Shown: positions 1 through 64,000 of the stretch, piece by piece
How the letters are laid out: every line of letters starts with the position of its first letter
Position numbering within the stretch: the first letter of the stretch is position 1
Assembly: GCA_965649825.1 (NCBI GenBank)
Contig: OZ287705.1
Coordinates: forward strand, 507,978 to 571,977
From: Penicillus capitatus
Lineage: Eukaryota > Plantae > Chlorophyta
DNA: 64,000 bases
Reading direction: 5' to 3'
Notes under the pieces: model-generated
What the model saw: only the letters and a program-made list of their open reading frames with translations
The model's database searches: none
Told to the model about the DNA's origin: nothing
Made by a program: the position numbers and the translations under genes

Positions 1-2210
1 TTCTCTCCTGACGACACATCCGCCAACTCCGTCCCGTTGAAACTCTCGGTAACGCTCATTGCTTTGACCTTTCATTGAATGGCGGTTCTGTGCCCCGTGA
101 ACAAAACATAGACAACACGCGCGATGGAGGTAAAGAGACACGCGTTTGTTGTTCCGTGCGAGAGCGACTGTATCGCTTTGTAGGAATCGACAACGCCGAG
201 ACCTCCAACCGAAAGCTTGCGCAAGTAAACGCACTGCAGTTACCAGGGCGAAACATTAGCGTGCTGTTTGTGAGCAGGCCAGACGTATTACAGGCAACGC
301 GGTAGAATGACGCGGCAATAACATAGCGCTGTATATTGTTGTTACTGCCTTAGGCCGGAGAGTTTTTGGCAATGACAGAAGCTAGCCGAGACGCTAACCG
401 GGTTATCGGTGTTGACGGATGGACCCAACTTCACGAGGAAACTAAGAATGGAAACATAACATACGTAACGGTGAGCGCGTCTGCTCTAATTCCCACTTCG
501 AACAGTTTCAAACGTAGAGCTTGATCAATACCGGCTCGAAGCCCGACTACAAGGAAGCGAAAGACGGTCGCACTGCACTTCACGTTGCAATAATACACGG
601 ACACAGTGAAATCGTAGAGGTCCGTCGACGCAATATTCTCTGTTTTGACGAATGGTCGTTGAGCAGATCCTCCTTAAAAACGAAGCAAACGTCGATGCGT
701 TGGACAAATTCCGCTCTACTCCAATTCTGTATGCAGCAATGTACGGATGCACAAAATGCGCAGAGGTCCGCTGCGACAACCTTCTCTGTCTTGTCTGTGT
801 TGTGATGAATGGTCGTTGAGTAGATCCTCCTCGAATACAAACCAAACATCAACGCTCCTGACTTATCCAACTCTGCTCCACTTCATTATGCAGTACGGTA
901 TGAAGCCACTGAAATCGTAAAGGTCTGTCGACCCAACCTTCTCTGTCTTTTCTGTGTTGTGATGAATGGTTGTCGAATAGATGCTCCTTGAACACGACGC
1001 AAACGTCAACCCTCTTGACGGATATCACAGGGCCCCACTTCATTATGCAGCAAGTTGGGGGCGCACTGAAATCGTAAAGGTCCGCCGACACATCATTCTC
1101 TGTTTTGTGGCAAATGGCCGTTGAGTAGATTTTCCTTGAACACTGTGAAAGAATGGCGCAATTCTGACAGAACAGTGATGGGACGTCTCTGTAATGGTGA
1201 CCTTTCTGTCACTTAGCGCTTGTCGCGTCTTTGGCCGTGTGACGTAACCGTCACTGCTGAATCGCAAACAAGTCGTGATGACTGGGAGTGAATTCTTGAG
1301 AAGTTCCTAAGAAACTTCTAGAAGTTCATACTGAATTACCTGGTTTCAGTGGGAACCTCATTGCGAACTCACTCTTAGAATTCAGCTGATTTTCCTGTCG
1401 TCACATCAGGGTCGGAGTATTTAAGCAAGGCTTTGACACAGAAAAACACCTTTCGATTAAACATCAAAGTTTACACTTGTGTTCTGAATCGCATACAATC
1501 TGTCAAAACATTCGCTGTCTATTCCCAAAGTTGCAACAAGTCGCTCTTTGCTGCAAAGCTGTTTGTGTGGCCTCCGAACTTTCGCCCATCCTCATCCAAT
1601 TTCAAGACTTCCGCTGCGTTTGTGAGATGAGCCAACACGGGAACGACTCCGGCAACAATGCTCCACCTCCACCTCCCGGCCAAGGCGAGGGAGAAATACG
1701 TGTCGTCCAAGCCGAGGACGTCGAGAGGGAGGTACAGGAAGAGGGTGCCGGAGGGAGTTCTTCACAAACACCACGCAGACATCGAGGTGAGGGATGATGA
1801 GGGACAAACTCCACTACATCACTCAGCAACTTGGGGGTACACTAGAATAATAAAGGTCCGCCGACTCAAACCCTACTGTTTTGTGACTAATGGCCGTTGA
1901 GTAGATGCTCTTTGAACACAACGCAAACACCGAGGCGAAGACCAAAGAAGGATGGACTCCACTTCATCTTACAGCAAAGAATGCTCAATATGAAAGCGCA
2001 AAGGTACCTACCTCGCCGGATTTGCTCGGATCATGGGTATACTTGCTTATGACACAGGTGCTAGTTGACAATGGTGCATCCAAGTTGGCTAAGGACGACA
2101 AAGGTCATACTCCTTATGACGTCATATGTGATGATTCAGAAAGAATTTGTTTTGCGTTAAAACTTCGACCTCCGCTCAAGAGCCTGTTGAAACCGACCGA
2201 AAAGAAATAA
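1..2210 (+). pseudogene. ANK-1: secreted-type ankyrin-repeat gene (5' end outside window), disrupted by a solo-LTR-like insertion
   Basis: Exons rebuilt at GT..AG: exon-2 remnant 1-48 (FSPDDTSANSVPLKLS), linker micro-exons, N-cap exon ending GVDGWTQLHEETKNGNITYVT, and 99-102 nt repeat exons 518-619, 667-765, 824-922, 981-1079, 1129-1855 (split by the insertion) and 1905-2003. Terminal exon 2058-2210 (VLVDNGASK...TPYDVICDDSERIC...TEKK*). Homologous exon-for-exon to ANK-A/B/C. The first micro-exon acceptor reads CAA where ANK-B has CAG. Confidence 0.85.
1144..1766. mobile_element. Solo LTR-like insertion (623 bp) with 5-bp target-site duplication
   Basis: Begins TGTGAAAGAA and ends TTCTTCACA (TG...CA, imperfect terminal inverted repeat). 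Flanked by AACAC at 1139-1143 and 1767-1771. Removing the insert plus one AACAC restores a perfect 33-aa ankyrin exon [37 protein letters not shown]-like TATTTAA at 1418-1424. Confidence 0.85.
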
Positions 2211-4084
2211 AGCGCGTGATCCATGACATTTCTAGCATACACCTGCTGCTGTCTATTCTTGGTTTATTATCCACGTGCCAGACATCTCTAATTCGATTGT
2301 ACCTGTTGTTATGTGACCACTCCAGCTGTTAGCTTTGCATGAGATTGTTTAATAATTAAAGTGTGTTACTGTGCGAGGCAAAGTTACGCGCATCTCGTAT
2401 CGAGTGCGACAAACTGCCGCGTGTTTGCGAAAATCTGTTCTCGGATGACATGGTTTTGTTTCTGTTGGCTCTTCTGGACGCCGTAAGTTAGCACAGGTTA
2501 CGACAGTGTTCATCTGATCGGCCACTCTGTATTGCAAGATCATTCCAGTGATTGGATTTAGTCAAACGAGTTACCTGGCAAGGGTCTCGCTGTCTGTGCC
2601 GACAGGCAGGAGATGTGATCGTATTCACCTCTGACATAGAGCGCACTAGGACGCAGAGTTCAGAGGGGGAGGCTATAGACAACGCTTATCCACCGTGACG
2701 CTAGACAACGCCGAACGTCTCTAGAAGACTAGTTTGCGGGTGACGCTGCGCCCCTCTCTACGCTACACAGTCACTACGAAGTTTGTTACATCTGTGTGCT
2801 GTCGACAGTGCTTTAGCGTAATCCACTTGATGATAGATACACCGCGAATAAACGCAATGCAAACCGCACTGCTTTCCTAACCTCGCGGAAACAACGCTGT
2901 CTGCAGAACGTGTCGATCCTCCTGCTTGACATAAAGGTACAACGACCTCGACAGATTGCCGAGATTCGCACAGCATATCACCTGCTGGCATTAGATGTAC
3001 ATAGCACGAATAATGACGCTGGCAAGTGCAAAACATTGACAGGGATGTGCAAGTAAGGTAGGTGTCTGGTTCGGCCAGCGCGGACAGTGCGCAGAAGAAC
3101 TACAAGTTCATGTCTGGCGCAGAGAAAACGCGCTCTCTTGTCTGAGGTACGTGGCGCCAGACAGCGTTCATATTCGACCGCGTTGCTGGAGAGAGGCGCA
3201 AACGTCATCGCGACGTGCGCAGAGTAGAAGCACCAACAGACTGCAGCATTTCTGTGGCCTTCCGAGACACGAGTCCTTTCTGTATGTACCTGTTAAATCG
3301 ACATAGCGCGCATCTCTTTGCGCGCGTCCGCCATCGAGCGCTCTTCTGTCGATCATGTAAAAACGAAACACGCAGGCGCGTTGCCAAGACGCTTACAGCG
3401 CAAAGGATAATAACAACGCGCAACAGGCAAAGGATGCCTGAGTACAGGCGCAAAAGATTCAACGCCACATCGCAAAACGGTCTGACTTTTATATCCCGGC
3501 TGCTCAGTAAACAGCAATCGTCGAGCCGCCTCGATCCGAATACGTTTCCGTGCCATTCTCAGATCAATTGAGGCAGCGAGGCACCAGACTTTCCGAATGG
3601 CCTGGTGCCAATGCAACGCGACAAGCATATAGATTCTGTCGACCACTTCCGCTTGTGTCGTGTTCGGTTCGCCGTTGTCATGTTTTGTCTGCATCCCGAT
3701 ACAAGTAAAAACTCTCTCGCCATCGCAGGTCTTCTTGTCGTCTTCAGCGGAATTTAATCCCACTCGACGCGCATTTCGGCACAGATAACGACACCCTCGC
3801 CAGGCAACACAGCTGACGACGTCACATGATAGGAGTCGTCTTGCGATACAGAGTAACTCATCGAGCGAACAGACTCTTAGTTCGTGGGTGCCTTACCGCG
3901 TTCAAAGGCCAGTAGACACAAGACCATCATCCAGTCACGACAGTTCTTTACCAAAACTGAGTCGTCTGTCTACAGCAGCCGCATCCGATGCGAAACGCGC
4001 GTAACCATGCGTCGCACAACAAACTTCAATCATTAAACACTGTTCAGCGTTGCAAGTTGAGATGGAGCTTTACGTACAGCACCA

Positions 4085-7000
4085 TCAAATTGGGGAACTA
4101 GAACATGTCTGGCATGTAGATGACAGACCAAGAATATACAGCAGGATTGTGCATGATAGAAACGCCATGAATCTTGCACTCTCCCAATAAGGATACAAGA
4201 GAAACTCGAGCTTAGCTCGAGTACTGATAGAGCACGAAACAAAACCATCAGAGCATATGCGATCGTATGGAGTGCGACCACTGTCGTCTTCAGCCAACTT
4301 GGACGCACCGCCAGCAAGTAGTACCTGTACCATATGACAACTGTACCCAAGATTCAAACGATTCTGTGGTGTACCTCTACGACTTCAACCACACCGTAAT
4401 CTGCCGCCCAATGAAGTGGAGTAGAGCCATACGTGGTTTTGGCTTCGATGTTTGCGCCACGGTCAAGCAGGACCTTCGACAGACAACGATTCTTCATAGA
4501 CAGCGAACATTGCGTCGACTAACCTTTATGGCTTCGACTTGTTTTTTCGCTACTGCTTGATGAAGTGGAGTAGTCTCTCCTTTGTTTTTGGATTCGATAT
4601 TCGCGCCACGGTCAAGGAGGACCTTTGTTGACCACCATTCTTCACGAGACGGCGAAGATTGCGTTGACAAACCTTTATGACGTCGACGCATCCTCCCATT
4701 GCTGCTTGATGAAGTGGAGTAGTCTCTCCTTTGTTTTTGGATTCGATGTTCGCACCACGGTCAAGGAGAACCTTCGACGTCGGCCAATCGTCAGAAAAGG
4801 TTGATGACTGCGTCTTCTGACCTTTACGATTCCAACCTGGTCATGATATGCTGCCAAATGAAGTGGAGTTGCGTTGCTTGAGCTTTTTGCCTCGATATCT
4901 GCGCCTCGGTCAAGAAGGACCTTCGGCAGACGACCATTCGTCAGAAAAGGTTGATAACTGTGTCGACAGACCTTTACGGCTTCGACTTCTCCGTACGCTG
5001 CCGCTAAATGAAGTGGAGTTGAGCCGTATTTATCTGTCTTGGCCTTGATATCCGCAGCGCGGTCAAGCAAAACCTTCGTTGACGAAAATTCTGCACGACA
5101 CAGAAGGTTGCGTCTACGGACCTTTATGGCTTCAACGCATCCTTCCTTTGCAGCACAATGAAGTGGAGTAGAGCCTCCTTCCTTTTTGGCTTCGATGTTC
5201 GCGCCACGGTCTAGGAGGACCTTAATTGACGAGAATTCTGCACGACACAGCGAAGGTTGCGTCTACGGACCTTTATGACTTCAACGCATCCTTCTTTTGC
5301 AGCATAATGAAGTGGAGTTGCGCCGCTTGAGCTTTTGGCCTCGATATCTGCGCCTAGGTCGAGAAGGACCTTTGGCAGACGACCATTCGTCAGAAAAGGT
5401 TGATAACTGCGTCGACAGACCTTTACGGCTTTGACTTCTCCCCACTCTGCCGCCCAATGAAGTGGAGTTGAGCCGTATTTATCGGTCTTGGCGTTGATAT
5501 CCGCACCGCGGTGAAGCAAGACCTTCGTTGACGAGAATTCTGCACGACACAGCGAAGGTTGCGTCTACGGACCTTTATGGCTTCAACGCATCCTTCGTTT
5601 GCAGCATAATGAAGTGGAGTTGCGCCGCTTGAGCTTTTTGCCTCGATATCTGCGCCTAGGTCAAGAAGAACCTTCGGCAGACGACCATTCGTCAGAAAAG
5701 GTTGATAACTGTGTCGACAGACCTTTACGGCTTCGACTTCTCCCCACGCTGCCGCCCAATGAAGTGGAGTTGCGCCGTGTTTATCTGTCTTGGCCTTTAT
5801 ATCCGCACCGCGGTCAAGCAAGACCTTCGTTGACGAGAATTCTGCACGACACAGCAAAGGTTGCGTCTACGGACCTTTATGACTTCAACGCATCCTTCCT
5901 TTGCAGCATAATGAAGTGGAGTTGCGCCGCTTGAGCTTTTTGCCTCGATATCTGCGCCTAGGTCGAGAAGGACCTTTGGCAGACGACCATTCGTCAGAAA
6001 AGGTTGATAACTGCGTCGACAGACCTTTACGGCTTCGACTTCTCCCCACTCTGCCGCCCAATGAAGTGGAGTTGCCCCGTATATATCTGTCTTGGCCTTT
6101 ATATCCGCGCCACAGTCAAGCAAGACCTTCGGCAGACGACCATTCGTCAGAAAAGGTTGATAACTGTGTCGACAGACCTTTACGGCTTCGACTTCTCCCC
6201 ACGCTGCCGCCCAATGAAGTGGAGTTGCGCCGTGTTTATCTGTCTTGGCCTTTATATCCGCACCGCGGTCAAGCAAGACCTTCGTTGACGAGAATTCTGC
6301 ACGACACAGCGAAGGTTGCGTCTACGGACCTTTATGACTTCAACGCATCCTTCCTTTGCAGCATAATGAAGTGGAGTTGCGCCGCTTGAGCTTTTTGCCT
6401 CGATATCTGCGCCTAGGTCGAGAAGGACCTTTGGCAGACGACCATTCGTCAGAAAAGGTTGATAACTGCGTCGACAGACCTTTACGGCTTCGACTTCTCC
6501 CCACTCTGCCGCCCAATGAAGTGGAGTTGCCCCGTATTTATCTTCCTTAGCCTCGATATCCGCACCGCGGTCAAGCAAGACCTTCGAGGTCGACCATTCG
6601 TCAGAAAACATGAACAAGTGCGTCGACAGACCTTCACGGCTTCAACTTTTCCGTACGCTGCTGCTTGATGGAGTGGAGTCGAGCTGTAGTCATCTGTCTT
6701 GGCTTCGATATCCGCGCCACGGTCAAGCATGACCTTCGTTGAAGAGAGTTTTGCACGACACAGCAAAGACTGAGCCGGTGGACCTTTATGGCTTCAACAT
6801 TTCCGGTCGCTGCTGCTTGATGAAGTGGAGTCCAGCCGCTATTGTCTGCAGTTTCGACGTCTGCGAGCTGGTAAAGGTGAAACTGTGTCCACAGTTGTGA
6901 CCATGGAAATCTGATTTGGTTTGCACACACCTTCTCGAGTCCATTACTTCCATCCGCAGCCCTCTTATGAAGTCGAGCCTGCCTGTCGATTCCGACAGCC

Positions 7001-7516
7001 TTATTGTCTGTTCTTTGCCCAAGGGCGCCCTATGTCAGTAAAAACGATCCGAGGCGTTGTGTTACAGACGCTCTATTTTACGTGGTAGGTTTTCTGAATT
7101 CCGGTTTCTCCCTGCACAAGAACATCGCGCTGGTTTCTCGACGACGCTAACCGCACCTCAGTCGTTCTTCGGATCTTTACGTCTGCAGCTTCTTTGTGTT
7201 TCGTTCCTGGAATCAAGACAGCTGCGCGCACAAGGAACAACACATGCGGGCCTTGTTACCCCGACGCGCATAGTCGCCGCTCTGAGGATGGGCATCGGAG
7301 CCGCCATTTAGTCAAGATGCCAGTACAACACGAGTCCTACCTCGGGTCTGGAGAAGACGGAGTTGGCGAACGCGTCGTCTGTAAGGAAGTCTGCTCAGCA
7401 GAAGACACTGCCGTCGACACAGATGCATGACCGACGACGGTACCGCGGCTGCCCGTCGACTCGAGCGGCGCAAAGAGCAGAAGGCAGAGGCACGTGTGTA
7501 GAACGGTGCACTTCAT
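4085..7516 (-). CDS. ANK-A: signal peptide + N-cap + 17 internal ankyrin-repeat exons + C-cap with hydrophobic tail (about 24 exons, ~750 aa)
   Basis: ATG 7516 (MKCTVLHTCLCLLLFAPLESTGSR). Exons 7516-7444 and 7390-7341, micro-exons 7281-7248, 7206-7181 and 7111-7082, N-cap 7029-6931, then 17 exons of 99/102 nt from 6882 to 4375, each one ankyrin repeat (VLLDRGADIEAK..GxTPLHxAAxxGxVEAVK). Terminal exon 4324-4085. All repeat introns are phase 0 and 48-51 nt. Confidence 0.9.
4474..6783 (-). repeat. Tandem exon+intron cassette array (~150-bp units, 302-bp higher-order dimer)
   Basis: Two near-identical intron types (50-nt GTCCGTAGACGCAACC...CAACGAAG; 51-nt GTCTGTCGAC..AGTTATCAACC...TGCC(G/A)AAG) recur with 99- and 102-nt exons. 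Exons 6428-6330, 5973-5875 and 5369-5271 encode identical peptides. Confidence 0.9.
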
Positions 7517-7849
7517 GTTTTTGCGCGAGCGTCAGAGGCACTGCGAAGAATCGTTCAGTCGTGTTGAAACGCGAGGTTTGGAACAAAACACACACGACGA
7601 TTCAGATTCAGAATTTGAATTTGAATTTGTAGGCTGTCCGCGCTGTCACGGGAATCTACAGGACATCGCCTGCATTCCTTCAAGGCTATTTGCGGAAGTA
7701 ACCTAACGGCAGCAAGCCTCGGGCGTCCGGTTTCTGAGGAGGCGGAGCGCGGAAAGGCGACCTGACGGCGTCCAAGCTTGCCTGAGGCCCTTCGCCGTTG
7801 TTCGTACTTGCATCCGCTGACCGTCCGCAGTTCGTCGTCTGACTGCGAC

Positions 7850-8450
7850 ATGGGCATCATTCGATTACGTTCAAGCGATCTCTTACCTGTCGAAGCTGTC
7901 GCAGGCGACAACAGCCTGAGAAGACTCCGCGTCGTCGTCCTGGCGAAAAGATCGTCTCTGCGCAACGGAGGCGAACATCGAATGGACTGTCCAAATGGAC
8001 ATTTAAAGGGTCATCCTGCTGCCAGCTGAACATGAACTGGTTCTCCACTGCGCCTCTGCGGCGCATCGCGTACGTTTAAGGTATGTATCCAGGGCCTTCT
8101 GCACTGATGTGCTAAGTCGACATTTATCTTAGATTACCTGTACGGAATGCTCGTCATTCGGGAATCTGTGTATCAAGCGATGTGGACAGGAAGGGATGCA
8201 ATTACAACCTTGATGTGATCTCAAGTCTGCCATGTGGTGCAGAAGGCGCTTTTGATTAAGAATAACTAATGCACAGTGAAGGTTGCCTGATGATGTGAAT
8301 CTGGATCCAGACTGAATATGTACAAGACTCGATCTTTTACATGCAACTGACTGTTCATGCTGGCACTGCTGTCTGTTCGTCCACCGCGATGATTTCCATC
8401 AAACTGCGATGTGCTGTTTGGCTTCACCATCCTTGCTAACGACACCGTCT
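7850..8450 (+). CDS. 5' part of a divergently oriented partner gene of unknown function (MGII... family); may continue to ~10.8 kb or be decayed
   Basis: ATG 7850 (MGIIRLRSSDLL...LRRLRVVVLAKRSSLR). The segment ~7620-8410 is homologous to ~40350-41150, and its first part to 11300-11660 (inverted). The exon structure and even the coding strand of the distal part are not resolved. Confidence 0.35.
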
Positions 8451-10916
8451 CGCCGGTATCATGGCAACTCCGTCATCATGCGATTGAGCATACACCCCAG
8501 CACCACTAGTATAGAGCCTCTAAGGACTGACTGCCTGTCGTTTTCTGCCTTTCTCTCGAGAATGACTTGTCGTTTCAGCGGATCGCCATTCCCTAGCAAC
8601 CAATCTCCTAGGCGCTGTTCTCCTCGAAAACGTCTCTTGACAGGACTGCTGTCGTATCATCCTCCTCTGTCGAGCGCTCTTCTGAGACTGTATGTATGAG
8701 CTGACAACTGTCGAAGATGCAGCTTCGCGCTGCTGACGGTGGACAGAGAAGGATGATACGACAGCATCTCGGAGCTCCGCGTGGAAGCTCCTGTGGCAAA
8801 CACACTTCTGGCAGAGTGCCTACAGTCCTGTGCTGTGCAAGATACATGCAGGAACGCGCCGTCCTTTGACTGCTATCAGAAAATCACTCACGGTCACACT
8901 CGGACTCTCCCACCGAGGCCTCAATTGGAGGATTGGCACTCTGTTGACTGCAGGAGAGGTGACTGACTCAAGGGTCATCGCAGTCTTGTCAGACGAATAC
9001 CTTCCGCTCCGTCGTGGGTAGCACGCGACACGTCGCCACGGAGAGGTAGGTGTTCGTTCTGTTTCTGCGGCCCTTCCATCCGCGCCACTTCATATCCTTT
9101 TTCCCTTGCGAGTGCGGTCTGGCATGGGACAGGTGGCATGAATGGGCTGTTTTGGGGAGAGCGCTCAACCGCGACTGTCGCATTTCGGCTGCCGTGATGT
9201 TGAGCAACTCCCGAAGAGGAGAAGAACGTCGACGGAAGCATGTGACTGTTGCCTTCGCGAATACGGATCTCCGAATCCGGGTAACTGATGGTCACTTGAA
9301 GCGTCGAAATGGATTGCCTCCGAGGCAGAAGGACTGGAAGTCTCCGACACCCGAATAGAATGTTGCCGGCCCGTCCACGTGCCGTTCCTGATCAGGATTC
9401 GAACTTACCAGAAGCATCAAAGATGCCGGCCGCATTGCTTATGCCTTTGGCGGAAGTGCAGACGGTATCACTACGCCCCAATTGGCTCTCAACAGATCGA
9501 CTTTTGAGTGCAATGAAAGAAGCACACCGTTGATATCGCGCAGAGGAGACGGCTGAAACTTCAAGGTCCTCCTCCGAACCATAGCTCCGCAGAATGATAC
9601 GAAGAGGTGTTCCCAGAAGAGCACAAGACGGATAGGATCATCGATCAAGGCGTCAACGTGTGTCGGACGACGTTTCGTTAGCCGTACGGTGATGAATGCG
9701 TGGAAGGAAGCCGAATCTAACGTCGTCACGGGTGCCGAATAGAATGGAAAGGAAGCGTTTTGGTCTCTTAAATGTCTTCAAACGGAAGAAGGCTCTGGCA
9801 GTCCATGTAACGACAAACCTTCTGGGGTCACCCTGAGAGGTATGCACAAGCTCGGAACTGACAAGTTCAGAAACACTGCATCGCAGATCTCTTTCGCGAC
9901 GGCATCAGTAGTTTCATTACAGAGCGATTGCAGATCGATAGAGAAATGGAAAAAGGTCTGTCCTTTCTCAACTTGAGAGAGAAGTCTGAAGCAGCGGTCT
10001 ACTCAGCAGAAGTGTGAGCTAGTGCTTGAACTGACTTTTGTGAAAACACTATTGCAGGTGAATCATTCGGGAGATGATGAGTGCGTCGTGGGCAAGCTGT
10101 TCATGTCTTCGGAGGTGTTGGCCAGCTGTCAGACAAGCAATGTGTGTGAGGCACAGGATAAGGCACGGTCACGACATGATTGTATATCGAGGAGAGAATT
10201 GGCCGAGGCGTTATTGGAAGATGAAGAAGGTGTGTTCTTGACGAGATGCAGACATGTTCCTACAGCATTCACCAGCCGCTAGAGAACACAAGGGTAGAGT
10301 TCTATGATTCTTGTCGGTATGTGAGTGGTGGCTGTAGTCATGCATCGTTGTGCAAATGGAAGAAGCAAAAGCAACAATGAATGCCGGAGATCGTAACATT
10401 ATCGATGGCCATTTTGCGAATCGTCAAAGTTTATCAGTGGACACTACCCTGTCTGAGTGCCGTAACGGTCTCTAGTAAAGCAGTCAATTTCTTTTTCGAT
10501 GGCAAAACAGCTTTTTGTTCGGAGTTCGTTACATAAGAGAGCTGTTGCAATGACCGTTTAAACGGGCAATGCCTTGTCAGTATCCGATATCAACGCTGCT
10601 GCAAAACAACATCAAGACGGACAAGAATCCTTCGCACCCAACACAGAAAAAGGAAAAAAAGTGGATATCGTGCAACGCGTGACAGACCAATGCGGCCTGT
10701 CATTATTATTCCCCTGCGTCTTGATGGTCACACATCAACCATTCATCCTTCATATCCACTATAAACACTCGACGAACTGCAGCGGCCATGCCAGCCGCCA
10801 TACTCTCTCTGAAAAAGAATCTGGTCGGCAGACATTGTGATCAAGGCATGTGCCTGTCAAGAGGGAAGTGGACGCACATCCTCGACGTTTTCGTTTCCGA
10901 ACTGATCGGCCAATTC

Positions 10917-11437
10917 TTATGGCAGAAGACCATTGCATCGATCGCAGATGTCGACGCCGCCAATATCGATGTACTGATCGACGAGGCCTCCGCAATTGGG
11001 ATCGTCTGTCTTTGCAGCCAAGCACAGGGGCGTCAAGCTATCGTCGTTTTCGATCGTCGTGTCAGCACCAGAATTCAGGCAGAGCTGCGAAACAGCACCC
11101 CACGGCAGTCTACAGATGTTGATGTACGGAATAGACATACGGCGTTCATGGGCGATTGGCAGAAGCGGCTTGTCGTATGCAAAGGCGTGTCGCCGTTGGC
11201 GTCCGTAACGTCGACGTTGCGTTGGAAACGCTCGGCCTCGATGAGTTCTCGGGCAAAGGTAACGGCATCGAACTGAGCCGCCGAGTGGTCCATTTGGATA
11301 GACCATTCGATGTGGTCTCCGTCTCGCAGAGACGCCCGTTTCGTCTCGACGACGACGGACAGTTCTCTTAGCAGCAGCTGAGCGCAGTGGCTCCGAAAAA
11401 CAAGGACATCTCTCGCTTGTAGGTAAATGATGCCCAT
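10917..11437 (-). CDS. Partner gene with MGII N-terminus and two ankyrin repeats, head-to-head with ANK-D (3' end uncertain)
   Basis: The open frame from ATG 11437 runs MGIIYLQ...IEWSIQMD...NVDVTDANGDTPLHTTSRF. After a GT..AG intron it continues LCLNSGADTTIENDDSLTPLCLAAK. No signal peptide is evident. Confidence 0.55.
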
Positions 11438-11763
11438 GTCACTGTCGGAACGCGAAAGGTCGCTCCGCTGCGAAAGAAGTACTCGCGGCTGGACGGAGCT
11501 TCAAGCAGCACGGGTCGCTGTCTGGTCTCTTTTCAGCGATCTGGCCGTACGAGAAACGGACGCCCGAGGTTTCCTCTCGGAAACATCCTCCTCGAATGTG
11601 GCGAAGGGTCGCCTGTAGTTGTCCGTACATCTGCACGACATCTCGGACAGCCCGCAATTTCAATTTCGCAACGGAGTGTCGGTTTTCATTTGAACTTCGC
11701 AATCGAAGCAGTGAAACGGAGTTTGGCCCTTACGGTGTCTCTGGTGTCTGCACTCGCGGAAAC

Positions 11764-12859
11764 ATGAAACGCGCTGTTCTTTGCGCTTGGCTCTGTTTCC
11801 TTCTTCCACGCTCGACACTCGGCAGTCATGGTCGTGTCGGTTAAACCATGTCGTCCCTCAGTCGAGCTTGTCGTTGCGCGAAGGTGCCCAGCTGTCAGCG
11901 GAAGGGAACGCTGGGGACAGTCGCTTGCGCAACACAGCCGCCAAGAGAAACGACGACAACGCCGAACAGGTGAAACAAACAACCGTAGACCGAGCGCGCC
12001 GACAAAGGCTGCCGACGCAGTTGCAGCTCGAGCACAACTCCGACTACCGTAAGGCTCCGGTCTTCGCAACGAAACCACTTCATGTGGCAGCCGCACTGGG
12101 AGAAGCAGACCAGGTGAAGGTGCGCTAAGTAACATGCGTGAGAAGGTTCGCTGGCGATGCTCTTCTGCGCAGCGTCTTCTCGATCGGGGCGCGGACATCG
12201 ACGAGACAGAAGAGAACGGTTTTACAGCACTCCACTGCGCAGTGATGATTCCCTCAGAAGGACGCGCGGCGACTGTCGAAGCGAGAGCGCATACCGTGAA
12301 AGCAAACGCCGATACGTGATCGCCCTGTCGCTTGTGATTGCGATCGCAGGTTCTGCTCGACGAAGGAGCGAACATCGAAGCGAAAGACGAGAAGGGCATG
12401 ACTCCGTTGCACCTTGCAGCCGCCACAGGATGCGTGGAGGTTATTCAGGTGAGGCATTCAGTCTACTTTACAGCCAAGGGACGCGAGATGCCTTTGCAGA
12501 TTCTGCTCGATCACGGCGCGTCCGAGAATGTAAATGACAGGTCGGGGAGCAGCATCCCATACGACCTTGTGTATCTCTTTGTGGACGAGGAGGATTCCGG
12601 AAACGAGAGGTCTGTGGCCGACTCCACGTCGAATTCTGAAGAGGTTCGCAGTAACGACGATGGCAAGCACCGCCCGTGGTGGTGCATGGCACTGATCATC
12701 GGTTCTATTGGTTTCGTTGTTCTGATCGCCGTTCTTCTGACGGTCACGGCGTGCTGCGTTATTCATGGACCATCGATGAGCATTGACACAACCAACGGTC
12801 CATCGCTGAGCTTTGACACGCCCAACCACCCGTTTTATCCAACACGGTCCAAAATCTGA
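11764..12859 (+). CDS. ANK-D: type I membrane protein (signal peptide, ~4 ankyrin repeats, one TM helix, short tail)
   Basis: ATG 11764 (MKRAVLCAWLCFLLPRSTLGS). Repeat exons RLLDRGADID..TALHCAV and VLLDEGANIEAKDEKGMTPLHLAAATG. GC donor at 12281. The last exon carries WWCMALIIGSIGFVVLIAVLLTVTACCVI, then about 30 aa and TGA at 12859. Confidence 0.85.
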
Positions 12860-14257
12860 TGGCACCGGGAAATGGCGTTGTGCGCATCTGGGTCAAAGTG
12901 GATACGAATGCTTGGACTCCTGAGTGATGCTGATGAGAGCGTACGATTTAATCGCCTCGGTTCTATTCTCCCCTACGACGATATCGCAACACTCGAAGTG
13001 GTCGCGTCTTCGAAGGCAACTTCGTTGAATTGAATAGACATCGCAATGCTCGGCGTCGAGAGGGGCTGTGCAGGTATGTCTATCAGTGTGTGATTTCTTA
13101 TGGACTTACTAGTCAAGCGGTAGTCACAAGCTGTGTCCGACATCTGTGAAGCTAGGGTGACCGTCGTTTGGCCATTTTAGAAGTTCCAGCAGCTGTCGCT
13201 GTCAGTGACGTGGACAACGTGTGCACGACAGTCGGCTACGATGTGACCCGTTTAACATTGTCGTACGGTGTGTATTGCTGTTAAGACAGAGAAACCGAAA
13301 TGGCTGAACAAGAAAACAAACGCATCACTCTTCGAGATGCGATAGAAATCCACAAAGAACTGCTCCCATTACACCCTTCTGTCTCGATCCCTCGTGCACA
13401 GCAAGGGGATACCGGACAGAAGAGACATCGGATAACCCAACGTTCACTAAACGAATCCGGACTGCAAGCCACAGCGAAATCGATACACAGAAGGTACGTC
13501 TACAGGCGCGATGACGGGATAGCAGAACAAAACACTATCGTCACGATTATCGCTGTTTGGCGAACGGCAGTCAGACCTTCTGGAATGGGCTGAGCCGACC
13601 CGTGCCACCAGCAGCATGGAGATGCGAGGAATCTCGCTTTTGCACAACGACAAGACCACAAACCAACGGATCGTCGATTGGCAAATGTGCGTTTTGTTCG
13701 ACCTAGGTGATAGATAGGCGCTTCGCGTCGATGCTGTTGTAAACAAAGGCGGCTGCGAGTCCCTTCTGTCCTTTTCCGCCGTCACACAAAACGGCGACTC
13801 CGTGAACGCGTTCGCCACCTTGACGTCACCGCCTTCGACTCGCAGACCACTAAGAACATTAGGCGTCTGAGAATGTCACCTGTCATCGTTGATCGATCTG
13901 CAGTCTTCCTAGATGCAAAGGACTAATCGGATGCAAAGAGTCCTGATGCAAGCGCCAAGGGACGTCTGCTTCAGACGCACCGCGTCCAGAAAAACCAGCG
14001 GAAACGCTGCCATATACACAATCACAAGAGTAATCTGGCAGGCCAGGAGCAGTTTGCCGTACTTAACGCGAGATTCGCGTAAGGATGCTTCGTTCGCTCA
14101 AAACACTTCAATCATTAAACACCTTCTTTCAGAGTTGCAAGTTGAGATGGAGCTTTATGTACAGCACCATCAAGGTAAAGTACTAGAACATGTCTGGCAC
14201 ACAGATGCCAGACCGAGGATAAAAACGACAGGATGCGCATGACAGAAACGCCATGAA

Positions 14258-17042
14258 TCATGCGTTCTTCGTAGAAGGAGACAACAAGGACTCGAGTTCA
14301 GATACAAGCGAATCATAACAGTCACTCTCGAGACATATGACGTCATAGGGAGTATGACCGTCTTTGTCCTTGACCGATTTGGATGCGCCGTTATCAACCA
14401 GTGCCTGTGACATATTGGACAACTACATCCAGGATCAGAGAGAATGTGCGACGTACGGTTACGGTATAAGCATCTCCTTCCTTTGCTGCATAATGAAGTG
14501 GAGTCTGTCCTCTGTTGTCCGTCGCTTCGATGTCTGCGCTCTCTTGGAGGAGATCCTACGACGGCGGTGGTCGTTATTCTTACGAGACGGCGAGGATTGT
14601 ATTAACGGACTTCTACGGTTTGAACGTTTCCGTGCAGCGCTGCCCTATGAAGCGGAGTTTGCCCTTCGTCATTCTTTGCCTCGATATCTGCGCCCTTCTT
14701 AATGAGGAACTACGCCGACAGTCATTGCTCTCGTGAGACGGCGAATGTTGCAACGACGGCGGACCTTTGCGATGTCCTCTTTGCCTTCGTCTGCTGCCAC
14801 ATGAAGCGGGGTCCATAAGTTATCATCCGTCGCATCGACCTCTGCGCCTTTTTGAAGGAGAATCTACGGCGGCGGCGGTCGTTATTCTTGCGAGACGGCG
14901 AAGGTTGCATTAACGGACTTCTACGGTTTGAACGTCACCGAATCGTGCCGCTGCCTTGTGTAGCGGAGTTTGTCCTTTAACATCCTCTGCAGCGATATCT
15001 GCGCCCTCTCGAAGGAGAATCTACGCCGACGGTTATAACTCTCGCGAGACGGCGAGGGCTGTCAACGAACCTTCACGGATTCAGATTCTCTATAATATGC
15101 TGCCAAATGAAGTGCAGTCCATCCCTCATTGTCTGACGCCTTAATGTCAGCGCCTTCTTTAAGGAGAACCTACGCCGACGACCGTTCGTCGCGGGACAGT
15201 AAAGGATTGCGTCAGCAGACCTCCATGAATTCGACGGGGTGGTATATCGCTGCCTTGTGAAGCGAAGTTTTTCCTTCATCGTCCTTTGCATCGATATATG
15301 CGCCTTTTTGAAGAAGAATCTACGCCGACGGTTATAACTCTCGCGAGACGGCGAAGGTTGCGTCAAAGAACTCTTGCGGCTTCGGCGTCTCCGTACAGTG
15401 CGGCCCTTTGAAGTGGAGTCCATCCCTCATTGTCCGTCGCCTCAATATCTGCGCCTTCTTGAAGGAGAATCTACGCCGACGGTCATTATTCTCTCAGGAC
15501 GGCGAGAATTGCATTTACGGACCTTTACGGCGTCGTTTTCTCCGTACCTTGCTGCAAGATGAAGTGGAGTCCATCCATCTTTGTCCTTCGCCTCAATGTC
15601 TGCGCCTTCTTTAAGGAGGATCTACGCAGATGGTCGATATTCTCGCGAGACGGCGAATGTTGCAACGACGGACCTTTGCGATGCCCGTTTTGCCGACCTC
15701 TACTGCCACATGAAGCGGCGTCATTCCAGCAACATCCTTCGCCTCAATATCTGCGCCTTCTTGAAGGAGAATCTACTCCGGTGACTGTTCGTCACGGGAC
15801 GGTAAAGGACTGCGTTAGCAGACCTTTAGAGATTCGACCATTTCGAACAGCGCTGCAATATGAAGCGGGGTCCATCCGAATATATCCTTCGCCTCCGTAT
15901 CGGCGCCTCCTTGAATGAGAAGCTACGCCGACGGTCATTACTCTCGTGAGAAAACGAATGCTGCATCTAAGAACTTTTGCTGGTTCGATGTTTCCGTACA
16001 GTGCTACCCAATGAAGCGGAGTCCTTTCTTCCTTATCCTTCGCCTCAACGTCTGCGCCTTCTTGAAGGAGAATCTGCACCGATGACTGTTCGTCACGGGA
16101 CGGCAAGGGACTGCGTTAGCAGACCGCAGACCTTTAGAGATTCGACGCTTTCGTACAGTGCTGCAATATAAAGCGGAGTCCATCCCGCATTATCCTTCGC
16201 CTCAATGTCTGCGCCTTCCTTAAGGAGGATCTACGCCGACAGTCGTTATTCCGGCGAGAAGGGAAAAGTTGCAAGGGTTGACCTTTATGATTTCGACATC
16301 TCCAAACTCTGCAGCTGCGTGAAGCGGAGTCCGTCCACCTTTGTCCTTGGCCTCGATGTCCGCGCCTTGGTCAAGAAGATCCTGCGTTCGGAGCTGTCCA
16401 ACTTGGGAATTCGAGTAGAGTTATCCACACCTTCACGCGTTGTACATCCCCACTCCTAGCTGCCTCATGAAGGGGAGTCCCTCCGTCGTCCACTGAAAGC
16501 CATCCGTTAATAACGACAGTCCAGTTGGCTTTTCCTTGATCATGTGCGCTCTTACACAGTAACAGCGTTTCGTCGCGTCGCGTTGTTGACGCAGCACTCT
16601 ACCTGGTAAGGCTTCCGAGTAACTTCGCCGCTCTGCACAAAACCATGACGCCAGTTTCCGCCGCGGGTTAGTGTACGTAGTTTGTTTACTTGTTTGAACT
16701 TCTGGTCCGAGGCTTCGGAGTTGTCGATTCCTACGAAGCACGACGACCGAGCATGCGCGCAACAGCAAACACGTGTCTCGTTACCTCCGTTGCGCGTTCC
16801 GTCAATGTTCTGTAGGTGGCCCATCGGAGCCGCCATTTAGTAAAATCGCAGAGCAACAGGAGCCTTACCGAGAATCTTAACGGGAAGGAGTCGACGGACG
16901 CGTCGTCGTGAGGGAAGTCTGCGGCGCAGCAAGGCATCACCGTCGACACAGATGCATGGACGACGGTACCGCGGCTGCTTGTTGACGGGCGCGGACCAAG
17001 GAGCAGAAGGCAGAGCCACAAGCTGAAGGCAACCAGCTTCAT
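14258..17042 (-). CDS. ANK-B: secreted ankyrin-repeat protein (signal peptide, micro-exon linker, N-cap + 13 internal repeat exons, Cys-containing C-cap, no anchor)
   Basis: ATG 17042 ([24 protein letters not shown]). Repeat exons of 99-102 nt (e.g. 16381-16283, 16230-16132) with consensus [27 protein letters not shown], separated by ~50-58 nt phase-0 introns that mostly end CGTAG. Terminal exon [27 protein letters not shown] (TGA 14260-14258). Confidence 0.9.
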
Positions 17043-20000
17043 GCTTTCTCCGTCAGCGCAGACAGTTCCTGTGTTTTTCAAACGCGCAGCTCGCGAATGA
17101 AGAATTGCTGTGGCGGGCGGACTTTATTTCTTCGACGGTTCCGCGCCGTCATTTTCCATGCAGCTGCCTTCTGTGGTGGGCTGTTCCCGTTTCGAGGTGC
17201 TACGAGCGACAAACGCTCGGCAAAGAGCATGGAGAGACTCCATCCGTCAGAGCGTAGTTGTGCCGTGACGGGCACGCTTCGTCATGCAGGATGCGCGAGT
17301 CCCGTCCAGTCGTTCTTCTACCCGTCGTAGGTTGTTTTGTGCCACGCAGACGCTTCGATGACGCGGATGTACGAAGGGTCTCTCCAAAGGGCCGCTGACA
17401 GCGCAGCACAACTGCGAATTCACTGTGAATGTTGAAGTACAACATTAAGTGCTGAGGGACTGAGAAGGCGTTCTGACAGACGGTCTCTTGGATTGGAACA
17501 AGATCATGGCAGCATGCAGGCTGCTGCTTCACACGACCAACCTTGCTCCGTGCTGAACGCTCCATCACATAACAGCAAACGTGTGCTCTCGCGAGGAGAC
17601 AGACGCATTGTCATGGACTACAACGCCGAAACTGTCGCTCTACTGCTTTGTGGACAGGCGTCACTCGTGATCAAGTGCCGAGAATGCGGTCCGCCTCCCA
17701 CGTGAGATCCAGCATCGAACCAAGTCGTATGCCACCATCGGTAACGACAGAACGGTCTCTGTCTTAGAGGAGGATGTCCTCCATCACCTAACGCGACTGT
17801 CTGACACTGCCACAGCAACATTGGCGAGTTCGGTGGATTCGGGTTGCCTTTCACAGGGTGATGGTCCCAACTAATGAATGCTCACTGAACCAGAGACATC
17901 GTTCCTAAAAGTGATCTCATTGATCGTTCAAACAGACCCGACGCACAACGGCAAACTTCATGGACAGTGAGTGATTCATGATCGTCTGTTTTGACAGCCA
18001 TTCTTGTCTGTGAGAAGACAAGGTGTTGGGCGATTTCCAATTCCTCCTTCAGTCTTTTCACAACAGAGTCCCATGACGTGCATGGACGGACGGGCACTCG
18101 TCTTCCGTCGCTGTCCAGAGATACGTCTGTAACCGGAGTCTTCGCACATCTATCTGTTTTGGCTATCTTGTCAGAGACATTCCTTCGTCGCGCCGTAGAG
18201 GATGCCGTAGCAAGCGTCGAATACGGCAGTTGTGTGTTTGTGCACTTTGGATGTTTGGCTACGGGGATGGCAGGAAAGCTGCGACGAAGTGATCCAAAGA
18301 CGACGGAAGGCTTTGCACTGCCAAGTGCAGAAAACGGATAATCCCCTACGGAAGAACGTAAGACGGCATCCAGTCGACCTAGAGGAATTCGACCACGTTC
18401 CTGAAGAAACGCGCAGAAACGCCAAACGCGACGCCACGTCTTTGTGACAAGAACGACGTCGTTCGGTAAGTCACTCTTTACTCAAAGATCCACATCGTAA
18501 GGCTGTATATAAAAGAATGCGAAGTCTTAGCACGAAAGGGCAGATTTGCAGAACGCCATTGCCAAAAAAGGCACTGCCTCTCTGACGAGGAAACATTGCG
18601 GGGGATGTTTTGGAGATCGGAATCGGTGTCCGCTGCATAAAACTTGGGAATGTCTGGTTTTCAAAGACGAAGCCATGCCTAAGTATGTCACCACTCCCTT
18701 CCTTTAAAGAAGCGTGTCGTCATACACAATGCTACGTGCGATGCAAGAAGGAACACGAGATGGCAAGACGTATTATGGAGTCGGCGGAATTGCGCATTTG
18801 CTTTCACGGTGCAGGAGACCTCATCTGATGGGAGACTGAAGAAATTTTGTACAGGTACGGCCCAGAATGCAACGGCCATTGATGTCGAGATGCATGCTTG
18901 TGCAGTAAGGCAGGATTGATTAAGCAAGCGAGGAGAGTCTTGGAAGAGCGTCATTTTTTGGATTTGTCGACGTTACGCAAGTCCTTACCAACGAGAACTG
19001 CATTTAGCAGTTGCGACGTCCTTTATGCGTACTCGTATTTGACATGATTAAAAAAACTAAGCGTTCTGGTCTTATGAGTTTAGCGGTCGAATACCTGTGC
19101 CATCGCCGCAGGTCACGTCCCGCGATGATGCGACAGATCTCGAAAAGACATTGATATGGTGTCATGCAAAGCGTCGGAGAAGGTAGAGAGAACAAGAACC
19201 AATTCCCAAGACGTTCGACCAATTTAGCTAAAGAAAACGAGCTTGTCTAGCCGGCCAAGGACGAGTGTCGGGTCGAAATTAAGACCTGCCTGTTTCATCT
19301 TCAGTCTAAATGTGCTTTGCTTAGCGTTAGAATCGAACTGCTAGAAGCATAACGGGCCGCCTATTGAGCCGAACGAGAGAAGCGGCAGAATCTTATGTCG
19401 CCGGTGGACGCGAAGAAAGGCGCCGGACACGCGTTTGGGGATCTGAGAACGATCATTGATGCTTCGCCCGAATTCGAACTATGCCGAGGAGAGGAACATT
19501 ATCAAAACCAGTGTCACTAGCCTTAGCACGGACAAAGGCGATTCCGATTCGCCATTGTAGATCTATTGGAGAGGGAGGTGCCCTTACGAAAAGGTAAAAT
19601 AACTGATCAATCGTAGCATGACGCGAGAATCTTAAATATGATCACTCTGTGTGATTGTCTTGTTTTTCCTAATTGATGTGCGTAAGTGTATCCTCAAGGA
19701 AGGTGAACTGCAAAGCAGATGCTTAAGTATCGTTTGTTTTAGTATACTTACGTCGTTTATATGAACACAAGTCGAGGAAAGAACTACTGACAAAGCAAAC
19801 GACGTTGAAATGACCTAGAAGATTGCGATGAATGTGGAAGTGGATTAACAGACAAGGACGCTGCCAACGACTAAAGATGCGATCTTGCCAGAAAACAAGC
19901 CGACAGTATCTGATCTGGATATGGTTCTGCAGAGAAGTACAGCCTTATGCTAAGAAAAGAGAGCTTAAAGAGTGGAAGAGAGCCTTCCTAACATCCCCAG

Positions 20001-21239
20001 TTGAATTTCAAGAGAAGATCGTTATGCAGTAGCGCGAGGCAGAAATTACCACACGGCGAAGCACCAGTAACAGGTAGACTGTCTTACTCCTTTGCGCATT
20101 GGATACAGTCGAGGCAAGCCTTGTTGTTTCAATTAAAGAACAGCAGATTAGATAGTGTTAATAGATCGACATGGCTAGACAACATCGACTACTTTAAGTT
20201 GAACGCACTCGAGGCAGAGCCACAGAGTGCACCGAGAGAGAAGGTGCGCATCTTCATGTGACGTCATTTGATATTTTTACCATCCGTCCTTTCTATGGAG
20301 TCTCGACAGTCGAGACAAAGACCGCGAATGCGAAGCAATAGTTCAAACTTGAAGCTTAAGACTGTATGTAGTACGGCAATACTCTTTCGCGACAACGTCG
20401 AAACGCGACTTCTTCTTTATAGTGTTGACACGTCAAAACGACAGGTCGAACGCAGCCTGCACGATGACGATCAGCTTCAGGACGGGACAGAATGCAAACT
20501 CGTCTCTCAGCTCACGGCGAGATAGAAAGCCAAGGTAACGAGAACTTAGGATCACCCTAGAGGGCATAACGATGCAACTCTGGTTGTTGTCCGGTGACCG
20601 AGAACGACGTTGACATCGCGAAAACGCGCACAGAAATCGAACCGACACATCAGTCAGTGGAGAGCTTTTTGAGCACGAACGTCCCATCCGTCACACTCAC
20701 ATCGTCTGAAGTCTTTTCCATTCATCAGTGCTCGGATGGTTAGCTGCCGTGCTCTGCATAGACGTCCGGCGTCACCAGAGGTGCGAGAGTCGGACAAGAA
20801 GAGGGAGGGTGGATCGGACAAGTGAACGGGTGCATGAAGAGGAGGCTCGATCACGTTGCCATTATGCAACAGCAGATCTTCCAGACTGAGGATACAGCCG
20901 CCATCGAAATTCAGATGCGACAACGGGAGCCTCCACAGACGATCCGAGACAAAGCACGCCGATCCCTGACGATTTCAGCTGTTCAAGAGACGTTCTGTGG
21001 AACACAGTATTTGGATGCGACGTCTGATATAGGTTGGCTGGATTCGTGTGATCCACACACGATAACCACTTCCTGTCTGGCTCCGAGACGTCAAGCGAAT
21101 GATCGGGAAGCGACGCTGCGAACCATTGACCATCACCGATGTTCCTCTTACACACGGCATCGTCTCCGTTCACACCCGGATTCACTTAACATCGCCTCCC
21201 GAGGTAATCCAGACAGTCTTGTTCAGAACGCAGAGTGTG

Positions 21240-22290
21240 TCAACGTTGCCCGTCCGATGCGCGATCATTCCTTGACGCCGTGCACCAGCAGCGGAAGATC
21301 GCGTAACAGATGATGATCTCCGTTATTATCCAGAAACCGGTGAGGACGCCGTCGTCATCGGCAGCCAGCAGAGACAGGAGAACCGACTGGGTATCTCCGG
21401 AGCAATCCGCCTCGCTGTAGGCACACACATTGTCGTACGGCGTCCTCCCATAGAAGTCCTCCGCATCCTTGGATGCGCCCGCCTCGAGCAGAGCCTGTGA
21501 TGGTCGCCTTCTCCGCTCAGCACCGGACAGCAGAACGAACGTCTCACCAGAACAATCTCCACGCGTCCAGTTGCCGCTGCGTAATGAAGCGGCGTCAGTC
21601 CTTTGCGATCTGTCGCTTCAACGTCTGCCCCAACGCCGAGCAGCATCTCCAAGACATGTGCATTTGGCATGTCCTCTCACAAATCGGCGCTCACCTTCAC
21701 CGCGTCCGTACTCCCAGACACGATCGCGACGTGGAGCGGCGTCATCCGATCGCCGTCCGTTGCTTCGATATTGGCGCCGGCATCGAGCAGAACCTGCAGA
21801 AGGCGGTTACACTCGGGAAACCATCTCGCACTTGGAGACGGACCTGCACCACCTCCGCGTCTCCAGACGCTGCTGCATCAAAGAGAGGCGTCCTTCCCGA
21901 GTCGTCCGTCGCTTCGATGTTGGCTCCCTCGTCGAGCAGGGCCTTCATCGCAGGAATCACTTTCCCAACGCCGCGCGCTCACGCGTCGTCACTTGCTTTC
22001 ACGTCCTTCAGGCTTCCATCCCGAGCCGCCTCGTGAAGCTTTGTCCTTAGGCCGTTCTTGAGCACAGGGTGCTTCGCACCTCCCTCGAAGGGGAGCTGCG
22101 TTCGCAGCTGTTGGAGGAAACCCTCATCCGACTCGCCGTTCTGCTCTTCCGCGGACAGCCTTGGCCCTTCTACGTCGACAAGCTTGGTCAAGTCGTGGGA
22201 TGGCTTTTCGGCTTCACCCTGACTGGCGGATGCCGAGCGTAGGACGAGAAGGAACAGAAGCCACGCGCGGAGAACGGCACGCTTGGTCAT
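21240..22290 (-). CDS. ANK-E: type I membrane protein (signal peptide, ~5 ankyrin repeats, TM helix, short tail)
   Basis: ATG 22290 (MTKRAVLRAWLLFLLVLRSASA). Exons ALLDEGANIEATDDSGRTPLFDAA.., VLLDAGANIE..TPLHVAI.., MLLGVGADVE..TPLHYAA... Terminal exon TPYDNVCAYSEADC...GVLTGFWIITEIIICYAIFRCWC...GQR*. GC donor at 21996. Confidence 0.85.
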
Positions 22291-23080
22291 GTTCTTTCGT
22301 ACACAAAAGGAGAACAGGACGCCGAAGTTGGAACTCCGTTTCCCGTGCTCGCAAAAAGGCGGTTCGAATCGAAGCGTTTAATCGACGTTTTGCCGAATTG
22401 ATCTAGCGACGGAGCTGTTCTTTGCATGTATCCCCTTTGCAGCGGTATGTGACGGCGTCCGGACAGACTCGTTTACAACGCTGCTTCTAACCTTGTCCGT
22501 TCGCCAACCAGCAGCGTCTCCACAGACGCAACTCTGCAAATCGCGGTCGAGACGCAGCCGCTCGTGCAATGCGACGTTCGATGCTTCGATCCTGCGACTG
22601 AACAAAGCGCTTCGCGCTGTCGGTCGTGATGCAGAACGCGGAGCGAATGTAAAACCGCTAGTCTTGTTATTCAGTCGACGGATGAACGTCGTAGAAACTC
22701 AGAACAAAGATGACCGTCGCCAGCAGAAAGAGATCCTTGAACTGCCGACTTGGAAAGCACTTGAAGAGGAAACGTTCTGAGAACGGCGAACGCTGGAAAC
22801 GTTGCGACTTGTGTGCGAATCGATTTTGACTACAACGACGTCGCCGAAAGGACAAACCGGAAGCGATGCGACTGAATACATTACTCACGCCAAGATCCAC
22901 CCGAAGCCTCCGAGCATTCGTGGCCGTCGCCGACTCAAGTGCGTTCCGAGTGCACTCCAACAACCTTCACCGGCGGAGATCGTCAACTGAATCGAGGCTG
23001 CCTGAGGCGGTCGTCGTTCTGCCCGCAGAACAGAATTGCAAAAATTCGCCTTACAGAATCGAAGACAAGGACAAAGGCGC

Positions 23081-24335
23081 GATGGCGACTGGCGAGATGA
23101 CAGGTCGGCTGACTGGACTGCCGAGCGGCGATGGCGACTGGCGAGATGACAGGTCGGCTGACTGGATGTCGAGGATTGATGGCGACAGGCGAGATGACAG
23201 GTCGGGTGAGTGACTGGACTGAGGAAGCGCGATGGCGACTGGCGAGATGACAGGTCGGCTGACTGGACTGTCGAGCGGCGATGGCGACTGGCGAGATGAC
23301 AGGTCGGCTGACTGGACTGCCGAGCGGCGATGGCGACTGGCGAGATGACAGGTCGGCTGACTGGACTGTCGAGCGGCGATGGCGACTGGCGAGATGACAG
23401 GTCGGGTGAGTGACTGGACTGAGGAGGCGCGATGGCGACAGGCGAGATGACAGGTCGGCTGACTGGACTGAGGAGGCGCGATGGCGACAGGCGAGATGAC
23501 AGGTCGGCTGACTGGATGTCGAGGATTGATGGCGACAGGCGAGATGACAGGTCGGGTGAGTGACTGGACTGAGGAAGCGCGATGGCGACTGGCGAGATGA
23601 CAGGTCGGCTGACTGGACTGTCGAGCGGCGATGGCGACTGGCGAGATGACAGGTCGGCTGACTGGACTGCCGAGCGGCGATGGCGACTGGCGAGATGACA
23701 GGTCGGCTGACTGGACTGCCGAGCGGCGATGGCGACTGGCGAGATGACAGGTCGGGTGAGTGACTGGACTGAGGAGGCGCGATGGCGACTGGCGAGATGA
23801 CAGGTCGGGTGAGTGACTGGACTGAGGAGGCGCGATGGCGACTGGCGAGATGACAGGTCGGGTGAGTGACTGGACTGAGGAGGCGCGATGGCGACTGGCG
23901 AGATGACAGGTCGGGTGAGTGACTGGACTGAGGAAGCGCGATGGCGACTGGCGAGATGACAGGTCGGCTGACTGGACTGTCGAGCGGCGATGGCGACTGG
24001 CGAGATGACAGGTCGGCTGACTGGACTGCCGAGCGGCGATGGCGACTGGCGAGATGACAGGTCGGCTGACTGGACTGTCGAGCGGCGATGGCGACTGGCG
24101 AGATGACAGGTCGGGTGAGTGACTGGACTGAGGAGGCGCGATGGCGACAGGCGAGATGACAGGTCGGGTGAGTGACTGGACTGAGGAGGCGCGATGGCGA
24201 CAGGCGAGATGACAGGTCGGGTGAGTTGACTGAGGAGCGGCGATGGCGACTGGCGAGATGACAGGTCGGCTGACTGGACTGCCGAGCGGCGATGGCGACT
24301 GGCGAGATGACAGGTCGGCTGACTGGACTGCCGAG
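23081..24335. repeat. Minisatellite, ~25 units of 48/49/53 bp
   Basis: Core ATGGCGAC(T/A)GGCGAGATGACAGGTCGG followed by one of three tails (CTGACTGGACTG(C/T)CGAGCGGCG; GTGAGTGACTGGACTGAGGA(A/G)GCGCG; CTGACTGGATGTCGAGGATTG). A block of variants recurs with ~350-bp period. Confidence 0.95.
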
Positions 24336-24529
24336 GAAACGAGTCGATCGCTTCCAGTCTCGACGAGTCCAAGCCAATAGACAACATAAAGGGAAATCTA
24401 TTTCATGTCGGCCCCTGCGTCGACGTTTGCACTAAACTCGATGAGAACTTGCAGGAGCGGCGATTTTTCGAAGAACCCTTCACTCTCGTTGGAGACTCGC
24501 AGGAACCATTACTAAGATCTCTTACTTGA

Positions 24530-25525
24530 CTGCGACGAGTAACAGTTCCCGTCCTTTGTCGTCGCGCGCTTCGATGTTCGCCTCCTCTTCGAGCAGAACC
24601 TGTAAAGGCTTCTTCTGCGCGCAAAAAGTCCATCTGTCCAAGTGGAGGCTTGCTTTCGCCATTTCGATGTCCGGGATCGCCGTTGCGTGATGCAGCGCCG
24701 TCCAGCCTCTCTCGTCAGCCGCCTCAGTTTTTGCGCCTCCGCGGATAGGACCTCCACAAGCGACACTCCTTGCGAGCATCCCCCATACCCGAGATTCACT
24801 TCGCATTCTTCGTCCGCCCAGCAAACACTGCTTGGTGAAGCGGCGTCTGTACTTGTCTATTGATTGCTTCGATGTTCTCGCTCCAATCAAGAAGAACCTG
24901 GACGGACCGCGTCTTGAACGGACGGAACTCTTCACATCAGCGCGAGACTTACGGTCACTATCTCCGTGTCTTCTCTCCGCGCCGCAAACATGAGTGGCGT
25001 CTGTCCGCTGTCGTCCGCAGCCTCGACATCGACGCCCCCTTCGAGCAAAGCCTGAGAAACCGACAACGCAACGGAACTCCCCGTACGGTTCACGACGACG
25101 AATTTTCACCACTCTTGCGCCCCCGTGAACTGCTGCGCAGTGCAGTGGCGTCGGGCCCTTCTCGTCTGTCACCTCAATGTCAGCATCTGTGAAGAGCAGA
25201 ACCTGTGCGGGCAGTCACGTCATCGTCAACGACCCTGGCTGCACATTCAAACACACCTTTACATCTTCCACTCTTCCTTCTCATGACACCTAGTACAGCA
25301 GCGTCGCTCCATCACCGACGCGCACGGCGAGGTTGGCCTCCAGGAACTGAGAAGGCAGTCTGCTTCGGCGATTCTACGTTGCGGTTCGCACCTGGTAGTC
25401 TCCGCAAAAGCAGCACGCTCGACGGCGTGCGAAATGCTTCAACCAGTACGGCCACGACTGCCAAATTTCGGCGCTGGAAGGAGAAGGATACACAGACACG
25501 CCGCGTCAAGCAGAGGGCGTTTCAT
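24530..25525 (-). pseudogene. ANK-F: decayed signal-peptide ankyrin-repeat paralog
   Basis: ATG 25525 (MKRPLLDAACLCILLLPAPKFGSR) and four internal repeat exons. Lesions: in-frame TAG (25292-25290) and TGA (25283-25281) in the N-cap exon, AT instead of GT at the donor 25103, and a 1-nt loss at the donor near 24799. No typical TPYD..C C-cap. Confidence 0.7.
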
Positions 25526-28132
25526 ATTTTCGCAAGCGGAAGATGACCCGAGTCCGCGCGAATGTAGACTTCGACAACGCTCGCAGAGATAAGAGGGTCG
25601 AAACGGGTGCGTGCGGACGAGCTGCGTCAGTGGATTTGTCGTCTATCCGTAGTGTCATCCGCGTGTACGGCCATCATGAGCGCCTCACCTCCGCATCTAC
25701 TAAGCTGCAGCAATGTCAGTCGACGGCCTCGAAGAAGCGTTTCCACCCGATCATGGCGATGGGAAGGTAATCCGACAACGTCGTGTGCGGAATGAGGCTC
25801 TACGATACACGCCTTGGCCCCGCAGAGGGAACGACGTTTCGCATGCCGACCTCGTTGGCATCATCTACAAAGAAGCGATCGTCGGCGACCATTTAAGGCG
25901 TCAAGCTTTCGGCTACCGGCACAGAGGACTCTCCTCAGTCATCTAGCAAAAAAGAGCGCTGTTATTCACAGAGGTCACATCAATTGGATCACGAGGACGA
26001 TGGGCAGGATGGATAGAGGAGCTGAGTTCATGGAAGAAGTTATATTCTGTTGCACCATTCCTCGCAGCCCTGGGTGAGTGGCTCTGCCGTTTGCTTTGCG
26101 AATCGTCGTTTCTGTCCACACTGGACTTGCTTATAAATTAGAAAGTGATCTGCCGCTGTTAAAGGAGACAGCGCCTCTGCGGCCTGGTCGAGCTATGGCG
26201 CTTAACAGCGAGGGACTGAGTAGAGTCGTAGGGAGAAGCGCGCGACGTGAGCCGTGACGCAGAGGGTATGTGCGTCACGAATGCTGCCACTGCGTCGGAT
26301 AGGTATTCGCGCAGGGGCTCCGTGAGAAATGTATGAAGTCTCCCTCGTCCGACGCTCGTCGTTATCCAGAAGAACAGCTTTCTTTTGTTTTGTCTTCGCG
26401 TCGTATACGAAAACGTATACACGATGCGACCCGTTTTGGCTGTACGTCGTCAGTTGTTTTTTGCGCACCGTCGCAAGGATGCAAACGGGATCCGACGAGG
26501 CGCGGCAGCAACCTTACACTGCCTGCGCTTTTCTTTCGTTGAACAATTGACCGTGTTTGTACGTACACGCCTCGCCTATCGTTCTCCGCCTTAGGCACTG
26601 GACCGTCAAGAAGACTAAATTGTATTTAAAATCTACAGCAATTTGGCGATCGCCGTCGGTAAACTGCACAGAAAGCAGTATCAAACTGTTAGAGTTCTAA
26701 CTTCGCATAAATCTCACGTGTTCTCGAAGGCGATTCCGTCATTGAAATCTATCTGACCCTCTTGGATCTGCTCACTCCTTAGACATGCATTGCCGTCGGG
26801 TTTTAACTGCTAATGTGTCCGTTAATCATTACCCACAGCTTGGTGACACTCATAAGTCGCGATTGTCATTGCGGCGCCTTTTAATCTCCGTGTTCTGTAC
26901 ATGGTCATGGACCGTCCGTCTATCATTAGTTATGGCTTCCCGCCTCGAGATCGGCGCTCACTGCTGACATACTTGACTCCTAACTCTATCCGCAAGATGC
27001 TAATAGCATGAATACGTCCCCGACCAGAGACATCGAGCGTTTCTTTTCGGGCCCTTTAGCCAAACGCCCCGCATCTTCAAATTCGTATGCTCACTGCCCA
27101 GCTATCGAATAGCTGGCAGTCCATGTCGCTTTGGCATCTTGTTGCTACGATATCGCTGTACATAATGGTCCTTTGCCGCGTCTCTCATAGACGGTTTGTG
27201 CGCAATCTGTTTTGCCAAGGCTAACCTTTTCCATAAGCCGACTTCAATGAAGCACGAAAGAACTCCCGCCGCCTTAGGCGAACTTCTCTCGCCGGTCTCG
27301 TTTTCTGCAAACCAGCCCACATTGTAGTCAATACGCTAAAATCCGTTTCACATTTGAACACGATCCTTTTTCGAAACCAATGTCATCCACAATGTCTCTG
27401 AGTTATATCTAGGGAATCCGATTGCCGTAATAGATCAACGGGTATTAGCAGATTCAAAAGAATCTACGATTGATGTGTTATCGACATAGAAGACTAAGGG
27501 ACGGTCTTCGATGTTAACGCAAAAGGCGCCGATGATGGAACAGGAGAATGCTGCCTTTGCTGTTTTGCACTGGGAACCTTGCTGCTAAAGCTATAAACTG
27601 TAGACTTCATGGGTTCGCTTGGCATCCAAGCCACTCGATGCAATTGGTTCTCTTGATAAGGGCCACGAATCTGTACTCGGAGAATTCGACAACGGTAGCC
27701 TCGTTTGGACACCACAATATACGCAGAGGAATGGATACTGTGAGTAAGTACGTCTATCCCAAATAGTTATGGAGAATCTCAACTGTGTGTATTCTGTCTT
27801 CGCGAGAGTGATGATGCTTTCGAAGAACTGGGAGCCTCACTCGTCGACAATGCTATAGATCCTGCGAGTTAATAAAGTAGAGGGTCCGTCACCTTCCGCC
27901 TCAATCAAGAGCTGTGTCCTCGATCAAACGGCTGGTTGACTCTTAAGAAGTATCGCTTGACTGGAAGAATGCATTACATGCATGCTCAATTATCTTTTCC
28001 TTCGCATACTTGTGAAAGGAAGTAGAGATTGATCTAAAAGGCGAAAGTAAACGCAGAGAAGCGTCAAGACGTCGCAACGGCCACGCCAATCTAGTGATCG
28101 CGATAGTCGGCGTACTTGCGAGCGGTCAGCGG

Positions 28133-31100
28133 ATGTGGGATCTCGAGTTCGCCGTCAACGCCACTACTGTGAAACGTTGCATCTGTCACGTCTGCTACGA
28201 GTGCCGCTTGCGTCATCGACGGCGTCGCTTCTTGGCAGAAACAATTGGATCGAGCATCACATTAATGTTTGGAGATTTAAACGATTTGAAGAGGAGTTTC
28301 CGGCTAATCTTCACGACAACCTGAGTTTCTCGCTCGTTTAAGTTCGGATTCGTCGTAAAGCTTTCTCAGTTGTTTGAAACGAATTAACGTCGCCTCATGC
28401 AAGTCGCGGGTTCGTTTTCTTTAAGTTACGGTTTTCCGCATCGGCGCTGCAGAGGGACGCGGGGCATCGGATGGAGTCGAGTACGCGTACGCGCTGAGCA
28501 CACACCTGTGGTACGGGGTCTACGAGGTCACCTTCTCCATTCCTCTTTCAGAATCCTAAAATTCGTCTTCGTCGCAGTGGCGAATCCACCGCTCGATGTT
28601 TGCGAAAGAAAGGGCGATGTTTTCGAGCAACTTCTCCGTGGGTGGCGACGAATGGTGAGTGTAACGACAGCGTAATGCATATGCGCCATGCGTCCGTGTG
28701 TTCTGACCAGGTGCATCTTCGCGAGGCATCTCGGCCGACGGAGGTTGGCAGCCGACTTGCAGTCGTGGTCGTCTACGCGAGTTCGAGCTCACTTCGCGCT
28801 CTCTCTTGTCAACCAGACAGACGAAAGGAAGAATCTCGTCAGAGGTGTGAAGTCGATTCACTGTCGACATCTTCTGAAGAGAAGTGTCTTCCCGCAGCCG
28901 GCTTCTATGATGATCTGCAGCGCGATGACAGTGGCGCTCGAGAGAGCGAACCCTTCTGCATGGCAGAGACTACCAAGGAGTCCTCGTCCGGATTTCTGAA
29001 GGAAGACTACTTTGTGCTGCGATTAAAACTGCGGATAAGAAGTTCATCCAACGAGTCTGTCACATTTGTCACTAAAGAAAGGACAGTGGTCTGCGAAGTA
29101 AGTGTTGGGAACGCGCATCCGAACCGTTGTGTGACGGATGGACGATGCTAGTGGAACATCAAGCATGCGTGGGAGCTGAATCCATGCATCGTAAGAACCG
29201 ATCGCTTCAGAATCCAAGGCAACGACATGTGAGTTGTGGACAGTACATTCCTTAACAATCGTTCTCACGTCTGCTGCTCAGGGAGTTGAGGTTGTGCAAG
29301 GAGGGAGGAGTTTTCGGTGTAGACGGTTTGAGCGTTCTTATTGCGAACATGAGCGGCGAGAATGCTTGCTTCGAGGGCGAAATCTGCTTCATACAAAGTG
29401 ATTTCTCTGCAGACAACAGCAATTCAGCTTTTTTCTGTCCTCGTCGGGTTCTTCTAACCCTTCTGTTCAGAGTTTGTGGAGCAGATCAACGTCGGCGATG
29501 CTAAGGGATGGGTCCGATACTTCATAGAGAAGGGTTTGTCAGAAGAGCCTTCTTCGGCGGCGGAGGACGACTGGTCGGAGGAACTACACTTCATAGAGAA
29601 GGGTTTGTCAGAAGAGCCTTCTTCGGCGGCGGAGGACGACTGGTCGGAGGAACTACACTTCATAGAGAAGGGTTTGTCAGAAGAGCCTTCTTCGGCGGCG
29701 GAGGACGACTGGCTGAACCTCTCTGTGAAGATCACCTTGCTCAGTGACGAGGGTTTTCGAAACGCACTGCCTTCAGTTCTCAGGCGACTTCCGATGCATC
29801 GTCTTCCCAAGATCGATACCGGTAATGAAGTCCGACACCAAGGTACCGACGGATTTTCAAGAACGGCAAACATCTTGATCGCTTTATGGCAGGCGGCGTT
29901 GGATGCATTCATCTGGTCGATCATTACTACAGCCTGACGACAAATAAGTGGTTTGCGCGATATGAAGTGAGAGATTCAAGGTCTCCATTTGACTGCAATG
30001 GAGGCTTGTGTTCGAACAGTGGTTTGTGCACAAATCCTTCCTGACTCAAGACAGCGGATTGACAATCTCTGAAGGTGAATTCGAGGAGGTTTTCGTGTTT
30101 GGATGCGAGGATGAAGATCAATTGAACAAACAGATCTTTACAAACGCATTTAAAGTGGAAGATCGATTATGGTGCACAAGAAGGCATTCTTTTATTCTTC
30201 TGATGACTTGACGTGTTCGAGGTGTCTTGGAATGAAACGCGACGAAGACGGATATCTCTACGCTTGCCTTGTGTCGAAGAACGAGACTCGAGTGGAAGTG
30301 CAGTTTGGATTCAAGCTGGTGAATTCAAACAGCGAGCGCGGTGAACGCACCGGTAAGGAAGACAGAATCTGATCCGTCTTCGAAGTTGAGAGGTGTTTGT
30401 TAGGACGTCTTCACGAGTTCTCGTTCGTCGACGACTGTTGCGAGGACAAACTTCTTCCATGCACTGAAATAGCGTCACCAGATAATGGATTCCTGAGAGA
30501 TGACCACTTTCTTCTTCGTCTGGATATGAGAGTGAAACAGGAAGATAACGAATCGTGTGAAGTCACTGCGGACGGGAAAACTGCAACCTGCTTGGTATCC
30601 TCCATGTTTGACGCATTGTCCTGCTCTTAAGCTGGAGTCTAGTGGAGGTCAAGATTCCTGAAAGACATGAGTCCGTGGCGCGTTGCGACCAGAACCATCA
30701 GAATTGGAGACTCGGCACTGTGAGAGTCTTCCGAGTATTGCGACGTGCGTTTGGAGTTTCTTTTTGCGCAGGCAAGTCTTCTTTTATGCCAACGGTAAAA
30801 CTGGGTCGAGCGTTCCAGTCATCACCATACAAAAACAGAGCGCAGAAGACCTCGTTCGAATGTTCCTGGAAATCGACCTTGTCCGTCATGTCGACTCCGA
30901 CAGAATCAGAATGACGAGTGACTTTGTCTCCTATGTCTCTCTCGTCGACAGATGCAGTTTAGGCAGTCATCGTGTAATCCGTTGGAACCAGGAATTATGC
31001 GCAGACGGCCCGTTTACTCTGAGTCATCTGAAAGACGAAGCCTTGGAGCTTGTCAAAGATGGCTGGACGATCTTCGAGATCAAGATAAAGCTGTTTAACG

Positions 31101-34100
31101 AAGCAGAGTTCGACGAGGAGATGAGGCGCATATCAAGACATCTCGATCGGGGACATCAACGGTGGGAGGGGCCGAGCCCTCACGCACTGATGCACGTCGA
31201 AGGTCTGTCCTTAAACGACACCCTTCTGCTTCGATGGTACTTGAGTGCAGAGGGAAGTGGAGAAGATAATGGCTTTGCTTACACTTTCATTCTGAACAAG
31301 TACAAGTACTTCGCCACGTACGAGGTCCGTTCTGTCAAATTATCATATCTGCTTCGTGATCTGTATCTTCTGTCTAACAGTGTAAAGTGCCTCGAAGTTT
31401 TCTTCTGGAGAGGGAGAGATTCTTTAGTACTAATACGTTCGATATGGATGGCAGAGAATGGTTAGATTAACAATCGTCGACGACCTGCCTGAAGACAGTT
31501 TGTGTTTTCAGGCTTGTGACGATTCGACACGGGTACAGTGGACACCTGGCTGCTTACTTGTGGAACAAAGGCGTCACTCGGGCAACCGCTCACTACTGCT
31601 TTACCGTCGTCAGCAAGAAACGTGGCAACAGTGTATCCAGAGGTGATGGATCCACTGGAGATGGTAGTCATTCCAAAGACTGTTATTCTATTCGAAGGAG
31701 GCTTCGCAGAGATCTTTCCCGCTGTCTGCAAGGACAATCAAGGGTTCTCCGACCTCTGCGCCGCTGCGATAGTGAACGATCCGACTGAGGGATTCCTGGA
31801 AGGGATAAAGAAAGATTTCTTCCTCTTGCGCGCAGAGATCAGACTCAAGCTCCAAGACGACGAACGCTGGACAGTTTCCGTCAAAAGAAAGACAGCCACA
31901 TGCACCGTACGTTTGACTTCTTCTTCGAAGCACAACGATGTTTGACATTTGCAGTGGAAGCTGAAGGGACTGCCAAGTCTGTGTCCAACAATATTGTCAT
32001 CTGAGTTCTTCAATATTAGAGAAACCAAGTGGTGTAGCGATATCTTCTGGCTCTAACCTCGTCCAGCTGCTTGATGTGCGTGTGCCTTTGCAGGAGGCTG
32101 GCACTAGGGCCGAAGGGAAACAGCTCGAACTCTCACAACACCAGTCTTTACCTCTTCAATTGTCAAGATCACTCTGTATGCGTGAGGACTGAGTTCCGCG
32201 CCTTAAATCACAAATTGGCCAAGAAGACTTCTGCAGACGAAGTTAGAAGTCAGCATGCTCTTCATTCAATAAAAGCTCGTCCATAAACTTGTTCTACAGA
32301 ATTTACCGAGATCATCGAAGGGTACAGAATGTCAGGCTTCTCTAAGTTTCTGACAGACGACCAGTTGACGGACGAATCACTCGGATTCCTGAAAAAGGGC
32401 TGGATTACATTGACTGCGACAGTCACCCTCCTCGATGTCGATCAGGTGCCGCAGTGCGGGTATTGCCGATTAGACCCAACGTGCTCCGTGCGTCACGGCA
32501 ACACGTAAGACACTCCCTCTTTCTTCCACAATCCACTGATGCTCCACTGCACTGCCAGAAAACACCTGTGCTACTGCACCAAATGCGCCAAGAAGCTGAA
32601 GGAGTTGCTGCTTGATGGGCAGGAGATCAAGTGCCCTGTGTGTGAGCAGTTAGTGGAGAGAGTCATCATGAACGACGGTCCCTACTTCGAAAGATGTCCC
32701 ACATGCCTCATCGACCCCATATGTGCCGTCAGACACGGCAACACGTAGTGCTGTCACCATCGCGCGTTGTGTCGCATGTCTGGCTGTATCAGGAAACACC
32801 TCTGCTACTGCACGGAATGTGGCAAAGAGCTTTCCAGGAGACTGAGGGGTAGAGTCATTCAGGACTGCGTCGTCAGAACGGCGTGCCCAAAGAAAATATC
32901 GCCCGTGGAGAAGACGACATCGAAATGTCACGTGTGCGGTGATGACAATCCAACCTGCTCAGTGCTGCACAGATCCACGTAGGATTGACTACATAAACAC
33001 TGATAAACTTGTTGCGTACGATGATGTTCAGGGAGCACGTTTGCTACTGCCAGCTCTGTGCATGCAAAGAGTTTATGAAGGCGCTTGCGAAGAAGTGCAA
33101 GCTCAAGTGCCCAGTGTGTCAGAGAGAGGCGGACCGCATCGTCGTCAAGAATGCTGCTGACGACGAGCGAGTCCCCGCTCTGCGCAGATGCAAAAGCGCA
33201 GTGATCGTCCAGAAGAAACTGGATGAGGAGATCCTTGACATGCATAGAGCCGTGGTGCCAGCACAGCAAGTGTCATCGAGTCAGACTGTTGCTGAAGGCG
33301 GACGGAGTAAACAGAAGGATTTAGCGGTGTCCAGATATAACGAAACGATGTCTGCTATCAAGAAGCTACAGGACGGGACTTTCTTTATCCACACAGCCAA
33401 AGTCCCAAGTCAGCAAGAGTCACCGAGTCAGACAGTTGCCGACAGAAAACAATACACGGAGAGGCGTTTAACGCTGGGCAGATACATGAAAGCGTTGTCT
33501 GCTTCCAAGAAGCTAGTCGATGTGATTTTGGACTACTGTGGGGTCGAGGTCCAACTTCAGCGAGAGTCATCGAGCCTGACCGTCGCGGAAGGCAGTCAAG
33601 ACAAAGAGACATACTCAGTGATGAAGTTGTGCGAGGAAGCAATGTCCACTCTAGAAGAAATGTCAGAGGCGTTGTTGGGCAACTGCGACGTCGAGATCCC
33701 AGACCACCAAGAGTCAATGAGTCAGATGGCCGCTGAAGGCAAACAAGACAAGCAGGCGCAGACGGAAGACTCAAAGAAGGGCACATACGAAAAAACAAAG
33801 GCTGCTTTCGGTAAGCTGTTTGAGGCTATCTCGGCCTCCACTGAAGTCGGCACTCCAGTCCAACAGACGCCATCCGATCAGACTGTCATCGAGGACACAT
33901 GGACTCTGCGACATGCCCCGCCGCTACATAGGTGTGAGAGTGCAACGTTCTCCTGGGATAAACAATGTCCGTTCTGCCCTTCGACACAAGACCTCGATCA
34001 TGAAAGCAGGTGTGTCTTTATTCGTTTGGCGAATTGTGTAGCACTGCGGCAGTTGCTGCAACAGGCATCTGTGTTACTGCATTAAGAGCAACAAGAAGAT

Positions 34101-35137
34101 TGTGAGGAAGTTCAAGGCCCGGGAGACACGCGTGTGTCCTTTCAAATTCTGCCGCAAGCAAGTCGACCGCGTCATCATAAATGCCGCTCCCTGGAAGCCA
34201 AGAATCGTCGAGGAAGAGATCAAGCAGTGCCTGCCGTGTAAGGCAAAGAAGGAGGCCACCAAGGCAGCAGAGCAGACGCAGAAGACCAAAGGCTCATCCG
34301 CCACGGCAAAGAAAGCAGCTTGCAAGTCTAAAGATAGCACACAGAAGACTAGAGGTTCGGCCTCTGAGATAAAGGAAAACGCAAACGAAGTAGACGACAA
34401 AACACAGAAGACGAAAAGCTCAAGCTCAGACGCAAAGGGAGAAAACTCCAAGGCAGCAGACACTGGACAGAAAACTAACATTTCTGCTCCTAAGGCGAAG
34501 GAAGACGTCAGAAAGTCAGGAGATCGCTCGAAGGAGAGCAAAGGTGCATCGTCAAAGGCGACGGGTTCTGAAACAGAAGCAGCAGTGCCCACATGCTCTG
34601 CCGTCCACGGAGACAACACGTAAGAGCAATCCCCACTATCCGCTCTAATCTTGCATCTTGCTGCACAGGAGACACAAGTGCTACTGCGATGCTTGTGCTC
34701 TGGCCGTGCTCAAGGACAGTCTGCGCAGTGGCAAGGCGATCAGGTGCCCGGTGTGTCGAGAGGTGGTCCATCGGATCATCATGCAGGACGCCTCGGACGA
34801 AAGGAAGCGTCTGGGGATGCGCCGATGCAAGAGCACCATGCTCGCCAGAGAGCTGCCACCCTCAGAGACGGCTGTCAGGAGGACGACCGAGAGGCTAGCG
34901 TTCGACGAAGACGTGCAGCAGATCGTCATCGAGGAGGTGTTGGACAAGGCACCTTCCAGACTGCGCCGATGCAAGAGCACTGGCGAGATCCCCGTCGTCG
35001 ATGCATCTGACAAGGCGCAAGCCTCGAAACTGCGCAGACGCAAGAGCTTCGCGGGAGGGCTAAACGTGGCAAACGATCTGGATGATGACGACTCATACAA
35101 GCTGCGCAGAAGCGAGAGCACAGATTTGCTTCTCTGA
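28133..35137 (+). CDS. MATH-RING-1: multi-exon protein with ~6 MATH/TRAF domains and ~5 Mdm2-type RING fingers (start approximate)
   Basis: Spliced MATH motifs, e.g. YE|WRIHRSMFAKERAMFSSNFSVGGDEW|CIF..RAHFALSLVNQ..KNLVR; ..GWVRYF..DDWLNLSVKITLL; ..NGFLRDDHFLLRLDMRV; ..VKDGWTIFEIKIKL; ..EGFL..FFLLRAEIRL; ..LGFLKKGWITLTATV. These are followed by CxxC..HGNT|xHLCYCxxCA..CPVC..V RING motifs (32450-34790) and a Lys/Ser-rich linker. TGA at 35137. Confidence 0.8.
29521..29712 (+). repeat. In-frame 69-bp (23-aa) tandem repeat, 2.8 copies, inside the second MATH domain
   Basis: FIEKGLSEEPSSAAEDDW(SEELH) units start at 29521, 29590 and 29659. The paralog has a single copy (LKEKDLSDKLSSAMEDGW, ~45427-45480). 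Confidence 0.95.
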
Positions 35138-35499
35138 ACATCTTTTTTTACTTCTCGTCAACTATCAATTCATTTCAAAACCCGGCTGCGGTCAGCAGCG
35201 CAACGCACACACTCACACATTATCTCTCTGACGAAGAAGCGAAGTTATGTGACATGTTCATTATCTGCGTGACATTGTATTGACGGCAGCATGCTTTGTC
35301 GTCATCAGTTTCTGAGTTTTGTTAAAGCATTGACCCTGCGGCGATGCTCTTCACAGACTTTCTATTTCATTCTTAAGGAACGATTGCGTTCTTCAGTCAT
35401 TTACGCCAATTCTTATAACAGTGATACCCTATGTTGTGCATTTGCCCTTTTAATACAGAAAGGTCCTCTTTCCTTGATCTCCCGTCCATCGCATGCAAC

Positions 35500-36840
35500 A
35501 GCGAGTTAGACCCTGAACGCCTATTGCACTTTTTCCAGAGATTCTTCACCCTTAGAAGGACCGAGCTGCCCGATCACACTGTCCAACCATCTGCCCGGGA
35601 CACGGCAGCCTCTCTGTCATCCAGTTATCTCGATGCCGTGAAAGAAACAACTACACAGATTCTACAACCCAGTCAAGTGTCCATACATCGAGTTCGAAAC
35701 AATTCTACCAGACGGTCGACGTAAAGTTTGGTCACCAGCGTGCGTAGCTCGAACCCCGCGGAGATCATGCCGGACAATGACGTTGTTTCGACCTTTGACT
35801 AAGACGACACTTGCGAAAAGTTCTCTGTAAAGTCGCGAGTTGTTCTCGTCGACGGAAAGATTCCTCTGTACAACTTCGCCCCTTTTCTTTGCCGGGCAGA
35901 ACAGCCGAGAACTTCTTTCGAGACATAGTGGAGCAGCGTGGGTCAGCAGATGCGTTCAACAACGACGCACACAACAAGTCGAGAATGAGATGTCCACACT
36001 TCCATTCTGCTTGAGGTTCTGTTATCTGTTCTCCGACAGGGAGCCTGTCGAGCAGATCTAAGCACGGTGGTTACCACGGCAGGGCATCCAAAAGAAGGAT
36101 CCCTCTCTTTATCACTGATGAGTGGCGCTAATAGCTTCCTTTCCCAGGGAAGGAAATCGCCCTCATGCCGCAGAGTGGATCGGTTGACGACGAGCTTCTG
36201 ATGTGATTCTCGACGACATGCGGGTGAAGTCGTTTCGCGTGTTACCTCCGTCCGGGCTCGACAGAGCATCAACGATACTGCAGTATTGCATTGGTTACGT
36301 GGAATCTAGTGATTGGTCCTTATGTGTCGGCGAACACTGCGGTCGACGACGGAATTGTCAAGCGACACGTCCGAGGCCGACGCGCTCCGCCGGTTTTTTA
36401 CACTTCTCATGCATTTCTGGACGAACGGGCAAACTTCACAAGCCTGTAAAGAGTCGACAGGTTCCGCGAGACGCTTCCATGCCTTATCATTGACCACGAA
36501 GACGGACGTCGACGAAGAGACAATAGCAGAATCGCAGACTTCGGACCATTCCTCCAAGAAAGCCGACAATTCTACCGCTTCGACGAATATTGCAAAGTCA
36601 TTTATCAAGCACTAGCGAGAGATCAAGTGGAAGAGACAAACGATACTTCAGACGGAAAGGACAACATCCGAGAAGAATCCGGTCCACGAACATCGAAGGA
36701 AAAGAATACGAAAGAACATCAAAGAAAACACAAACGGCCTGACGAAGATTCGACGGAGACAGACCGAGAAACCGAAAAACAAGAGCAACACAAGACGAAA
36801 CCCCCTTCCCTGATATGCGAAACTGTCCCCATGTGAACAC
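35500..36840 (+). other. Possible fragments of an unassigned gene (charged low-complexity segments)
   Basis: Protein-like frames at 35431-35724, 36313-36615 and 36627-36836 (acidic/basic). No recognisable domain, and no consistent splice model was built. Confidence 0.2.
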
Positions 36841-38237
36841 ACTTCTTAGGAGAACTAGGGCAACATGCCTCTGGAGACGCCCCTCCTACTTGTGAGAATT
36901 TCTCTCTTTCCCGAAGTGCAATGCAAAGGGCGCATCGATGTCAGGTTTCTCCATCCTCCGGCGCAACTTGAAGCTTGTGGAGATGATCATCCACGGATAA
37001 TGACGGCAAGTGTGTGTGAGCTGGTTAACCGAATACAGTGTTCACTGTCGCAACGAACAGAAATCGCGGTGCGTGTACAATGACTGTCTTCTCTGTCTCA
37101 TCCACCGTCGGTGGCAATGGCGCCATCCGACACCAGACTCGAATTTCCGAAACGCATCCGTCTGTAGACGTGAGTCCATAAGTTCTATAATAAAATCGCG
37201 ACAAGGTGGCACGTTTCATCAGTAATCACTTACTCACCGCTGTCATACAAACCATAGACAAAGACGCATCTTACTGAAATCACACACGTAGATGAAGGAT
37301 AGCCCATCCAAAGACACTATAAAATGCTGGCTGATCGAAGAAGTTACCATTCCGTACCTGTATCCCTTGCGACAGAGGCTAGGCGATCACGAACGCCAGA
37401 AGAACATCTGTTGCTACCCAGAGACGCGATTCGCATATTCAGCGAGCTGTGTGATTTCGATGTCATCAGAAGAGCGAACGGGAAGAAGCACGACTGTATT
37501 TTTGACATATACTATACTGTGATCCCATAGCGCAGAGGTTCAGAAAACGAGACTGCTCTTCTTAAAAAGGCGTCTATGCACAAGAATACAAGGTATATAT
37601 ACTCACTGTCTTCTCATTCGTTTTCATTCGTAGGTAGGGTCACGTCAGTCGTCTTCTGGCAACTACAATACTATAATAAAGGCATCCACGCGTTTCAGGA
37701 ATCCATACTCAGCGACGTCGAGATGTTGCAAATGATCTCTCTCCCGATGCCATCGATACCTGACAATCTTCATCTGCATTCGTCGTGCTTTCATGATTTC
37801 GACGTTTTATTCTTCTCACAGGACGATCGAGTAGCAAATTCCGTTCCGTTTATACGTTACAGCTGTCTGTACGCGATGTTTGCGCAAAAAGGTAACCTCA
37901 CTTTAGTAGACCCGTGCTTGACGTAGAACTGATTGTCTGAAAATCAGGCGGGCAACATTCCCTTAGCGTTCCTACCGCTCATTGAACAGAACGAGCCAAG
38001 CTTCAAGGCGGCCAAAACTGAGCCGTCTGTTTAAAGCAGCTGCCGGCTATGCGAGATGCGCTTAACGATGCCTCGTTCGTTCAAAACACTTCAATCATTA
38101 AACACCATGCAAAGTTGCAAGTTGAGATGGAGCTTCATAAACAGCGCCATCGACATAGAGCACTAGATCATGTCTGGCATCTAGATGACAGACCAAGGAT
38201 AAAAACAACACGTTGTGCGTGACACAAGCGCTATGAA

Positions 38238-40259
38238 TCATGCGCTCTTCGCAGAGGGAGACAACAAGGACTCGAGTTCAGATCGAACACTCTCAGGACA
38301 AGATGCATAAAGATATTCACAGATGCAATCAAACGGAGTCTGACCAGAGAGGTCCTTAACCGACTTGGACGCGCCACCATTAATCAGTGCCTGTGCAATT
38401 GAACAACTAATTCCAGGATCTAAGCAAATCTGCAGGTACCTTTACGGTTTCAATCCTAGCGTGATCTGCTGCCAGATGGAGAGGCGACCTGCCGGCTGCG
38501 TTTTTGGCATCGATGTTCGCGTCACGGACAAGAAGGACCTTCGTTAACGATCATGCGCATTCATCATGAGACATCGAAGAGTGCATCGACGTACCTTTAT
38601 GGTCTTAAGTCTTCCGCCGCGTGCTGCCAAGTGAAGCGCACGATGTCCGTACTTGTCTTCGGCCTCGATGTCTGCGTCACCGTCAAGGAGGACCTTTGTC
38701 GACGGCCATTCTTTACGGACAGCGAAGGTTGCGTCATCGACCGACCTTTATGGCTTCGAATCTTCCGTCCTCTGCTGCCCAATGAAGTGGAGCCCTGCTG
38801 AATGTATGCTCCCTGGCCTCGGTGTCAGCGCCACGATCAAGGAGGACCTTTGTTGACGACCATTCTTTACGGACAGCGAAGGTTGCGTCGTCGACGGACC
38901 TTTACTACTTCGATTCTTCCGTCTATTGCTGCGAAATGAAGCGCACGCTGTCCGTACTTGTCTTCGGCCTCGATGTCTGCGTCACCGTCAAGGAGGACCT
39001 TTGTCGACGGCCATTCTTTACGGACAGCGAAGATTGCGTCGACGACCGACCTTAACGACTTCGCCTTTTTTTCCCCTTGCTGCCACATGAAGTGGAGGGC
39101 CGCTTAATGTATGCTCCCTGGCCTCAATATCAGCGCCACGGTTAAGGAGGACCTTTGTCGACGACCAATCTTTACGGACAGCGAAGATTGAGTCGTCGAC
39201 GGACCTTTACGACTTCGACTCCTCCGGTATCTGCTGCGAAATGAAGCGCACGCCATCCGTTCATGTCTTCGGCCTCGATGTCAGCGCCACGGTCAAGGAG
39301 GACCTTTATTGACGGTCGTTCTTTACGGACCGCGAAGGTTGCGTCGTCGACGGACCTTTACGACTTTGACTCTTCCGGCCGATGCCGCCAAAAGAAGTGG
39401 AGGACTGCGGTGTCCATAATCCTTGGCCTCGATGTTCGCGCCACCGTCCAGAAGGATCTTCGTTGACGATCCATTCACATTCATCATAAAGCATCGAAGA
39501 TTGCGGCGTCGAACGCACCTTTACGGCTTTAGCTTTTCCGGCGATTGCTGCCAAGTGAAGTGCAGTCCGGTGGTCTGAGTCCTCTCTTGCCTCGAGAGAT
39601 GCGCCTTCATCAAGCAGGTCCTAGGTTCGAAACTGTGCGACGCGGGAATTCGAGTAGACGCGCCGCCACCTTCACGTGTTTTGCTTTTCCTCTGAACGCT
39701 GCCTCATGAAGCGCGGTCCATCCGTCAACGCCGACATGTCTCTCGTGAGCTGTTCCTTTATTGAGCGCTCCCTTAGACGGTAATGACCATTTGCGGCTTT
39801 GAGACATAGAGGCTCCATTCACCTGGTAGGTTTCCAGAATTTCCACACAGCCCTGCTCAAAACATCAAGTTGTTTTTCCGCACGGGTAACCGTACCCCAG
39901 CCGTTCTTTGGATCTTTGGGTGCAAAGCTTCCTTTTGTTCGATCTCTAAACAGCGACAGCTGAGCGCACGGGGAGCAACATGCGCGTACTATCTTACCCT
40001 CATACGTGTCGTCTCCGTTCTAAGGAATTGGTCGTCGAAGTCACAGCCGCTTAGTCAAGTCGTTAGAACAGCATGTGTCCTACCTCAGATCTGAAGAAGA
40101 CGGAGTCGGCGAACGCTGCGTCTGTAACGAAGTCTGCTCAGCAGAAGACATCGCCTTCGACACAGATGCATGACCGACGACGGTACCGCGGCTGGCCCTG
40201 GACTTGAGCGGGGCGACGAGCAGAAAGCAGAGGCATGTGTGAAGAACGACGCACTTCAT
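38238..40259 (-). CDS. ANK-C: secreted ankyrin-repeat protein (signal peptide, micro-exon linker, N-cap + 8 internal repeat exons, Cys-containing C-cap)
   Basis: ATG 40259 (MKCVVLHTCLCFLLVAPLKSRASR), same 5' exon layout as ANK-A. Repeat exons VLLD(R/G)G/DADIEA.. are separated by ~52-nt introns ending AAG. Terminal exon ALINGGASK..TPFDCICEYLYASC..PSAKSA* (TGA 38240-38238). Confidence 0.9.
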
Positions 40260-40577
40260 GTTCGCGAGCGCAGGCGCCAGAGTCACCGAAGAATCGTTCG
40301 TTCAAACTGAAATGCGAGGTTTGAAACAAGACACGGACGACGATGTGGAATTGAATTTGTAGGTTGTCTGCGCTGTCATGCGAATCTACCGGGCATCACC
40401 TGCATTCCTTCAGGGCTATTTGCGGAAGGGTTTAAGGGAGCAAGTCACTGGCGTCCGTTTCCTGAGGAGCCGTACCGCGGAAAGGCAACCTGACGGCGTC
40501 CAAGCCTGCTTGAGGCCCTTTGTCGTTGTTCGCACTTGCCTTCGTCGACCGTCCGCAGTTCGTCGTCTGACTGCGAC

Positions 40578-41170
40578 ATGGGCATCATTCGCTCACGTTC
40601 AAGCGATCTCTTAGCTGTCGAAACTGTCGCAGGCGACAACAGCCTGAGAAGACTCCGCGTCGTCGTCCTGGCGAAAAGATCGTCTCTGCGCTTCGGTGGC
40701 GACATCGAATGGACTGTCCGAATGGACATCTTGAAAGGTCATCCTGCTGCCAGCCGAACATGAACTGGTTCTCCGCTGCGCTTCTGCGGGGAATCGTGTT
40801 CGCGTTATGGGTCTAAAGGTACTTTCTGCTCTGATTCGCCGAGGCGGCATTCATCTTAGATTACCTGCACGCAACGCTCGCCGTTCGTTAATCCGAATAC
40901 CAGGTGATGTAGACAGGGAAAGGTACAGTTTAAACTTCGCTGTAATCTAAAGCCTGTCATGCGGTGCAGGAGGCCCTTTTTGAGTGAGAGCAACAACTGT
41001 GCAGCAAAGGTTGCCCGATGATGTAAATCTGGCCGCAGACTGCACATGTAGACAGGGGTCGCTCGCTCCTTTACATGCAACTTACTGTTCAGGCTAGCAC
41101 TGTTGTTTCTTTGTTCTCCGCTATGACGTCCATCAAACTTCAATCTGCTGAAAAGGGAGGCAAGCGATTC
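40578..41170 (+). pseudogene. MGII-family partner gene copy next to ANK-C, probably truncated or decayed
   Basis: ATG 40578 (MGIIRSRSSDLLAVETVAGDNSLRRLRVVVLAKRSSLRFGGDIEWTVRMD). Homologous to 7850-8410, with stops in downstream frames. Confidence 0.35.
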
Positions 41171-43950
41171 TGAGCTTCTTTCAGGCAAGACAGCGTGAGG
41201 GTTGGCCGAGGTGCAAGAACTTCTGCACCAGATAGGGGCAGAAAAGACGTCCAGATGACAGGCTGCTGTGCACATGGAATGCACTCTTTGGCTGTCGCCT
41301 GTTCGATTGCATCCTCGGCGCACCTGGAGATAGCTTCCATTGTCCGTCCGTGTGGACCTACAAGGCCTTCCATCTCGCGTCGTCGATGCAGTAGATGCCA
41401 CGACGGATGAGGTCAGAGAGCCGAGCCCCGAACAGCTCTTCTGTCATCAGGATAACGGCAGTTGACACGCACTCGCACAAGATCAAAGGTGCGCCATACG
41501 CCTGAGCGTCGTCATCTTGATCGCTTTTGAGGGAAAACGCGAGATTCTCCTTTGTGGATCGTGGTCCACTGGATGCTGCGATCAACGAAAGCGCTGCCTG
41601 TCGATCCACGTACTCGCTGCTGCCAAAGGTCTGGATCAGCCTATGTCTCATTCCGTCTTATGAAGCGCAACTGTGCAGGTCATCGCGTCGACGCCGACTG
41701 TCGATCTGTCTTTCCGCACTCTTGCTGCAAACAGTCAGTCTTGTCTGCCACTTGTGCGTCCATGTGGCAGAGCTTCTCAGCAGCGTCCTCCTCGAGATGC
41801 TCTTCAGAGGCGGAGGTCACTCGGCAGCTGGATCGTTGACGACGACGAAGACGATGGCGCGACAGTCGCGGAGGCAGTCTAGGATCGTGGACAGCCAATG
41901 GCGCTTAAACCACAAAAAAGAGCATCAAGATTGCACGGTCGTTTGGTACACGACATTTCAATCCCTCTGCTGCGATGCGATGCACTTTTGATATACCAGT
42001 GGTGCTGGGAGACATACCAGCCAGCCTCATTCCAAGATCCGTGGGGCCGTTGTCTTTGTCAAAGTCAAGAAGAGCACGAGCACCGGTCGAACGTCCGTCT
42101 GCCGTGAGACGGCCAGAGCGGCTGGAAGACGACGCGTTGGGTCGCACGTCTGTCAGGTATTGTGTGGTTGGGTGGCTGAGCTACTCGGCTCCGACGGCGC
42201 CGTTGCCATGCGCAAGTTCCTTGACCTGCCGATGGATGGCGGCTCGAGACATCGGCGATGAAGACGAGACGGCTGCGAAGTCGCGCAAATGGCGACGATC
42301 GTGTCTCCTCGGCTGTTGATGCGTCCTGCGTGCTGTCCGCTGCCAAATCTCCTGCGGACACGGAGCAGAGCGCATTGTCTATGCTCATCCGAGTAGGATG
42401 CCGGAGAGGATACGCTGCTTCTCTCTACCGCGATGGTCGTTGTACAGTGGCGTAGGGATACGTCGACCGACCGACCGACCGACCGACTGTTCCCTGTTTG
42501 GAGGCAGAGCCGACACCTGCTGAGGCCTGTATAAAAAACAACGCAGTGGGACATGCACGCAATGAGAAGTCGAGAACGGGCGGTACAGATCGGACAGCTG
42601 CGCGTCATGTCAATGATCATCCCATTGGCGAAAGAATCGTCTCTGCAGCAGACCAGAGGATGACAAAACCGAGTAACGACAATACATAGCAGTCTTGAGC
42701 TCTGCAAGTCGACACTACTCAGGCAGTTTCCTATAGCGTTCGTTATTCGATCCTATGGACCGCTTCACTCGTCGATGACGTATTGCACGTTCAGCATTCG
42801 AGCTTGCTTGTTCATGACTGTCCTTGTTTTGGAAATCTTTACGAACAAGTGTATCTTGACGCCTACTGTCGATACTCACAAACCGTGCTGTTGGTGTCGC
42901 CTCAAGCATCGCTGCCAGATCTCCGATCTGACGGCAACTTCTTCTGGCATCTCTGGATGCCGAATTCTTTGCACCAGGACCGCAGTTGCGAAGACTTGGC
43001 GGCTTCAGCTTCAAGCGCGGATAGCAGTGGTAATGAGCGTGCGTCTACGTCGTTGATAACCCACGGGGTACGTCAAGGATGTGCCGGCAGAGGAATTCAG
43101 CAAGGATCCTCCATCGGTGAAAGGGAGCGCGGAAACGTGGAATCGATTGAATTTGGATTCGCATTGTCATCATGATATTACTTGCATTAGAACTTAGCAG
43201 GAGACGTGGGATCGTCATGGACGGTGGAGTCTGCCCCTGCACATCCATGTATCCGGATTCACTGGGCGAACTGCTGGGATGACAGAAGCGCCTGTCGCGA
43301 TTGTCTTGCACGATCGTGAATCCCCAATGTAGTCCACGTCTTCCTTGACAAATGGAGAGGCTCTTATTCTCCCACCCTCCACAATCCCCAGACCTACGTT
43401 CCACGGGTACATCTTTATGTCGGCCATCGTCCCTTGCAACCCCATATCTTTGCTTTTCTTGATGGTGCTGTCTCATCACCTCCAATGAAGCTTGCTCACT
43501 GAGCAGGCCATCGAAAGACAGAGATTGTCTCTCTTCACTGCAGATCACCCTCGTTGAGTGGCGGGACAAGCTTGAGACTTGACATCATCGGTAGACGCGT
43601 TGGCAAGCGCAGACAACAGCCTGGTGGCGCATTACCTTTCACGTCGTCTGCCGTCCTTATTCCCGTGGAATTCGATTGGGGGCATCATTCTTACGTCCCC
43701 AGTAGACTTCAATGCAAACAGTAAGGACATGTTCGACGACACCCTGTACTCTTACAGCCAGACGGCTCAAGCGAATCCGATGGGAGATCGGTTACACAAC
43801 AACGACCGGTGACCAGCACTGGAAATGTGTCAGACATGTCGCTTATCTTGGAGTGCACGCGCAGGCAACCTCCACAAGTTCTGAGAACGTCATCCTCTGG
43901 CAACGAACGACTCTCCCTATACTCTCAAATCGTCAGACATCGTCAAGCCT
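41140..43950 (-). CDS. Putative multi-exon gene with a Cys/His-rich (RING-like) segment; model unresolved
   Basis: Protein-like minus-strand frames at 41358-41651, 41680-41898, 41905-42147, 42715-43014 and 43045-43569. CPIC..CMSHC..CRLC motif at ~42500-42620. Confidence 0.3.
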
Positions 43951-44000
43951 CGTAAAGAGACGACGGACGGAACGAATGCTCTTCTAGGTTGCGCAGAGTG

Positions 44001-47000
44001 ATGGCCTTTGTGGAAAGGAAGGCTCTTGAGGACCATTACTCCGTTCGCTTTCGTTCCGTGATTCTTCGTCTCCGCTCTCCCTCAGCTTCTACGCACATTC
44101 TAGTCCTCGCTGGCACCGCTTCCTGGCAGAAAAATCGGACCGAGTGTCACGTCGCATTTCAGATATTTAAAGGACTCGAAGAGGCTTCTCGGCGAGTCTT
44201 GGCGAACACCGGATTTCTTTCGATTGCTCAATCCCAGCTTCATCGTGCAGTTGCTCAGTCTCTTTAAACGATTTCCAGCGTCCCTTCATGCAAGTCACCG
44301 GTTCGTCTTTCTCCCACTTACGGTTCCCGCATCGGTGCAGCAGAGGGGCGCCGGTCATCAAACGGAGTCGAATACTCCTACACGCTGAGCAGTCATTCGT
44401 GGTATGGGGTCTACGAAGTAACCGTGTCCATTCGTGCCGTCAGAATCTCAGCTTTCATCTCTGTCTCAGTGGCGCGTACATCGCTCTATGTTTGATAAGG
44501 AGAATCAGAGTATAGCGTCGAAGACTTTCACTGTCGGCGGCGAGAGATGGTAAGTCGAGCGCAACGACCTGCGGCCCTCATTCGTTTTACTCTGGACAGG
44601 AAGCTTTTCGCCAAGCATCTGGGCGAAAAGAAATTGATCGTCGATTTAGCTTCGCGAGGTTTTTCGCCTGTTCAGGCTCACTTTTCAATCACTCTTGTCA
44701 ACCATAAAGGCGAAAGAAAGAATCTGGTCAGAGGTATGTTTGCATAACCTCATCGAATACATTTTGCAGAGACGTGTGGTCTTGCAGCAAAGTTCTTCGA
44801 TCGTCGGGGCCATGGTAGTAATCATCAGGAGGTCGATCCCTTCCACATGGCATCGGTCATTGACGATACCTCACTTGGATACCTAACAGAAGATTTCTTC
44901 ACGCTGCGATTGGAATTAAGGATAAGGAGTCCAGATAACGAGGCTTCCAGATTCGTCATTCCTCGGACGATTCAGACTCTAAAAAGGACAGCGTCGTGCG
45001 AAGTAAGAGTCGAGAAACCCTACCGAACGCCAAGAGTGGATGATGTTAGTGGAACATCCAGCATGCGTGGGAGACGAGTCCATCTATCGTAAGAACGGAT
45101 CGTTTCAGAATCGCAGGCTGCAACATGTGAGTTGTGAAAAATACAGACTTCCGTCCCGTAACAATCATTCTCATGTCTGCTGCTCAGGGAGTTGAGGTTA
45201 TGCAAGGAGGGAGGAGGTTACGGTGCATACGATCTGAGCGTTCTTATTGCGAACATAGGTGACCGAAATGCTTTCGTTGAGGGTGAAATCTGCCTTATAA
45301 GAAATGATTCATCTGCAGACAACAGCAATTCAAGTTCTTTCCGTCCTCGTCGAGTTCTTCTCACCCTTCTGTTCAGAGTTTGTGGAGCAGATCAACGTAG
45401 GCGCTGCTAAGGGATGGGTCCGATACTTAAAAGAGAAGGATCTGTCGGACAAATTGTCTTCGGCTATGGAGGACGGCTGGTTGAACCTATCTGTGAAGAT
45501 CACCTTGCTCAGCGACAAGGATTTTCGAAACGCACTGCCTTCAGTTCTCAGACGACTTCAGCTGCATCGTCTTCCCAAGATCGATACCGGTAATGAAGTC
45601 CGACATCAAGGTACCGACAGTTTTTCAAGAACGGCAAGCACTTTGATCGCCATATGGCAGGCGGCGTTGGATGCATTGATGAAATCGATCATTACTTCAG
45701 ACTGACAACGAATGAGTGGTTTGCCCGATATGAAGTGAGAGATTCAAGGTCTTCATCTGACTGCAATGGAGGCTTGTGTTCGAACAGTGGTTTGTGCATC
45801 GATCCTTCCTGACTCAAGACAGCGGACAGATCTTCACAAACGCGTTCGAGGTGGAAGACCGACTCTGGTTCAAAGAAGACACTCTTTCGTTCTGCTGATG
45901 ATCTGAGCGTTTGAGGTGTATCGGAATAAAGCGCGATAAAGACGGATATCTCTACGCTTGGTTTTTATCGAAGAACGAGACTCCAGTGGAAGTGCAGTTT
46001 GGATTCGAGCTGGCGAATTCGAAAAGCGAACACAGTAAACGCACCGGTAAAGGAGACAGAATTTGTACATTCTCGAAGTTGAGAGATGTTTGATAGGACG
46101 CCTTCACGAGTTCTCGTTCGTCGATGACTGCTGCGAAGAAAAACTTCTTAAATGCACCGAGATAGCGTCATCAGATAATGGATTCCTGAGAGATGACCAC
46201 TTTCTTCTTCGTCTGGATATGAGAGTGAAACAGGAAGATAACGAATCGTGTGAAGTCACTGCGGACGGGAAGACTGCAACCTGCCAGGTATCCTCTATGT
46301 TCGATGCATTGTCCTGCTCTCAAGCTGGAGTCTAGTGGAGGTCAAGATTCCTGAAAGACATGAGTCCGTGGCGCGTTGCAAGCAGAACCATTAGAATTGG
46401 AGACTCGGCACTGTGAGTTTCTCTCGAGTATCATAGCGCCCGTTTGAAGTTTCTTTGTAAGTAGGCAACTGTTCTTCTGGGCCAACGGTTTAACTGGTTC
46501 AAGCTTTCCACTCATTGGTATTAAAAATCAGAGCGCAGAAGACCTCGTTCGAATGTTCGTGGAAATCGACCGTGTCCGTCGTGTCGACTCCAACAGAATC
46601 AGATTGACGAGTAACTCTGTCTCCCGCGTCTCTCATCGACAGGTGCAGTTCAGGCTGTCATCGTATACTCCGTCGGGATTATGAAAACTTGATAGCCAAC
46701 TTAGACACTTCGAGCCAGCTGGAGGACGAAGCCCCAGAGTTTGTCAATGATGGCTGGACGATCTTCGAGATCAAGATAAAGCTGTTTGATGGAGCAGAGT
46801 TCGATGAGGAGATGAGGCGTGTATTAAGACATCTTGATCTGAGGCCTACTCGATGGGAAAAGCCTGATCCCTGCGAACTGATGCACGTCGAAGGTCTGTC
46901 CTACACGATGTCTTTCTGCTTCGATGGTCACTGAGTGCAGAGGGAAGCGGTACATACATGGACATTCCTTTCGCTTTCGTCCTGAACAAGTACACATACC

Positions 47001-50000
47001 ACTCCACGTACGAGGTCTCTTCTGTTAAACCGTCATCTCAGCTGCGTCGAAATCTCTTTCTCCTCTTTTACAGTGTGAAGTACCTCGAAGTTTTCTGCTA
47101 GAGAGGGAAAGATTCTTTGGTAGTAATACCTTTGATCTGTACGGCAGAGAATGGTTAGATCCATAATCGTCGATGACCTGCCAGAAGACGGTTTGCGTTT
47201 ATAGGAGTGTGGTGATTCACCACAATCACGATGGACGGCTGGATGCTTACCTGTGGAACAGGGGCGTCACTCGGGCAACTGCTCATTACTGTTTTACTAT
47301 CGTCAACCGAGAACATGACAAGAGTTTAGCTGGAGGTGATGGATCAGCTGGAGATAGTAGTCATTCAAAGACTGTTATTCTGTTCGAAGGATACTGTGAA
47401 GAGTTATTTCCGGTTGTGTGCGAGGACGCTTTGGGATGCATGCTCTGCCCTGCCGCGAGAGTGAACGATCCGGCTGAGGGATTCTTGGAGAGTGGCTACT
47501 TCCTCGTGCGCGCAGAGATCAGGCTCAAGCTCCAAGACAACGAGCGCTGGACAGTTTCCGTTGAGCGAAAGACAGCCACATGCGTCGTACGTTCGACTTC
47601 TCCTTTGAAGCACAACGATGTTTGACATCTGCAGTGGAAGCTGAAGGGACTGCCATGTCTGTGTCCGTCAGTACTGTTGTCCGAGATCTTTAACATTGGA
47701 GAAACCAAGTGGTGCAAAACGACATCTTCTGGCTCTGCCGTCGTCGAGTTACATTCACGTTTGTTTTTGTAGGAGGTTGGCACTTTTGCCGAGTGGAAAC
47801 ACGTCGAACTGTGACAACATCGGTCTCTACCTTCAGAATTGCCAAAATCACCCTATCCGCGTGAGAACTGAGTTTCGCGCCTTGCATCACAAATCGACAA
47901 AGAAGACTTCGGAAGACAAAGTTGAAAGTCAGCACGCTCTTCAGTGGACTTTCATCGCTTAATGGATTCTACAGAATTCAACGAGAGCATCGCAGCAAAC
48001 AGCAACCGGGGCATTCCCGAGCTTCTAACGAGAGACCAGTTGACGGACGAGTCACTCGGATTCCTGGATAAGGGCTGGATCACATTGACTGCTAGAGTCA
48101 TCCCCCTCGATGTCGAACGCGTGCCGCAGTGCGGGTATTGCCGAATCGATCCAACATGCTCCGTGCGTCACGGCAACACGTAAGGCACTCTCTCCTTAAC
48201 AACCCACTGATGCCCTATTGCCAGAAAGCATTTGTGCTACTGCACCAAATGCGCCAAGAGGCTGAAGGAGTCGCTGCTTGATGGGCAGGAGATCAAGTGC
48301 CCTGTGTGCGAGCAGGTAGTGGAGAGAGTCATCATGAACGACGGTCCCTACTTTGAAAGATGTCCCACATGCCTCATCGATCCCACCTGCGCCGTCAGAC
48401 ATGGCAACACGTAGAGCTGTCACCATCACTCGCTCTTCCACATGTCTTTCTGCATCAGGAAACACCTCTGCTATTGCACGGACTGTGGCAAAGAGCTTGC
48501 CAGGAGACTGAGGGGCAGAGTCATTCAGGACTGCGTCGTCAGAACGGCGTGCCCAAAGAAGATATCGCCTGTTCAGAAGACGACATCGAAATGCAATGTG
48601 TGTGGTGCCGACGGTGCAAACTGCTCAGTGCTACACGGATCCACGTAGGATCGATCACAGAAACGCTCGATGAGTTTTCGCATGCATTGATGTTCAGGGA
48701 ACACACGTGCTACTGCCAGGTCTGCGCATGCAAAGAATTTGCAAAGGCGCTTGCTACGAAGTGCAAGCTCAAGTGCCCAGTGTGTCAGAGAGAGGCGGAC
48801 CGCATCGTCGTCAAGGATGCTGATGACGATGAGCGCGTCCCAGCTCTGCGCAGATGCAAAAGCACAGAGACCGTTCGAGAGAAACTCGACGAGCAGACTC
48901 TTGACATGCATAGAGCCGTGGTCCTAGCACAGCGAAAGTCCTCGAGTCAGATCGCCGAAGGAGGACGGAGAACACAGAAGGATTTAGTAGAGTCCAGATT
49001 TAAAGAAACGTTGTCTGCTATCAAGAAGCTGCATAAACGGACTTCCTTTGTTCAAAAAGCCGAGGTCCCGAGTCAGCAAGAGCGATCCAGTCAAACAGTT
49101 ACCGACGGAAAACAATACTCGGAGAGGTGTTTAACGCTGTGCAGATACATGGAAGCGTTGTCTGCTTTCAAGAAGCTAGTTGATGTGATTTTAGACTACT
49201 GTGGGGTCGAGGTCCAACTTCAGCGAAAGTCATCGAGCCATGCCGTCGCTGAAGGCAGTCAAAACAAACAGACATACTCAGTGATGAAGTTGTGCGAGGA
49301 AGCAATGTCCACTCTAGAAGAAATGGCAGAGGTGTTGTTATGCAACTGCGACGTCGAGATCCCAGACCACCAAGAGTCAATGAGTCAGATGGTTGCTGAA
49401 GGCAAACAAGACAATCAGACGCAGACGGAAGACTCAAAGAAGGGCACATACGAAAAAACAAAGGCTGCTTTCGGTAAGCTGTTTGAGGCTATCTCGGCCT
49501 CCACTGCGGTCGGCACTCCAGTCCAACAGACGCCATCCGATCACACTGTCATCGAGGACACATGGACTCTGCGACATGCCCCGCCGCTACAGAGGTGTGA
49601 GAGTGCAACGTTCTCCTGCGATAATCAATGTCCGTTCTGCGAGACACCCTCAGACATCGATCATGAAAGCAAGTGCGTCTCTTCTTGTTTGGCAAGTTGT
49701 CGCACTGCAGTATTTACTGCGGCAGGCATCTCTGCTGCTGCATCAAGAGCAACAAGAAGATTGTCAAGAAGTTCAAAGCTCGGGAGACGCGCTTGTGTCC
49801 TTTCCCATTCTGCCGCAAGCAAGTCGATCGCGTCATCATGAATGCCGCTCCGTGGAAGCCAAGAATCGTCGAAGCAGAGATCAAAGAGTGCTTGCCGTGT
49901 AAGGCAAAGAAGGAGGCCAGCAAGGCAGCAGAGCAGACGCAGAAGACCAAAGGCTCAACTTCCACGGCGACGGAAGTACCTTGCAAGGCAGATGATAACA

Positions 50001-50803
50001 CACAGAAGACTGAAGGTTCAACCTCTGAGATAAAGGAAAACGTAAACGAGGTAGAAGCCGAGACACAGAAGACTAAAACATCAACCGCAAAGCCAAAGGG
50101 AGAAGCCTCGAAGGCAGCAGACACTGCAAAGAAAACAAGAAGTACTGCTCCTAAGGCGAAGAAAGAAGTCAATAAGTTAAGAGATCGCTTAAAGAAGAGC
50201 AAAGGTGCATCGTCCAAGGCGACAGATTCTGAAGCAGAAGCAGTAGTGCCCACATGCTCTGCCGTCCACGGAGACAACACGTAAGAGCAATCAATCTCTA
50301 GCATCCATTCCAATCTCGCACCCTGGTGCACCAGGAGACACAAGTGCTACTGTGATGCTTGTGCGCTGGCCGTGCTCAAGGAAAACCTGAGCAGTGGCAA
50401 GGCGATCAGGTGCCCGGCGTGTCGAGAGGTGGTCCATCGGATCATCATGCAGGACGCCTTGGACGAAAGGAAGAGTCTGGGGATGCGCCGATGCAAGAGC
50501 GCCATGCTCGCCAGAGAGCTGCCACCGTCAGAGACGGCTGTCAGGAGGACGACCGAGAGGCTCGTGTTCGACGAGGACGTGGAGCAGATCATCATCCAGG
50601 AAGTGTTGGACAGGGGACCTCCCAGACTGCGCCCCTGCAAGAGCGCTGCCGAGTTCCCCGTCGTCGATGCATCTGACAAGACGGACTCCACGAAACTGCG
50701 CAGACGCAAGAGCTTCGCGGGAGGGATGAACGTGGCAAACGATCTGGATGACGACGACCCATGCAAGCTGCGCAGAAGCGAGAGCACAGATTTGCTTCTC
50801 TGA
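44001..50803 (+). CDS. MATH-RING-2: paralog of MATH-RING-1 (~6 MATH + ~5 Mdm2-type RING; start approximate)
   Basis: Colinear exon-for-exon with 28133-35137. Indels between the copies fall in introns or are in frame (72-nt deletion near 45827; no 69-bp triplication). Same C-terminus RRSESTDLLL* at 50803. Confidence 0.8.
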
Positions 50804-51781
50804 ACACATGCAATCGTTTTTTCTATCAAGCATCCGTCCGTTCAGAACTTTGCCAGAGGACGGTGGATTGCCGGCGTTCTACATTTTGTCTCGCATGAGG
50901 ACGGAAACCCGATTGGCGGGTTCATTGTTTCGCATGCCAACGAACTCGGATTGGCATGTGCTGTCTCTACCGTTACTGAGCTTCGCTGAATGTTGATCAC
51001 GAATCAACACATTCGACAAGCTCGATTTAATTATGGCCAAATGAATGCCCGATTCTCCAGTTATGTATGTCAAATCCAGTCAAGTTGGACTCTATGTTAG
51101 CAGTCTGGCCTGTTTCGTAAAAAAGATTGAGTTCCTCTACTGTGTTCCTCGCACGAATCGAATACGGTGATGGAGTGAAGAGACCCGACAAACTTCATCA
51201 ACCTCTCTGGCTCTGCTTCCGCGAAAGATTCTGTCGCGTTCACGATCTTCCAATCATCCGTTCGGCGACCCGAAAGCGTTACTGTTATCCATCCAGGCAA
51301 TCTTGACTCCGTGAAAGAAAAGACAGATTGTTCTGAGCAGCTCGACCGATTGTTCTGCACTCTCGAAATGCAATGCAAACGCAGAATCACTGTCAGATTC
51401 TGCCGTCCGCCGACGCATCTCCAAGGAGAAGAGTTCGAGTCTCGCCTAACTACTGTACACATTTCCTGTCTACCCGACAATGGTTAGTTGCTTGTTCGTC
51501 GTTAGCGTCCTCGTGGACGTCTCCGAGCACGCCGCCGCCTACTGCTGAGGATTTAATTAAGAAAGATGAAAACGGCAGAGTTGCGACTATTCCTGTCAGT
51601 CAGTCTGGCGATTACAAATGACGCCGACGGTATTACACAGCAAAGACATCGTCTATCGTCTAGGTCTAAAGTATCACGCATCTAAAGCGTTCGCTCGCAG
51701 TCTTCCCCGAATAAACATGGCTCCGCAGCGCAAAAAGAAAAGCATTCAGAGAAGGCCCGGCCTCGACACAGCGCTGACCGC

Positions 51782-54700
51782 TCAGGCAGCGGGGCACCCT
51801 TCGTCAGAGACGGCATCCGCGCACGGAGCCGAGTTGTGCCGATCTGGAGGACGGATGTTGCGCATCGTCGCGAACAGTTGGACTTTCCTCGCCAACTCGG
51901 GCACGAGGCTTCGGATCTTGACGGAGAAGGAAAGCAGGCCCATTCCGTTCTCATACGTCGCCAAGAAGTCAGGATTGAGCAGCTCCAGCTTCAGGTCCGT
52001 GATGAGGTGGACGCCCGCGTACATACGATAGAGAACGTAGGCGAAGAAGGCAACATTGGTGACGAAGGCAAAGACAAACATAGAGGTGCAGCCGAGCGGA
52101 CTGGATGTCGGGTCGATCGAAATGACGGCGGAATAGAAGACGACGATGGAGCAGACCAGCGACAGCGTCTCCAGATAGTTGAGATCGATGGAATTGTTCA
52201 CGGCGACCCACGCCTTCCCCAGTCCCGACAGACGGACGAGACGGAAGAGCCCTCCGGCGTAGTCGGGAAAGTAGGATGCGTTCTGCGGAACTTGAAACGG
52301 ACAGACGAGGGCTTGCAGGGCGACGGCCATGATCAGGATGCCCGCGCACAGCGTCGCCTGTAGACTGGGACTGAGGTGCACGGAGAAAGAGACGACGGCG
52401 GCGATCATCGTCTTCCTCGTGAGGATGACCGACTCCCACGACCTCCTGAACCACTCCTTCCGGTAAGCGCGGTAGATAAACCAGTAACGCGCGATGAACT
52501 CGTCGTCTCCTCTGTGCTTCGTGTTCAGAGGCAGCCAGACGATGATCAGCAGGACGAAGAGGAGGGCGAGCGCGAGGCCCAAGAAGCCGACGATGTCGAG
52601 GGGTAGGTGCGCTCCTTGGAAGCAGGTGACTTCCATATCCGCCGCCCACACCTGCCGTTCCATCGCCTCCCTGGTGTACTGCTTGTAGGGATGGTCTCCC
52701 GGCAGCAGCTCTTCGACCTCGACGCAGTTGACGGCCCTCAGCAGCTCTCTCACGATCTTGAGGTAGAAGAAGTGTATCGAGACGAGGGAGATGACGGTGA
52801 GATACGTCACGAGGCGCGCCAAGCTGATGCGTGACGATGGGCTGGCTGACGCGGATCTCCACGATTTGACGCGCAGGGCCAAGCAGCCGAGGGCGCACAC
52901 CAGTAGCAGAGCGACCAGGACGATCCAGGGAACGGCGAGCCGAGTCCACGCAGCGGCAATGGACGCGGGAACTGTGCCGTTCTGGAAAGAGCATTCGACT
53001 TCGGCGGACATGACGGCGAAAGAGAGACCGGAGAGGGAAGCTGCTCGCACACAGCGTCACTCTTCCGACAGCGTCTATCCTGACGTACCTTCGGCAGTGA
53101 GCAGACCCTCCACGTAGTGTCTCCATTCCAGATGCACCCCGAGCGCAACGCTGGTGATCTGCAGGTAGTTGATGAGGATCTAGAGGCGGCGCTGAATACC
53201 AAACGCAAGGGGGCGATACGGACGGAGCGCACCTTTAAGGTTTCCGTCAGCTGCACAGTGGTCACGAGGCACTTCGCGTGGAGGATCTGATCCTGGGTGG
53301 CGGCCGGTCCGTCGGCGGCGTCGGGACTCGCTACGAAGCACAACGCGATCGCAGCAGTTTCGGATGGCACCGAGGGCGAACCTCCAAACTGTCCACTTCG
53401 CCGTGGCTCGACGGCTGCCGTTCTGCTGATGTGACGCGTTCGCCTGAACAAGTGGCGCCTGTCTCTCAACGTCTCGCGTTCTTCGTGCTTGAGGTGCTCA
53501 ACGGTGGAGCCCATAGAGGCCAACGTGATGGCGCAGAAGACTCCGACGAAGAAGAACGGCCAGACGCAGCTCAGGAGGAGAAAACCTGTCGAGGAACCTC
53601 CCCTCGGACACTCTTCGCAGTTTCCCTCGTAGGAGTGACCGAATCCGGACGCGCAGGATCCGCAAAGGAATCCTTCGTAAGCTTCGCTGCACTGAGGGTA
53701 GTCTGCGAAGCTCGGCACGGGTCCTCTCTCGAGAAGGCGAATACCCTCGAGCACGCGGTCGGGATCGCCGTAGAACGACTCCAGCTTCTGCCTCCTGCCG
53801 TCGTAGACGCAGGCCTTCGCGTGGATGCATTCCCTGAAGACGGGAGAGAACGGATTGGAGTGCCAGTAGCCGTCCTGAGGCACCATTGCCGCGCCGCCGT
53901 GGCACTCGGCGTGGCTCTCGCAAGGTCTGCACGGCAGCGAAGGATCCAGTCCATAGAAGCCTCGAGGACACAGGCTGCACTCCTTGGCCACAGTCGTCTC
54001 GCCCACGTGGCACTCTCGCGTCGAGAAAGGGATCTCCAGTCGGATGCTTGGGTTGCTCTCGCTGACGATCGTCAGCGTGTCCGAGATGCCGATGCCGTAG
54101 GCAAAGGTGCTGTCGATCACGGCGACCCCTTCGACGGTCGTATACCGCAGGCCTCCCGTGATGGATTCGGAGACGAGCGCCAGCGTCAGATTGGCGTCGG
54201 CGATGCCACGGGTGATCGTCTGGTTGAACGCATCCTCCACAACGATGCGCAGCTCGGCGGAACAGGAGACGTTGCCTCTGTCCTCTTCGCACGGAACGGC
54301 CAGCTTCTCGCCGCTTGCGACGGTCTTCAGCGGTCCACGGTGCCCGACGACGGACAGCTGCGCGGCGTTGGATCCTGCGTTGGCTCCCTGGCCGTTTACC
54401 CGGCCAAGACACTCGTTGTCGTAGATGTCTGAGCAGTGAGCAAGCATCTGCTCGCGTTTCGGCTCGGAAGCATTGAACTGCCAGACGAGGACTCTGTCCC
54501 AGTCGCCTGGACGGCAGGAGAAGGCGATACCGTCCGGCAGCGAAGAGAACACTCCACCGGCGTACTCTGCTCTGTTTCGCGTGACAGTGACGTTGTGGAA
54601 AAGAAAGCGCTGACAGGAGGTGATGCCGAACAGCGCCGTGAAGCAGGACGTCCTGTTGGACTTGTTCCAGTACAGATCCTCCATCCGGACGGCCATACCA

Positions 54701-57075
54701 CCTGCGAAGATCGGTGGAGCGCGCGCTCGGCGTGTGCGACGAGGCTGACCTCCGACCACGGCTTCGTTCTCTGCGAAGAGTGCGTTCTGGAATGCGATCT
54801 CGACGATGCTGAAGGAGGCGACGCTCTGGAGCTCCAGATTGAAGCCGCCGCCACAGCCCTCTTCCGAAGCGGTCAAGTGTCTGACAGGACCCAGATGGCC
54901 GGTCTCGGCATCGACGTCGGGGAATGTTGTGTTCTCGGAAGGAATGGGCGAAAACGTCCGCCTCTCTTCGATCAGCCTCCCGATCTCTGGAGACGTCGAC
55001 CGCAGCGCTTTGTTCCCAGAGAAACGCGCTCCCTCGACCTGCGCAGCACGAACGGCTGAGACTGTGTGGCAGGCCTCGCAGGTGACATGCATTCAGTGTC
55101 GAAAAGGCGTGGCTTCCTGGCAGGTACTGCACGCCGCCGCCAACTGCCGCGATGTTGTTCCGTATGATGACCGGCCGTCCGTCGTCGGTTGCGAAAGTGA
55201 CGTTGGGAGCGTCGAGGATGTCGATGCCTCCGCCCACGATGGCGCGGTTGTCTTCGATCAACATGTCGCGGAACGCAACCGTCATCGACTGGCTCGTTAT
55301 CGTCAGTCCTCCACCGATGCCGTAAGCTGTGTTGTTTCGTATGACCAGCGCCGAGAGATCGAGCAGCCCTGCTACACGAACGACGGTTTGCTGCGAGAGA
55401 AACAACAATGAGCGAGGATGACGACCTCCGCTGTTCGACGCAATCGCGCCGCCGTAGTAGGCGTACGCCTCTTCGAGGACAGTCACGGCTTCCGGGTCGT
55501 CTGGATCGCGTTCGGTCTTGAGGAGGGTCGGTCCGGCGGAGAGAATGATGCCGCCGAAGAGGGATCTGCTTCGACGGAAGCGTGAACGGGAGATGGTCAT
55601 GTGGACGGCCATCAGACACAGCGAGCCGCCACTGACGATGGCGGCGTTTCTGTCGAACTGACACGCGGTGATTCTGCTGTCCGCGGCGGAGTTTCCCGTT
55701 CCTCGAAAGTACATAGCTCCTCCGACGACGGCTCGGTTGCCGAGGAAGAGCGAGTCCTTCAGTCTCCACGTGGCGGCGAGATCGTCCATCGCCTCATATG
55801 CCAGAGCTCCGCCTCTCTCGCCGTCGTGTTCGAAGAACACATCGACATTCAGCGCATCTCTCTGTGATCTGCAGAAGGCGACGTTGTCCTGGAAAACGGT
55901 GTCCGAGACAAAGAACACCCTGTCGAAGTCGGTATCCGATTCGCCGCCGCCCCTGTCTAACACGCTGACCGCGCCGCCACCCTGGCATCCCGTATTCTCC
56001 GAGAAGACGGAAGCTCGGATGTCGATGGAGAGGAGACTGCGTGCCAAGATGGCGCCGCCCGTGCCGAAGATGCGTCGCGTCTCGCTGCCGTTCGCCATAA
56101 ACGGCTCCTCTGCAATCTCGTCCGTCTTGATCCCCAGGGCTGCGTTCCTTGCAAACTCTGAATCCTCGACGGTGAGCGATGCGTTTCGGACGCTGCTTGC
56201 GTAGATGGCGCCTCCAGCGCTGGCTGCCGCGTTGCTCTCGAAGGTGGACATTCGGATGTCGAGGTCGGCATTCTCCGCAAATATGGCGCCGCCATCGAGT
56301 CCGCTGTTGTTGAGGAACACGCACTCGTGAAAGCGAAGCACTGCACGACGACAAGACGCTCCAGGGCAAGACTTGGTGCGAACAGCAGCGCCAGGTGCCG
56401 GACGCTCTGTCCGACCGTTCTGAGTAAACTCAACGGCATCGAACTCCACTGACTGTGCGCCTCTAAACGGAAATGACGTGTCTGGCTCAACGACGACAGC
56501 CGAATCACCACATCCGACGAAACGCAGGCGTTCAAGGCGGACGTCCGCTCCTCTGCAAAACCGCTCCCTGGGTCGATGGACGTTATGGCGAAAGGTCTGT
56601 CTCACCTGACGAACAATGCAGTGGCGGCGCCGTCTGGTCGACAGCGGATGGTCGTCGGCTCACTGCCTCTTCCTTCCAGGACGACAGCATCGCGACTGCG
56701 GATATGGACGGCGCTTCTCAGGGCGATCTCCTCGGAGACGAAGACGATTCTTGTGTCGACATCGGTCGCCGCGGCGGCGGCGGCGGCATCGCGGAGCTGA
56801 CGTTCCGAACGCACGGTGATCTCCCTTTCGCCCTGGCCTGGCGTAGCTCGACGTCGATTCCCATCTAGAACCAGACGCCTTGTCGAAAGCAGCTGTGCGG
56901 CTCTTCGGCGACCTCGTTGTCCGTGTACGCGTGGCAGCAGAAGGACGAGAGCGACCAAGACGAGCACGTGGAATGCCGTCGCGTTTCTTCTGATCGCGCG
57001 ATCCGTCGGACGGCGCGAAAGCGCATCGGGTATTCTCGTCTTTATCTCTTCGATGGCGAACAAACGAACTTTCAT
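51782..57075 (-). CDS. Large membrane protein: signal/anchor, POMP-type GGA(I/V)/FxxN beta-helix repeats, Cys-rich (ephrin-receptor-like/GCC) module, ~9 TM C-terminus
   Basis: Hydrophobic leader VLVLVALVLLLPRVHG. Repeats FLNNSGLDGGAIF, FESNAAASAGGAIY, FSENTGCQGGGAVSV, FLGNRAVVGGAMYF. Cys-rich CSLCPRGFYG..CRPCESHAECHGG..GYWH and CSEAYEGFLCGSCASG. Multi-TM segment KILINYLQI..FIARYWFIYRAYR..WESVILTRK. Introns include a GC donor at 55090. The ATG choice (57075) is uncertain. Confidence 0.85.
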
Positions 57076-57222
57076 GTTGAAGATTCCGAAAGCACAACGT
57101 TCTCGGCGGGATTGCGCCAACTGAGTGCGTCGCGTCGGAGGAATGACGTCATCCGTTGTCGACCGAGGCGAAAGACGCGACAGGTCGATTTGCATTGGCG
57201 GCTCCTTCGATCGACCACGACG

Positions 57223-58177
57223 ATGTCGACCAGCAAGAAGCCCGTGCCGGAGACGGTGCTTAAGTACCGCAAGCGCGTTGAGGCGTGGTCCGCCGAGAAG
57301 GCGGCGAAGGAGAAAGAGACGGCAAAGCGCATCGAAGAAAAGAAGAAGATCGTCTTCAAACGCGCCGAGGAATACGTCAAGGAGTACAGACAGCAGGCGA
57401 GCATGACGTCGGCATCCAGCCACGCCGCCATAAATTCCCTGTCTTCGCAGGAGGATGACCTGAGACGCATGGCCAGGGTCGCCCGCATAGAGAAGGGCTT
57501 CTATGTGCCTCCCGAGCCCAAACTGGCCTTCGTCATCCGCATCAAGGGCATCAATAAGATGCATCCCAAGGTACGGCGAACAGATCTTGGCTGAGACACA
57601 ACGGGAGTGCCTGTCCGTCTGCAGAGCCGCAAGATCATGCAGCTGCTGCGATTGAGACAGCTCTTCAACGGGATCTTCATCCGAATCAACAAAGCCACGG
57701 TGACGATGCTGCGATTGGTGGAGCCCTACATCGCCTGGGGATATCCCAACCGTAGGACCGTCTCGCAGCTGATCTACAAGCGCGGCTACGGCAAGGTACC
57801 TCTCGCCTCCCTGCTAAACGCATCTCCCTTCCATCTCTCTGCCCTCAGGTGAACGGAGATCGCATTCCGCTGAAGAACAACGAGATCATCGAGGACGTAA
57901 GTTTCCTTGCGCCGCCACCGCCGCCACTGTCGCCATAACTGACCCCTTTGCTTTGTTCTAGGTCCTGGGTCAGCACGACATTATCTGTATGGAGGATCTG
58001 GTGCACGAGATCTGGACGGTAGGTCCGCATTTCAAGGAGGCCAACAACTTCCTCTGGCCTTTCAAACTCAACGCCCCGCGCAACGGCATCAAGAAGAAGA
58101 GAAAGCACTTCGTCGAGGGCGGCCAGACGGGCAACAGAGAAGACTTCATCAATGACCTCATTCGTCGAATGAACTGA
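57223..58177 (+). CDS. RPL7: 60S ribosomal protein L7 (uL30)
   Basis: [26 protein letters not shown]|[28 protein letters not shown]|..[23 protein letters not shown]..|..[44 protein letters not shown]. Four introns; the first is GC-AG (57397-57450). Confidence 0.98.
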
Positions 58178-58185
58178 CGCCGCTG

Positions 58186-58190
58186 TGTAA
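58186..58190 (+). promoter_or_regulatory. TGTAA putative polyadenylation signal of RPL7
   Basis: TGTAA lies 9 nt after the RPL7 stop. UGUAA is the established main poly(A) signal in chlorophytes such as Chlamydomonas. Confidence 0.45.
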
Positions 58191-58248
58191 CGCGCGGCGT
58201 TTCGCATCGTATGCGTCTCTTGGGGCGCCGCCCTCAACGCTTCCGTAC

Positions 58249-59295
58249 ATGACGTCTATTGCACGATTCGCCAGATACTGTCTTCCTCTTTTCCTCTGCC
58301 TCTGGCCACTCTACTCCATCTTCTGCGCTGTACACTATCGCCTGTACGCCGCCTCGTTGGACAATGCCCTTCTTCTCGACAACGCATTCGAAGGCTACCT
58401 GCGCCACCCGACGCCAGACCTGATGTCCGGACGCCTCGACTCGGATACGGACGAAGGGCCACAGATGCGCAGCGCCTTCGTTGAAGGCTACCCCACACGG
58501 CAGCAGGAATTCGAATTGACCTTCACCAAAGACGTCCAACATCGCATGGCCTCTCCTTTCAAATCGCACGAGGACCTTCAATTCGTTCGGCATCTCTTTC
58601 GACCCATGGTCTCCTGCCCCTCCCTTCACCGAGTAGGCAACCGTTCGGCTGGTCACTGGATGTGCGGCATGCAGACGTTCCTCAAGAGAAAGCGCCAGTG
58701 TCAGGTCTATGCGTTTAACTGGAACATCACTGATGTGACGTTTGAGGAGGCGTTGCTGGAGGAGAGCGCCTGCGTCGTCCACGTCTTCGATCCCTTTCTC
58801 TCGGACGATGACAAGCAATGGCTGCGACAGAGGCATCCCAGTCTGAAGCTCCATGACTTTACGGTGGGGGTGGCACGCGATACGCGTTATCTCTTTGACG
58901 AACTGGATCCGGAACTCAAGTCGGTCGAAGAGAAGAATCTCTATCAGATTACGCAGATGCTGCGGCACTCGTGGATCGATGTGCTCAAGATCGATTACCG
59001 TGGAGAGACGTCGGTGAAGCTGAGCGAAATTGCGGCGCATTGGAAGACGATGCAGAAGACGACGAACGCGTCGATGGCCTTTCCGGTCGGCCAAGTGCTC
59101 TTCCGGATGCCCACTGGCGGCGGCGGCGGCGATGCCCTCCAGATTGCCCGAACGATCGTATCTCTCGTGAACCTGGGGATGGTTGTGTTTCACGCAGAGG
59201 TGCATGATGGGACAGAGCATCCCTGGGAGGACATCGCCTTCAGTTTCGTCAACCTAAAGGACCGGCGTACCTTCAGAGACGTCCATCGTGTCTAA
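58249..59295 (+). CDS. Intronless type II membrane protein, Methyltransf_22 / METTL24-like
   Basis: 348-aa ORF with an N-terminal anchor (YCLPLFLCLWPLYSIFCAV). Motifs CPSLHRVG..GHWMCG, CQVYAF..DVTFEEAL..CVVHVFDP and WIDVLKID match the family layout. Confidence 0.75.
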   Translation: MTSIARFARYCLPLFLCLWPLYSIFCAVHYRLYAASLDNALLLDNAFEGYLRHPTPDLMSGRLDSDTDEGPQMRSAFVEGYPTRQQEFELTFTKDVQHRMASPFKSHEDLQFVRHLFRPMVSCPSLHRVGNRSAGHWMCGMQTFLKRKRQCQVYAFNWNITDVTFEEALLEESACVVHVFDPFLSDDDKQWLRQRHPSLKLHDFTVGVARDTRYLFDELDPELKSVEEKNLYQITQMLRHSWIDVLKIDYRGETSVKLSEIAAHWKTMQKTTNASMAFPVGQVLFRMPTGGGGGDALQIARTIVSLVNLGMVVFHAEVHDGTEHPWEDIAFSFVNLKDRRTFRDVHRV

Positions 59296-59454
59296 CGAAT
59301 CGGCGGCGGACGTGCTTCGGGGAGTACTTGATGTGACAGCGTTCCCTCGCTTGTATCGGACAGACGTATATATAGGCAAGGGTATCGTCGGCAACGTTCT
59401 ATCTCTTCGGAACAACGAACGCGCCGTCGTTTGACGCTACTCGATTTTAGTGAG

Positions 59455-60491
59455 ATGCTTCGCCGCGTCGCATGGATCGCCGTTTTGATGATCACGCTTT
59501 CGCCTGCTCGCGGTACGTACCTTTAGGAAGCGACGTCAAGTTAAGTACTGAGGGTTAGGGCGGCGGGTTCTGAGGTCGTCTGGTGAGAGGGAGTATGGGA
59601 CGGCGGGTTCGAGTTCTTCCGCTAATGCGTTCTCGAGTGGAGGCAAAACCGTTGTCGAGGCGCTCAGCAGTTCCAACGCCTTTACTGCCATTCGCGACGC
59701 CGCCGCGTATTCCATTGCGGAGGCCGTTGCGTCGGTCCGTCGATGGCGTCTGCCTCGGATGGGCGTTCGATCTCTTCGCTGCGTTTCTAGGTGCACTATG
59801 GCGGATCGGTGGAAGCCGAGGCAGAAGCGATCGCCGTTTCGACGGCCGAAGCGGTGGCCAATGCATATGCCTCGTCCTATGGACAGGTCTACGTCGAAGG
59901 CCACGGATTCGGAATGGCCGACGCACAGTCGCACGCTGAAGCCTTTGCCGAGGCTGTTGCCTATGCCTACGCAGAAGCTTTCGCCATTGCGACGAGCGAC
60001 CGATACCAAGCCGTCGCCCATTCCGCCGCCGCCGCCATCTCCCGAGGCATCGCCCAAGCGCTCGTCCGCACCAGGTCAGGCAGCTGGCAAAAGAGTGACA
60101 TACAGAAAAGCGAGATCCGCGTCTGCTGTACAGAGTTTCGGTGAACCTCGAGGAGAAAGGCTACGCCACGGCTGCCAAGAGGGAGCACGTCGTCGCCGTG
60201 ACACGCGTCGTCGCTTCTGCCTTTGCGGACGCCTTGGCCACCGTCAAAGTTCACGAGCACCATTGCGCCGAACACCATTGTCACGAACACGACGGCCATG
60301 GCCACGATCACCATTGCCACGAACACCACGGCCATGGTCACGATCACCATTGTCACGAATACCATGGCGCCGACACGACTTCCGAAAGCAACGCCATCAG
60401 CGACAGCTACACTCAACACTCCACTCGCCGCCATTCCTCGCACTCGCGCTTCAGAAACCGTAAGCCGAACGGCGTTCTGCACGCTCCATAA
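59455..60491 (+). CDS. Secreted Ala/Ser-rich protein with a C-terminal His/Cys-rich repeat
   Basis: Signal peptide MLRRVAWIAVLMITLSPARG. Three GT-AG introns join RRVLRSS..SANAFSS.., VHYGGSVEAEAEAIAVSTAEAVANAYASS..AEAFAEAVAYAYAEAFA.. and ..HEHHCAEHHCHEHDGHGHDHHCHEHHGHGHDHHCHEYHG..; TAA at 60491. Confidence 0.75.
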
Positions 60492-60656
60492 CTGAACGGA
60501 CTTCTCCTAGGTGACGCCCGCCTTGTCGCGTGGGATAGCCATAAGCAGGAACCGCAGCAGGTCGCTCCAGACAGCCTTTACGCTTTCGGTTGGTAACTGT
60601 CCGATGGATGTCACACTTTTGTGAACGTCATTTAACATGTCTTCCGGTTCGACAGA

Positions 60657-61562
60657 TTAAGATACGCCGCCGCGCCGTGCCGCTTCGGCGGCGGACTTCT
60701 CATCTTCGATCTCTTTGACCAGTTTGTCGACGTCCTCATCCGAGAGCACGCGCAGCCCTGTGTCCTTTTCCATCACTGCCAGCTCGATCGTCTTGCTACT
60801 GGCTTCGACCGTTTCGAGCAGCGCCCGAAGCGCAAGTTTGATCGTCTGCGTTCCGGACGTCTCGACAAAGTGCTTCTCCAGGTAATCCTGCACCGTCTTA
60901 GAATTCTTCCCGATCGACGTGCCTTTCCACGAAGAGTAGATGCCGGACGGATCCGTCTGATAGAGCTTTGGCTCGCCCTCGGGGTCGAATCCCACAATCA
61001 ATGTCGAGATGCCAAACGGACGCACTCCTGTGCTTTGCGTAAACTTCTGCTGAGCACCTGTCACATCACATCACACAATGGCGGCGCCGCCATCGTGGAC
61101 CGGAGCCTACCTGCAACGTACTTCGTCAACGCATCGACTGAAATACGCTCATCCAATGAGAGCTGCGTGCTCAGCGCATGAACACGGGCCTTGTTGATCA
61201 GCACACGGGCGTCGGCTACGAGTCCAGCAAAGGCCAAACAGATATGCTCATCGATTTTCACGATCTTTCGAACCGTCCTGGCATCCTGCAGCTTTGCCAC
61301 CGACTTTTTCTCGATCCCTGTTCGCCATTTCTCAAAGCCCATACTTAAGGCAGACGCCAAGAGAGCTACCGAGGGCAATAATATCCTTTCCTTTGACGCC
61401 GACCGCCAATGTGCCTTTGCGCACCGCCTCCAAAGCATACTCCACCTGAAACCTATCAACCATCCGCCGCCAAGAGCTAAGCGTCGCTCAAGGGATCGTC
61501 TCCACGCACAGATGGCCATCGGGTGAGAAGACAGTGATCGCTCGATCGTACTTCGCCGCCAT
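60657..61562 (-). CDS. PSMA7: 20S proteasome subunit alpha 4 (alpha type-7)
   Basis: [18 protein letters not shown]|[79 protein letters not shown]..; TAA at 60657. Confidence 0.97.
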
Positions 61563-61610
61563 CGGCAATCGACGACGCAGACTTCCGTTGAACGAATAAT
61601 GACGCCGATC

Positions 61611-62297
61611 ATGCTTCGACGTACATGTGCCGTACGAACCATGCGGCCCGCGGCCACTCAAGGCAGTCGACGCACGACGCTCCTCCCGCTCCGTCCGAAC
61701 AGACGCCGCGCGATCGCCCACTCCACGACGAGCGTCCACGCACGGATCCAGTGGCGACCTCGGCAACGTGAGCAGCTACGGTGCCGCGCGTCTTCTCTCG
61801 ACTCCGACCCGACGAAGGTCGCCGCGTGACTCCGCCGCCGTCTATCGCGACACGTCCTGCCGTTTCAGGTCGCCGAGTGGCTCAACGTCGCCTTTCCGCA
61901 CAATACAGGATTCCGAGACGAATCGGATCGCGCGCTGAGCGAGGCGCTGAACGAGATCTGCAACATGACGCTCTCGGCAATGCTGCGAGAAGACGAAAGC
62001 GAGATCCTGTCCGTTCAGACGGAGCTCTACGCCCTCGGCGCGTTCTTCTCGAATCAAGGTCCGGCAGAGCAGATCAGCGATCGACGTTATCGACCGAGGT
62101 GTGGGGCAGGAAACCGAAAGGCGGCGGTGATGATGTACGTCCTCCATCAGCTCTGTGCACACGAGGTGCCCGAAATCGCCGACGGACTGGACGGTCTTTA
62201 TCGAGAGGCCTTTGTCAAGATCGGCGCGATGATCGAAGACAGCGGCTGGGAACTGACCCGCGAGGGTCAGGAAGAGACGGATGCTGCCGAGACGTAA
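61611..62297 (+). CDS. Putative plastid-targeted protein of unknown function
   Basis: Arg/Ser/Thr-rich transit-like N-terminus ending QLRCRASSLDSDPTK. A 51-nt intron (61818-61868) joins in frame to VAEWLNVAFPH..LSEALNEICNMTLSAMLRE..YREAFVKIG..DAAET*. Alternative ATG at 61599. Confidence 0.65.
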
Positions 62298-62400
62298 ACA
62301 TCGTACGCGTAATCAACGCATCGTCGTTAATTTGCCCATCGCCTTCCATCGCGTCGTCGGCGTCGAAGTCGATCGTATCGCGCGGTCCGTTTCCTGTTCG

Positions 62401-62825
62401 ATGAATGTCCCATTGGATGCCACGGCGGCGCTGCCCGAGGAGCAGAAACAGGCGCTGCTACAGTCGATCGAAAAAACGCAACTGCGCGACAGGTCACACC
62501 CTCACGCCGCTCTCTCTCGTCCAACGCCGCACCGATCTCTGCAGCATGCGACTGTACAACAGCCTCGTCGAGCGCTGCTTCAATCGCTGCATCGAGTCGT
62601 TCCGCAGCAAGACGATGGACAACGCCGAAGAGAAGGTCACACACGCCCTTCCCCAGCGCAGCGTGCAAAAGAGTGAGATGATGTGACGTTTAGTGCGTGC
62701 GCAACTGCTGCGGGAAGTTCTTGGCGCACTCCAGTCGTATCGGCATGCGCTTTGCTGAGCTCAGCGCCGAAATGGAGAAGCAACAGATGGAGCAATTAAT
62801 GAAAATGCAACAAGACAAGGCATAG
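62401..62825 (+). CDS. TIM9: Mitochondrial intermembrane-space chaperone Tim9
   Basis: QLRD|SMRLYNSLVERCFNRCIESFRSKTMDNAEEK|CVRNCCGKFLAHSSRIGMRFAE: twin CX3C motif with the Tim9-type context. Two introns; TAG at 62825. Confidence 0.93.
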
Positions 62826-62847
62826 AGCCAATCTTTAAGCGGATACG

Positions 62848-64000
62848 ATGGCGAACGCCAATGGACATTTGCGTTCGTTTCGATTTGATGGCGTCTCGGG
62901 CAGTGCTCTCTTTGAAGACGCGGCGCGTCTCGTTTCGCGTAAGCCCCTCGCGAAGCGGTCGGCAACGAGGGTCGAGCTCTAGGCGAGCCATGCAACGTCG
63001 ATGTCTTTATCGAAGTGACGCATGGGGCCGGAACGGCGACGGTCGTGCAGAAAGGCACCGACACGATGCTCTTTCGTGCACCGCTTTCACCCTCCTCGGT
63101 TATGACCTCCGTTTCCCTCAAAGGACGATGGAGACATCTGTGAGCACAGGTCTTCCGGCTCATGCCTCGGAAGTTTCTGCTGAAAGGGGGAGAAGGGGAC
63201 AGGGCGTTCTGCCTCAGTTATCCCTCCGAGATCGAGGCCAATCGATTCCACGCCACGTTGCAGAACGCCTTGACACCATCGGAAGTTGGGTGCCCTCCCC
63301 TGTCGGATGGAGGTCCATAACGGCCTGCGGCGTGGTATCAGGAAAACGGGGAGAGTTGGTTCGATCGCAAGACAGAGAAATCGAGCTCCGAACTCTACTT
63401 TCATTACTATGGCACTCTACAGCACCAGCAGAACATGTTGCAGGACTGCGTACGGACTGGCACCTATTACATGGCGTTTGTTCGCAATACCGTTGACTTT
63501 CATGGAAAAGTGGTGATGGATGTGGGCGCCGGCAGCGGGATGCTCTCACTCTTTGCCGCCCAGGTGGATGCTTTCCTGCTGTCTGTCATCTCACTCTTTT
63601 GCAGGCAGGTGCGCGGAAGGTCTATGCGGTCGAGGCCTCTCCAATGGCACAGTATGCACAACTGCTCTCCGAGAGGAATCCGATTCCTGGGTGCACCGTC
63701 GAAGTGGTGGAGAAAAAGGTGGAGGAGCTGCAGATGGATGAGAAAGTCGATGTGCTGATCTCCGAGCCCATCGGGACGCTCCTTGTCAACGAACGCATGC
63801 TGGAGACATACATCTACGCCAGAGATCACTTCCTGAAGCCAGGCGGAAAGATGTTTCCAGTACGCGCCGCCGCCGCCATTTCGCATCGCCTAACCGTAGC
63901 TGTTTGTTAAGACCATCGGTCGCATCCACTTGGCGCTCTTCTCCGACGACGCGCTGTATCAGGAGCTGCTGTCCAAGGCGACGTTCTGGCTGCAGCAGGG
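62848..64000 (+). CDS. PRMT4: Protein arginine methyltransferase 4 / CARM1 (runs off the window)
   Basis: Spliced frame from ATG 62848 through a PH-like N-terminus (VFRLMP..FCLSYPSEIEANRFH) to SSSELYFHYYGTLQHQQNMLQDCVRTGTY..KVVMDVGAGSGMLSLFAAQ|AGARKVYAVEAS..VDVLISEPIGTLLVNERMLETY..LKPGGKMFP. Confidence 0.95.

Follow-up and report, generated by a model that had tools for sequence, protein, structure and literature searches.

A tandemly duplicated family of ankyrin-repeat genes with a signal-peptide-like first exon in the green alga Penicillus capitatus

A cluster of seven ankyrin-repeat (ANK) genes in Penicillus capitatus probably belongs to a lineage-specific, tandem-duplicated, Bryopsidales-like family in which a signal-peptide exon precedes an ANK solenoid that would work outside the cytosol as a protein-binding scaffold. 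The genes lie within positions 1-40259 of the window, which is the whole 64,000-nt stretch of DNA analysed here. In the proposed protein plan, a putative signal peptide on its own small exon is followed by an N-terminal cap (N-cap), 2-17 repeats and a C-terminal cap (C-cap) with a cysteine pair, and then by either a short tail (ANK-1, A, B and C) or a stalk and membrane helix (ANK-D and E). The first exon would direct entry into the ER, and the ANK domain may then be secreted, exposed on the cell surface or held in the endomembrane or vacuolar lumen, where it would bind proteins on a concave surface that differs from repeat to repeat. ANK repeats are a textbook intracellular interaction module, and a conserved secretory-pathway ANK family in a photosynthetic lineage would, if true, widen the known workplaces of the fold.

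A repeat HMM built from the window found 56 ANK-repeat segments, each in its own stop-to-stop frame, in seven clusters with E-values down to 1e-22, at the places where an earlier note on this DNA had put seven paralogs. Six of these have exon models, whereas the seventh, ANK-F, is a pseudogene with stops and lost donors. The 49 internal repeat exons modelled in the six genes, of which 34 measure 99 nt and 15 measure 102 nt, are all in phase 0, which bears out the claim that one internal repeat equals one 99/102-nt phase-0 exon; the rare 108-nt repeat exons also claimed are absent from this set. The proposed repeat counts were reproduced (ANK-1, 6; ANK-A, 17; ANK-D, 2; ANK-B, 13; ANK-E, 3; ANK-C, 8), with the 4 given for ANK-F becoming 4-5 degenerate repeats, and every ANK gene has N- and C-terminal capping repeats besides. 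The inter-repeat introns are GT-AG and 47-61 nt long with two longer exceptions, one of 75 nt in ANK-D and one of 674 nt in ANK-1 that contains a 630-nt insert, and the introns of the ANK genes match in size and type those of the neighbouring RPL7 gene, which is itself closest to Caulerpa (82%). Judged by this one ribosomal protein and by a single Ostreobium homologue, the DNA looks like that of a siphonous green alga and not of a brown one. Independently of the HMM, TRF reported a tandem period of 149-154 nt, together with higher-order units 302 and 455 nt long; it also reported a true minisatellite of 49 nt adjoining the ANK arrays. Membership of the ankyrin-repeat family (PF00023 / PF12796) was judged by tandem repeats of ~33 residues with the TPLH, helix-turn-helix and beta-hairpin signature, scoring above the Pfam thresholds; spliced ANK-B exceeds these (Ank, E=6.5e-133 over 14 stretches; Ank_2, E=3.7e-114), and the best PDB matches are ankyrin-1, at the top, and DARPins. 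A signalling domain (ROC-COR, NB-ARC or kinase) was found neither in ANK-B, where Pfam gives Ank-type domains only, nor in the other ANK models, which consist of signal, ANK repeats, cap and either tail or membrane helix.

Two of the genes are on the forward strand. ANK-1 (379..2210) was recognized by HMM matches and an open spliced frame of 281 aa, and its 5' end, signal exon included, falls outside the window, bases 1-378 being homologous to intron 1 of the other ANK genes. Its N-cap (379-470) is followed by repeats at 518-619, 667-765, 824-922, 981-1079, 1754-1855 and 1905-2003 and by the C-cap in the last exon (2058-2210), with the 630-nt insert at about 1140-1774, within the intron that separates repeat 4 from repeat 5; the copy of ANK-1 at a related locus, L003, has the identical exon set with 0-2 nt differences per exon. 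ANK-D (11764..12859, ~255 aa) has a signal exon starting at 11764 with an uncertain first splice junction (donor 11830 or 11839, both phase 1), an N-cap ending at 12119, repeats at 12173-12274 and 12350-12448, and a last exon (12500-12859) that runs from the C-cap through an acidic stalk and the membrane helix WWCMALIIGSIGFVVLIAVLLTVTACCVI to a tail of 33 aa. In its homologues at L003 and L004 both the signal exon and the membrane helix are retained, alongside one additional repeat.

The remaining five are on the reverse strand. ANK-A (4085..7516; 20 exons, 697 aa under model M2) is supported by HMM, spliced frame and TRF (array periods of 149-152, 302 and 455 nt); it has its signal exon at 7516-7444, N-cap at 7007-6931, 17 repeat exons of 99 or 102 nt between 6882 and 4375 with introns of 48-51 nt, and a last exon at 4324-4085 with the C-cap and a hydrophobic tail. 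ANK-B (14258..17042; 16 exons, Pfam Ank, 535 aa under M2 or 576 aa under M1) has its signal exon at 17042-16970, N-cap at 16528-16431, 13 repeat exons between 16381 and 14457 and its last exon at 14404-14258. ANK-E (21240..22290, 281 aa) reads from signal peptide through linker and N-cap in a single open frame (22290-21997), with an alternative phase-1 donor after base 22218, and its first intron is probably GC-AG (GCAAGT); three repeats (21942-21844, 21793-21695 and 21646-21548) precede a last exon (21494-21240) with the C-cap, the hydrophobic segment VLTGFWIITEIIICYAIFRCWC and an R-rich tail. In the pseudogene ANK-F (24522..25525), a signal-like exon beginning at 25525 is followed by an N-cap exon with two in-frame stops and by degenerate repeats that have lost splice donors, the final one being truncated, while its orthologue at L002, from a different species, is intact with 11 repeats and a C-cap. 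ANK-C (38238..40259), in which TRF finds periods of 151 and 305 nt and whose 11 exons encode 369 aa under M2, has its signal exon at 40259-40187, N-cap at 39749-39670, eight repeat exons between 39620 and 38440 and its last exon at 38390-38238.

That such arrays are neutral, decaying, minisatellite-like tandem DNA and coding in appearance only is very hard to credit. The degeneracy of ANK-F, the adjoining minisatellite and a within-gene intron identity equal to that of the exons are what such DNA might be expected to show, but the spliced frames of ANK-A (697 aa), ANK-B (535 aa) and ANK-C (369 aa) stay open throughout, over 20, 16 and 11 exons (M2), which cannot be chance. Framework dN/dS is 0.2-0.5, and between copies the exons diverge by 1.9-2.5% against 2.6-6.8% for intergenic DNA, with exon conservation two to three times the intergenic level. 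The family is also kept in a second species and in Ostreobium.

The claim of a signal-peptide-like exon at the start of six genes was upheld by both pattern and conservation. All six genes whose 5' end lies inside the window begin with a hydrophobic exon of 22-25 codons and share the N-terminal pattern M-K/T-(K/R)..hydrophobic 11-16 aa..[GSA]S[RHQ]G. Signals were judged by rules of thumb (hydropathy and inspection) and by conservation, a cleavable signal being taken as a basic n-region, an h-region of 7-16 residues and a polar c-region with small residues at -3 and -1; by inspection and hydropathy, 10 of 10 homologous N-termini fit this description. Each begins with a start codon and an N-flank bearing K or R, continues into a hydrophobic core of 11-16 residues (maximum Kyte-Doolittle over 11 residues of 2.1-3.0) and has small residues ahead of [GSA]S[RHQ]G. 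Under the positive-inside rule, a positive N-flank with a short hydrophobic core is either a cleaved signal or an N-in anchor, so the ANK domain would be translocated in both cases.

Secretion of the ANK proteins is predicted, and likely. The contrary view, in which the hydrophobic exon lies outside the mature mRNA, or the proteins are retained in the ER, Golgi or vacuole, and they serve as ordinary intracellular or lumenal scaffolds, is quite unlikely, even if several observations lean its way. The first splice junction, exon 1 to exon 2, has two competing models, is ambiguous in ANK-D and may lack an intron altogether in ANK-E; there is at most one N-glycosylation sequon per mature protein, and ANK-A has many cysteines at variable positions, both atypical for extracellular proteins. 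ANK repeats are mostly cytosolic, and the secretory pathway of a giant vacuolated coenocyte feeds the vacuole too. Against this, an alignment of nine 5' regions, one of them from the other species at 65-76% nucleotide identity, shows that start codon and hydrophobic core are kept in all nine, with a conserved donor (G|GTACC) and acceptor (..aaRgaaMAG|), and that the signal exon joins the N-cap in frame in 9 of 9 despite frame-breaking indels of 1 and 5 nt between them. The GT of that donor is lost in the pseudogene ANK-F (GGC, vs GGT in the L002 orthologue), ANK-E runs from signal through N-cap in one open frame, the N-terminus of the annotated Ostreobium model is signal-like, and a KDEL/HDEL-type C-terminus occurs in no modelled member. 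A location outside the cytosol is also supported for ANK-D and ANK-E by a predicted type-I membrane layout, recognized by inspection as a signal plus a single C-terminal helix with a cytosolic tail by the positive-inside rule. ANK-D has a 29-residue C-terminal hydrophobic segment conserved in L003 and L004, and ANK-E one of 22 residues with acidic residues before it and a basic tail after it; the models of ANK-A, ANK-B, ANK-C and ANK-1 have no C-terminal membrane helix. The C-x5-8-C pair of the C-cap, which all homologues and five of the six window genes share, is consistent with a disulfide.

The locus is a very clean natural case of repeat-protein evolution, with exon and intron copied jointly. 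The unit of duplication or deletion is a repeat exon with its ~50-nt intron, about 150 nt in all and in ANK-A sometimes 300 or 450 nt; as this unit moves as a block, array length changes fast and the terminal repeats stay put. Unequal recombination or replication slippage within each gene would produce such changes. In closely related copies of the locus, with flanks 84-96% identical, ANK-A has 17, 8 or 7 repeats, ANK-B 13 or 6 and ANK-D 2 or 3, the terminal repeats being common to the copies and the middle ones turned over. A difference in array length of up to 2.4-fold (ANK-A) among near-identical locus copies makes this a tractable system for the evolution of repeat number and binding surfaces. 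The earlier note had held that exon numbers invariant among strains would speak against its reading; the counts differ between related copies, so this check does not refute it. The copies could be paralogous blocks instead of alleles, so they do not strictly show that strains differ. Gene birth by block duplication and gene death (ANK-F) are both seen in the family. The proposed origin by exon duplication and shuffling stands for duplication and loss, but not for shuffling between genes: the nearest relative is in the same gene for 36 of 38 repeat exons of ANK-A, B and C, and the arrays grow by duplication inside each gene. In ANK-A, repeats A5-A15, 11 of the 17, alternate between two types, within which most copies are 91-100% identical and certain units are identical across exon and intron, and the claim that surface positions vary in every exon fails here.

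It has been proposed that the family is a diversifying extracellular recognition repertoire, directed at pathogens, symbionts or self/non-self, built by duplication and shuffling and with its surfaces kept by positive selection. We regard this as unlikely, although not negligibly so, and an immune or recognition role as speculative. The signal exon and membrane-anchored members, the clustering, birth and death of genes and the fast-changing repeat number would suit it, as would the entropy peaks at binding-surface positions of the ANK repeat (alignment columns 16, 17, 19, 24, 27, 28 and 31). Among the most variable columns are DARPin positions 2, 3, 5, 13, 14 and 26 (2.97-3.45 bits), yet positions 10 and 16 also vary (3.26 and 3.43 bits) and position 33 does so moderately (1.97 bits), while a DARPin library has a constant framework and varies at the concave-surface positions 2, 3, 5, 13, 14, 33 and 26 alone. 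To our knowledge, all ANK repeats, intracellular ones too, combine a conserved framework with variation in the beta-turn and helix 1; this part of the earlier claim was seen as described, but as a generic property rather than as a sign of a library.

Tests of selection at the DARPin positions, defined beforehand, were divided. Three small groups of sister repeats, the ANK-A Y-type and ANK-C among them, give a surface omega estimate of ~2, from a handful of changes in non-independent pairs, and in ANK-C similarity is higher among introns (0.78) than among exons (0.72), both of which would favour a recognition repertoire. In other sister repeats omega is 0.4-0.5 (ANK-A X-type, and ANK-B with a saturated pS of 0.69) or 1.0 (ANK-E). 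Between corresponding repeats of three ANK-A copies, however, pN/pS is 0.72 at surface and 0.31 at framework positions, a value that reads as relaxed constraint rather than positive selection, and ANK-1, B and D have zero surface changes between copies. Diversifying selection would at most be hinted at by the small sister sets, and it is not seen between copies. The expansion of ANK-A by near-identical copies adds length, not diversity, and the family shows neither exon exchange between genes nor a signalling domain.

A siphonous green alga is one giant cell, which has to close its wounds and keep microbes in check with no internal cell boundaries to help. It is a long shot, but the secreted or membrane-anchored ANK solenoids of such algae could form a germline-variable extracellular recognition or adhesion repertoire, its new specificities arising as exon-intron modules of 150 nt are gained, are lost or diverge; if true, designed ankyrin binders would have an extracellular equivalent in nature. 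Should the proteins prove to bind ligands that are foreign or mating-specific, they would represent a novel type of recognition molecule in algae, and if not, the family is an ordinary though elegant lineage-specific expansion.

In Ectocarpus, candidate immune genes of the LRR-ROCO and NB-ARC-TPR types with one exon per repeat (Zambounis et al. 2012, PMC3341825; ROCO follow-up PMC11378527) share with the present family a constant-length phase-0 exon per repeat (here 49 exons of 99/102 nt), clustering, rapid birth and death, and paralogue-specific repeat numbers. They differ in lineage (brown rather than green algal), in repeat type (LRR/TPR rather than ANK) and in being intracellular, whereas the ANK proteins have a predicted signal peptide and no NB-ARC, ROC-COR or kinase domain. 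Further, the ~50-nt introns are here co-duplicated with the exons, the between-locus exon exchange of Ectocarpus is not seen (terminal repeats keep their place), and, where the Ectocarpus type is marked by positive selection on solvent-exposed repeat residues, elevated surface omega is here confined to small sets. To treat ANK proteins with a signal peptide as without precedent would go too far, as secreted ANK effector families have been described in plasmodiophorids (PMC12503489) and oomycetes (PMC11139960). These likewise have an N-terminal signal peptide followed by ANK repeats and a lineage-specific expansion, but they come from pathogens of plants and are presumed to do their work within the host's cells, unlike proteins of a photosynthetic green alga with a Cys-pair C-cap, membrane-anchored members and one repeat per exon.

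With DARPins and consensus ANK proteins, the family shares a near-consensus framework, N- and C-capping repeats and variable positions 2, 3, 5, 13, 14 and 26; positions 33, 10 and 16 depart from the DARPin scheme, natural intracellular ANK proteins show the same pattern of variation, and no evidence of the combinatorial diversity of DARPin libraries was found in the ~15 family genes seen in the window and five related loci. The membrane-binding repeats of vertebrate ANK1-3 are largely encoded by 99-nt exons, one 33-residue repeat per phase-0 exon as here, in cytoskeletal adaptors that, unlike the algal proteins, have a fixed 24 repeats, long introns and no signal peptide. Very high repeat-to-repeat identity is also known from fungal NLR-type proteins with ANK, TPR or WD repeats, where unstable repeat numbers were put down to recombination among the repeats (Dyrka et al. 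2014, PMC4986451); those proteins are cytosolic, have NACHT or NB-ARC domains and are not built of one repeat per exon, unlike the present ones.

An ANK protein of Ostreobium quekettii (CAD7700645.1; UniRef A0A8S1J0H2) aligned through the C-cap (BLASTP E=9e-24) and suggests that the family is old within the Bryopsidales. It, too, has a signal-like N-terminus and modules ending in the C-cap G.TP.D.IC...C....LE.LL. Its four ANK modules lie in one 17-kb gene model, which may represent fused tandem genes, and its exons of 225-492 nt hold whole modules, whereas those of the P. capitatus genes hold single repeats.

An HMM of the repeat, trained on window sequence, picked out 56 ankyrin-repeat (ANK) segments, which fall into seven clusters: ANK-1 (560-2006, plus strand), ANK-A (4372-6864, minus), ANK-D (12075-12451, plus), ANK-B (14457-16487, minus), ANK-E (21545-21939, minus), ANK-F (24552-25202, minus) and ANK-C (38437-39726, minus). 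Each segment occupies one stop-to-stop frame, and the frame shifts between successive segments because the repeats, every one flanked by AG directly upstream and GT directly downstream, alternate with 47-61-nt spacers carrying CTRAC-like branch sites. The spliced models of ANK-A (20 exons, 697 aa), ANK-B (16 exons, 535 aa, or 576 aa under the first model, M1, with its long first exon), ANK-C (11 exons, 369 aa), ANK-D (255 aa), ANK-E (281 aa) and ANK-1 (at least 281 aa) all have uninterrupted frames, and spliced ANK-B matched Pfam with E=6.5e-133 and 14 Ank matches. All 49 internal repeat exons are in phase 0, with lengths of 99 nt (34 exons) or 102 nt (15 exons), and TRF gives a period of 149-154 nt for the arrays; in ANK-A it also resolves larger units, one of 302 nt (94% matches) and one of 455 nt. 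The claim in the earlier note that each repeat has its own exon was borne out, and its repeat counts of 6, 17, 2, 13, 3, 4 and 8 agree with ours. Most repeats of vertebrate ankyrin genes likewise lie on single 99-nt exons. The neighboring gene for ribosomal protein L7 (RPL7) has introns of 54-68 nt, so short introns are a genome-wide property, and the window (G+C 48-61%) is eukaryotic, as its genes require short spliceosomal introns. Neither Rfam nor tRNA scanning gave a match in the window. A weak, lone ANK-like segment, LNSGADTTIENDDSLTPLCLAAKTD (E=0.049), lies at 10983-11084 on the minus strand, opposite to ANK-D, and is maybe a relic exon.

Six genes have their 5' end inside the window, and each starts with an exon encoding M-K/T-(K/R), 11-16 hydrophobic residues and a polar stretch up to [GSA]S[RHQ]G. 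In M1, which was built first, exon 1 comprised the signal and a Ser/Thr/Pro-rich linker of around 35 aa; this model was rejected, as it required phase 0 for ANK-B and ANK-1 versus phase 2 for ANK-A and ANK-C, with acceptors differing among the paralogues. Nine homologous 5' regions were aligned: ANK-A, ANK-B and ANK-C of the window, four copies that share a second contig from this sample, a single copy on a third contig, and a ninth from a different sample. The ninth, with 65-76% DNA identity, is therefore from another species. The "linker" DNA differs among these homologues by 1-nt and 5-nt indels, and a phase-1 donor in cgcG/GTACC and a phase-1 acceptor in aaRgaaMAG/ are kept in all nine, where a 73-nt signal exon is joined in frame to the N-terminal capping repeat (N-cap) exon. 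This second model, M2, was preferred because it stays in frame in every homologue despite the frame-breaking indels, and the separate signal-peptide-like exon proposed in the earlier note thereby held up, with the first exon now predicted to be a pure signal-peptide exon. The signal peptide itself is retained under either model. At the junction, the Gly codon is GGT in all functional genes checked at the nucleotide level, and GGC in the pseudogene ANK-F versus GGT in its intact orthologue of the other species. ANK-E reads open without interruption from the signal through a 50-codon linker into the N-cap; its homologue on another contig, L005, requires the first intron, and thus ANK-E may be spliced too. 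Plastid targeting through a bipartite leader, with a signal followed by a transit peptide, was also considered and was dropped given the green-algal affinity, because primary plastids do not use signal peptides; in addition, the S/T-rich "linker" is probably intronic. Intron 1 itself, around 440 nt in ANK-A (6932-7443), ANK-B (16432-16969), ANK-C (39671-40186) and the homologues on the related loci L002-L005, is about as conserved as the coding exons, both between paralogues and between species; its conserved blocks include actaaatggcggctccgatg and gtgcagg. This conservation hints at a regulatory or structured-RNA role.

The C-termini bear on where the proteins would reside. ANK-D continues from its C-terminal capping repeat (C-cap) into an acidic stalk, a 29-residue hydrophobic helix, kept in both related copies, and a 33-residue tail, while ANK-E has DDD, a 22-residue hydrophobic segment and an R-rich tail. 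Given a cleaved signal, both are predicted to be of type I, their ANK domain lying on the non-cytosolic side. The alternative is a reversed anchor that leaves the domain cytosolic; under the positive-inside rule, the basic N-flank and short hydrophobic core disfavor that orientation. A Cys pair in the C-cap (C-x5-8-C), which every homologue and five of the six window genes carry, would fit a disulfide formed in an oxidizing compartment, and no ER-retention motif was found at the C-terminus of any member. Predicted secretory targeting of the ANK proteins is, on these grounds, well supported rather than proven. In the last exon of ANK-A (at 4085-4180), AGA stands where ANK-B (14258) and ANK-C (38238) have the stop TGA, and the protein is thereby longer by around 30 residues, including a hydrophobic stretch, FMAFLSCTILLYILGL; the copy of ANK-A at the related locus L003 (P0242) likewise reads through the TGA site, and the DNA 3' of the stop is conserved among ANK-A, ANK-B and ANK-C.

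Searches for relatives placed both the window and the family. The spliced RPL7 protein is closest to that of Caulerpa lentillifera (EukProt EP00210, 82%), with Ostreobium quekettii next (69%), then further green algae and plants; a PDB search with RPL7 exon 1 did not place the organism. Over 20 kb, the window matches ERZ25074695 ctg334143, from a metagenome-type long-read assembly in ENA, at 100% identity. On few markers, mainly RPL7 and a family homologue in Ostreobium (below), the source is tentatively placed as most likely a siphonous green alga, of Bryopsidales or near that order, as opposed to a brown alga. Searches with full-length ANK-B returned mostly long, generic ANK proteins (identity at most 43%), none from the same species. 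A family-specific C-cap profile matched only short ORF calls in the two ENA assemblies ERZ25074695 and ERZ26696514, and the contigs of these calls gave five loci. L003, on a 285-kb contig of the same sample, is collinear with window positions 1-15553 at 91-96% identity; 57 kb away on that contig, L004 has a further copy of the A-D-B block and one extra family gene; and L005 has at least three further members. L002, from another sample and another species, carries an A/C-like gene with signal exon, N-cap, seven repeats and C-cap, as well as an intact ANK-F orthologue with 11 repeats. When the profile was run against 1.84 billion representative proteins, most matches were generic ANK proteins that aligned with just the first 20 profile positions, and few were full-length. 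The same search recovered CAD7700645.1 of Ostreobium quekettii, an annotated 782-aa model with the N-terminus MLRILILALVASQGVRAAW and four ANK modules, each closing with the same cap, including the Cys pair and LExLL (BLASTP E=9e-24). Its exons, of 225-492 nt, hold whole modules, and the layout of one repeat per exon is therefore specific to the lineage of the window; the design of signal, ANK domain and cap appears from this comparison to be the older of the two. At the Ostreobium locus (CAJHUC010001315.1, 3001-20007), a single gene of 17 kb is annotated, in which introns of 1-3 kb separate four near-autonomous ANK modules; it may represent tandem genes fused by the annotation pipeline.

The closest copies reveal how the arrays change. 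In ANK-A, an exon and its downstream intron have been duplicated as one unit, with A6/A9 and A7/A10 identical or one base apart over around 150 nt, and two alternating repeat types make up the 302-nt higher-order unit. ANK-A has 17 repeat exons in one copy of the locus, 8 in another and 7 in the third. The copies share two repeats at the start and three or four at the end (88-99% identity), and the middle has been turned over. ANK-B has 13 and 6 repeat exons in its copies, ANK-D 2 and 3, and ANK-1 6 in both. Exon number is not fixed among very close copies, whether the window and L003 are alleles or recent segmental duplicates. The earlier note's proposal of exon shuffling was not sustained as an exchange between genes: the nearest relative lies within the same gene for 36 of the 38 repeat exons of ANK-A, ANK-B and ANK-C, which therefore points to duplication and deletion inside each gene. 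Such events would proceed by unequal recombination or slippage, perhaps with gene conversion in addition. ANK-F is a pseudogene: its N-cap has two stops, donors have been lost, the last repeat is truncated, and the repeats number 5 versus 11 in the orthologue. Its decay shows the death side of the birth-and-death of the family.

Other repeated DNA lies among the arrays. A 630-nt insert at 1140-1774, between repeat exons 4 and 5 of ANK-1, interrupts the gene just past the start of an apparent former repeat exon, ATTTTCCTTGAACAC. Its sequence recurs with 94% identity at L005 11845-12481, inside a different ANK gene, and it is therefore a dispersed, possibly mobile, element in introns of the ANK family; neither terminal inverted repeats nor a clear target duplication was found in it. 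Between ANK-E and ANK-F (23079-24335) is a G+C-rich minisatellite of 25 copies of a 49-nt unit (89% matches), with a 350-nt higher-order unit, and its minus strand is open in several frames (ORFs of 500 and 464 aa), probably as an artefact of the repeat.

Whether the binding surface is under diversifying selection, as the earlier note had it, was judged at the positions that form the binding surface of designed ankyrin repeat proteins (DARPins). Entropy across the 49 repeats is maximal at DARPin positions 2, 3, 5, 13, 14 and 26, plus 10 and 16, a pattern that holds for ANK repeats in general and is by itself uninformative. Variable columns chosen by entropy for dN/dS were dropped as circular; the DARPin positions were set beforehand instead and the analysis repeated. 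When repeats are paired by position across the three ANK-A copies, surface codons give a pN/pS of 0.72 and framework codons 0.31, and the copies of ANK-1, ANK-B and ANK-D differ by no surface-codon changes and by 7 synonymous and 7 non-synonymous changes in the framework. Among sister repeats, in small counts from non-independent pairs, surface omega is around 2.0-2.4 in the ANK-A Y type and ANK-C types 1 and 2, and 0.5 in the ANK-A X type, 1.0 in ANK-E and 0.4 (saturated) in ANK-B. Framework omega is 0.2-0.9, and 0.2-0.5 save for the two-repeat ANK-C type 2 set. Exons diverge between copies by 1.9-2.5%, versus 2.6-6.8% for intergenic DNA. A fair reading would be purifying selection on the ANK fold with relaxed constraint at the surface, and possibly episodic positive pressure there. 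These values do not demonstrate an arms-race signature.

Together, the comparisons establish a clustered birth-and-death ANK family made of 150-nt exon-intron modules, and indicate a conserved signal exon predicted to be spliced in frame to the ANK domain, with a putative membrane helix in some members. The proteins would be translocated into the ER and serve as binding scaffolds, either soluble or anchored, on the non-cytosolic side, with array length and surface composition tuning what they bind; candidate roles include a response to wounding, assembly of wall or adhesive, recognition of microbes or gametes, and a function in the vacuole. The label of a "DARPin-like library" fits the fold and caps, but not as a name for a demonstrated function. 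The LRR and TPR genes of Ectocarpus, which are intracellular, carry signaling domains, exchange exons between loci and are under significant positive selection (PMC3341825), are alike in exon architecture and dynamics, but two defining features of that system, exon exchange between loci and a signaling domain, were looked for and not found in the ANK genes, and the surface-selection test gave the pN/pS of 0.72 and some omega values near 2 on small counts. Effector families with a signal peptide and ANK repeats occur in plasmodiophorids (PMC12503489) and oomycetes (PMC11139960), so the combination has precedent, and ANK arrays are similarly homogenized and unstable in fungal NLR-type proteins (PMC4986451). 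No publication on ANK proteins from Bryopsidales or Caulerpa came up in literature searches, nor any report of a signal peptide with ANK repeats for an alga.

The surroundings of the cluster may be rich in surface-protein genes. A large gene at 51782-56605 (minus) combines a right-handed beta-helix and repeats of the Chlamydia-PMP type with a Cys-rich region and several hydrophobic helices further on, and a second Chlamydia-PMP-type gene adjoins the related ANK cluster at L003 19262-20237. Two paralogous ORFs on the plus strand (33009-34085, 358 aa; 48360-49841, 493 aa), neither with a Pfam match, have in common a Cys-rich CPVCQREADRIVV motif and Q/E/S-rich repeats, and therefore mark a duplicated segment within the window. 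An intronless 348-aa ORF at 58249-59295 (plus) has a hydrophobic N-terminus and a Methyltransf_22 domain (E=1.3e-11); an exact sequence look-up in a public gene collection returned no record of it. Apparent GC-AG introns occur in ANK-E (GCAAGT at 21996-21943, minus) and in the RPL7 gene (57223-58177, plus; GCGAGC at 57397-57450), the latter backed by alignment, as other L7 proteins skip exactly these 18 codons.

Follow-up and report, generated by a model that had tools for sequence, protein, structure and literature searches.

A run of sixteen AAG|GT-bounded introns in an ankyrin-repeat gene of Penicillus capitatus, probably explained by recent cassette amplification

In the 64,000-nucleotide stretch of Penicillus capitatus DNA analysed here (the window), sixteen consecutive introns of one ankyrin-repeat gene, ANK-A, read AAG|GT at both ends. 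The question raised by this locus is whether such a run is a device by which repeats are left out of the transcript, a trace of how the introns arose, or a consequence of how the gene grew. We consider it very likely that the run is a recently amplified cassette array, explained by descent and tandem duplication.

The ANK-A gene and its repeat introns

The introns of ANK-A were called from frame restoration and repeat homology, on sequence alone. The gene model opens with a short first exon that is uncertain, continues with 17 internal ankyrin-repeat exons and closes with an exon that holds the C-terminal capping repeat (18 ankyrin exons). When spliced, it gives a continuous ankyrin-repeat frame of 651 aa ending with TGA (4085-4087); the frame extends into the conserved 3' flank because the family stop codon is mutated in ANK-A. 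The 5' end is uncertain, and the family N-terminal cap is degenerate in this gene. The internal exons are 99 or 102 nt long, and each encodes one complete ankyrin repeat (VLLDRGAD...TPLH...VEAVK). A protein search with the full spliced model retrieved only generic ankyrin proteins (identity, 47% or less) and no orthologue or transcript; an Rfam scan of the 64-kb window gave zero matches, and a Pfam scan of its eight longest open reading frames gave Chlam_PMP/beta-helix only. The features are as follows (L005 is a collinear locus described below; T1 and T2 are intron types).

4085-6953, minus strand: ANK-A gene model; 19 exons, one open frame when spliced
6868-6926, minus strand: putative first intron; donor uncertain (the frame demands TGT|GTGCAA), ends in CAG
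6734-6783, minus strand: repeat intron 1; 50 nt, AAG|GTC...AAG|GTC, older variant akin to T2, 100% identical in L005
6582-6631, minus strand: repeat intron 2; 50 nt, AAG|GTC...AAG|GTC, older variant akin to T1, 96% identical in L005
4921-6581, minus strand: amplified core, cassettes 3-13; 102-nt 'W' and 99-nt 'Y' exons, introns 3-13 of types T1 and T2
6429-6479, 6127-6177, 5974-6024, 5672-5722, 5370-5420 and 4921-4971, minus strand: T1 introns (51 nt)
6280-6329, 5825-5874, 5523-5572, 5221-5270 and 5074-5121, minus strand: T2 introns (50 or 48 nt)
4772-4821, minus strand: repeat intron 14; 50 nt, diverged T1-like, AAG|GTC...AAG|GTT
4623-4672, minus strand: repeat intron 15; 50 nt, AAG|GTT...AAG|GTC, clusters with ANK-C introns
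4474-4523, minus strand: repeat intron 16; 50 nt, AAG|GTT...AAG|GTC
4325-4374, minus strand: last intron, before the C-terminal capping repeat; GAG|GTACAC...ACAG|GTA, ordinary YAG acceptor

The 16 repeat introns (minus strand, 4474-6783) are all GT..AG introns of 48-51 nt in phase 0, with AAG|GT(C/T) at donor and acceptor alike. The preceding exon always ends in AAG, the intron starts with GTC (13) or GTT (3) and ends in AAG, and the next exon starts with GTC (13) or GTT (3), so that the junctions reported by the first-pass annotation were confirmed at every boundary. This 2.3-kb stretch has 32 occurrences of AAGGTY on its minus strand, against about one expected from the shuffle rate of the whole window (54.7 per 64 kb, both strands); with 16 introns that derive from one another by copying, this excess over chance is uninformative on function. 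A branch-like motif (CTGAC, TGAAG or TGCAG; a motif match only) is found 19-21 nt from the 3' end, and in 16 of the 16 introns the 16 nt immediately ahead of the terminal AG contain no other AG. Since no AG stands between this motif and the terminal AG, the introns fit the rule that the 3' splice site is the first AG past the branch point (PMC7317903). With GT-AG ends, restoration of the frame, a candidate branch motif and use of the first AG downstream of it, they have the features of U2-type introns and would most likely be removed as ordinary constitutive GT-AG introns.

The likeness of the sixteen introns comes from very recent and repeated tandem duplication of a single unit, an ankyrin exon with its short intron. 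Tandem repeat finder gave periods of 149-152, 302 (94% matches) and 455 bp (91%) for the array. The introns comprise two alternating types plus five older variants (about seven sequence clusters), and in the identity matrix for the core the identity within types was 96-100% for T1 and 90-100% for T2. Introns 3, 6 and 10, introns 5, 8 and 13, and introns 4 and 9 are 100% identical, as are exons 4 and 7 and exons 5 and 8. The marks of a tandem array are all present: an exon plus intron as the unit, intron homology between units, the same phase and position, and a difference in copy number. Variation is unevenly spread in part of the core, in that 2 of 51 columns are variable in the T1 introns versus 23 of 102, across all codon positions, in the adjoining W-type exons (pS 0.12 and pN 0.075 for the W exons, 0.024 for the T1 introns). 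The Y-type/T2 cassettes are without this contrast (5/99 exon sites vs 3/50 intron sites).

Paralogues and a second copy of the locus

ANK-A and three further genes of the window are paralogous as whole genes, the conservation extending into their 5' and 3' flanks.

617-2055, plus strand: ANK-1; same intron family, TAG or CAG acceptors
14405-16430, minus strand: ANK-B; 12 internal introns at 14556-16282, same position and phase as those of ANK-A
38391-39669, minus strand: ANK-C; 7 internal introns at 38539-39518, homologous to those of ANK-A, all ending in AAG

The 40 internal introns of the four genes align over their full length (GTC.GT.GAC.CAA..TTCGC.GTC..GTGA.GAATGG.CGTC), and introns of the more distant relatives L006 and L007 match the same pattern. 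In every gene examined, the family introns are in phase 0 and follow the 16th codon counted from the T of TPLH (the 17th in one ANK-B repeat). The last intron of ANK-A belongs to a separate conserved intron family; its alignment partners are the final introns of ANK-B, ANK-C and ANK-1. The division of acceptors drawn by the first-pass annotation, with seven AAG acceptors in ANK-C, six of them before GTC, and YAG in the repeat introns of ANK-B and ANK-1, proved correct: the seventh ANK-C acceptor is followed by ATC, and the ANK-B internal acceptors are TAG in 11 and CAG in 1, with next exons starting mostly with ATT or ATC. The first and last introns of ANK-C end in TAG and CAG. The genome-wide frequency of AAG acceptors was approximated from 55 non-redundant introns of the family taken from genes other than ANK-A and ANK-C (YAG, 51; AAG, 3; GAG, 1) and three proteasome-gene introns of a related contig (TAG, CAG and CAG); all 3 of these AAG acceptors are also followed by GT. 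For a related proteasome alpha subunit the top solved structure was 7qve, the spinach 20S proteasome; for a 55-residue stretch of ribosomal protein uL30 the top matches were 60S L7 chains, apparently vertebrate, with chains of plant name close behind, a mixed signal on affinity. The A at -3 is invariant in 16 + 7 + 7 copies (ANK-A, ANK-C and L005), and -4 and -5 vary.

It might be supposed that AAG acceptors are due simply to ANK-A and ANK-C being sister genes, and the neighbour-joining intron tree does place their AAG introns together, apart from the YAG introns of ANK-B and ANK-1. However, the flanks disagree, ANK-B being closest to ANK-C (75% similarity) and ANK-A reaching 68-69% with either. 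With the flanks joining ANK-B to ANK-C and the intron tree joining ANK-A to ANK-C, the AAG state requires either that two changes occurred or that the arrays exchanged sequence by gene conversion.

A public contig (L008) is 100% identical to the window from 24413 to 4258, the whole array with its 18 ankyrin exons included; because this contig is independent, the ANK-A array is not an assembly artefact. L005, from the same ENA sample as L008, is a collinear locus 92-96% identical to the window, and its ANK-A has 7 internal introns, all AAG|GT, and 9 ankyrin exons, versus 16 introns and 18 exons in the window; the difference in repeat number shows that gain and loss of cassettes take place in the DNA itself. 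Only the end cassettes of the two copies match one to one, and the order of cassettes differs. Some L005 introns are 96-100% identical to window introns, their exons only 80-90%. When ANK-B was compared between two copies of the locus, the introns differed at 12 of 422 sites and the exons at 5 of 836; introns evolve faster than exons there, which indicates that the family introns are not intrinsically constrained and is consistent with intron-like behaviour of these predicted introns.

From these observations the following course may be proposed. ANK-A is a member of a clustered, fast-evolving ankyrin-repeat family in a short-intron eukaryote, and at each boundary between repeats the family has a phase-0 intron of some 50 nt, homologous throughout. 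On the branch that led to ANK-A and ANK-C, the intron would have gained or kept an A at -3 (AAG, not TAG or CAG), beside the Val codon (GTN) that opens the next repeat, and the Lys codon AAG closing each repeat, with the obligatory GT and AG, would complete AAG|GT at both ends. The array then grew by tandem duplication of blocks of one, two or three cassettes, probably through unequal crossing-over or replication slippage. Since each copy inherits its boundaries, sixteen identical boundaries would stand for one or few mutational events and subsequent copying. Three points strain this account: neutral copying and divergence does not predict the contrast between T1 introns and W exons, for which homogenisation of introns or mosaic exons are needed; the conflict between flanks and intron tree calls for the two changes or the gene conversion mentioned above; and the invariant A at -3, which fits descent with homogenisation, might also reflect selection for AAG. 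The first-pass annotation had itself named copy-paste of one ancestral cassette as the finding that would count against its splicing proposal, and the pattern is essentially that. Its further suggestion, that the direct repeats guide gain and loss of cassettes in the DNA, holds for gain and loss (9 vs 18 exons), not for AAGGTC as the guide; these 5-6 nt are unneeded for recombination because the whole 150-, 302- or 455-bp cassette is homologous, with identical stretches of at least 85 nt.

Alternative readings of the AAG|GT run

The proposal of the first-pass annotation was that the spliced junction AAG|GTC serves as a new donor, or that the AAG acceptors are skipped for their weakness, and that one gene thereby yields variable numbers of ankyrin repeats; we regard this as highly improbable. 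Because all exons are phase 0-0, any run of repeats could be removed in frame, as had been claimed, and the acceptors carry an A at -3, of the kind by which a purine weakens the 3' splice site (PMC7317903). Scored with a donor matrix from 55 other family introns, which is inflated by intron homology (GTCC...), the ANK-A junctions reach 5-11 bits, inside the family range of real donors (9.9 +/- 4.2), compared with about 2 bits for junctions of the other family genes and 8-14 bits for the real ANK-A donors. The claimed donor-like character of the junction is thus borne out from -3 to +4 but is lost at +5, where the exon starts (GTCTTG, GTCCTT, GTCCTC and similar) have T or C and never G, whereas the real donors have G at +5 in 15 of 16 and T at +6 in 14 of 16. 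As in recursive splicing, AG|GU would be recreated at the junction (juxtaposed AG|GT, 16 of 16) with an acceptor present downstream; unlike it, ANK-A is without a strong donor (GTRAGT-like, with +5G, or the +6U), and its host introns are 48-51 nt rather than very long (about 50 kb on average at known recursive sites; PMC8184009). Regenerated splice sites are normally suppressed in the systems studied, and in the published recursive cases the sites either are errors kept suppressed or belong to introns of great length. A consensus fold of 28 family introns had 0 pairs and the single-sequence z scores were inconsistent (-2.8 to +0.9), with no docking or selector structure, and copying alone fully accounts for the AAG|GT pattern. 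Retention of introns in frame, which would add 16-17 residues between repeats, AAG (unlike TAG) keeping the last codon readable, seems to us extremely improbable. Eight of the 16 introns have a length of 3n and are stop-free (seven 51-nt T1 introns and one of 48 nt), as are 4 of the 7 internal introns of L005 (51 or 54 nt; by frame reading), but a run of 17 codons escapes stops by chance with a probability of about 0.45, and these copies do not count as independent cases. The 50-nt introns throw the frame out of register, and the added residues would sit within helix 2 of the repeat. The features could also act jointly: with weak AAG acceptors, exon starts that resemble donors, and single-repeat exons in phase 0 all copied as a set, transcripts would lose repeats by skipping or re-splicing, or gain units by retention of 3n stop-free introns, always in frame, and one locus would give graded ankyrin binders in addition to rapid germline shuffling of cassettes through the homogenised introns; to this reading we give little credence.

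Two further readings concern the DNA. That AAGGTC at both ends is a trace of intron origin, left by tandem duplication of an exonic AG|GT proto-splice site or by an introner with target-site duplication, is very improbable. The tandem-duplication model of intron gain predicts the same short sequence at both intron ends, and AAG|GTC...AAG|GTC has the expected form, as in AG|GY duplication (PMC2891723). In difference from that model, past 3 shared bases the intron ends are unlike the start of the downstream exon and the end of the upstream exon (shuffle tests of 18 introns against flanking exons, z -1.5 to 2.8, no consistent signal, swapped controls equally high), GT, AG and the Lys and Val codons dictate 4 of the 6 repeated bases, and the homologous introns of ANK-B and ANK-1 are without the repeat. 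Like introners, the array packs many short, near-identical introns into one region of the genome. However, the family introns come with their exons and are restricted to one homologous position within a single repeat family; within the window the intron sequence is confined to that ankyrin boundary, and in the window and the few loci searched 25 of 25 credible matches to the intron start lay at ankyrin repeat boundaries, with no near-identical intron at non-homologous sites or in unrelated genes, so that introners were rejected. A metagenome scan with the gapped intron-family pattern gave 3 matches, of which the two inspected were chance-like and not ankyrin arrays. The other reading is that the conserved introns act as recombination or gene-conversion tracts by which hypervariable ankyrin exons are shuffled in frame for germline diversity, AAG|GT being a passenger; this is possible, though we think it rather doubtful. 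In favour are the low variation of T1 introns beside W-type exons, the L005 introns that are closer to the window than their exons are, the differing cassette order, and the faster evolution of ANK-B introns, which speaks against intrinsic constraint. MHC class I loci have homogenised introns beside diversified exons. The T1 introns of ANK-A are likewise near-identical, and in the exons next to them about 10-20% of sites differ, with the difference that the contrast lies within one tandem array, not among alleles, and rests on small counts. Against shuffling, these counts are also non-independent, the Y-type/T2 cassettes are without contrast, and similar outcomes result from plain unequal crossing-over at any point of the 150-bp unit; pN/pS values lie under 1 (0.33-0.60) and so do not demonstrate positive selection.

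Cassette copying in a repeat-protein gene

ANK-A shares with known tandem duplication of exon (or exon-intron) cassettes in repeat-protein genes the one structural repeat per exon, symmetric exons of the same phase, homologous introns, higher-order periods of two and three cassettes, and a copy number that varies between close relatives (18 vs 9). It differs in that its cassettes, each an exon of 99 or 102 nt with an intron of 48-51 nt, are unusually small and, with many of them 96-100% identical, unusually young, and in the minority AAG acceptor of the copied intron. Where introns descend from one another by copying, no function need be invoked for a run of identical, slightly odd splice sites. 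Programmed skipping of repeats in RNA would be of real interest if true, but nothing in the ANK-A sequence calls for it; cassette copying is an ordinary way for repeat-protein genes to expand and contract, and no special splicing device is indicated. ANK-A is a clean, very young example of a repeat-protein gene that expanded as a cassette of roughly 150 bp was duplicated one, two or three units at a time, and its near-identical introns beside diversified exons hint that cassettes may be shuffled in frame in what is likely a family of binders.

Exon-intron boundaries of ANK-A

The ankyrin-repeat gene ANK-A was read in its spliced frame, and its whole-gene paralogues in the window were located as follows.

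6953-4085, minus strand: ANK-A, almost wholly ankyrin repeats
16430-14405, minus strand: ANK-B, whole-gene paralogue
39669-38391, minus strand: ANK-C, whole-gene paralogue
~617-2055, plus strand: ANK-1, whole-gene paralogue

Between 6783 and 4474, ANK-A contains 16 GT..AG intervals of 48-51 nt each, separated by exons of 99 or 102 nt, each of which encodes one complete repeat (VLLDRGAD... to ...TPLH..A..G.VEAVK). All 16 intervals are in phase 0, and their removal gives a single open frame of 651 codons; a frame shift would result if the 50-nt introns were kept. Every exon upstream of an interval closes with AAG, the intervals start with GTC (13/16) or GTT (3/16) and end with AAG (16/16), and the downstream exons start with GTC (13) or GTT (3). 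With the junctions read and the frame restored, the first-pass description of sixteen introns bounded by AAG/GT (the slash marks the junction) was correct in every detail, and its counts for ANK-C (seven AAG acceptors, GTC next in six) and its TAG or CAG acceptors for ANK-B and ANK-1 were also confirmed. The motif AAGGTY occurs 32 times in 2.3 kb of the ANK-A strand, against ~1 copy expected from the window-wide shuffle rate (the G+C content of the window is ~52%). An assembly artefact is excluded as the source of the array by a contig of an independent public assembly (L008; ENA ERZ25074695 ctg334143), whose sequence matches the window from 24413 to 4258 with 100% identity.

Two types of predicted intron alternate along the array, T1 (51 nt, GTCTGTCGACGCAGTTATCAACCTTTTCTGACGAATGGTCGTCTGCCAAAG) and T2 (50 nt, GTCCGTAGACGCAACCTTCGCTGTGTCGTGCAGAATTCTCGTCAACGAAG), with five older variants at the array ends. 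Counting from the 3' end, a branch-site-like motif (CTGAC, TGAAG or TGCAG) is found at 19-21 nt, and the 16 nt that precede the terminal AG are free of any other AG; thus, AAG is the first AG past the predicted branch point, as in the usual rule of acceptor selection (PMC7317903). No near-identical match to the spliced protein was found in the protein collection searched.

Eight of the 16 repeat introns (4474-6783, minus strand; seven 51-nt T1 and one 48-nt intron) are multiples of three without an in-frame stop, so that their retention would preserve the frame; their last codon stays open thanks to the AAG acceptor instead of TAG. Many repeat exons end in ...GCC GTA AAG/GTC (e.g., 6483-6488, 6181-6186 and 6028-6033, minus strand), where GTAAAG forms a second in-frame donor-like site, 6 nt upstream of the inferred donor, whose use would remove Val-Lys. 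On the plus strand (4797-6460), the antisense of 12 of the 16 introns also reads AAGGTT, from a conserved intronic CAACCTT, which is probably incidental.

The intron family and its origin

At least four whole-gene paralogues (ANK-A, ANK-B, ANK-C and ANK-1), with conserved 5' and 3' flanks, are present in the window. An intron occupies the same codon and phase at every repeat boundary of these four genes and also of more distant relatives on two other contigs (L006 and L007). The internal introns of the family, including T1-like and T2-like forms, can be aligned from end to end; the first and last introns constitute two further conserved families, with YAG ends in all four genes of the window. 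The 3' ends of ANK-B (...CGGCGTAG/ATTCTC) and ANK-A (...GCCAAAG/GTCCTT) introns are homologous, so that AAG/GT represents one variant of a single ancestral intron. In the neighbor-joining tree, the AAG introns of ANK-A and ANK-C cluster separately from those of ANK-B and ANK-1, whereas the flanks of ANK-C are most similar to those of ANK-B; this conflict calls for two separate changes or else for exchange among the arrays.

Among 55 non-redundant family introns outside ANK-A and ANK-C, the acceptor was YAG in 51, AAG in three (GT next in all three) and GAG in one, and three introns read in a proteasome gene of a related contig have the ends TAG, CAG and CAG. AAG acceptors thus form a minority in this lineage (~5% of the sample), a share roughly as in other eukaryotes. 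Introns in a conserved gene of related contigs are 52-65 nt in size. Note that three of the 18 repeat introns of the more distant family members on L007 (4014-4061, 8303-8352 and 11316-11360) show AAG followed by GT; the state thus reappears, infrequently, in other family members.

An intron born from the tandem duplication of an AG/GT site would carry the same bases at both ends (PMC2891723), as do the introns of ANK-A. However, four of the six bases of AAGGTC are dictated by the GT, the AG and the codons for Lys and Val, intron ends and flanking exon ends show no resemblance past three bases, and the repeat is absent from the homologous introns in ANK-B and ANK-1; a footprint of this kind is not supported. 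An introner-type origin is not supported either, because the intron sequence was found neither away from ankyrin boundaries within the window nor in the metagenome scan.

Copying and turnover of cassettes

Tandem repeat finder gave periods of ~150 bp, 302 bp (94% matches) and 455 bp (91%) in the ANK-A array, and several introns, as well as some exon pairs, are 100% identical. These periods and identities show that the 16 introns are not independent of one another and that the array core (cassettes, i.e., exon plus intron, 3-13; 6581-4921) arose by very recent amplification in blocks of one to three cassettes.

A profile of the C-terminal capping exon of the family recovered a protein that shares 96% identity with the tail of ANK-A, on a contig (L005; ENA ERZ25074695 ctg340182, 20x coverage) that matches the window collinearly, with 92-96% identity, across ANK-B, ANK-A and ANK-1. 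This contig and L008 (16x) came from one sample at similar depths, and they represent either two very divergent haplotypes of a single organism or close strains that live together. ANK-A of L005 has seven internal introns, all with AAG/GT(C/T), and nine ankyrin exons, where the window copy has 16 such introns and 18 exons; one-to-one orthology is restricted to the two cassettes at the start and the one at the end, and the inner cassettes differ in number and order. Precise gain and loss of cassettes at the DNA level, as had been proposed, is thus supported, but the process has no need of the 5-6 nt of AAGGTC: the homology on offer is the whole cassette (the 3' third of the exon plus the T1 intron provide at least 85 nt of identity).

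In the core (4921-6581), six T1 introns vary at 2/51 columns, and the six W-type (102-nt) exons preceding them at 23/102 columns, at all codon positions; pooled divergence was 0.12 (synonymous), 0.075 (non-synonymous) and 0.024 (intron). The variable W-type sites are concentrated in the 5' two thirds of the exon, which correspond to the loop and the surface of the first helix. Plain copying does not account for the contrast between introns and exons, and its likeliest reading from the alignment is intron homogenisation, or mosaic exons generated by recombination or gene conversion. A secondary and rather doubtful hypothesis is that the introns serve as suitable in-frame points of exchange within a family of binders that is diversifying. 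The near-invariant T1 introns beside diverged W-type exons favor it, as does ANK-B, where comparison of the locus copies revealed no intron constraint (differences at 12/422 intron and 5/836 exon sites, three of the latter at third codon positions). The faster change of the ANK-B intervals than of the exons also fits their prediction as introns. However, the counts behind the contrast are small and non-independent, and the cassettes of Y-type (99-nt) exons and T2 introns do not show it (5/99 versus 3/50 columns).

The conserved 3' flanks of the four genes carry an inverted repeat (GGTCTG.CATCT...TGCCAGAC) shortly past the family stop codon, at the following positions.

4085-4180: ANK-A
14150-14270: ANK-B
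38150-38270: ANK-C
2215-2290: ANK-1

In ANK-A and its L005 copy, the stop TGA is replaced by AGA, so that ~30 further codons are read through this element in ANK-A. In ANK-1 (~1143-1758, plus strand), ~615 bp of unrelated sequence separates a truncated repeat exon from the next repeat; this segment, an insertion or else an intron of exceptional length, is collinear in L005. Elsewhere, a 49-bp tandem repeat (22885-24387; ~25 copies, 89% matches), across which three reading frames are open, lies within a 500-aa ORF on the minus strand. A stretch of raised G+C (51700-57800, ~60%) includes a 1053-codon ORF (53501-56659, minus strand) with Chlamydia-PMP repeats and a right-handed beta-helix, whose closest relatives (47-77% identity) occur in several copies on the ENA contigs related to the window. 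On a related contig (L001, 19866-21935), a large NACHT protein with HEAT/PDS5-type repeats is encoded next to housekeeping genes (Arp8-like, proteasome alpha and uL30). Contigs related to the window were found only in ENA metagenome assemblies. Among solved structures, the proteasome subunit was most similar to entry 7qve (the spinach 20S proteasome), and uL30 to 60S L7 chains that are probably from vertebrates, with plant-named chains close behind, a mixed indication of affiliation.

Repeat skipping and the nature of the array

The first-pass annotation had also proposed that spliced junctions regenerate a donor-like site and could allow recursive or combinatorial skipping of repeats. The junctions do resemble a donor at -3 to +4, but not at +5: 15 of the 16 real ANK-A donors have +5G (and 14 have +6T), and no exon start has this functionally important base. 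When a donor matrix was derived from the other 55 introns of the family, the ANK-A junctions scored 5-11 bits, versus 8-14 bits for true ANK-A donors, 9.9 ± 4.2 bits for all real family donors and ~2 bits for junctions of other family genes, values inflated by intron homology (GTCC...). Published recursive sites are located in very long introns, and the exon junction complex normally keeps regenerated sites at junctions silent, its loss exposing them as errors (PMC8184009, PMC8605326). No conserved RNA structure able to organise the choice among cassettes was found in the repeat introns, and in-frame skipping is permitted by any phase 0-0 exon array and is not special to AAG/GT. We therefore consider programmed or recursive skipping in ANK-A very improbable. 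In the proposal as a whole, turnover of cassettes in DNA is upheld by the copy number in L005, and recursion in RNA is unsupported. The ANK-A feature belongs to a known kind, the tandem array of exon-intron cassettes; it is young and carries a minority AAG acceptor by happenstance.

Follow-up and report, generated by a model that had tools for sequence, protein, structure and literature searches.

Within a 64,000-nucleotide stretch of Penicillus capitatus DNA (the window), an earlier note had proposed a giant protein that combines about six MATH domains with about five Mdm2-type RING fingers. The locus raises the question of whether a single gene joins these two arrays or separate MATH-only and RING-only genes lie side by side, and, if one protein is made, what its function might be. 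The spliced gene model, Pfam and PDB searches, and profile comparisons agreed on one polypeptide with the proposed composition.

One intron-dense gene joins the MATH and RING domains

We built the exon model of this gene (copy 1) manually and comparatively from a nucleotide alignment to a related metagenome locus, L001 (74-78% identical). Its features are as follows:

28212-28396, + strand: conserved noncoding sequence leading up to the conserved ATG, probably a promoter or 5' UTR
28397-35137, + strand: copy 1 MATH-RING gene (27 exons, 5355-nt coding sequence, 1784 amino acids)
28397-28409, 28453-28526, 28578-28654, 28711-28844, 28898-29097, 29152-29228, 29282-29397, + strand: exons 1-7
29471-29842, 29893-29966, 30020-30171, 30222-30352, 30404-30594, 30643-30719, 30772-30917, + strand: exons 8-14
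30963-31202, 31251-31324, 31381-31460, 31512-31630, 31710-31906, 31955-32031, 32094-32248, + strand: exons 15-21
32300-32504, 32559-32744, 32793-32978, 33032-34009, 34065-34619, 34669-35137, + strand: exons 22-27
35135-35137, + strand: stop codon

The spliced reading frame ran through all 1784 amino acids with no internal stop. The 26 introns of copy 1 are short (43-79 nt), and GT..AG bounds all 26 introns in copy 1, in L001, and in copy 2, a second gene in the window. Exon lengths among these three copies differ only by multiples of three. Retention of any intron would disrupt the frame in at least one of the three copies; introns 14 and 15 preserve the frame of copy 1 but would break that of copy 2. 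The locus is a real, intron-dense eukaryotic gene and more than a chance pattern.

A coding start at ATG 28133, where the earlier note had begun the protein, was unsupported. Similarity of copy 1 to its paralogs starts at about 28212, and the stretch 28212-28396 aligns across copy 1, copy 2, and L001 with indels of 1, 2, and 4 nt. These indels would break a reading frame, so the coding sequence starts at the conserved ATG at 28397, with exon 1 contributing only 13 coding nucleotides.

Exon 22 (32300-32504) reads without a break from the end of the last MATH domain into the first half of the first RING, and exons 23-27 each link the second half of a RING to the opening half of its successor. 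Because these exons bridge the domains, the sequence speaks strongly for the single gene that had been proposed and against a split into MATH-only and RING-only genes.

Composition of the MATH and RING arrays

From the N to the C terminus, the protein consists of six MATH (TRAF-C-type) domains, three closely spaced RINGs, a variable linker, two further RINGs, and a tail with RRxS-type motifs. In a Pfam scan of the whole spliced copy 1 protein, which we cut into ten pieces, no domain was detected besides MATH_2 (PF22486; cut-off, 32 bits) and zf-C3HC4_3 (PF13920). The MATH-like domains occur in the order A1 B1 A2 B2 A3 B3 and form three A+B modules:

28453-29097, + strand: MATH-A1, amino acids ~22-166, exons 2-5; MATH_2 E value of 2.3e-7, 31.6 bits (cut-off, 32)
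29152-29754, + strand: MATH-B1, amino acids 167-325, exons 6-8; hhalign to B3 with E value of 2.5e-8, probability 95%
29893-30594, + strand: MATH-A2, amino acids ~372-537, exons 9-12; MATH_2 E value of 8.1e-5, 23.3 bits
30643-31108, + strand: MATH-B2, amino acids 538-660, exons 13-15; hhalign to B3 with E value of 2.3e-6, probability 89%
31251-31906, + strand: MATH-A3, amino acids ~709-848, exons 16-19; hhalign to A1+A2 with E value of 3.2e-22, probability 99.5%
31955-32439, + strand: MATH-B3, amino acids 849-972, exons 20-22; MATH_2 E value of 1.6e-10, 41.8 bits

The three similar G-x-G..Y..L..YE exons that had been noticed at about 28450, 29900, and 31250 were found at 28453-28526, 29893-29966, and 31251-31324; each is 74 nt long and opens a MATH-A domain. 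MATH_2 detected half of the six units (A1, A2, and B3), with the gathering score exceeded by B3 only. As single queries, MATH-A3, -B1, and -B2 had no Pfam or PDB-sequence match, and hhalign aligned them over their full length to the recognized MATH units. The three double-MATH modules of the earlier note hold, with A1, A2, and B3 identified by Pfam and A3, B1, and B2 tied to those by hhalign only. Searches of PDB sequences with family profiles matched only MATH domains, namely, SPOP (4.6e-5) and USP7 (0.01) for the A type and SPOP (1.3e-3) for the B type. MATH-B1 contains a perfect in-frame tandem repeat (69 nt x 2.8) at 29519-29712, and MATH-A2 contains a 72-nt in-frame insertion (~30052-30123) that is private to copy 1, being absent from L001 and copy 2. 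MATH-B2 is the most divergent of the six domains.

The C-terminal part of the protein contains the following features:

32455-32670, + strand: RING1, amino acids 978-1031; complete C2H2C4; best PDB match, Mdm2 RING (1.6e-4)
32695-32904, + strand: RING2, amino acids 1040-1093; degenerate, without the last Cys pair
32926-33146, + strand: RING3, amino acids 1101-1156; complete C2H2C4 ligand set
33192-33953, + strand: repeat linker between RING3 and RING4, ~4.5 repeats of ~50 amino acids
33966-34179, + strand: RING4, amino acids 1430-1482; degenerate
34228-34783, + strand: RING5, amino acids 1499-1667; complete ligand set with an insert in the first loop
34784-35134, + strand: C-terminal tail with repeated basophilic Ser motifs

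All five RINGs carry an HG(N)T-x-H-x-C-Y-C signature, and each is split by a phase-2 intron after HGNT. In RING1 this is intron 22. RING1 itself is followed by an invariant NDGPYFER, which includes an invariant PYF. On the RING1-3 segment, zf-C3HC4_3 scored 32.0 bits over two stretches against a cut-off of 27; on the C-terminal half of RING5, it scored below the cut-off (E value of 0.002-0.01, 16-18 bits). The only significant PDB relatives of the RINGs were those of Mdm2 (1.6e-4) and Mdm4 (1.5e-3), which share HG-T-H and CAKKLK...CPVC with the copy 1 RINGs. A single-sequence AlphaFold prediction of RING1-3 was unusable (pLDDT of 34).

The description of five C2H2C4-like RINGs held for the number of signature-bearing units but not for their ligands, since all eight are present in only three of the five. 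In every copy, RING1, RING3, and RING5 have these Mdm2-type ligands together with CAKKLK...CPVC, and RING2 and RING4 are incomplete in copy 1, copy 2, L001, and two further relatives, L003 and L004. RING2 has CVVRTAC in place of the last CxxC (L001, L003, and L004 retain one Cys there). The degeneracy of the fourth RING, which had been recognized from CIKSN, was confirmed: RING4 reads ...CYCIKSN..., lacks CxVxH, has Ser as the sixth ligand, and has CPFKFC in place of CPxC. In all copies examined, RING2 is degenerate as RING4 is, so complete and incomplete RINGs alternate (1, 3, and 5 being complete), and the degeneracy of RING2 and RING4 is old and conserved.

RING5 contains a 115-amino-acid K/S/T-rich insert (34240-34584) between CLPC and CSAVHG...CPVCR; this first pair is kept as CLPC in copy 1, copy 2, and L001 and is CVIC at that position in L004. 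RING5 is the only RING of copy 1 with Arg right after the last Cys, the residue found in Mdm2. This residue is Glu or Gln in RING1 and RING3 and Gln in RING5 of L001.

The linker repeats share the consensus VPxQQESSSQTVAEG, after which each repeat is more variable. Linker length varies widely in the family, with L001 containing an additional 855 nt of 33-amino-acid repeats and L004 having only ~55 amino acids. The tail motifs MRRCKST, LRRCKST, LRRRKSF, and LRRSEST were invariant or nearly so in a three-way alignment and are present in L003 and L004, and basophilic Ser motifs of the tail type also occur after RING3 and before RING4.

An expanded gene family under purifying selection

A second intact member of the family is present in the window:

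44288-50803, + strand: copy 2, tandem paralog (27 exons, 1725 amino acids) with an intact reading frame and the architecture of copy 1

Copy 2 sits 16 kb downstream of copy 1. Its exon model, projected from copy 1, was fully open, and the two copies are 70-88% identical by blastn and 75.6% identical in amino acid sequence. Copy 1, copy 2, and L001 all have an uninterrupted 27-exon reading frame, and a matching layout is visible in L003 and L004. We located related genes on contigs from two ENA metagenomes; these relatives comprise L001-L006 and about 20-22 distinct ORFs or ORF clusters, all unnamed and on large ENA contigs. Family copies are tandem or clustered, and in-frame repeat gain and loss between them are recent. 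Copy 1 is not a singleton but belongs to an expanded, lineage-restricted family.

Outside this family, no match was obtained in two word-seeded searches of 5.8 billion proteins or in a full HMMER scan of 1.84 billion representatives, all of which are weak for short domains; all yielded only unnamed ORF fragments of the MATH-RING family. These searches gave no sign that the architecture, for which the earlier note had recognized no described protein, is already widespread. The relatives are known only as unnamed ORF fragments from prokaryote-style gene calling on metagenome contigs, and intron-dense protist genes of this kind therefore go unannotated.

In a comparison of three sequences, dN/dS was 0.35-0.45 for the whole gene and below 1 throughout. 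Copy 1 is an intact, selectively constrained gene. RING1 and RING2 were the most constrained parts of the protein (0.10-0.36 for both together, 0.16-0.17 for RING1, and 0.10-0.36 for RING2 despite its degeneracy), and the degenerate RING4 had values of 0.19-0.28. The MATH-B domains were among the fastest (0.5-0.78 for B2), and constraint was weak on B2, on the K-rich insert, and on the tail, where values reached 0.5-1.0.

Relation to known systems and candidate functions

The RINGs belong to the subtype of Mdm2 and Mdm4, in which C-x2-C...C-x-V-x-H-G-x-T-x-H-L-x-x-C-x-x-C-A-K-K-L-K...C-P-V-C is followed by a hydrophobic strand. RING1, RING3, and RING5, unlike RING2 and RING4, have the complete C2H2C4 set with H-G-x-T-x-H, and the occurrence of complete and incomplete RINGs together resembles the dimer of active Mdm2 and inactive MdmX (PMC7190642). 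In contrast to Mdm2 and Mdm4, the copy 1 protein has no SWIB/p53-binding domain, acidic region, or RanBP2 zinc finger by Pfam. It also contains five tandem internal RINGs rather than one at the extreme C terminus as in Mdm2, and its RINGs are intron split after HGNT and fused to MATH domains.

In TRAF proteins (TRAF2/3/5/6 and protist TRAF-like proteins), a single E3 ligase likewise contains both RING and MATH, the latter as a peptide-motif receptor, but the order is reversed in the copy 1 protein, with MATH N-terminal and the RINGs C-terminal. Pfam detected no zf-TRAF or coiled coil here, there are six MATH domains rather than one, and the RING subtype differs. TRIM37, also a RING E3 ligase, carries a single RING and a single MATH along with a B-box and a coiled coil, whereas copy 1 has no B-box (by Pfam) or coiled coil and both RING and MATH are multiplied. 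The SPOP MATH is the nearest solved MATH by sequence, and a substrate-binding role is probable. MATH-BTB families also expand lineage specifically, but here no BTB was found, MATH-B3 continues into RING1 within one exon, no cullin dependence is implied, and the MATH array is linked directly to the ligase module. Mind bomb proteins (MIB1 and MIB2) similarly have N-terminal substrate-binding modules and several C-terminal PF13920-type RINGs, and a preprint links the activity of MIB1 to its third RING together with the coiled coil next to it (bioRxiv 10.1101/2024.03.01.582834). Mind bomb proteins differ in having MZM/REP and ankyrin instead of MATH (Pfam gave no MIB/HERC2, ZZ, or ankyrin match here) and RINGs outside the HG-T-H Mdm2 subtype that show no complete/degenerate alternation. 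MATH-only proteins of plants and nematodes, which have undergone lineage-specific expansions, carry two to four or more MATH domains in tandem and, unlike the copy 1 protein, no catalytic or RING module.

From this domain composition, we lean toward the product of a family member being a multivalent RING E3 ubiquitin ligase that is complete in itself. In SPOP, TRAFs, and USP7, MATH domains bind short peptide motifs or oligomeric targets; the MATH array would bind such ligands with high avidity, and the RING array would recruit E2~ubiquitin. With Arg retained after its last Cys, RING5 is the strongest candidate for catalysis. For the Mdm2 RING, two reports (PMC7190642; PMC6465955) describe required dimerization with itself or with catalytically inactive MdmX, a partner tail (Y489-F490-P491) that supports ubiquitin in trans, and phosphorylation beside the RING that tunes activity. 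Because Mdm2-type RINGs need a dimer partner for activity and accept an inactive one, and because complete and degenerate RINGs alternate here, the RINGs probably work as intramolecular pseudo-heterodimers, with R1·R2 and R4·R5 as the predicted pairs. The RRxS-type motifs suggest that the tail may be phosphoregulated. Weighing against the ligase reading as a whole, half of the MATH domains are recognizable only by internal homology, all RINGs are internal with no free C-terminal tail as in Mdm2, the RING5 insert might block folding, and Glu or Gln replaces the Arg in RING1 and RING3, as does Gln in RING5 of L001; the weak constraint on B2, the K-rich insert, and the tail also counts against it.

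Alternatively, the protein could be a noncatalytic scaffold or adaptor in which the RINGs are zinc-stabilized interaction or oligomerization modules and the MATH array is an assembly platform, with ubiquitin transferred by other enzymes or not at all. Such a role would be consistent with two RINGs being degenerate in all copies, with RING1 and RING3 lacking Arg after the last Cys, and with the existence of plant and nematode multi-MATH proteins without catalytic domains. The VPxQQESSSQTVAEG linker repeats, which we take to resemble TRAF-type MATH ligands, would fit self-association if they are bound by MATH. However, in every copy three RINGs preserve the full Mdm2-type ligand set and CAKKLK...CPVC, constraint is strongest on RING1 and RING2, and inactive RINGs normally partner active ones, so we consider a purely structural role rather unlikely.

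Slightly more doubtful is a special case of ligase activity, an immune-like or conflict-driven sensor comparable to the TRIM, TRAF, and MATH-BTB expansions, in which the MATH array of each paralog would recognize a different foreign or selfish target. The many paralogs (two in the window, L001-L006, and 22 ORF clusters), their tandem or clustered arrangement, the fairly high dN/dS with MATH-B among the fastest parts, and the recent in-frame repeat gain and loss point in this direction. It is very improbable that the long protein is a model artifact assembled from several MATH-only or RING-only genes or from decaying pseudogene or repeat copies; the model was hand built, exon 1 is tiny, and retention of intron 14 or 15 would leave copy 1 in frame, but those introns break the frame in copy 2, exon 22 and the RING-bridging exons join the domains, the reading frame is open in three copies with its layout shared by L003 and L004, and dN/dS is below 1 throughout.

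Both building blocks are well known and imply no new principle, and it is their combination that is unusual. The MATH domains come before the RINGs, whereas TRAF and TRIM37 have the opposite order; six and five copies are present; and Mdm2-subtype RINGs occur without other Mdm2 domains and alternate between complete and anciently degenerate forms. An unlikely extension is a previously unseen single-chain "predimerized" E3 class that would combine tandem active/inactive pairs of Mdm2-type RINGs with a 6-fold MATH receptor array. Its fast-evolving family would then provide a sensor system for innate immunity or genome conflict in a eukaryotic lineage that has been poorly sampled, with the PxQQ-type repeats as built-in MATH ligands for autoinhibition or polymerization. 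A large clustered family changing by in-frame repeat gain and loss is the pattern of immune-type ligase families. If the RINGs pair in one chain, these proteins would represent a natural single-chain dimer of the Mdm2-MdmX type and a useful model for how inactive RINGs aid active ones.

Gene structure of the MATH-RING locus

Between 28.1 and 35.1 kb on the + strand, where G+C is ~50%, the DNA consists of short stop-free stretches in which the frame changes every 75-200 nt. Raw stop-to-stop ORF pieces gave only a weak RING match and a very weak MATH match against Pfam because introns of ~50 nt interrupt the domains, so that splicing was needed beforehand. Inspection of the DNA around the RING motifs showed that each 'HGNT' is followed by an intron of 48-54 nt (GTAAG/GTAG...CAG), after which the frame picks up again at 'KHLCYC'. 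The region is intron-dense eukaryotic DNA, and for this reason a bacterial reading with a promoter and terminator scan was dismissed as irrelevant.

A rough model used in a word-seeded search returned P0001 as the sole related protein; it is an ORF called in prokaryote style on a metagenome contig in ENA. The locus encoding it (L001) is colinear with window positions 28221-35140, and the nucleotide identity of 74-78% extends through the introns. Guided by the L001 alignment and the threefold internal repeat, we placed 27 exons manually; automatic exon chaining was dropped due to wrong frames (e.g., exon 4) and spurious mini-exons in the linker. The spliced product of this gene (copy 1) contains 1784 aa and no internal stops. 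GT..AG ends were found in 26 of 26 introns in each of copy 1, L001, and copy 2 (a tandem paralogue in the window), with strikingly uniform lengths (median 50-52 nt, range 42-79), and retaining any one intron would disrupt the reading frame of at least one of these genes. Exon lengths among these genes differ only by multiples of 3, whereas intron lengths vary freely, and conservation between copy 1 and copy 2 is 84.4% in exons versus 77.2% in introns. Beyond GT...AG, the intron consensus is weak in copy 1, in L001, and in two further metagenomic relatives (L003 and L004).

Two places in the model are uncertain by ~10-15 aa, namely intron 14 and the intron 7 donor, whose position differs between copies. 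In intron 7 (window 29398-29470 in copy 1 and 45334-45376 in copy 2; L001 6832-6904), the GTGATT donor of copy 1 corresponds to ATGATT or ATGACT in copy 2 and L001, where a phase-matched GT further downstream extends the exon by 10 codons (copy 2) or 11 codons (L001, as modelled). An ATG at 28397 is common to copy 1, copy 2, and L001. The earlier note had started the gene at 28133, which lies outside the conserved unit: paralogue similarity is absent upstream of ~28212, and the conserved 185 nt 5' of the ATG at 28397 contain indels of 1, 2, and 4 nt that break the frame up to that ATG. Its start codon was thus wrong; its observation of a multi-MATH, multi-RING gene was confirmed, and its interpretation is supported, with an E3 ligase or scaffold as a plausible function.

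MATH modules, RING fingers, and linker

Pfam MATH_2 detected three MATH units on the spliced protein, A1 (E 2.3e-7), A2 (8.1e-5), and B3 (1.6e-10), with B3 exceeding the curated score. Profiles of the A-type and B-type units matched only MATH domains in the PDB (SPOP at 4.6e-5 and 1.3e-3, and USP7 at 0.01). Searched singly, A3, B1, and B2 were not detected; hhalign aligned them end to end with the detected units (E values of 3.2e-22, 2.5e-8, and 2.3e-6, respectively). Each MATH module also repeats an exon pattern of 74, ~77-80, ~119-134, ~191-200, and 77 nt with matching intron positions and phases, the second exon of module 2 in copy 1 measuring 152 nt owing to a 72-nt insertion. The alignments and the repeated exon pattern therefore provide good support for six MATH-like domains arranged as three double modules, with A3, B1, and B2 predicted to adopt the MATH fold. 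In SPOP, TRAF, and USP7, the MATH domain forms a shallow groove that holds short linear motifs.

In exon 22 (32300-32504), the coding sequence runs straight from the final strands of MATH-B3 into the N-terminal half of RING1 ('...GFLKKGWITLTATVTLLDVDQVPQCGYCRLDPTCSVRHGNT'). Exons 23 and 24, both of exactly 186 nt, each contain the C-terminal half of a RING, then a 12-aa spacer and the N-terminal half of the RING that follows, and exons 25-27 continue this chain of RING-bridging exons. Since the RINGs are split across bridging exons, a complete RING requires all of these exons on one mRNA. The exon structure thus argues for one transcript, as the note had proposed, rather than separate MATH-only and RING-only genes.

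The RING1-3 segment of the spliced protein scored over the cut-off for zf-C3HC4_3 (Pfam), and a phmmer search of RING1-3 against all PDB sequences returned the RINGs of Mdm2 (best 1.6e-4) and Mdm4 and no other RING types. Alignment to the Mdm2/Mdm4 RINGs showed C-x2-C, HG-T-H, CAKKLK, and CPVC in common. A single-sequence structure prediction of RING1-3 reached a pLDDT of 34 and was discarded. We then took a ligand census across copy 1, copy 2, L001, L003, and L004. All eight Mdm2-type ligands are present in RING1, RING3, and RING5 of the five gene copies. In RING4, the CxVxH element and the sixth ligand are missing and CPFxFC is present, in agreement with the note, which had singled this RING out as the degenerate one; RING2 proved degenerate as well, having lost the last CxxC pair, with a single Cys left there in three of the five copies. 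As the RING2 and RING4 defects occur in all copies, they are old, and both degenerate RINGs are under purifying selection (dN/dS of 0.10-0.36 for RING2 and 0.19-0.28 for RING4). In RING5, a K/S/T-rich insert (~115 aa in copy 1, shorter in L004) parts the first pair CLPC from the remainder, and only RING5 has an Arg directly after the last Cys. Complete and degenerate RINGs are spaced by 10-16 aa, and a conserved [DE]R[IV][IV][MV] strand comes after each RING, with an invariant NDGPYFER after RING1. A phase-2 intron follows HGNT in all five RINGs of copy 1 (also in L001, L003, and L004), and this shared intron point indicates that the RING array grew by duplication of the 186-nt exon unit.

The linker between RING3 and RING4 consists of ~50-aa repeats with the consensus VPxQQESSSQTVAEG (the copy 1 repeat peptide is VPSQQESPSQTVA), a consensus that we take to resemble the ligands of TRAF-type MATH domains. 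Five to six LRRCKS-like motifs are possible targets of basophilic kinases or 14-3-3 proteins; like the linker repeats, they may be regulatory. L001 has ~855 nt of extra in-frame sequence in the RING3-RING4 linker (~10800-11665, opposite window 33580), much of it eight copies of a 33-aa repeat (ESLSQTSAGGSR..RLIDLATRTSNERRPARRNR); the L004 linker is only ~55 aa long.

Second copy, neighboring genes, and relatives

Copy 2 (44288-50803, +) lies 9 kb downstream of copy 1 and is intact, with 27 exons, 1725 aa, and 75.6% aa identity to copy 1; no further related segments were found in the 64-kb window. L001 was rejected as a plain orthologue of copy 1: its distance to the two window copies is about the same, and its alignment with copy 2 extends further in both directions. 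Two in-frame insertions are private to copy 1.

Private insertions of copy 1
29519-29712, exon 8, MATH-B1: tandem repeat, 69 nt x 2.8, 100% identical, in frame, triplicating HFIEKGLSEEPSSAAEDDWSEEL
~30052-30123, exon 10, first strands of MATH-A2: 72-nt in-frame insertion (24 aa, SGLTISEGEFEEVFVFGCEDEDQL), copy 1 only

Neither copy 2 nor L001 has the 69-nt repeat, so it either arose very recently or reflects the assembly.

Other features of the window
1631-2207, 6637-7029, 12338-12856, 16374-16598, 21243-21617, 24525-25214, 38870-39103, both strands: ankyrin-repeat ORF fragments
53498-56605, -: intron-free ORF of 1035 aa with Chlamydia-PMP repeats and a right-handed beta-helix
57595-57849 and 57962-58174, +: ribosomal protein uL30 (L7) exons
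58249-59295, +: ORF with a Methyltransf_22 (FkbM-type) domain (E 1.3e-11), directly after the uL30 gene
60660-61070, -: proteasome alpha7-type subunit exon

The uL30 and proteasome alpha exons scored best against plant and mammalian chains and clearly lower against apicomplexan, ciliate, kinetoplastid, and ascomycete chains. These exons are at the right end of the window, where G+C is higher (57-61% versus ~50% around copy 1). Among solved structures, the spinach subunit comes closest to the proteasome subunit at 160 bits, ahead of the human and yeast ones at 135. Ankyrin-repeat genes seem to be common in this part of the genome. ORFs of the same Pfam families as window 53498-56605 flank the family member on L003 (386-3946 and 18346-20261, -), which suggests a conserved neighborhood. 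Rfam and tRNA scans of the window found no rRNA, tRNA, or other match.

In a full HMMER scan, the RING exon profile was compared with 1.84 billion representative proteins and matched nothing beyond fragments of the family itself and two repeat proteins unrelated to it. Searching 5.8 billion proteins by profile yielded 22 matches, each an unnamed ORF that lacks Pfam annotation and sits on an ENA contig (up to 1.8 Mb); two of these ORFs belong to the window itself. A query of MATH-B3 plus RING1-3 against large proteins only (981-3122 aa) had no match even at E <= 10, and scans of JGI metagenomes and IMG/VR found no relatives. Further loci were taken from two metagenome assemblies (ENA analyses ERZ25074695 and ERZ26696514). 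L003 and L004 share the layout of six MATH domains and five RINGs. L006 and L003 are ~100 kb apart on one contig of 1.23 Mb, and one ORF of L005 is identical to a copy 2 ORF. A divergent, shorter member with ~30-37% aa identity, L002 (~5970-10600; ENA ERZ25074695, contig ctg339926), has three MATH modules and approximately three RINGs, the last without CPxC; this layout indicates that the multi-MATH and multi-RING arrangement predates the close paralogues.

Proposed mechanism and place among known families

Six MATH domains in a row should give avidity for oligomeric targets or repeated motifs, and the linker repeats, as putative MATH ligands, could mediate auto-inhibition or polymerisation. 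The alternation of complete and degenerate RINGs, their 10-16-aa spacing, and the conserved following strands led us to propose intramolecular RING pairing, in which RING1·RING2 and RING4·RING5 would form pseudo-heterodimers and RING3 would either pair with RING2 or dimerise between molecules. Mdm2-type RINGs recruit UbcH5-type E2~Ub, and two reports (PMC7190642; PMC6465955) describe them as active solely as homodimers or as heterodimers with catalytically inactive MdmX, as supporting ubiquitin in trans through the C-terminal tail of the partner, and as modulated by RING-adjacent phosphorylation. A ligase function for the MATH-RING protein is plausible.

The protein is a new variant architecture from known parts. 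It falls outside the Mdm2, TRAF, TRIM37, SPOP, and Mind bomb families; the likeness is at the domain level only, and their defining accessory domains are absent. Beyond what the note had described, the gene has a second copy in the window and belongs to a family. Whole-protein dN/dS is 0.35-0.45; the lowest values fall in RING1, RING2, and MATH-A2, whereas MATH-B2, the K-rich insert, and the tail have the highest. Paralogues in the family are multiple and clustered, donor sites have turned over, and large in-frame repeat stretches have been gained and lost. This selection and these dynamics fit a diversifying, possibly conflict-driven family.
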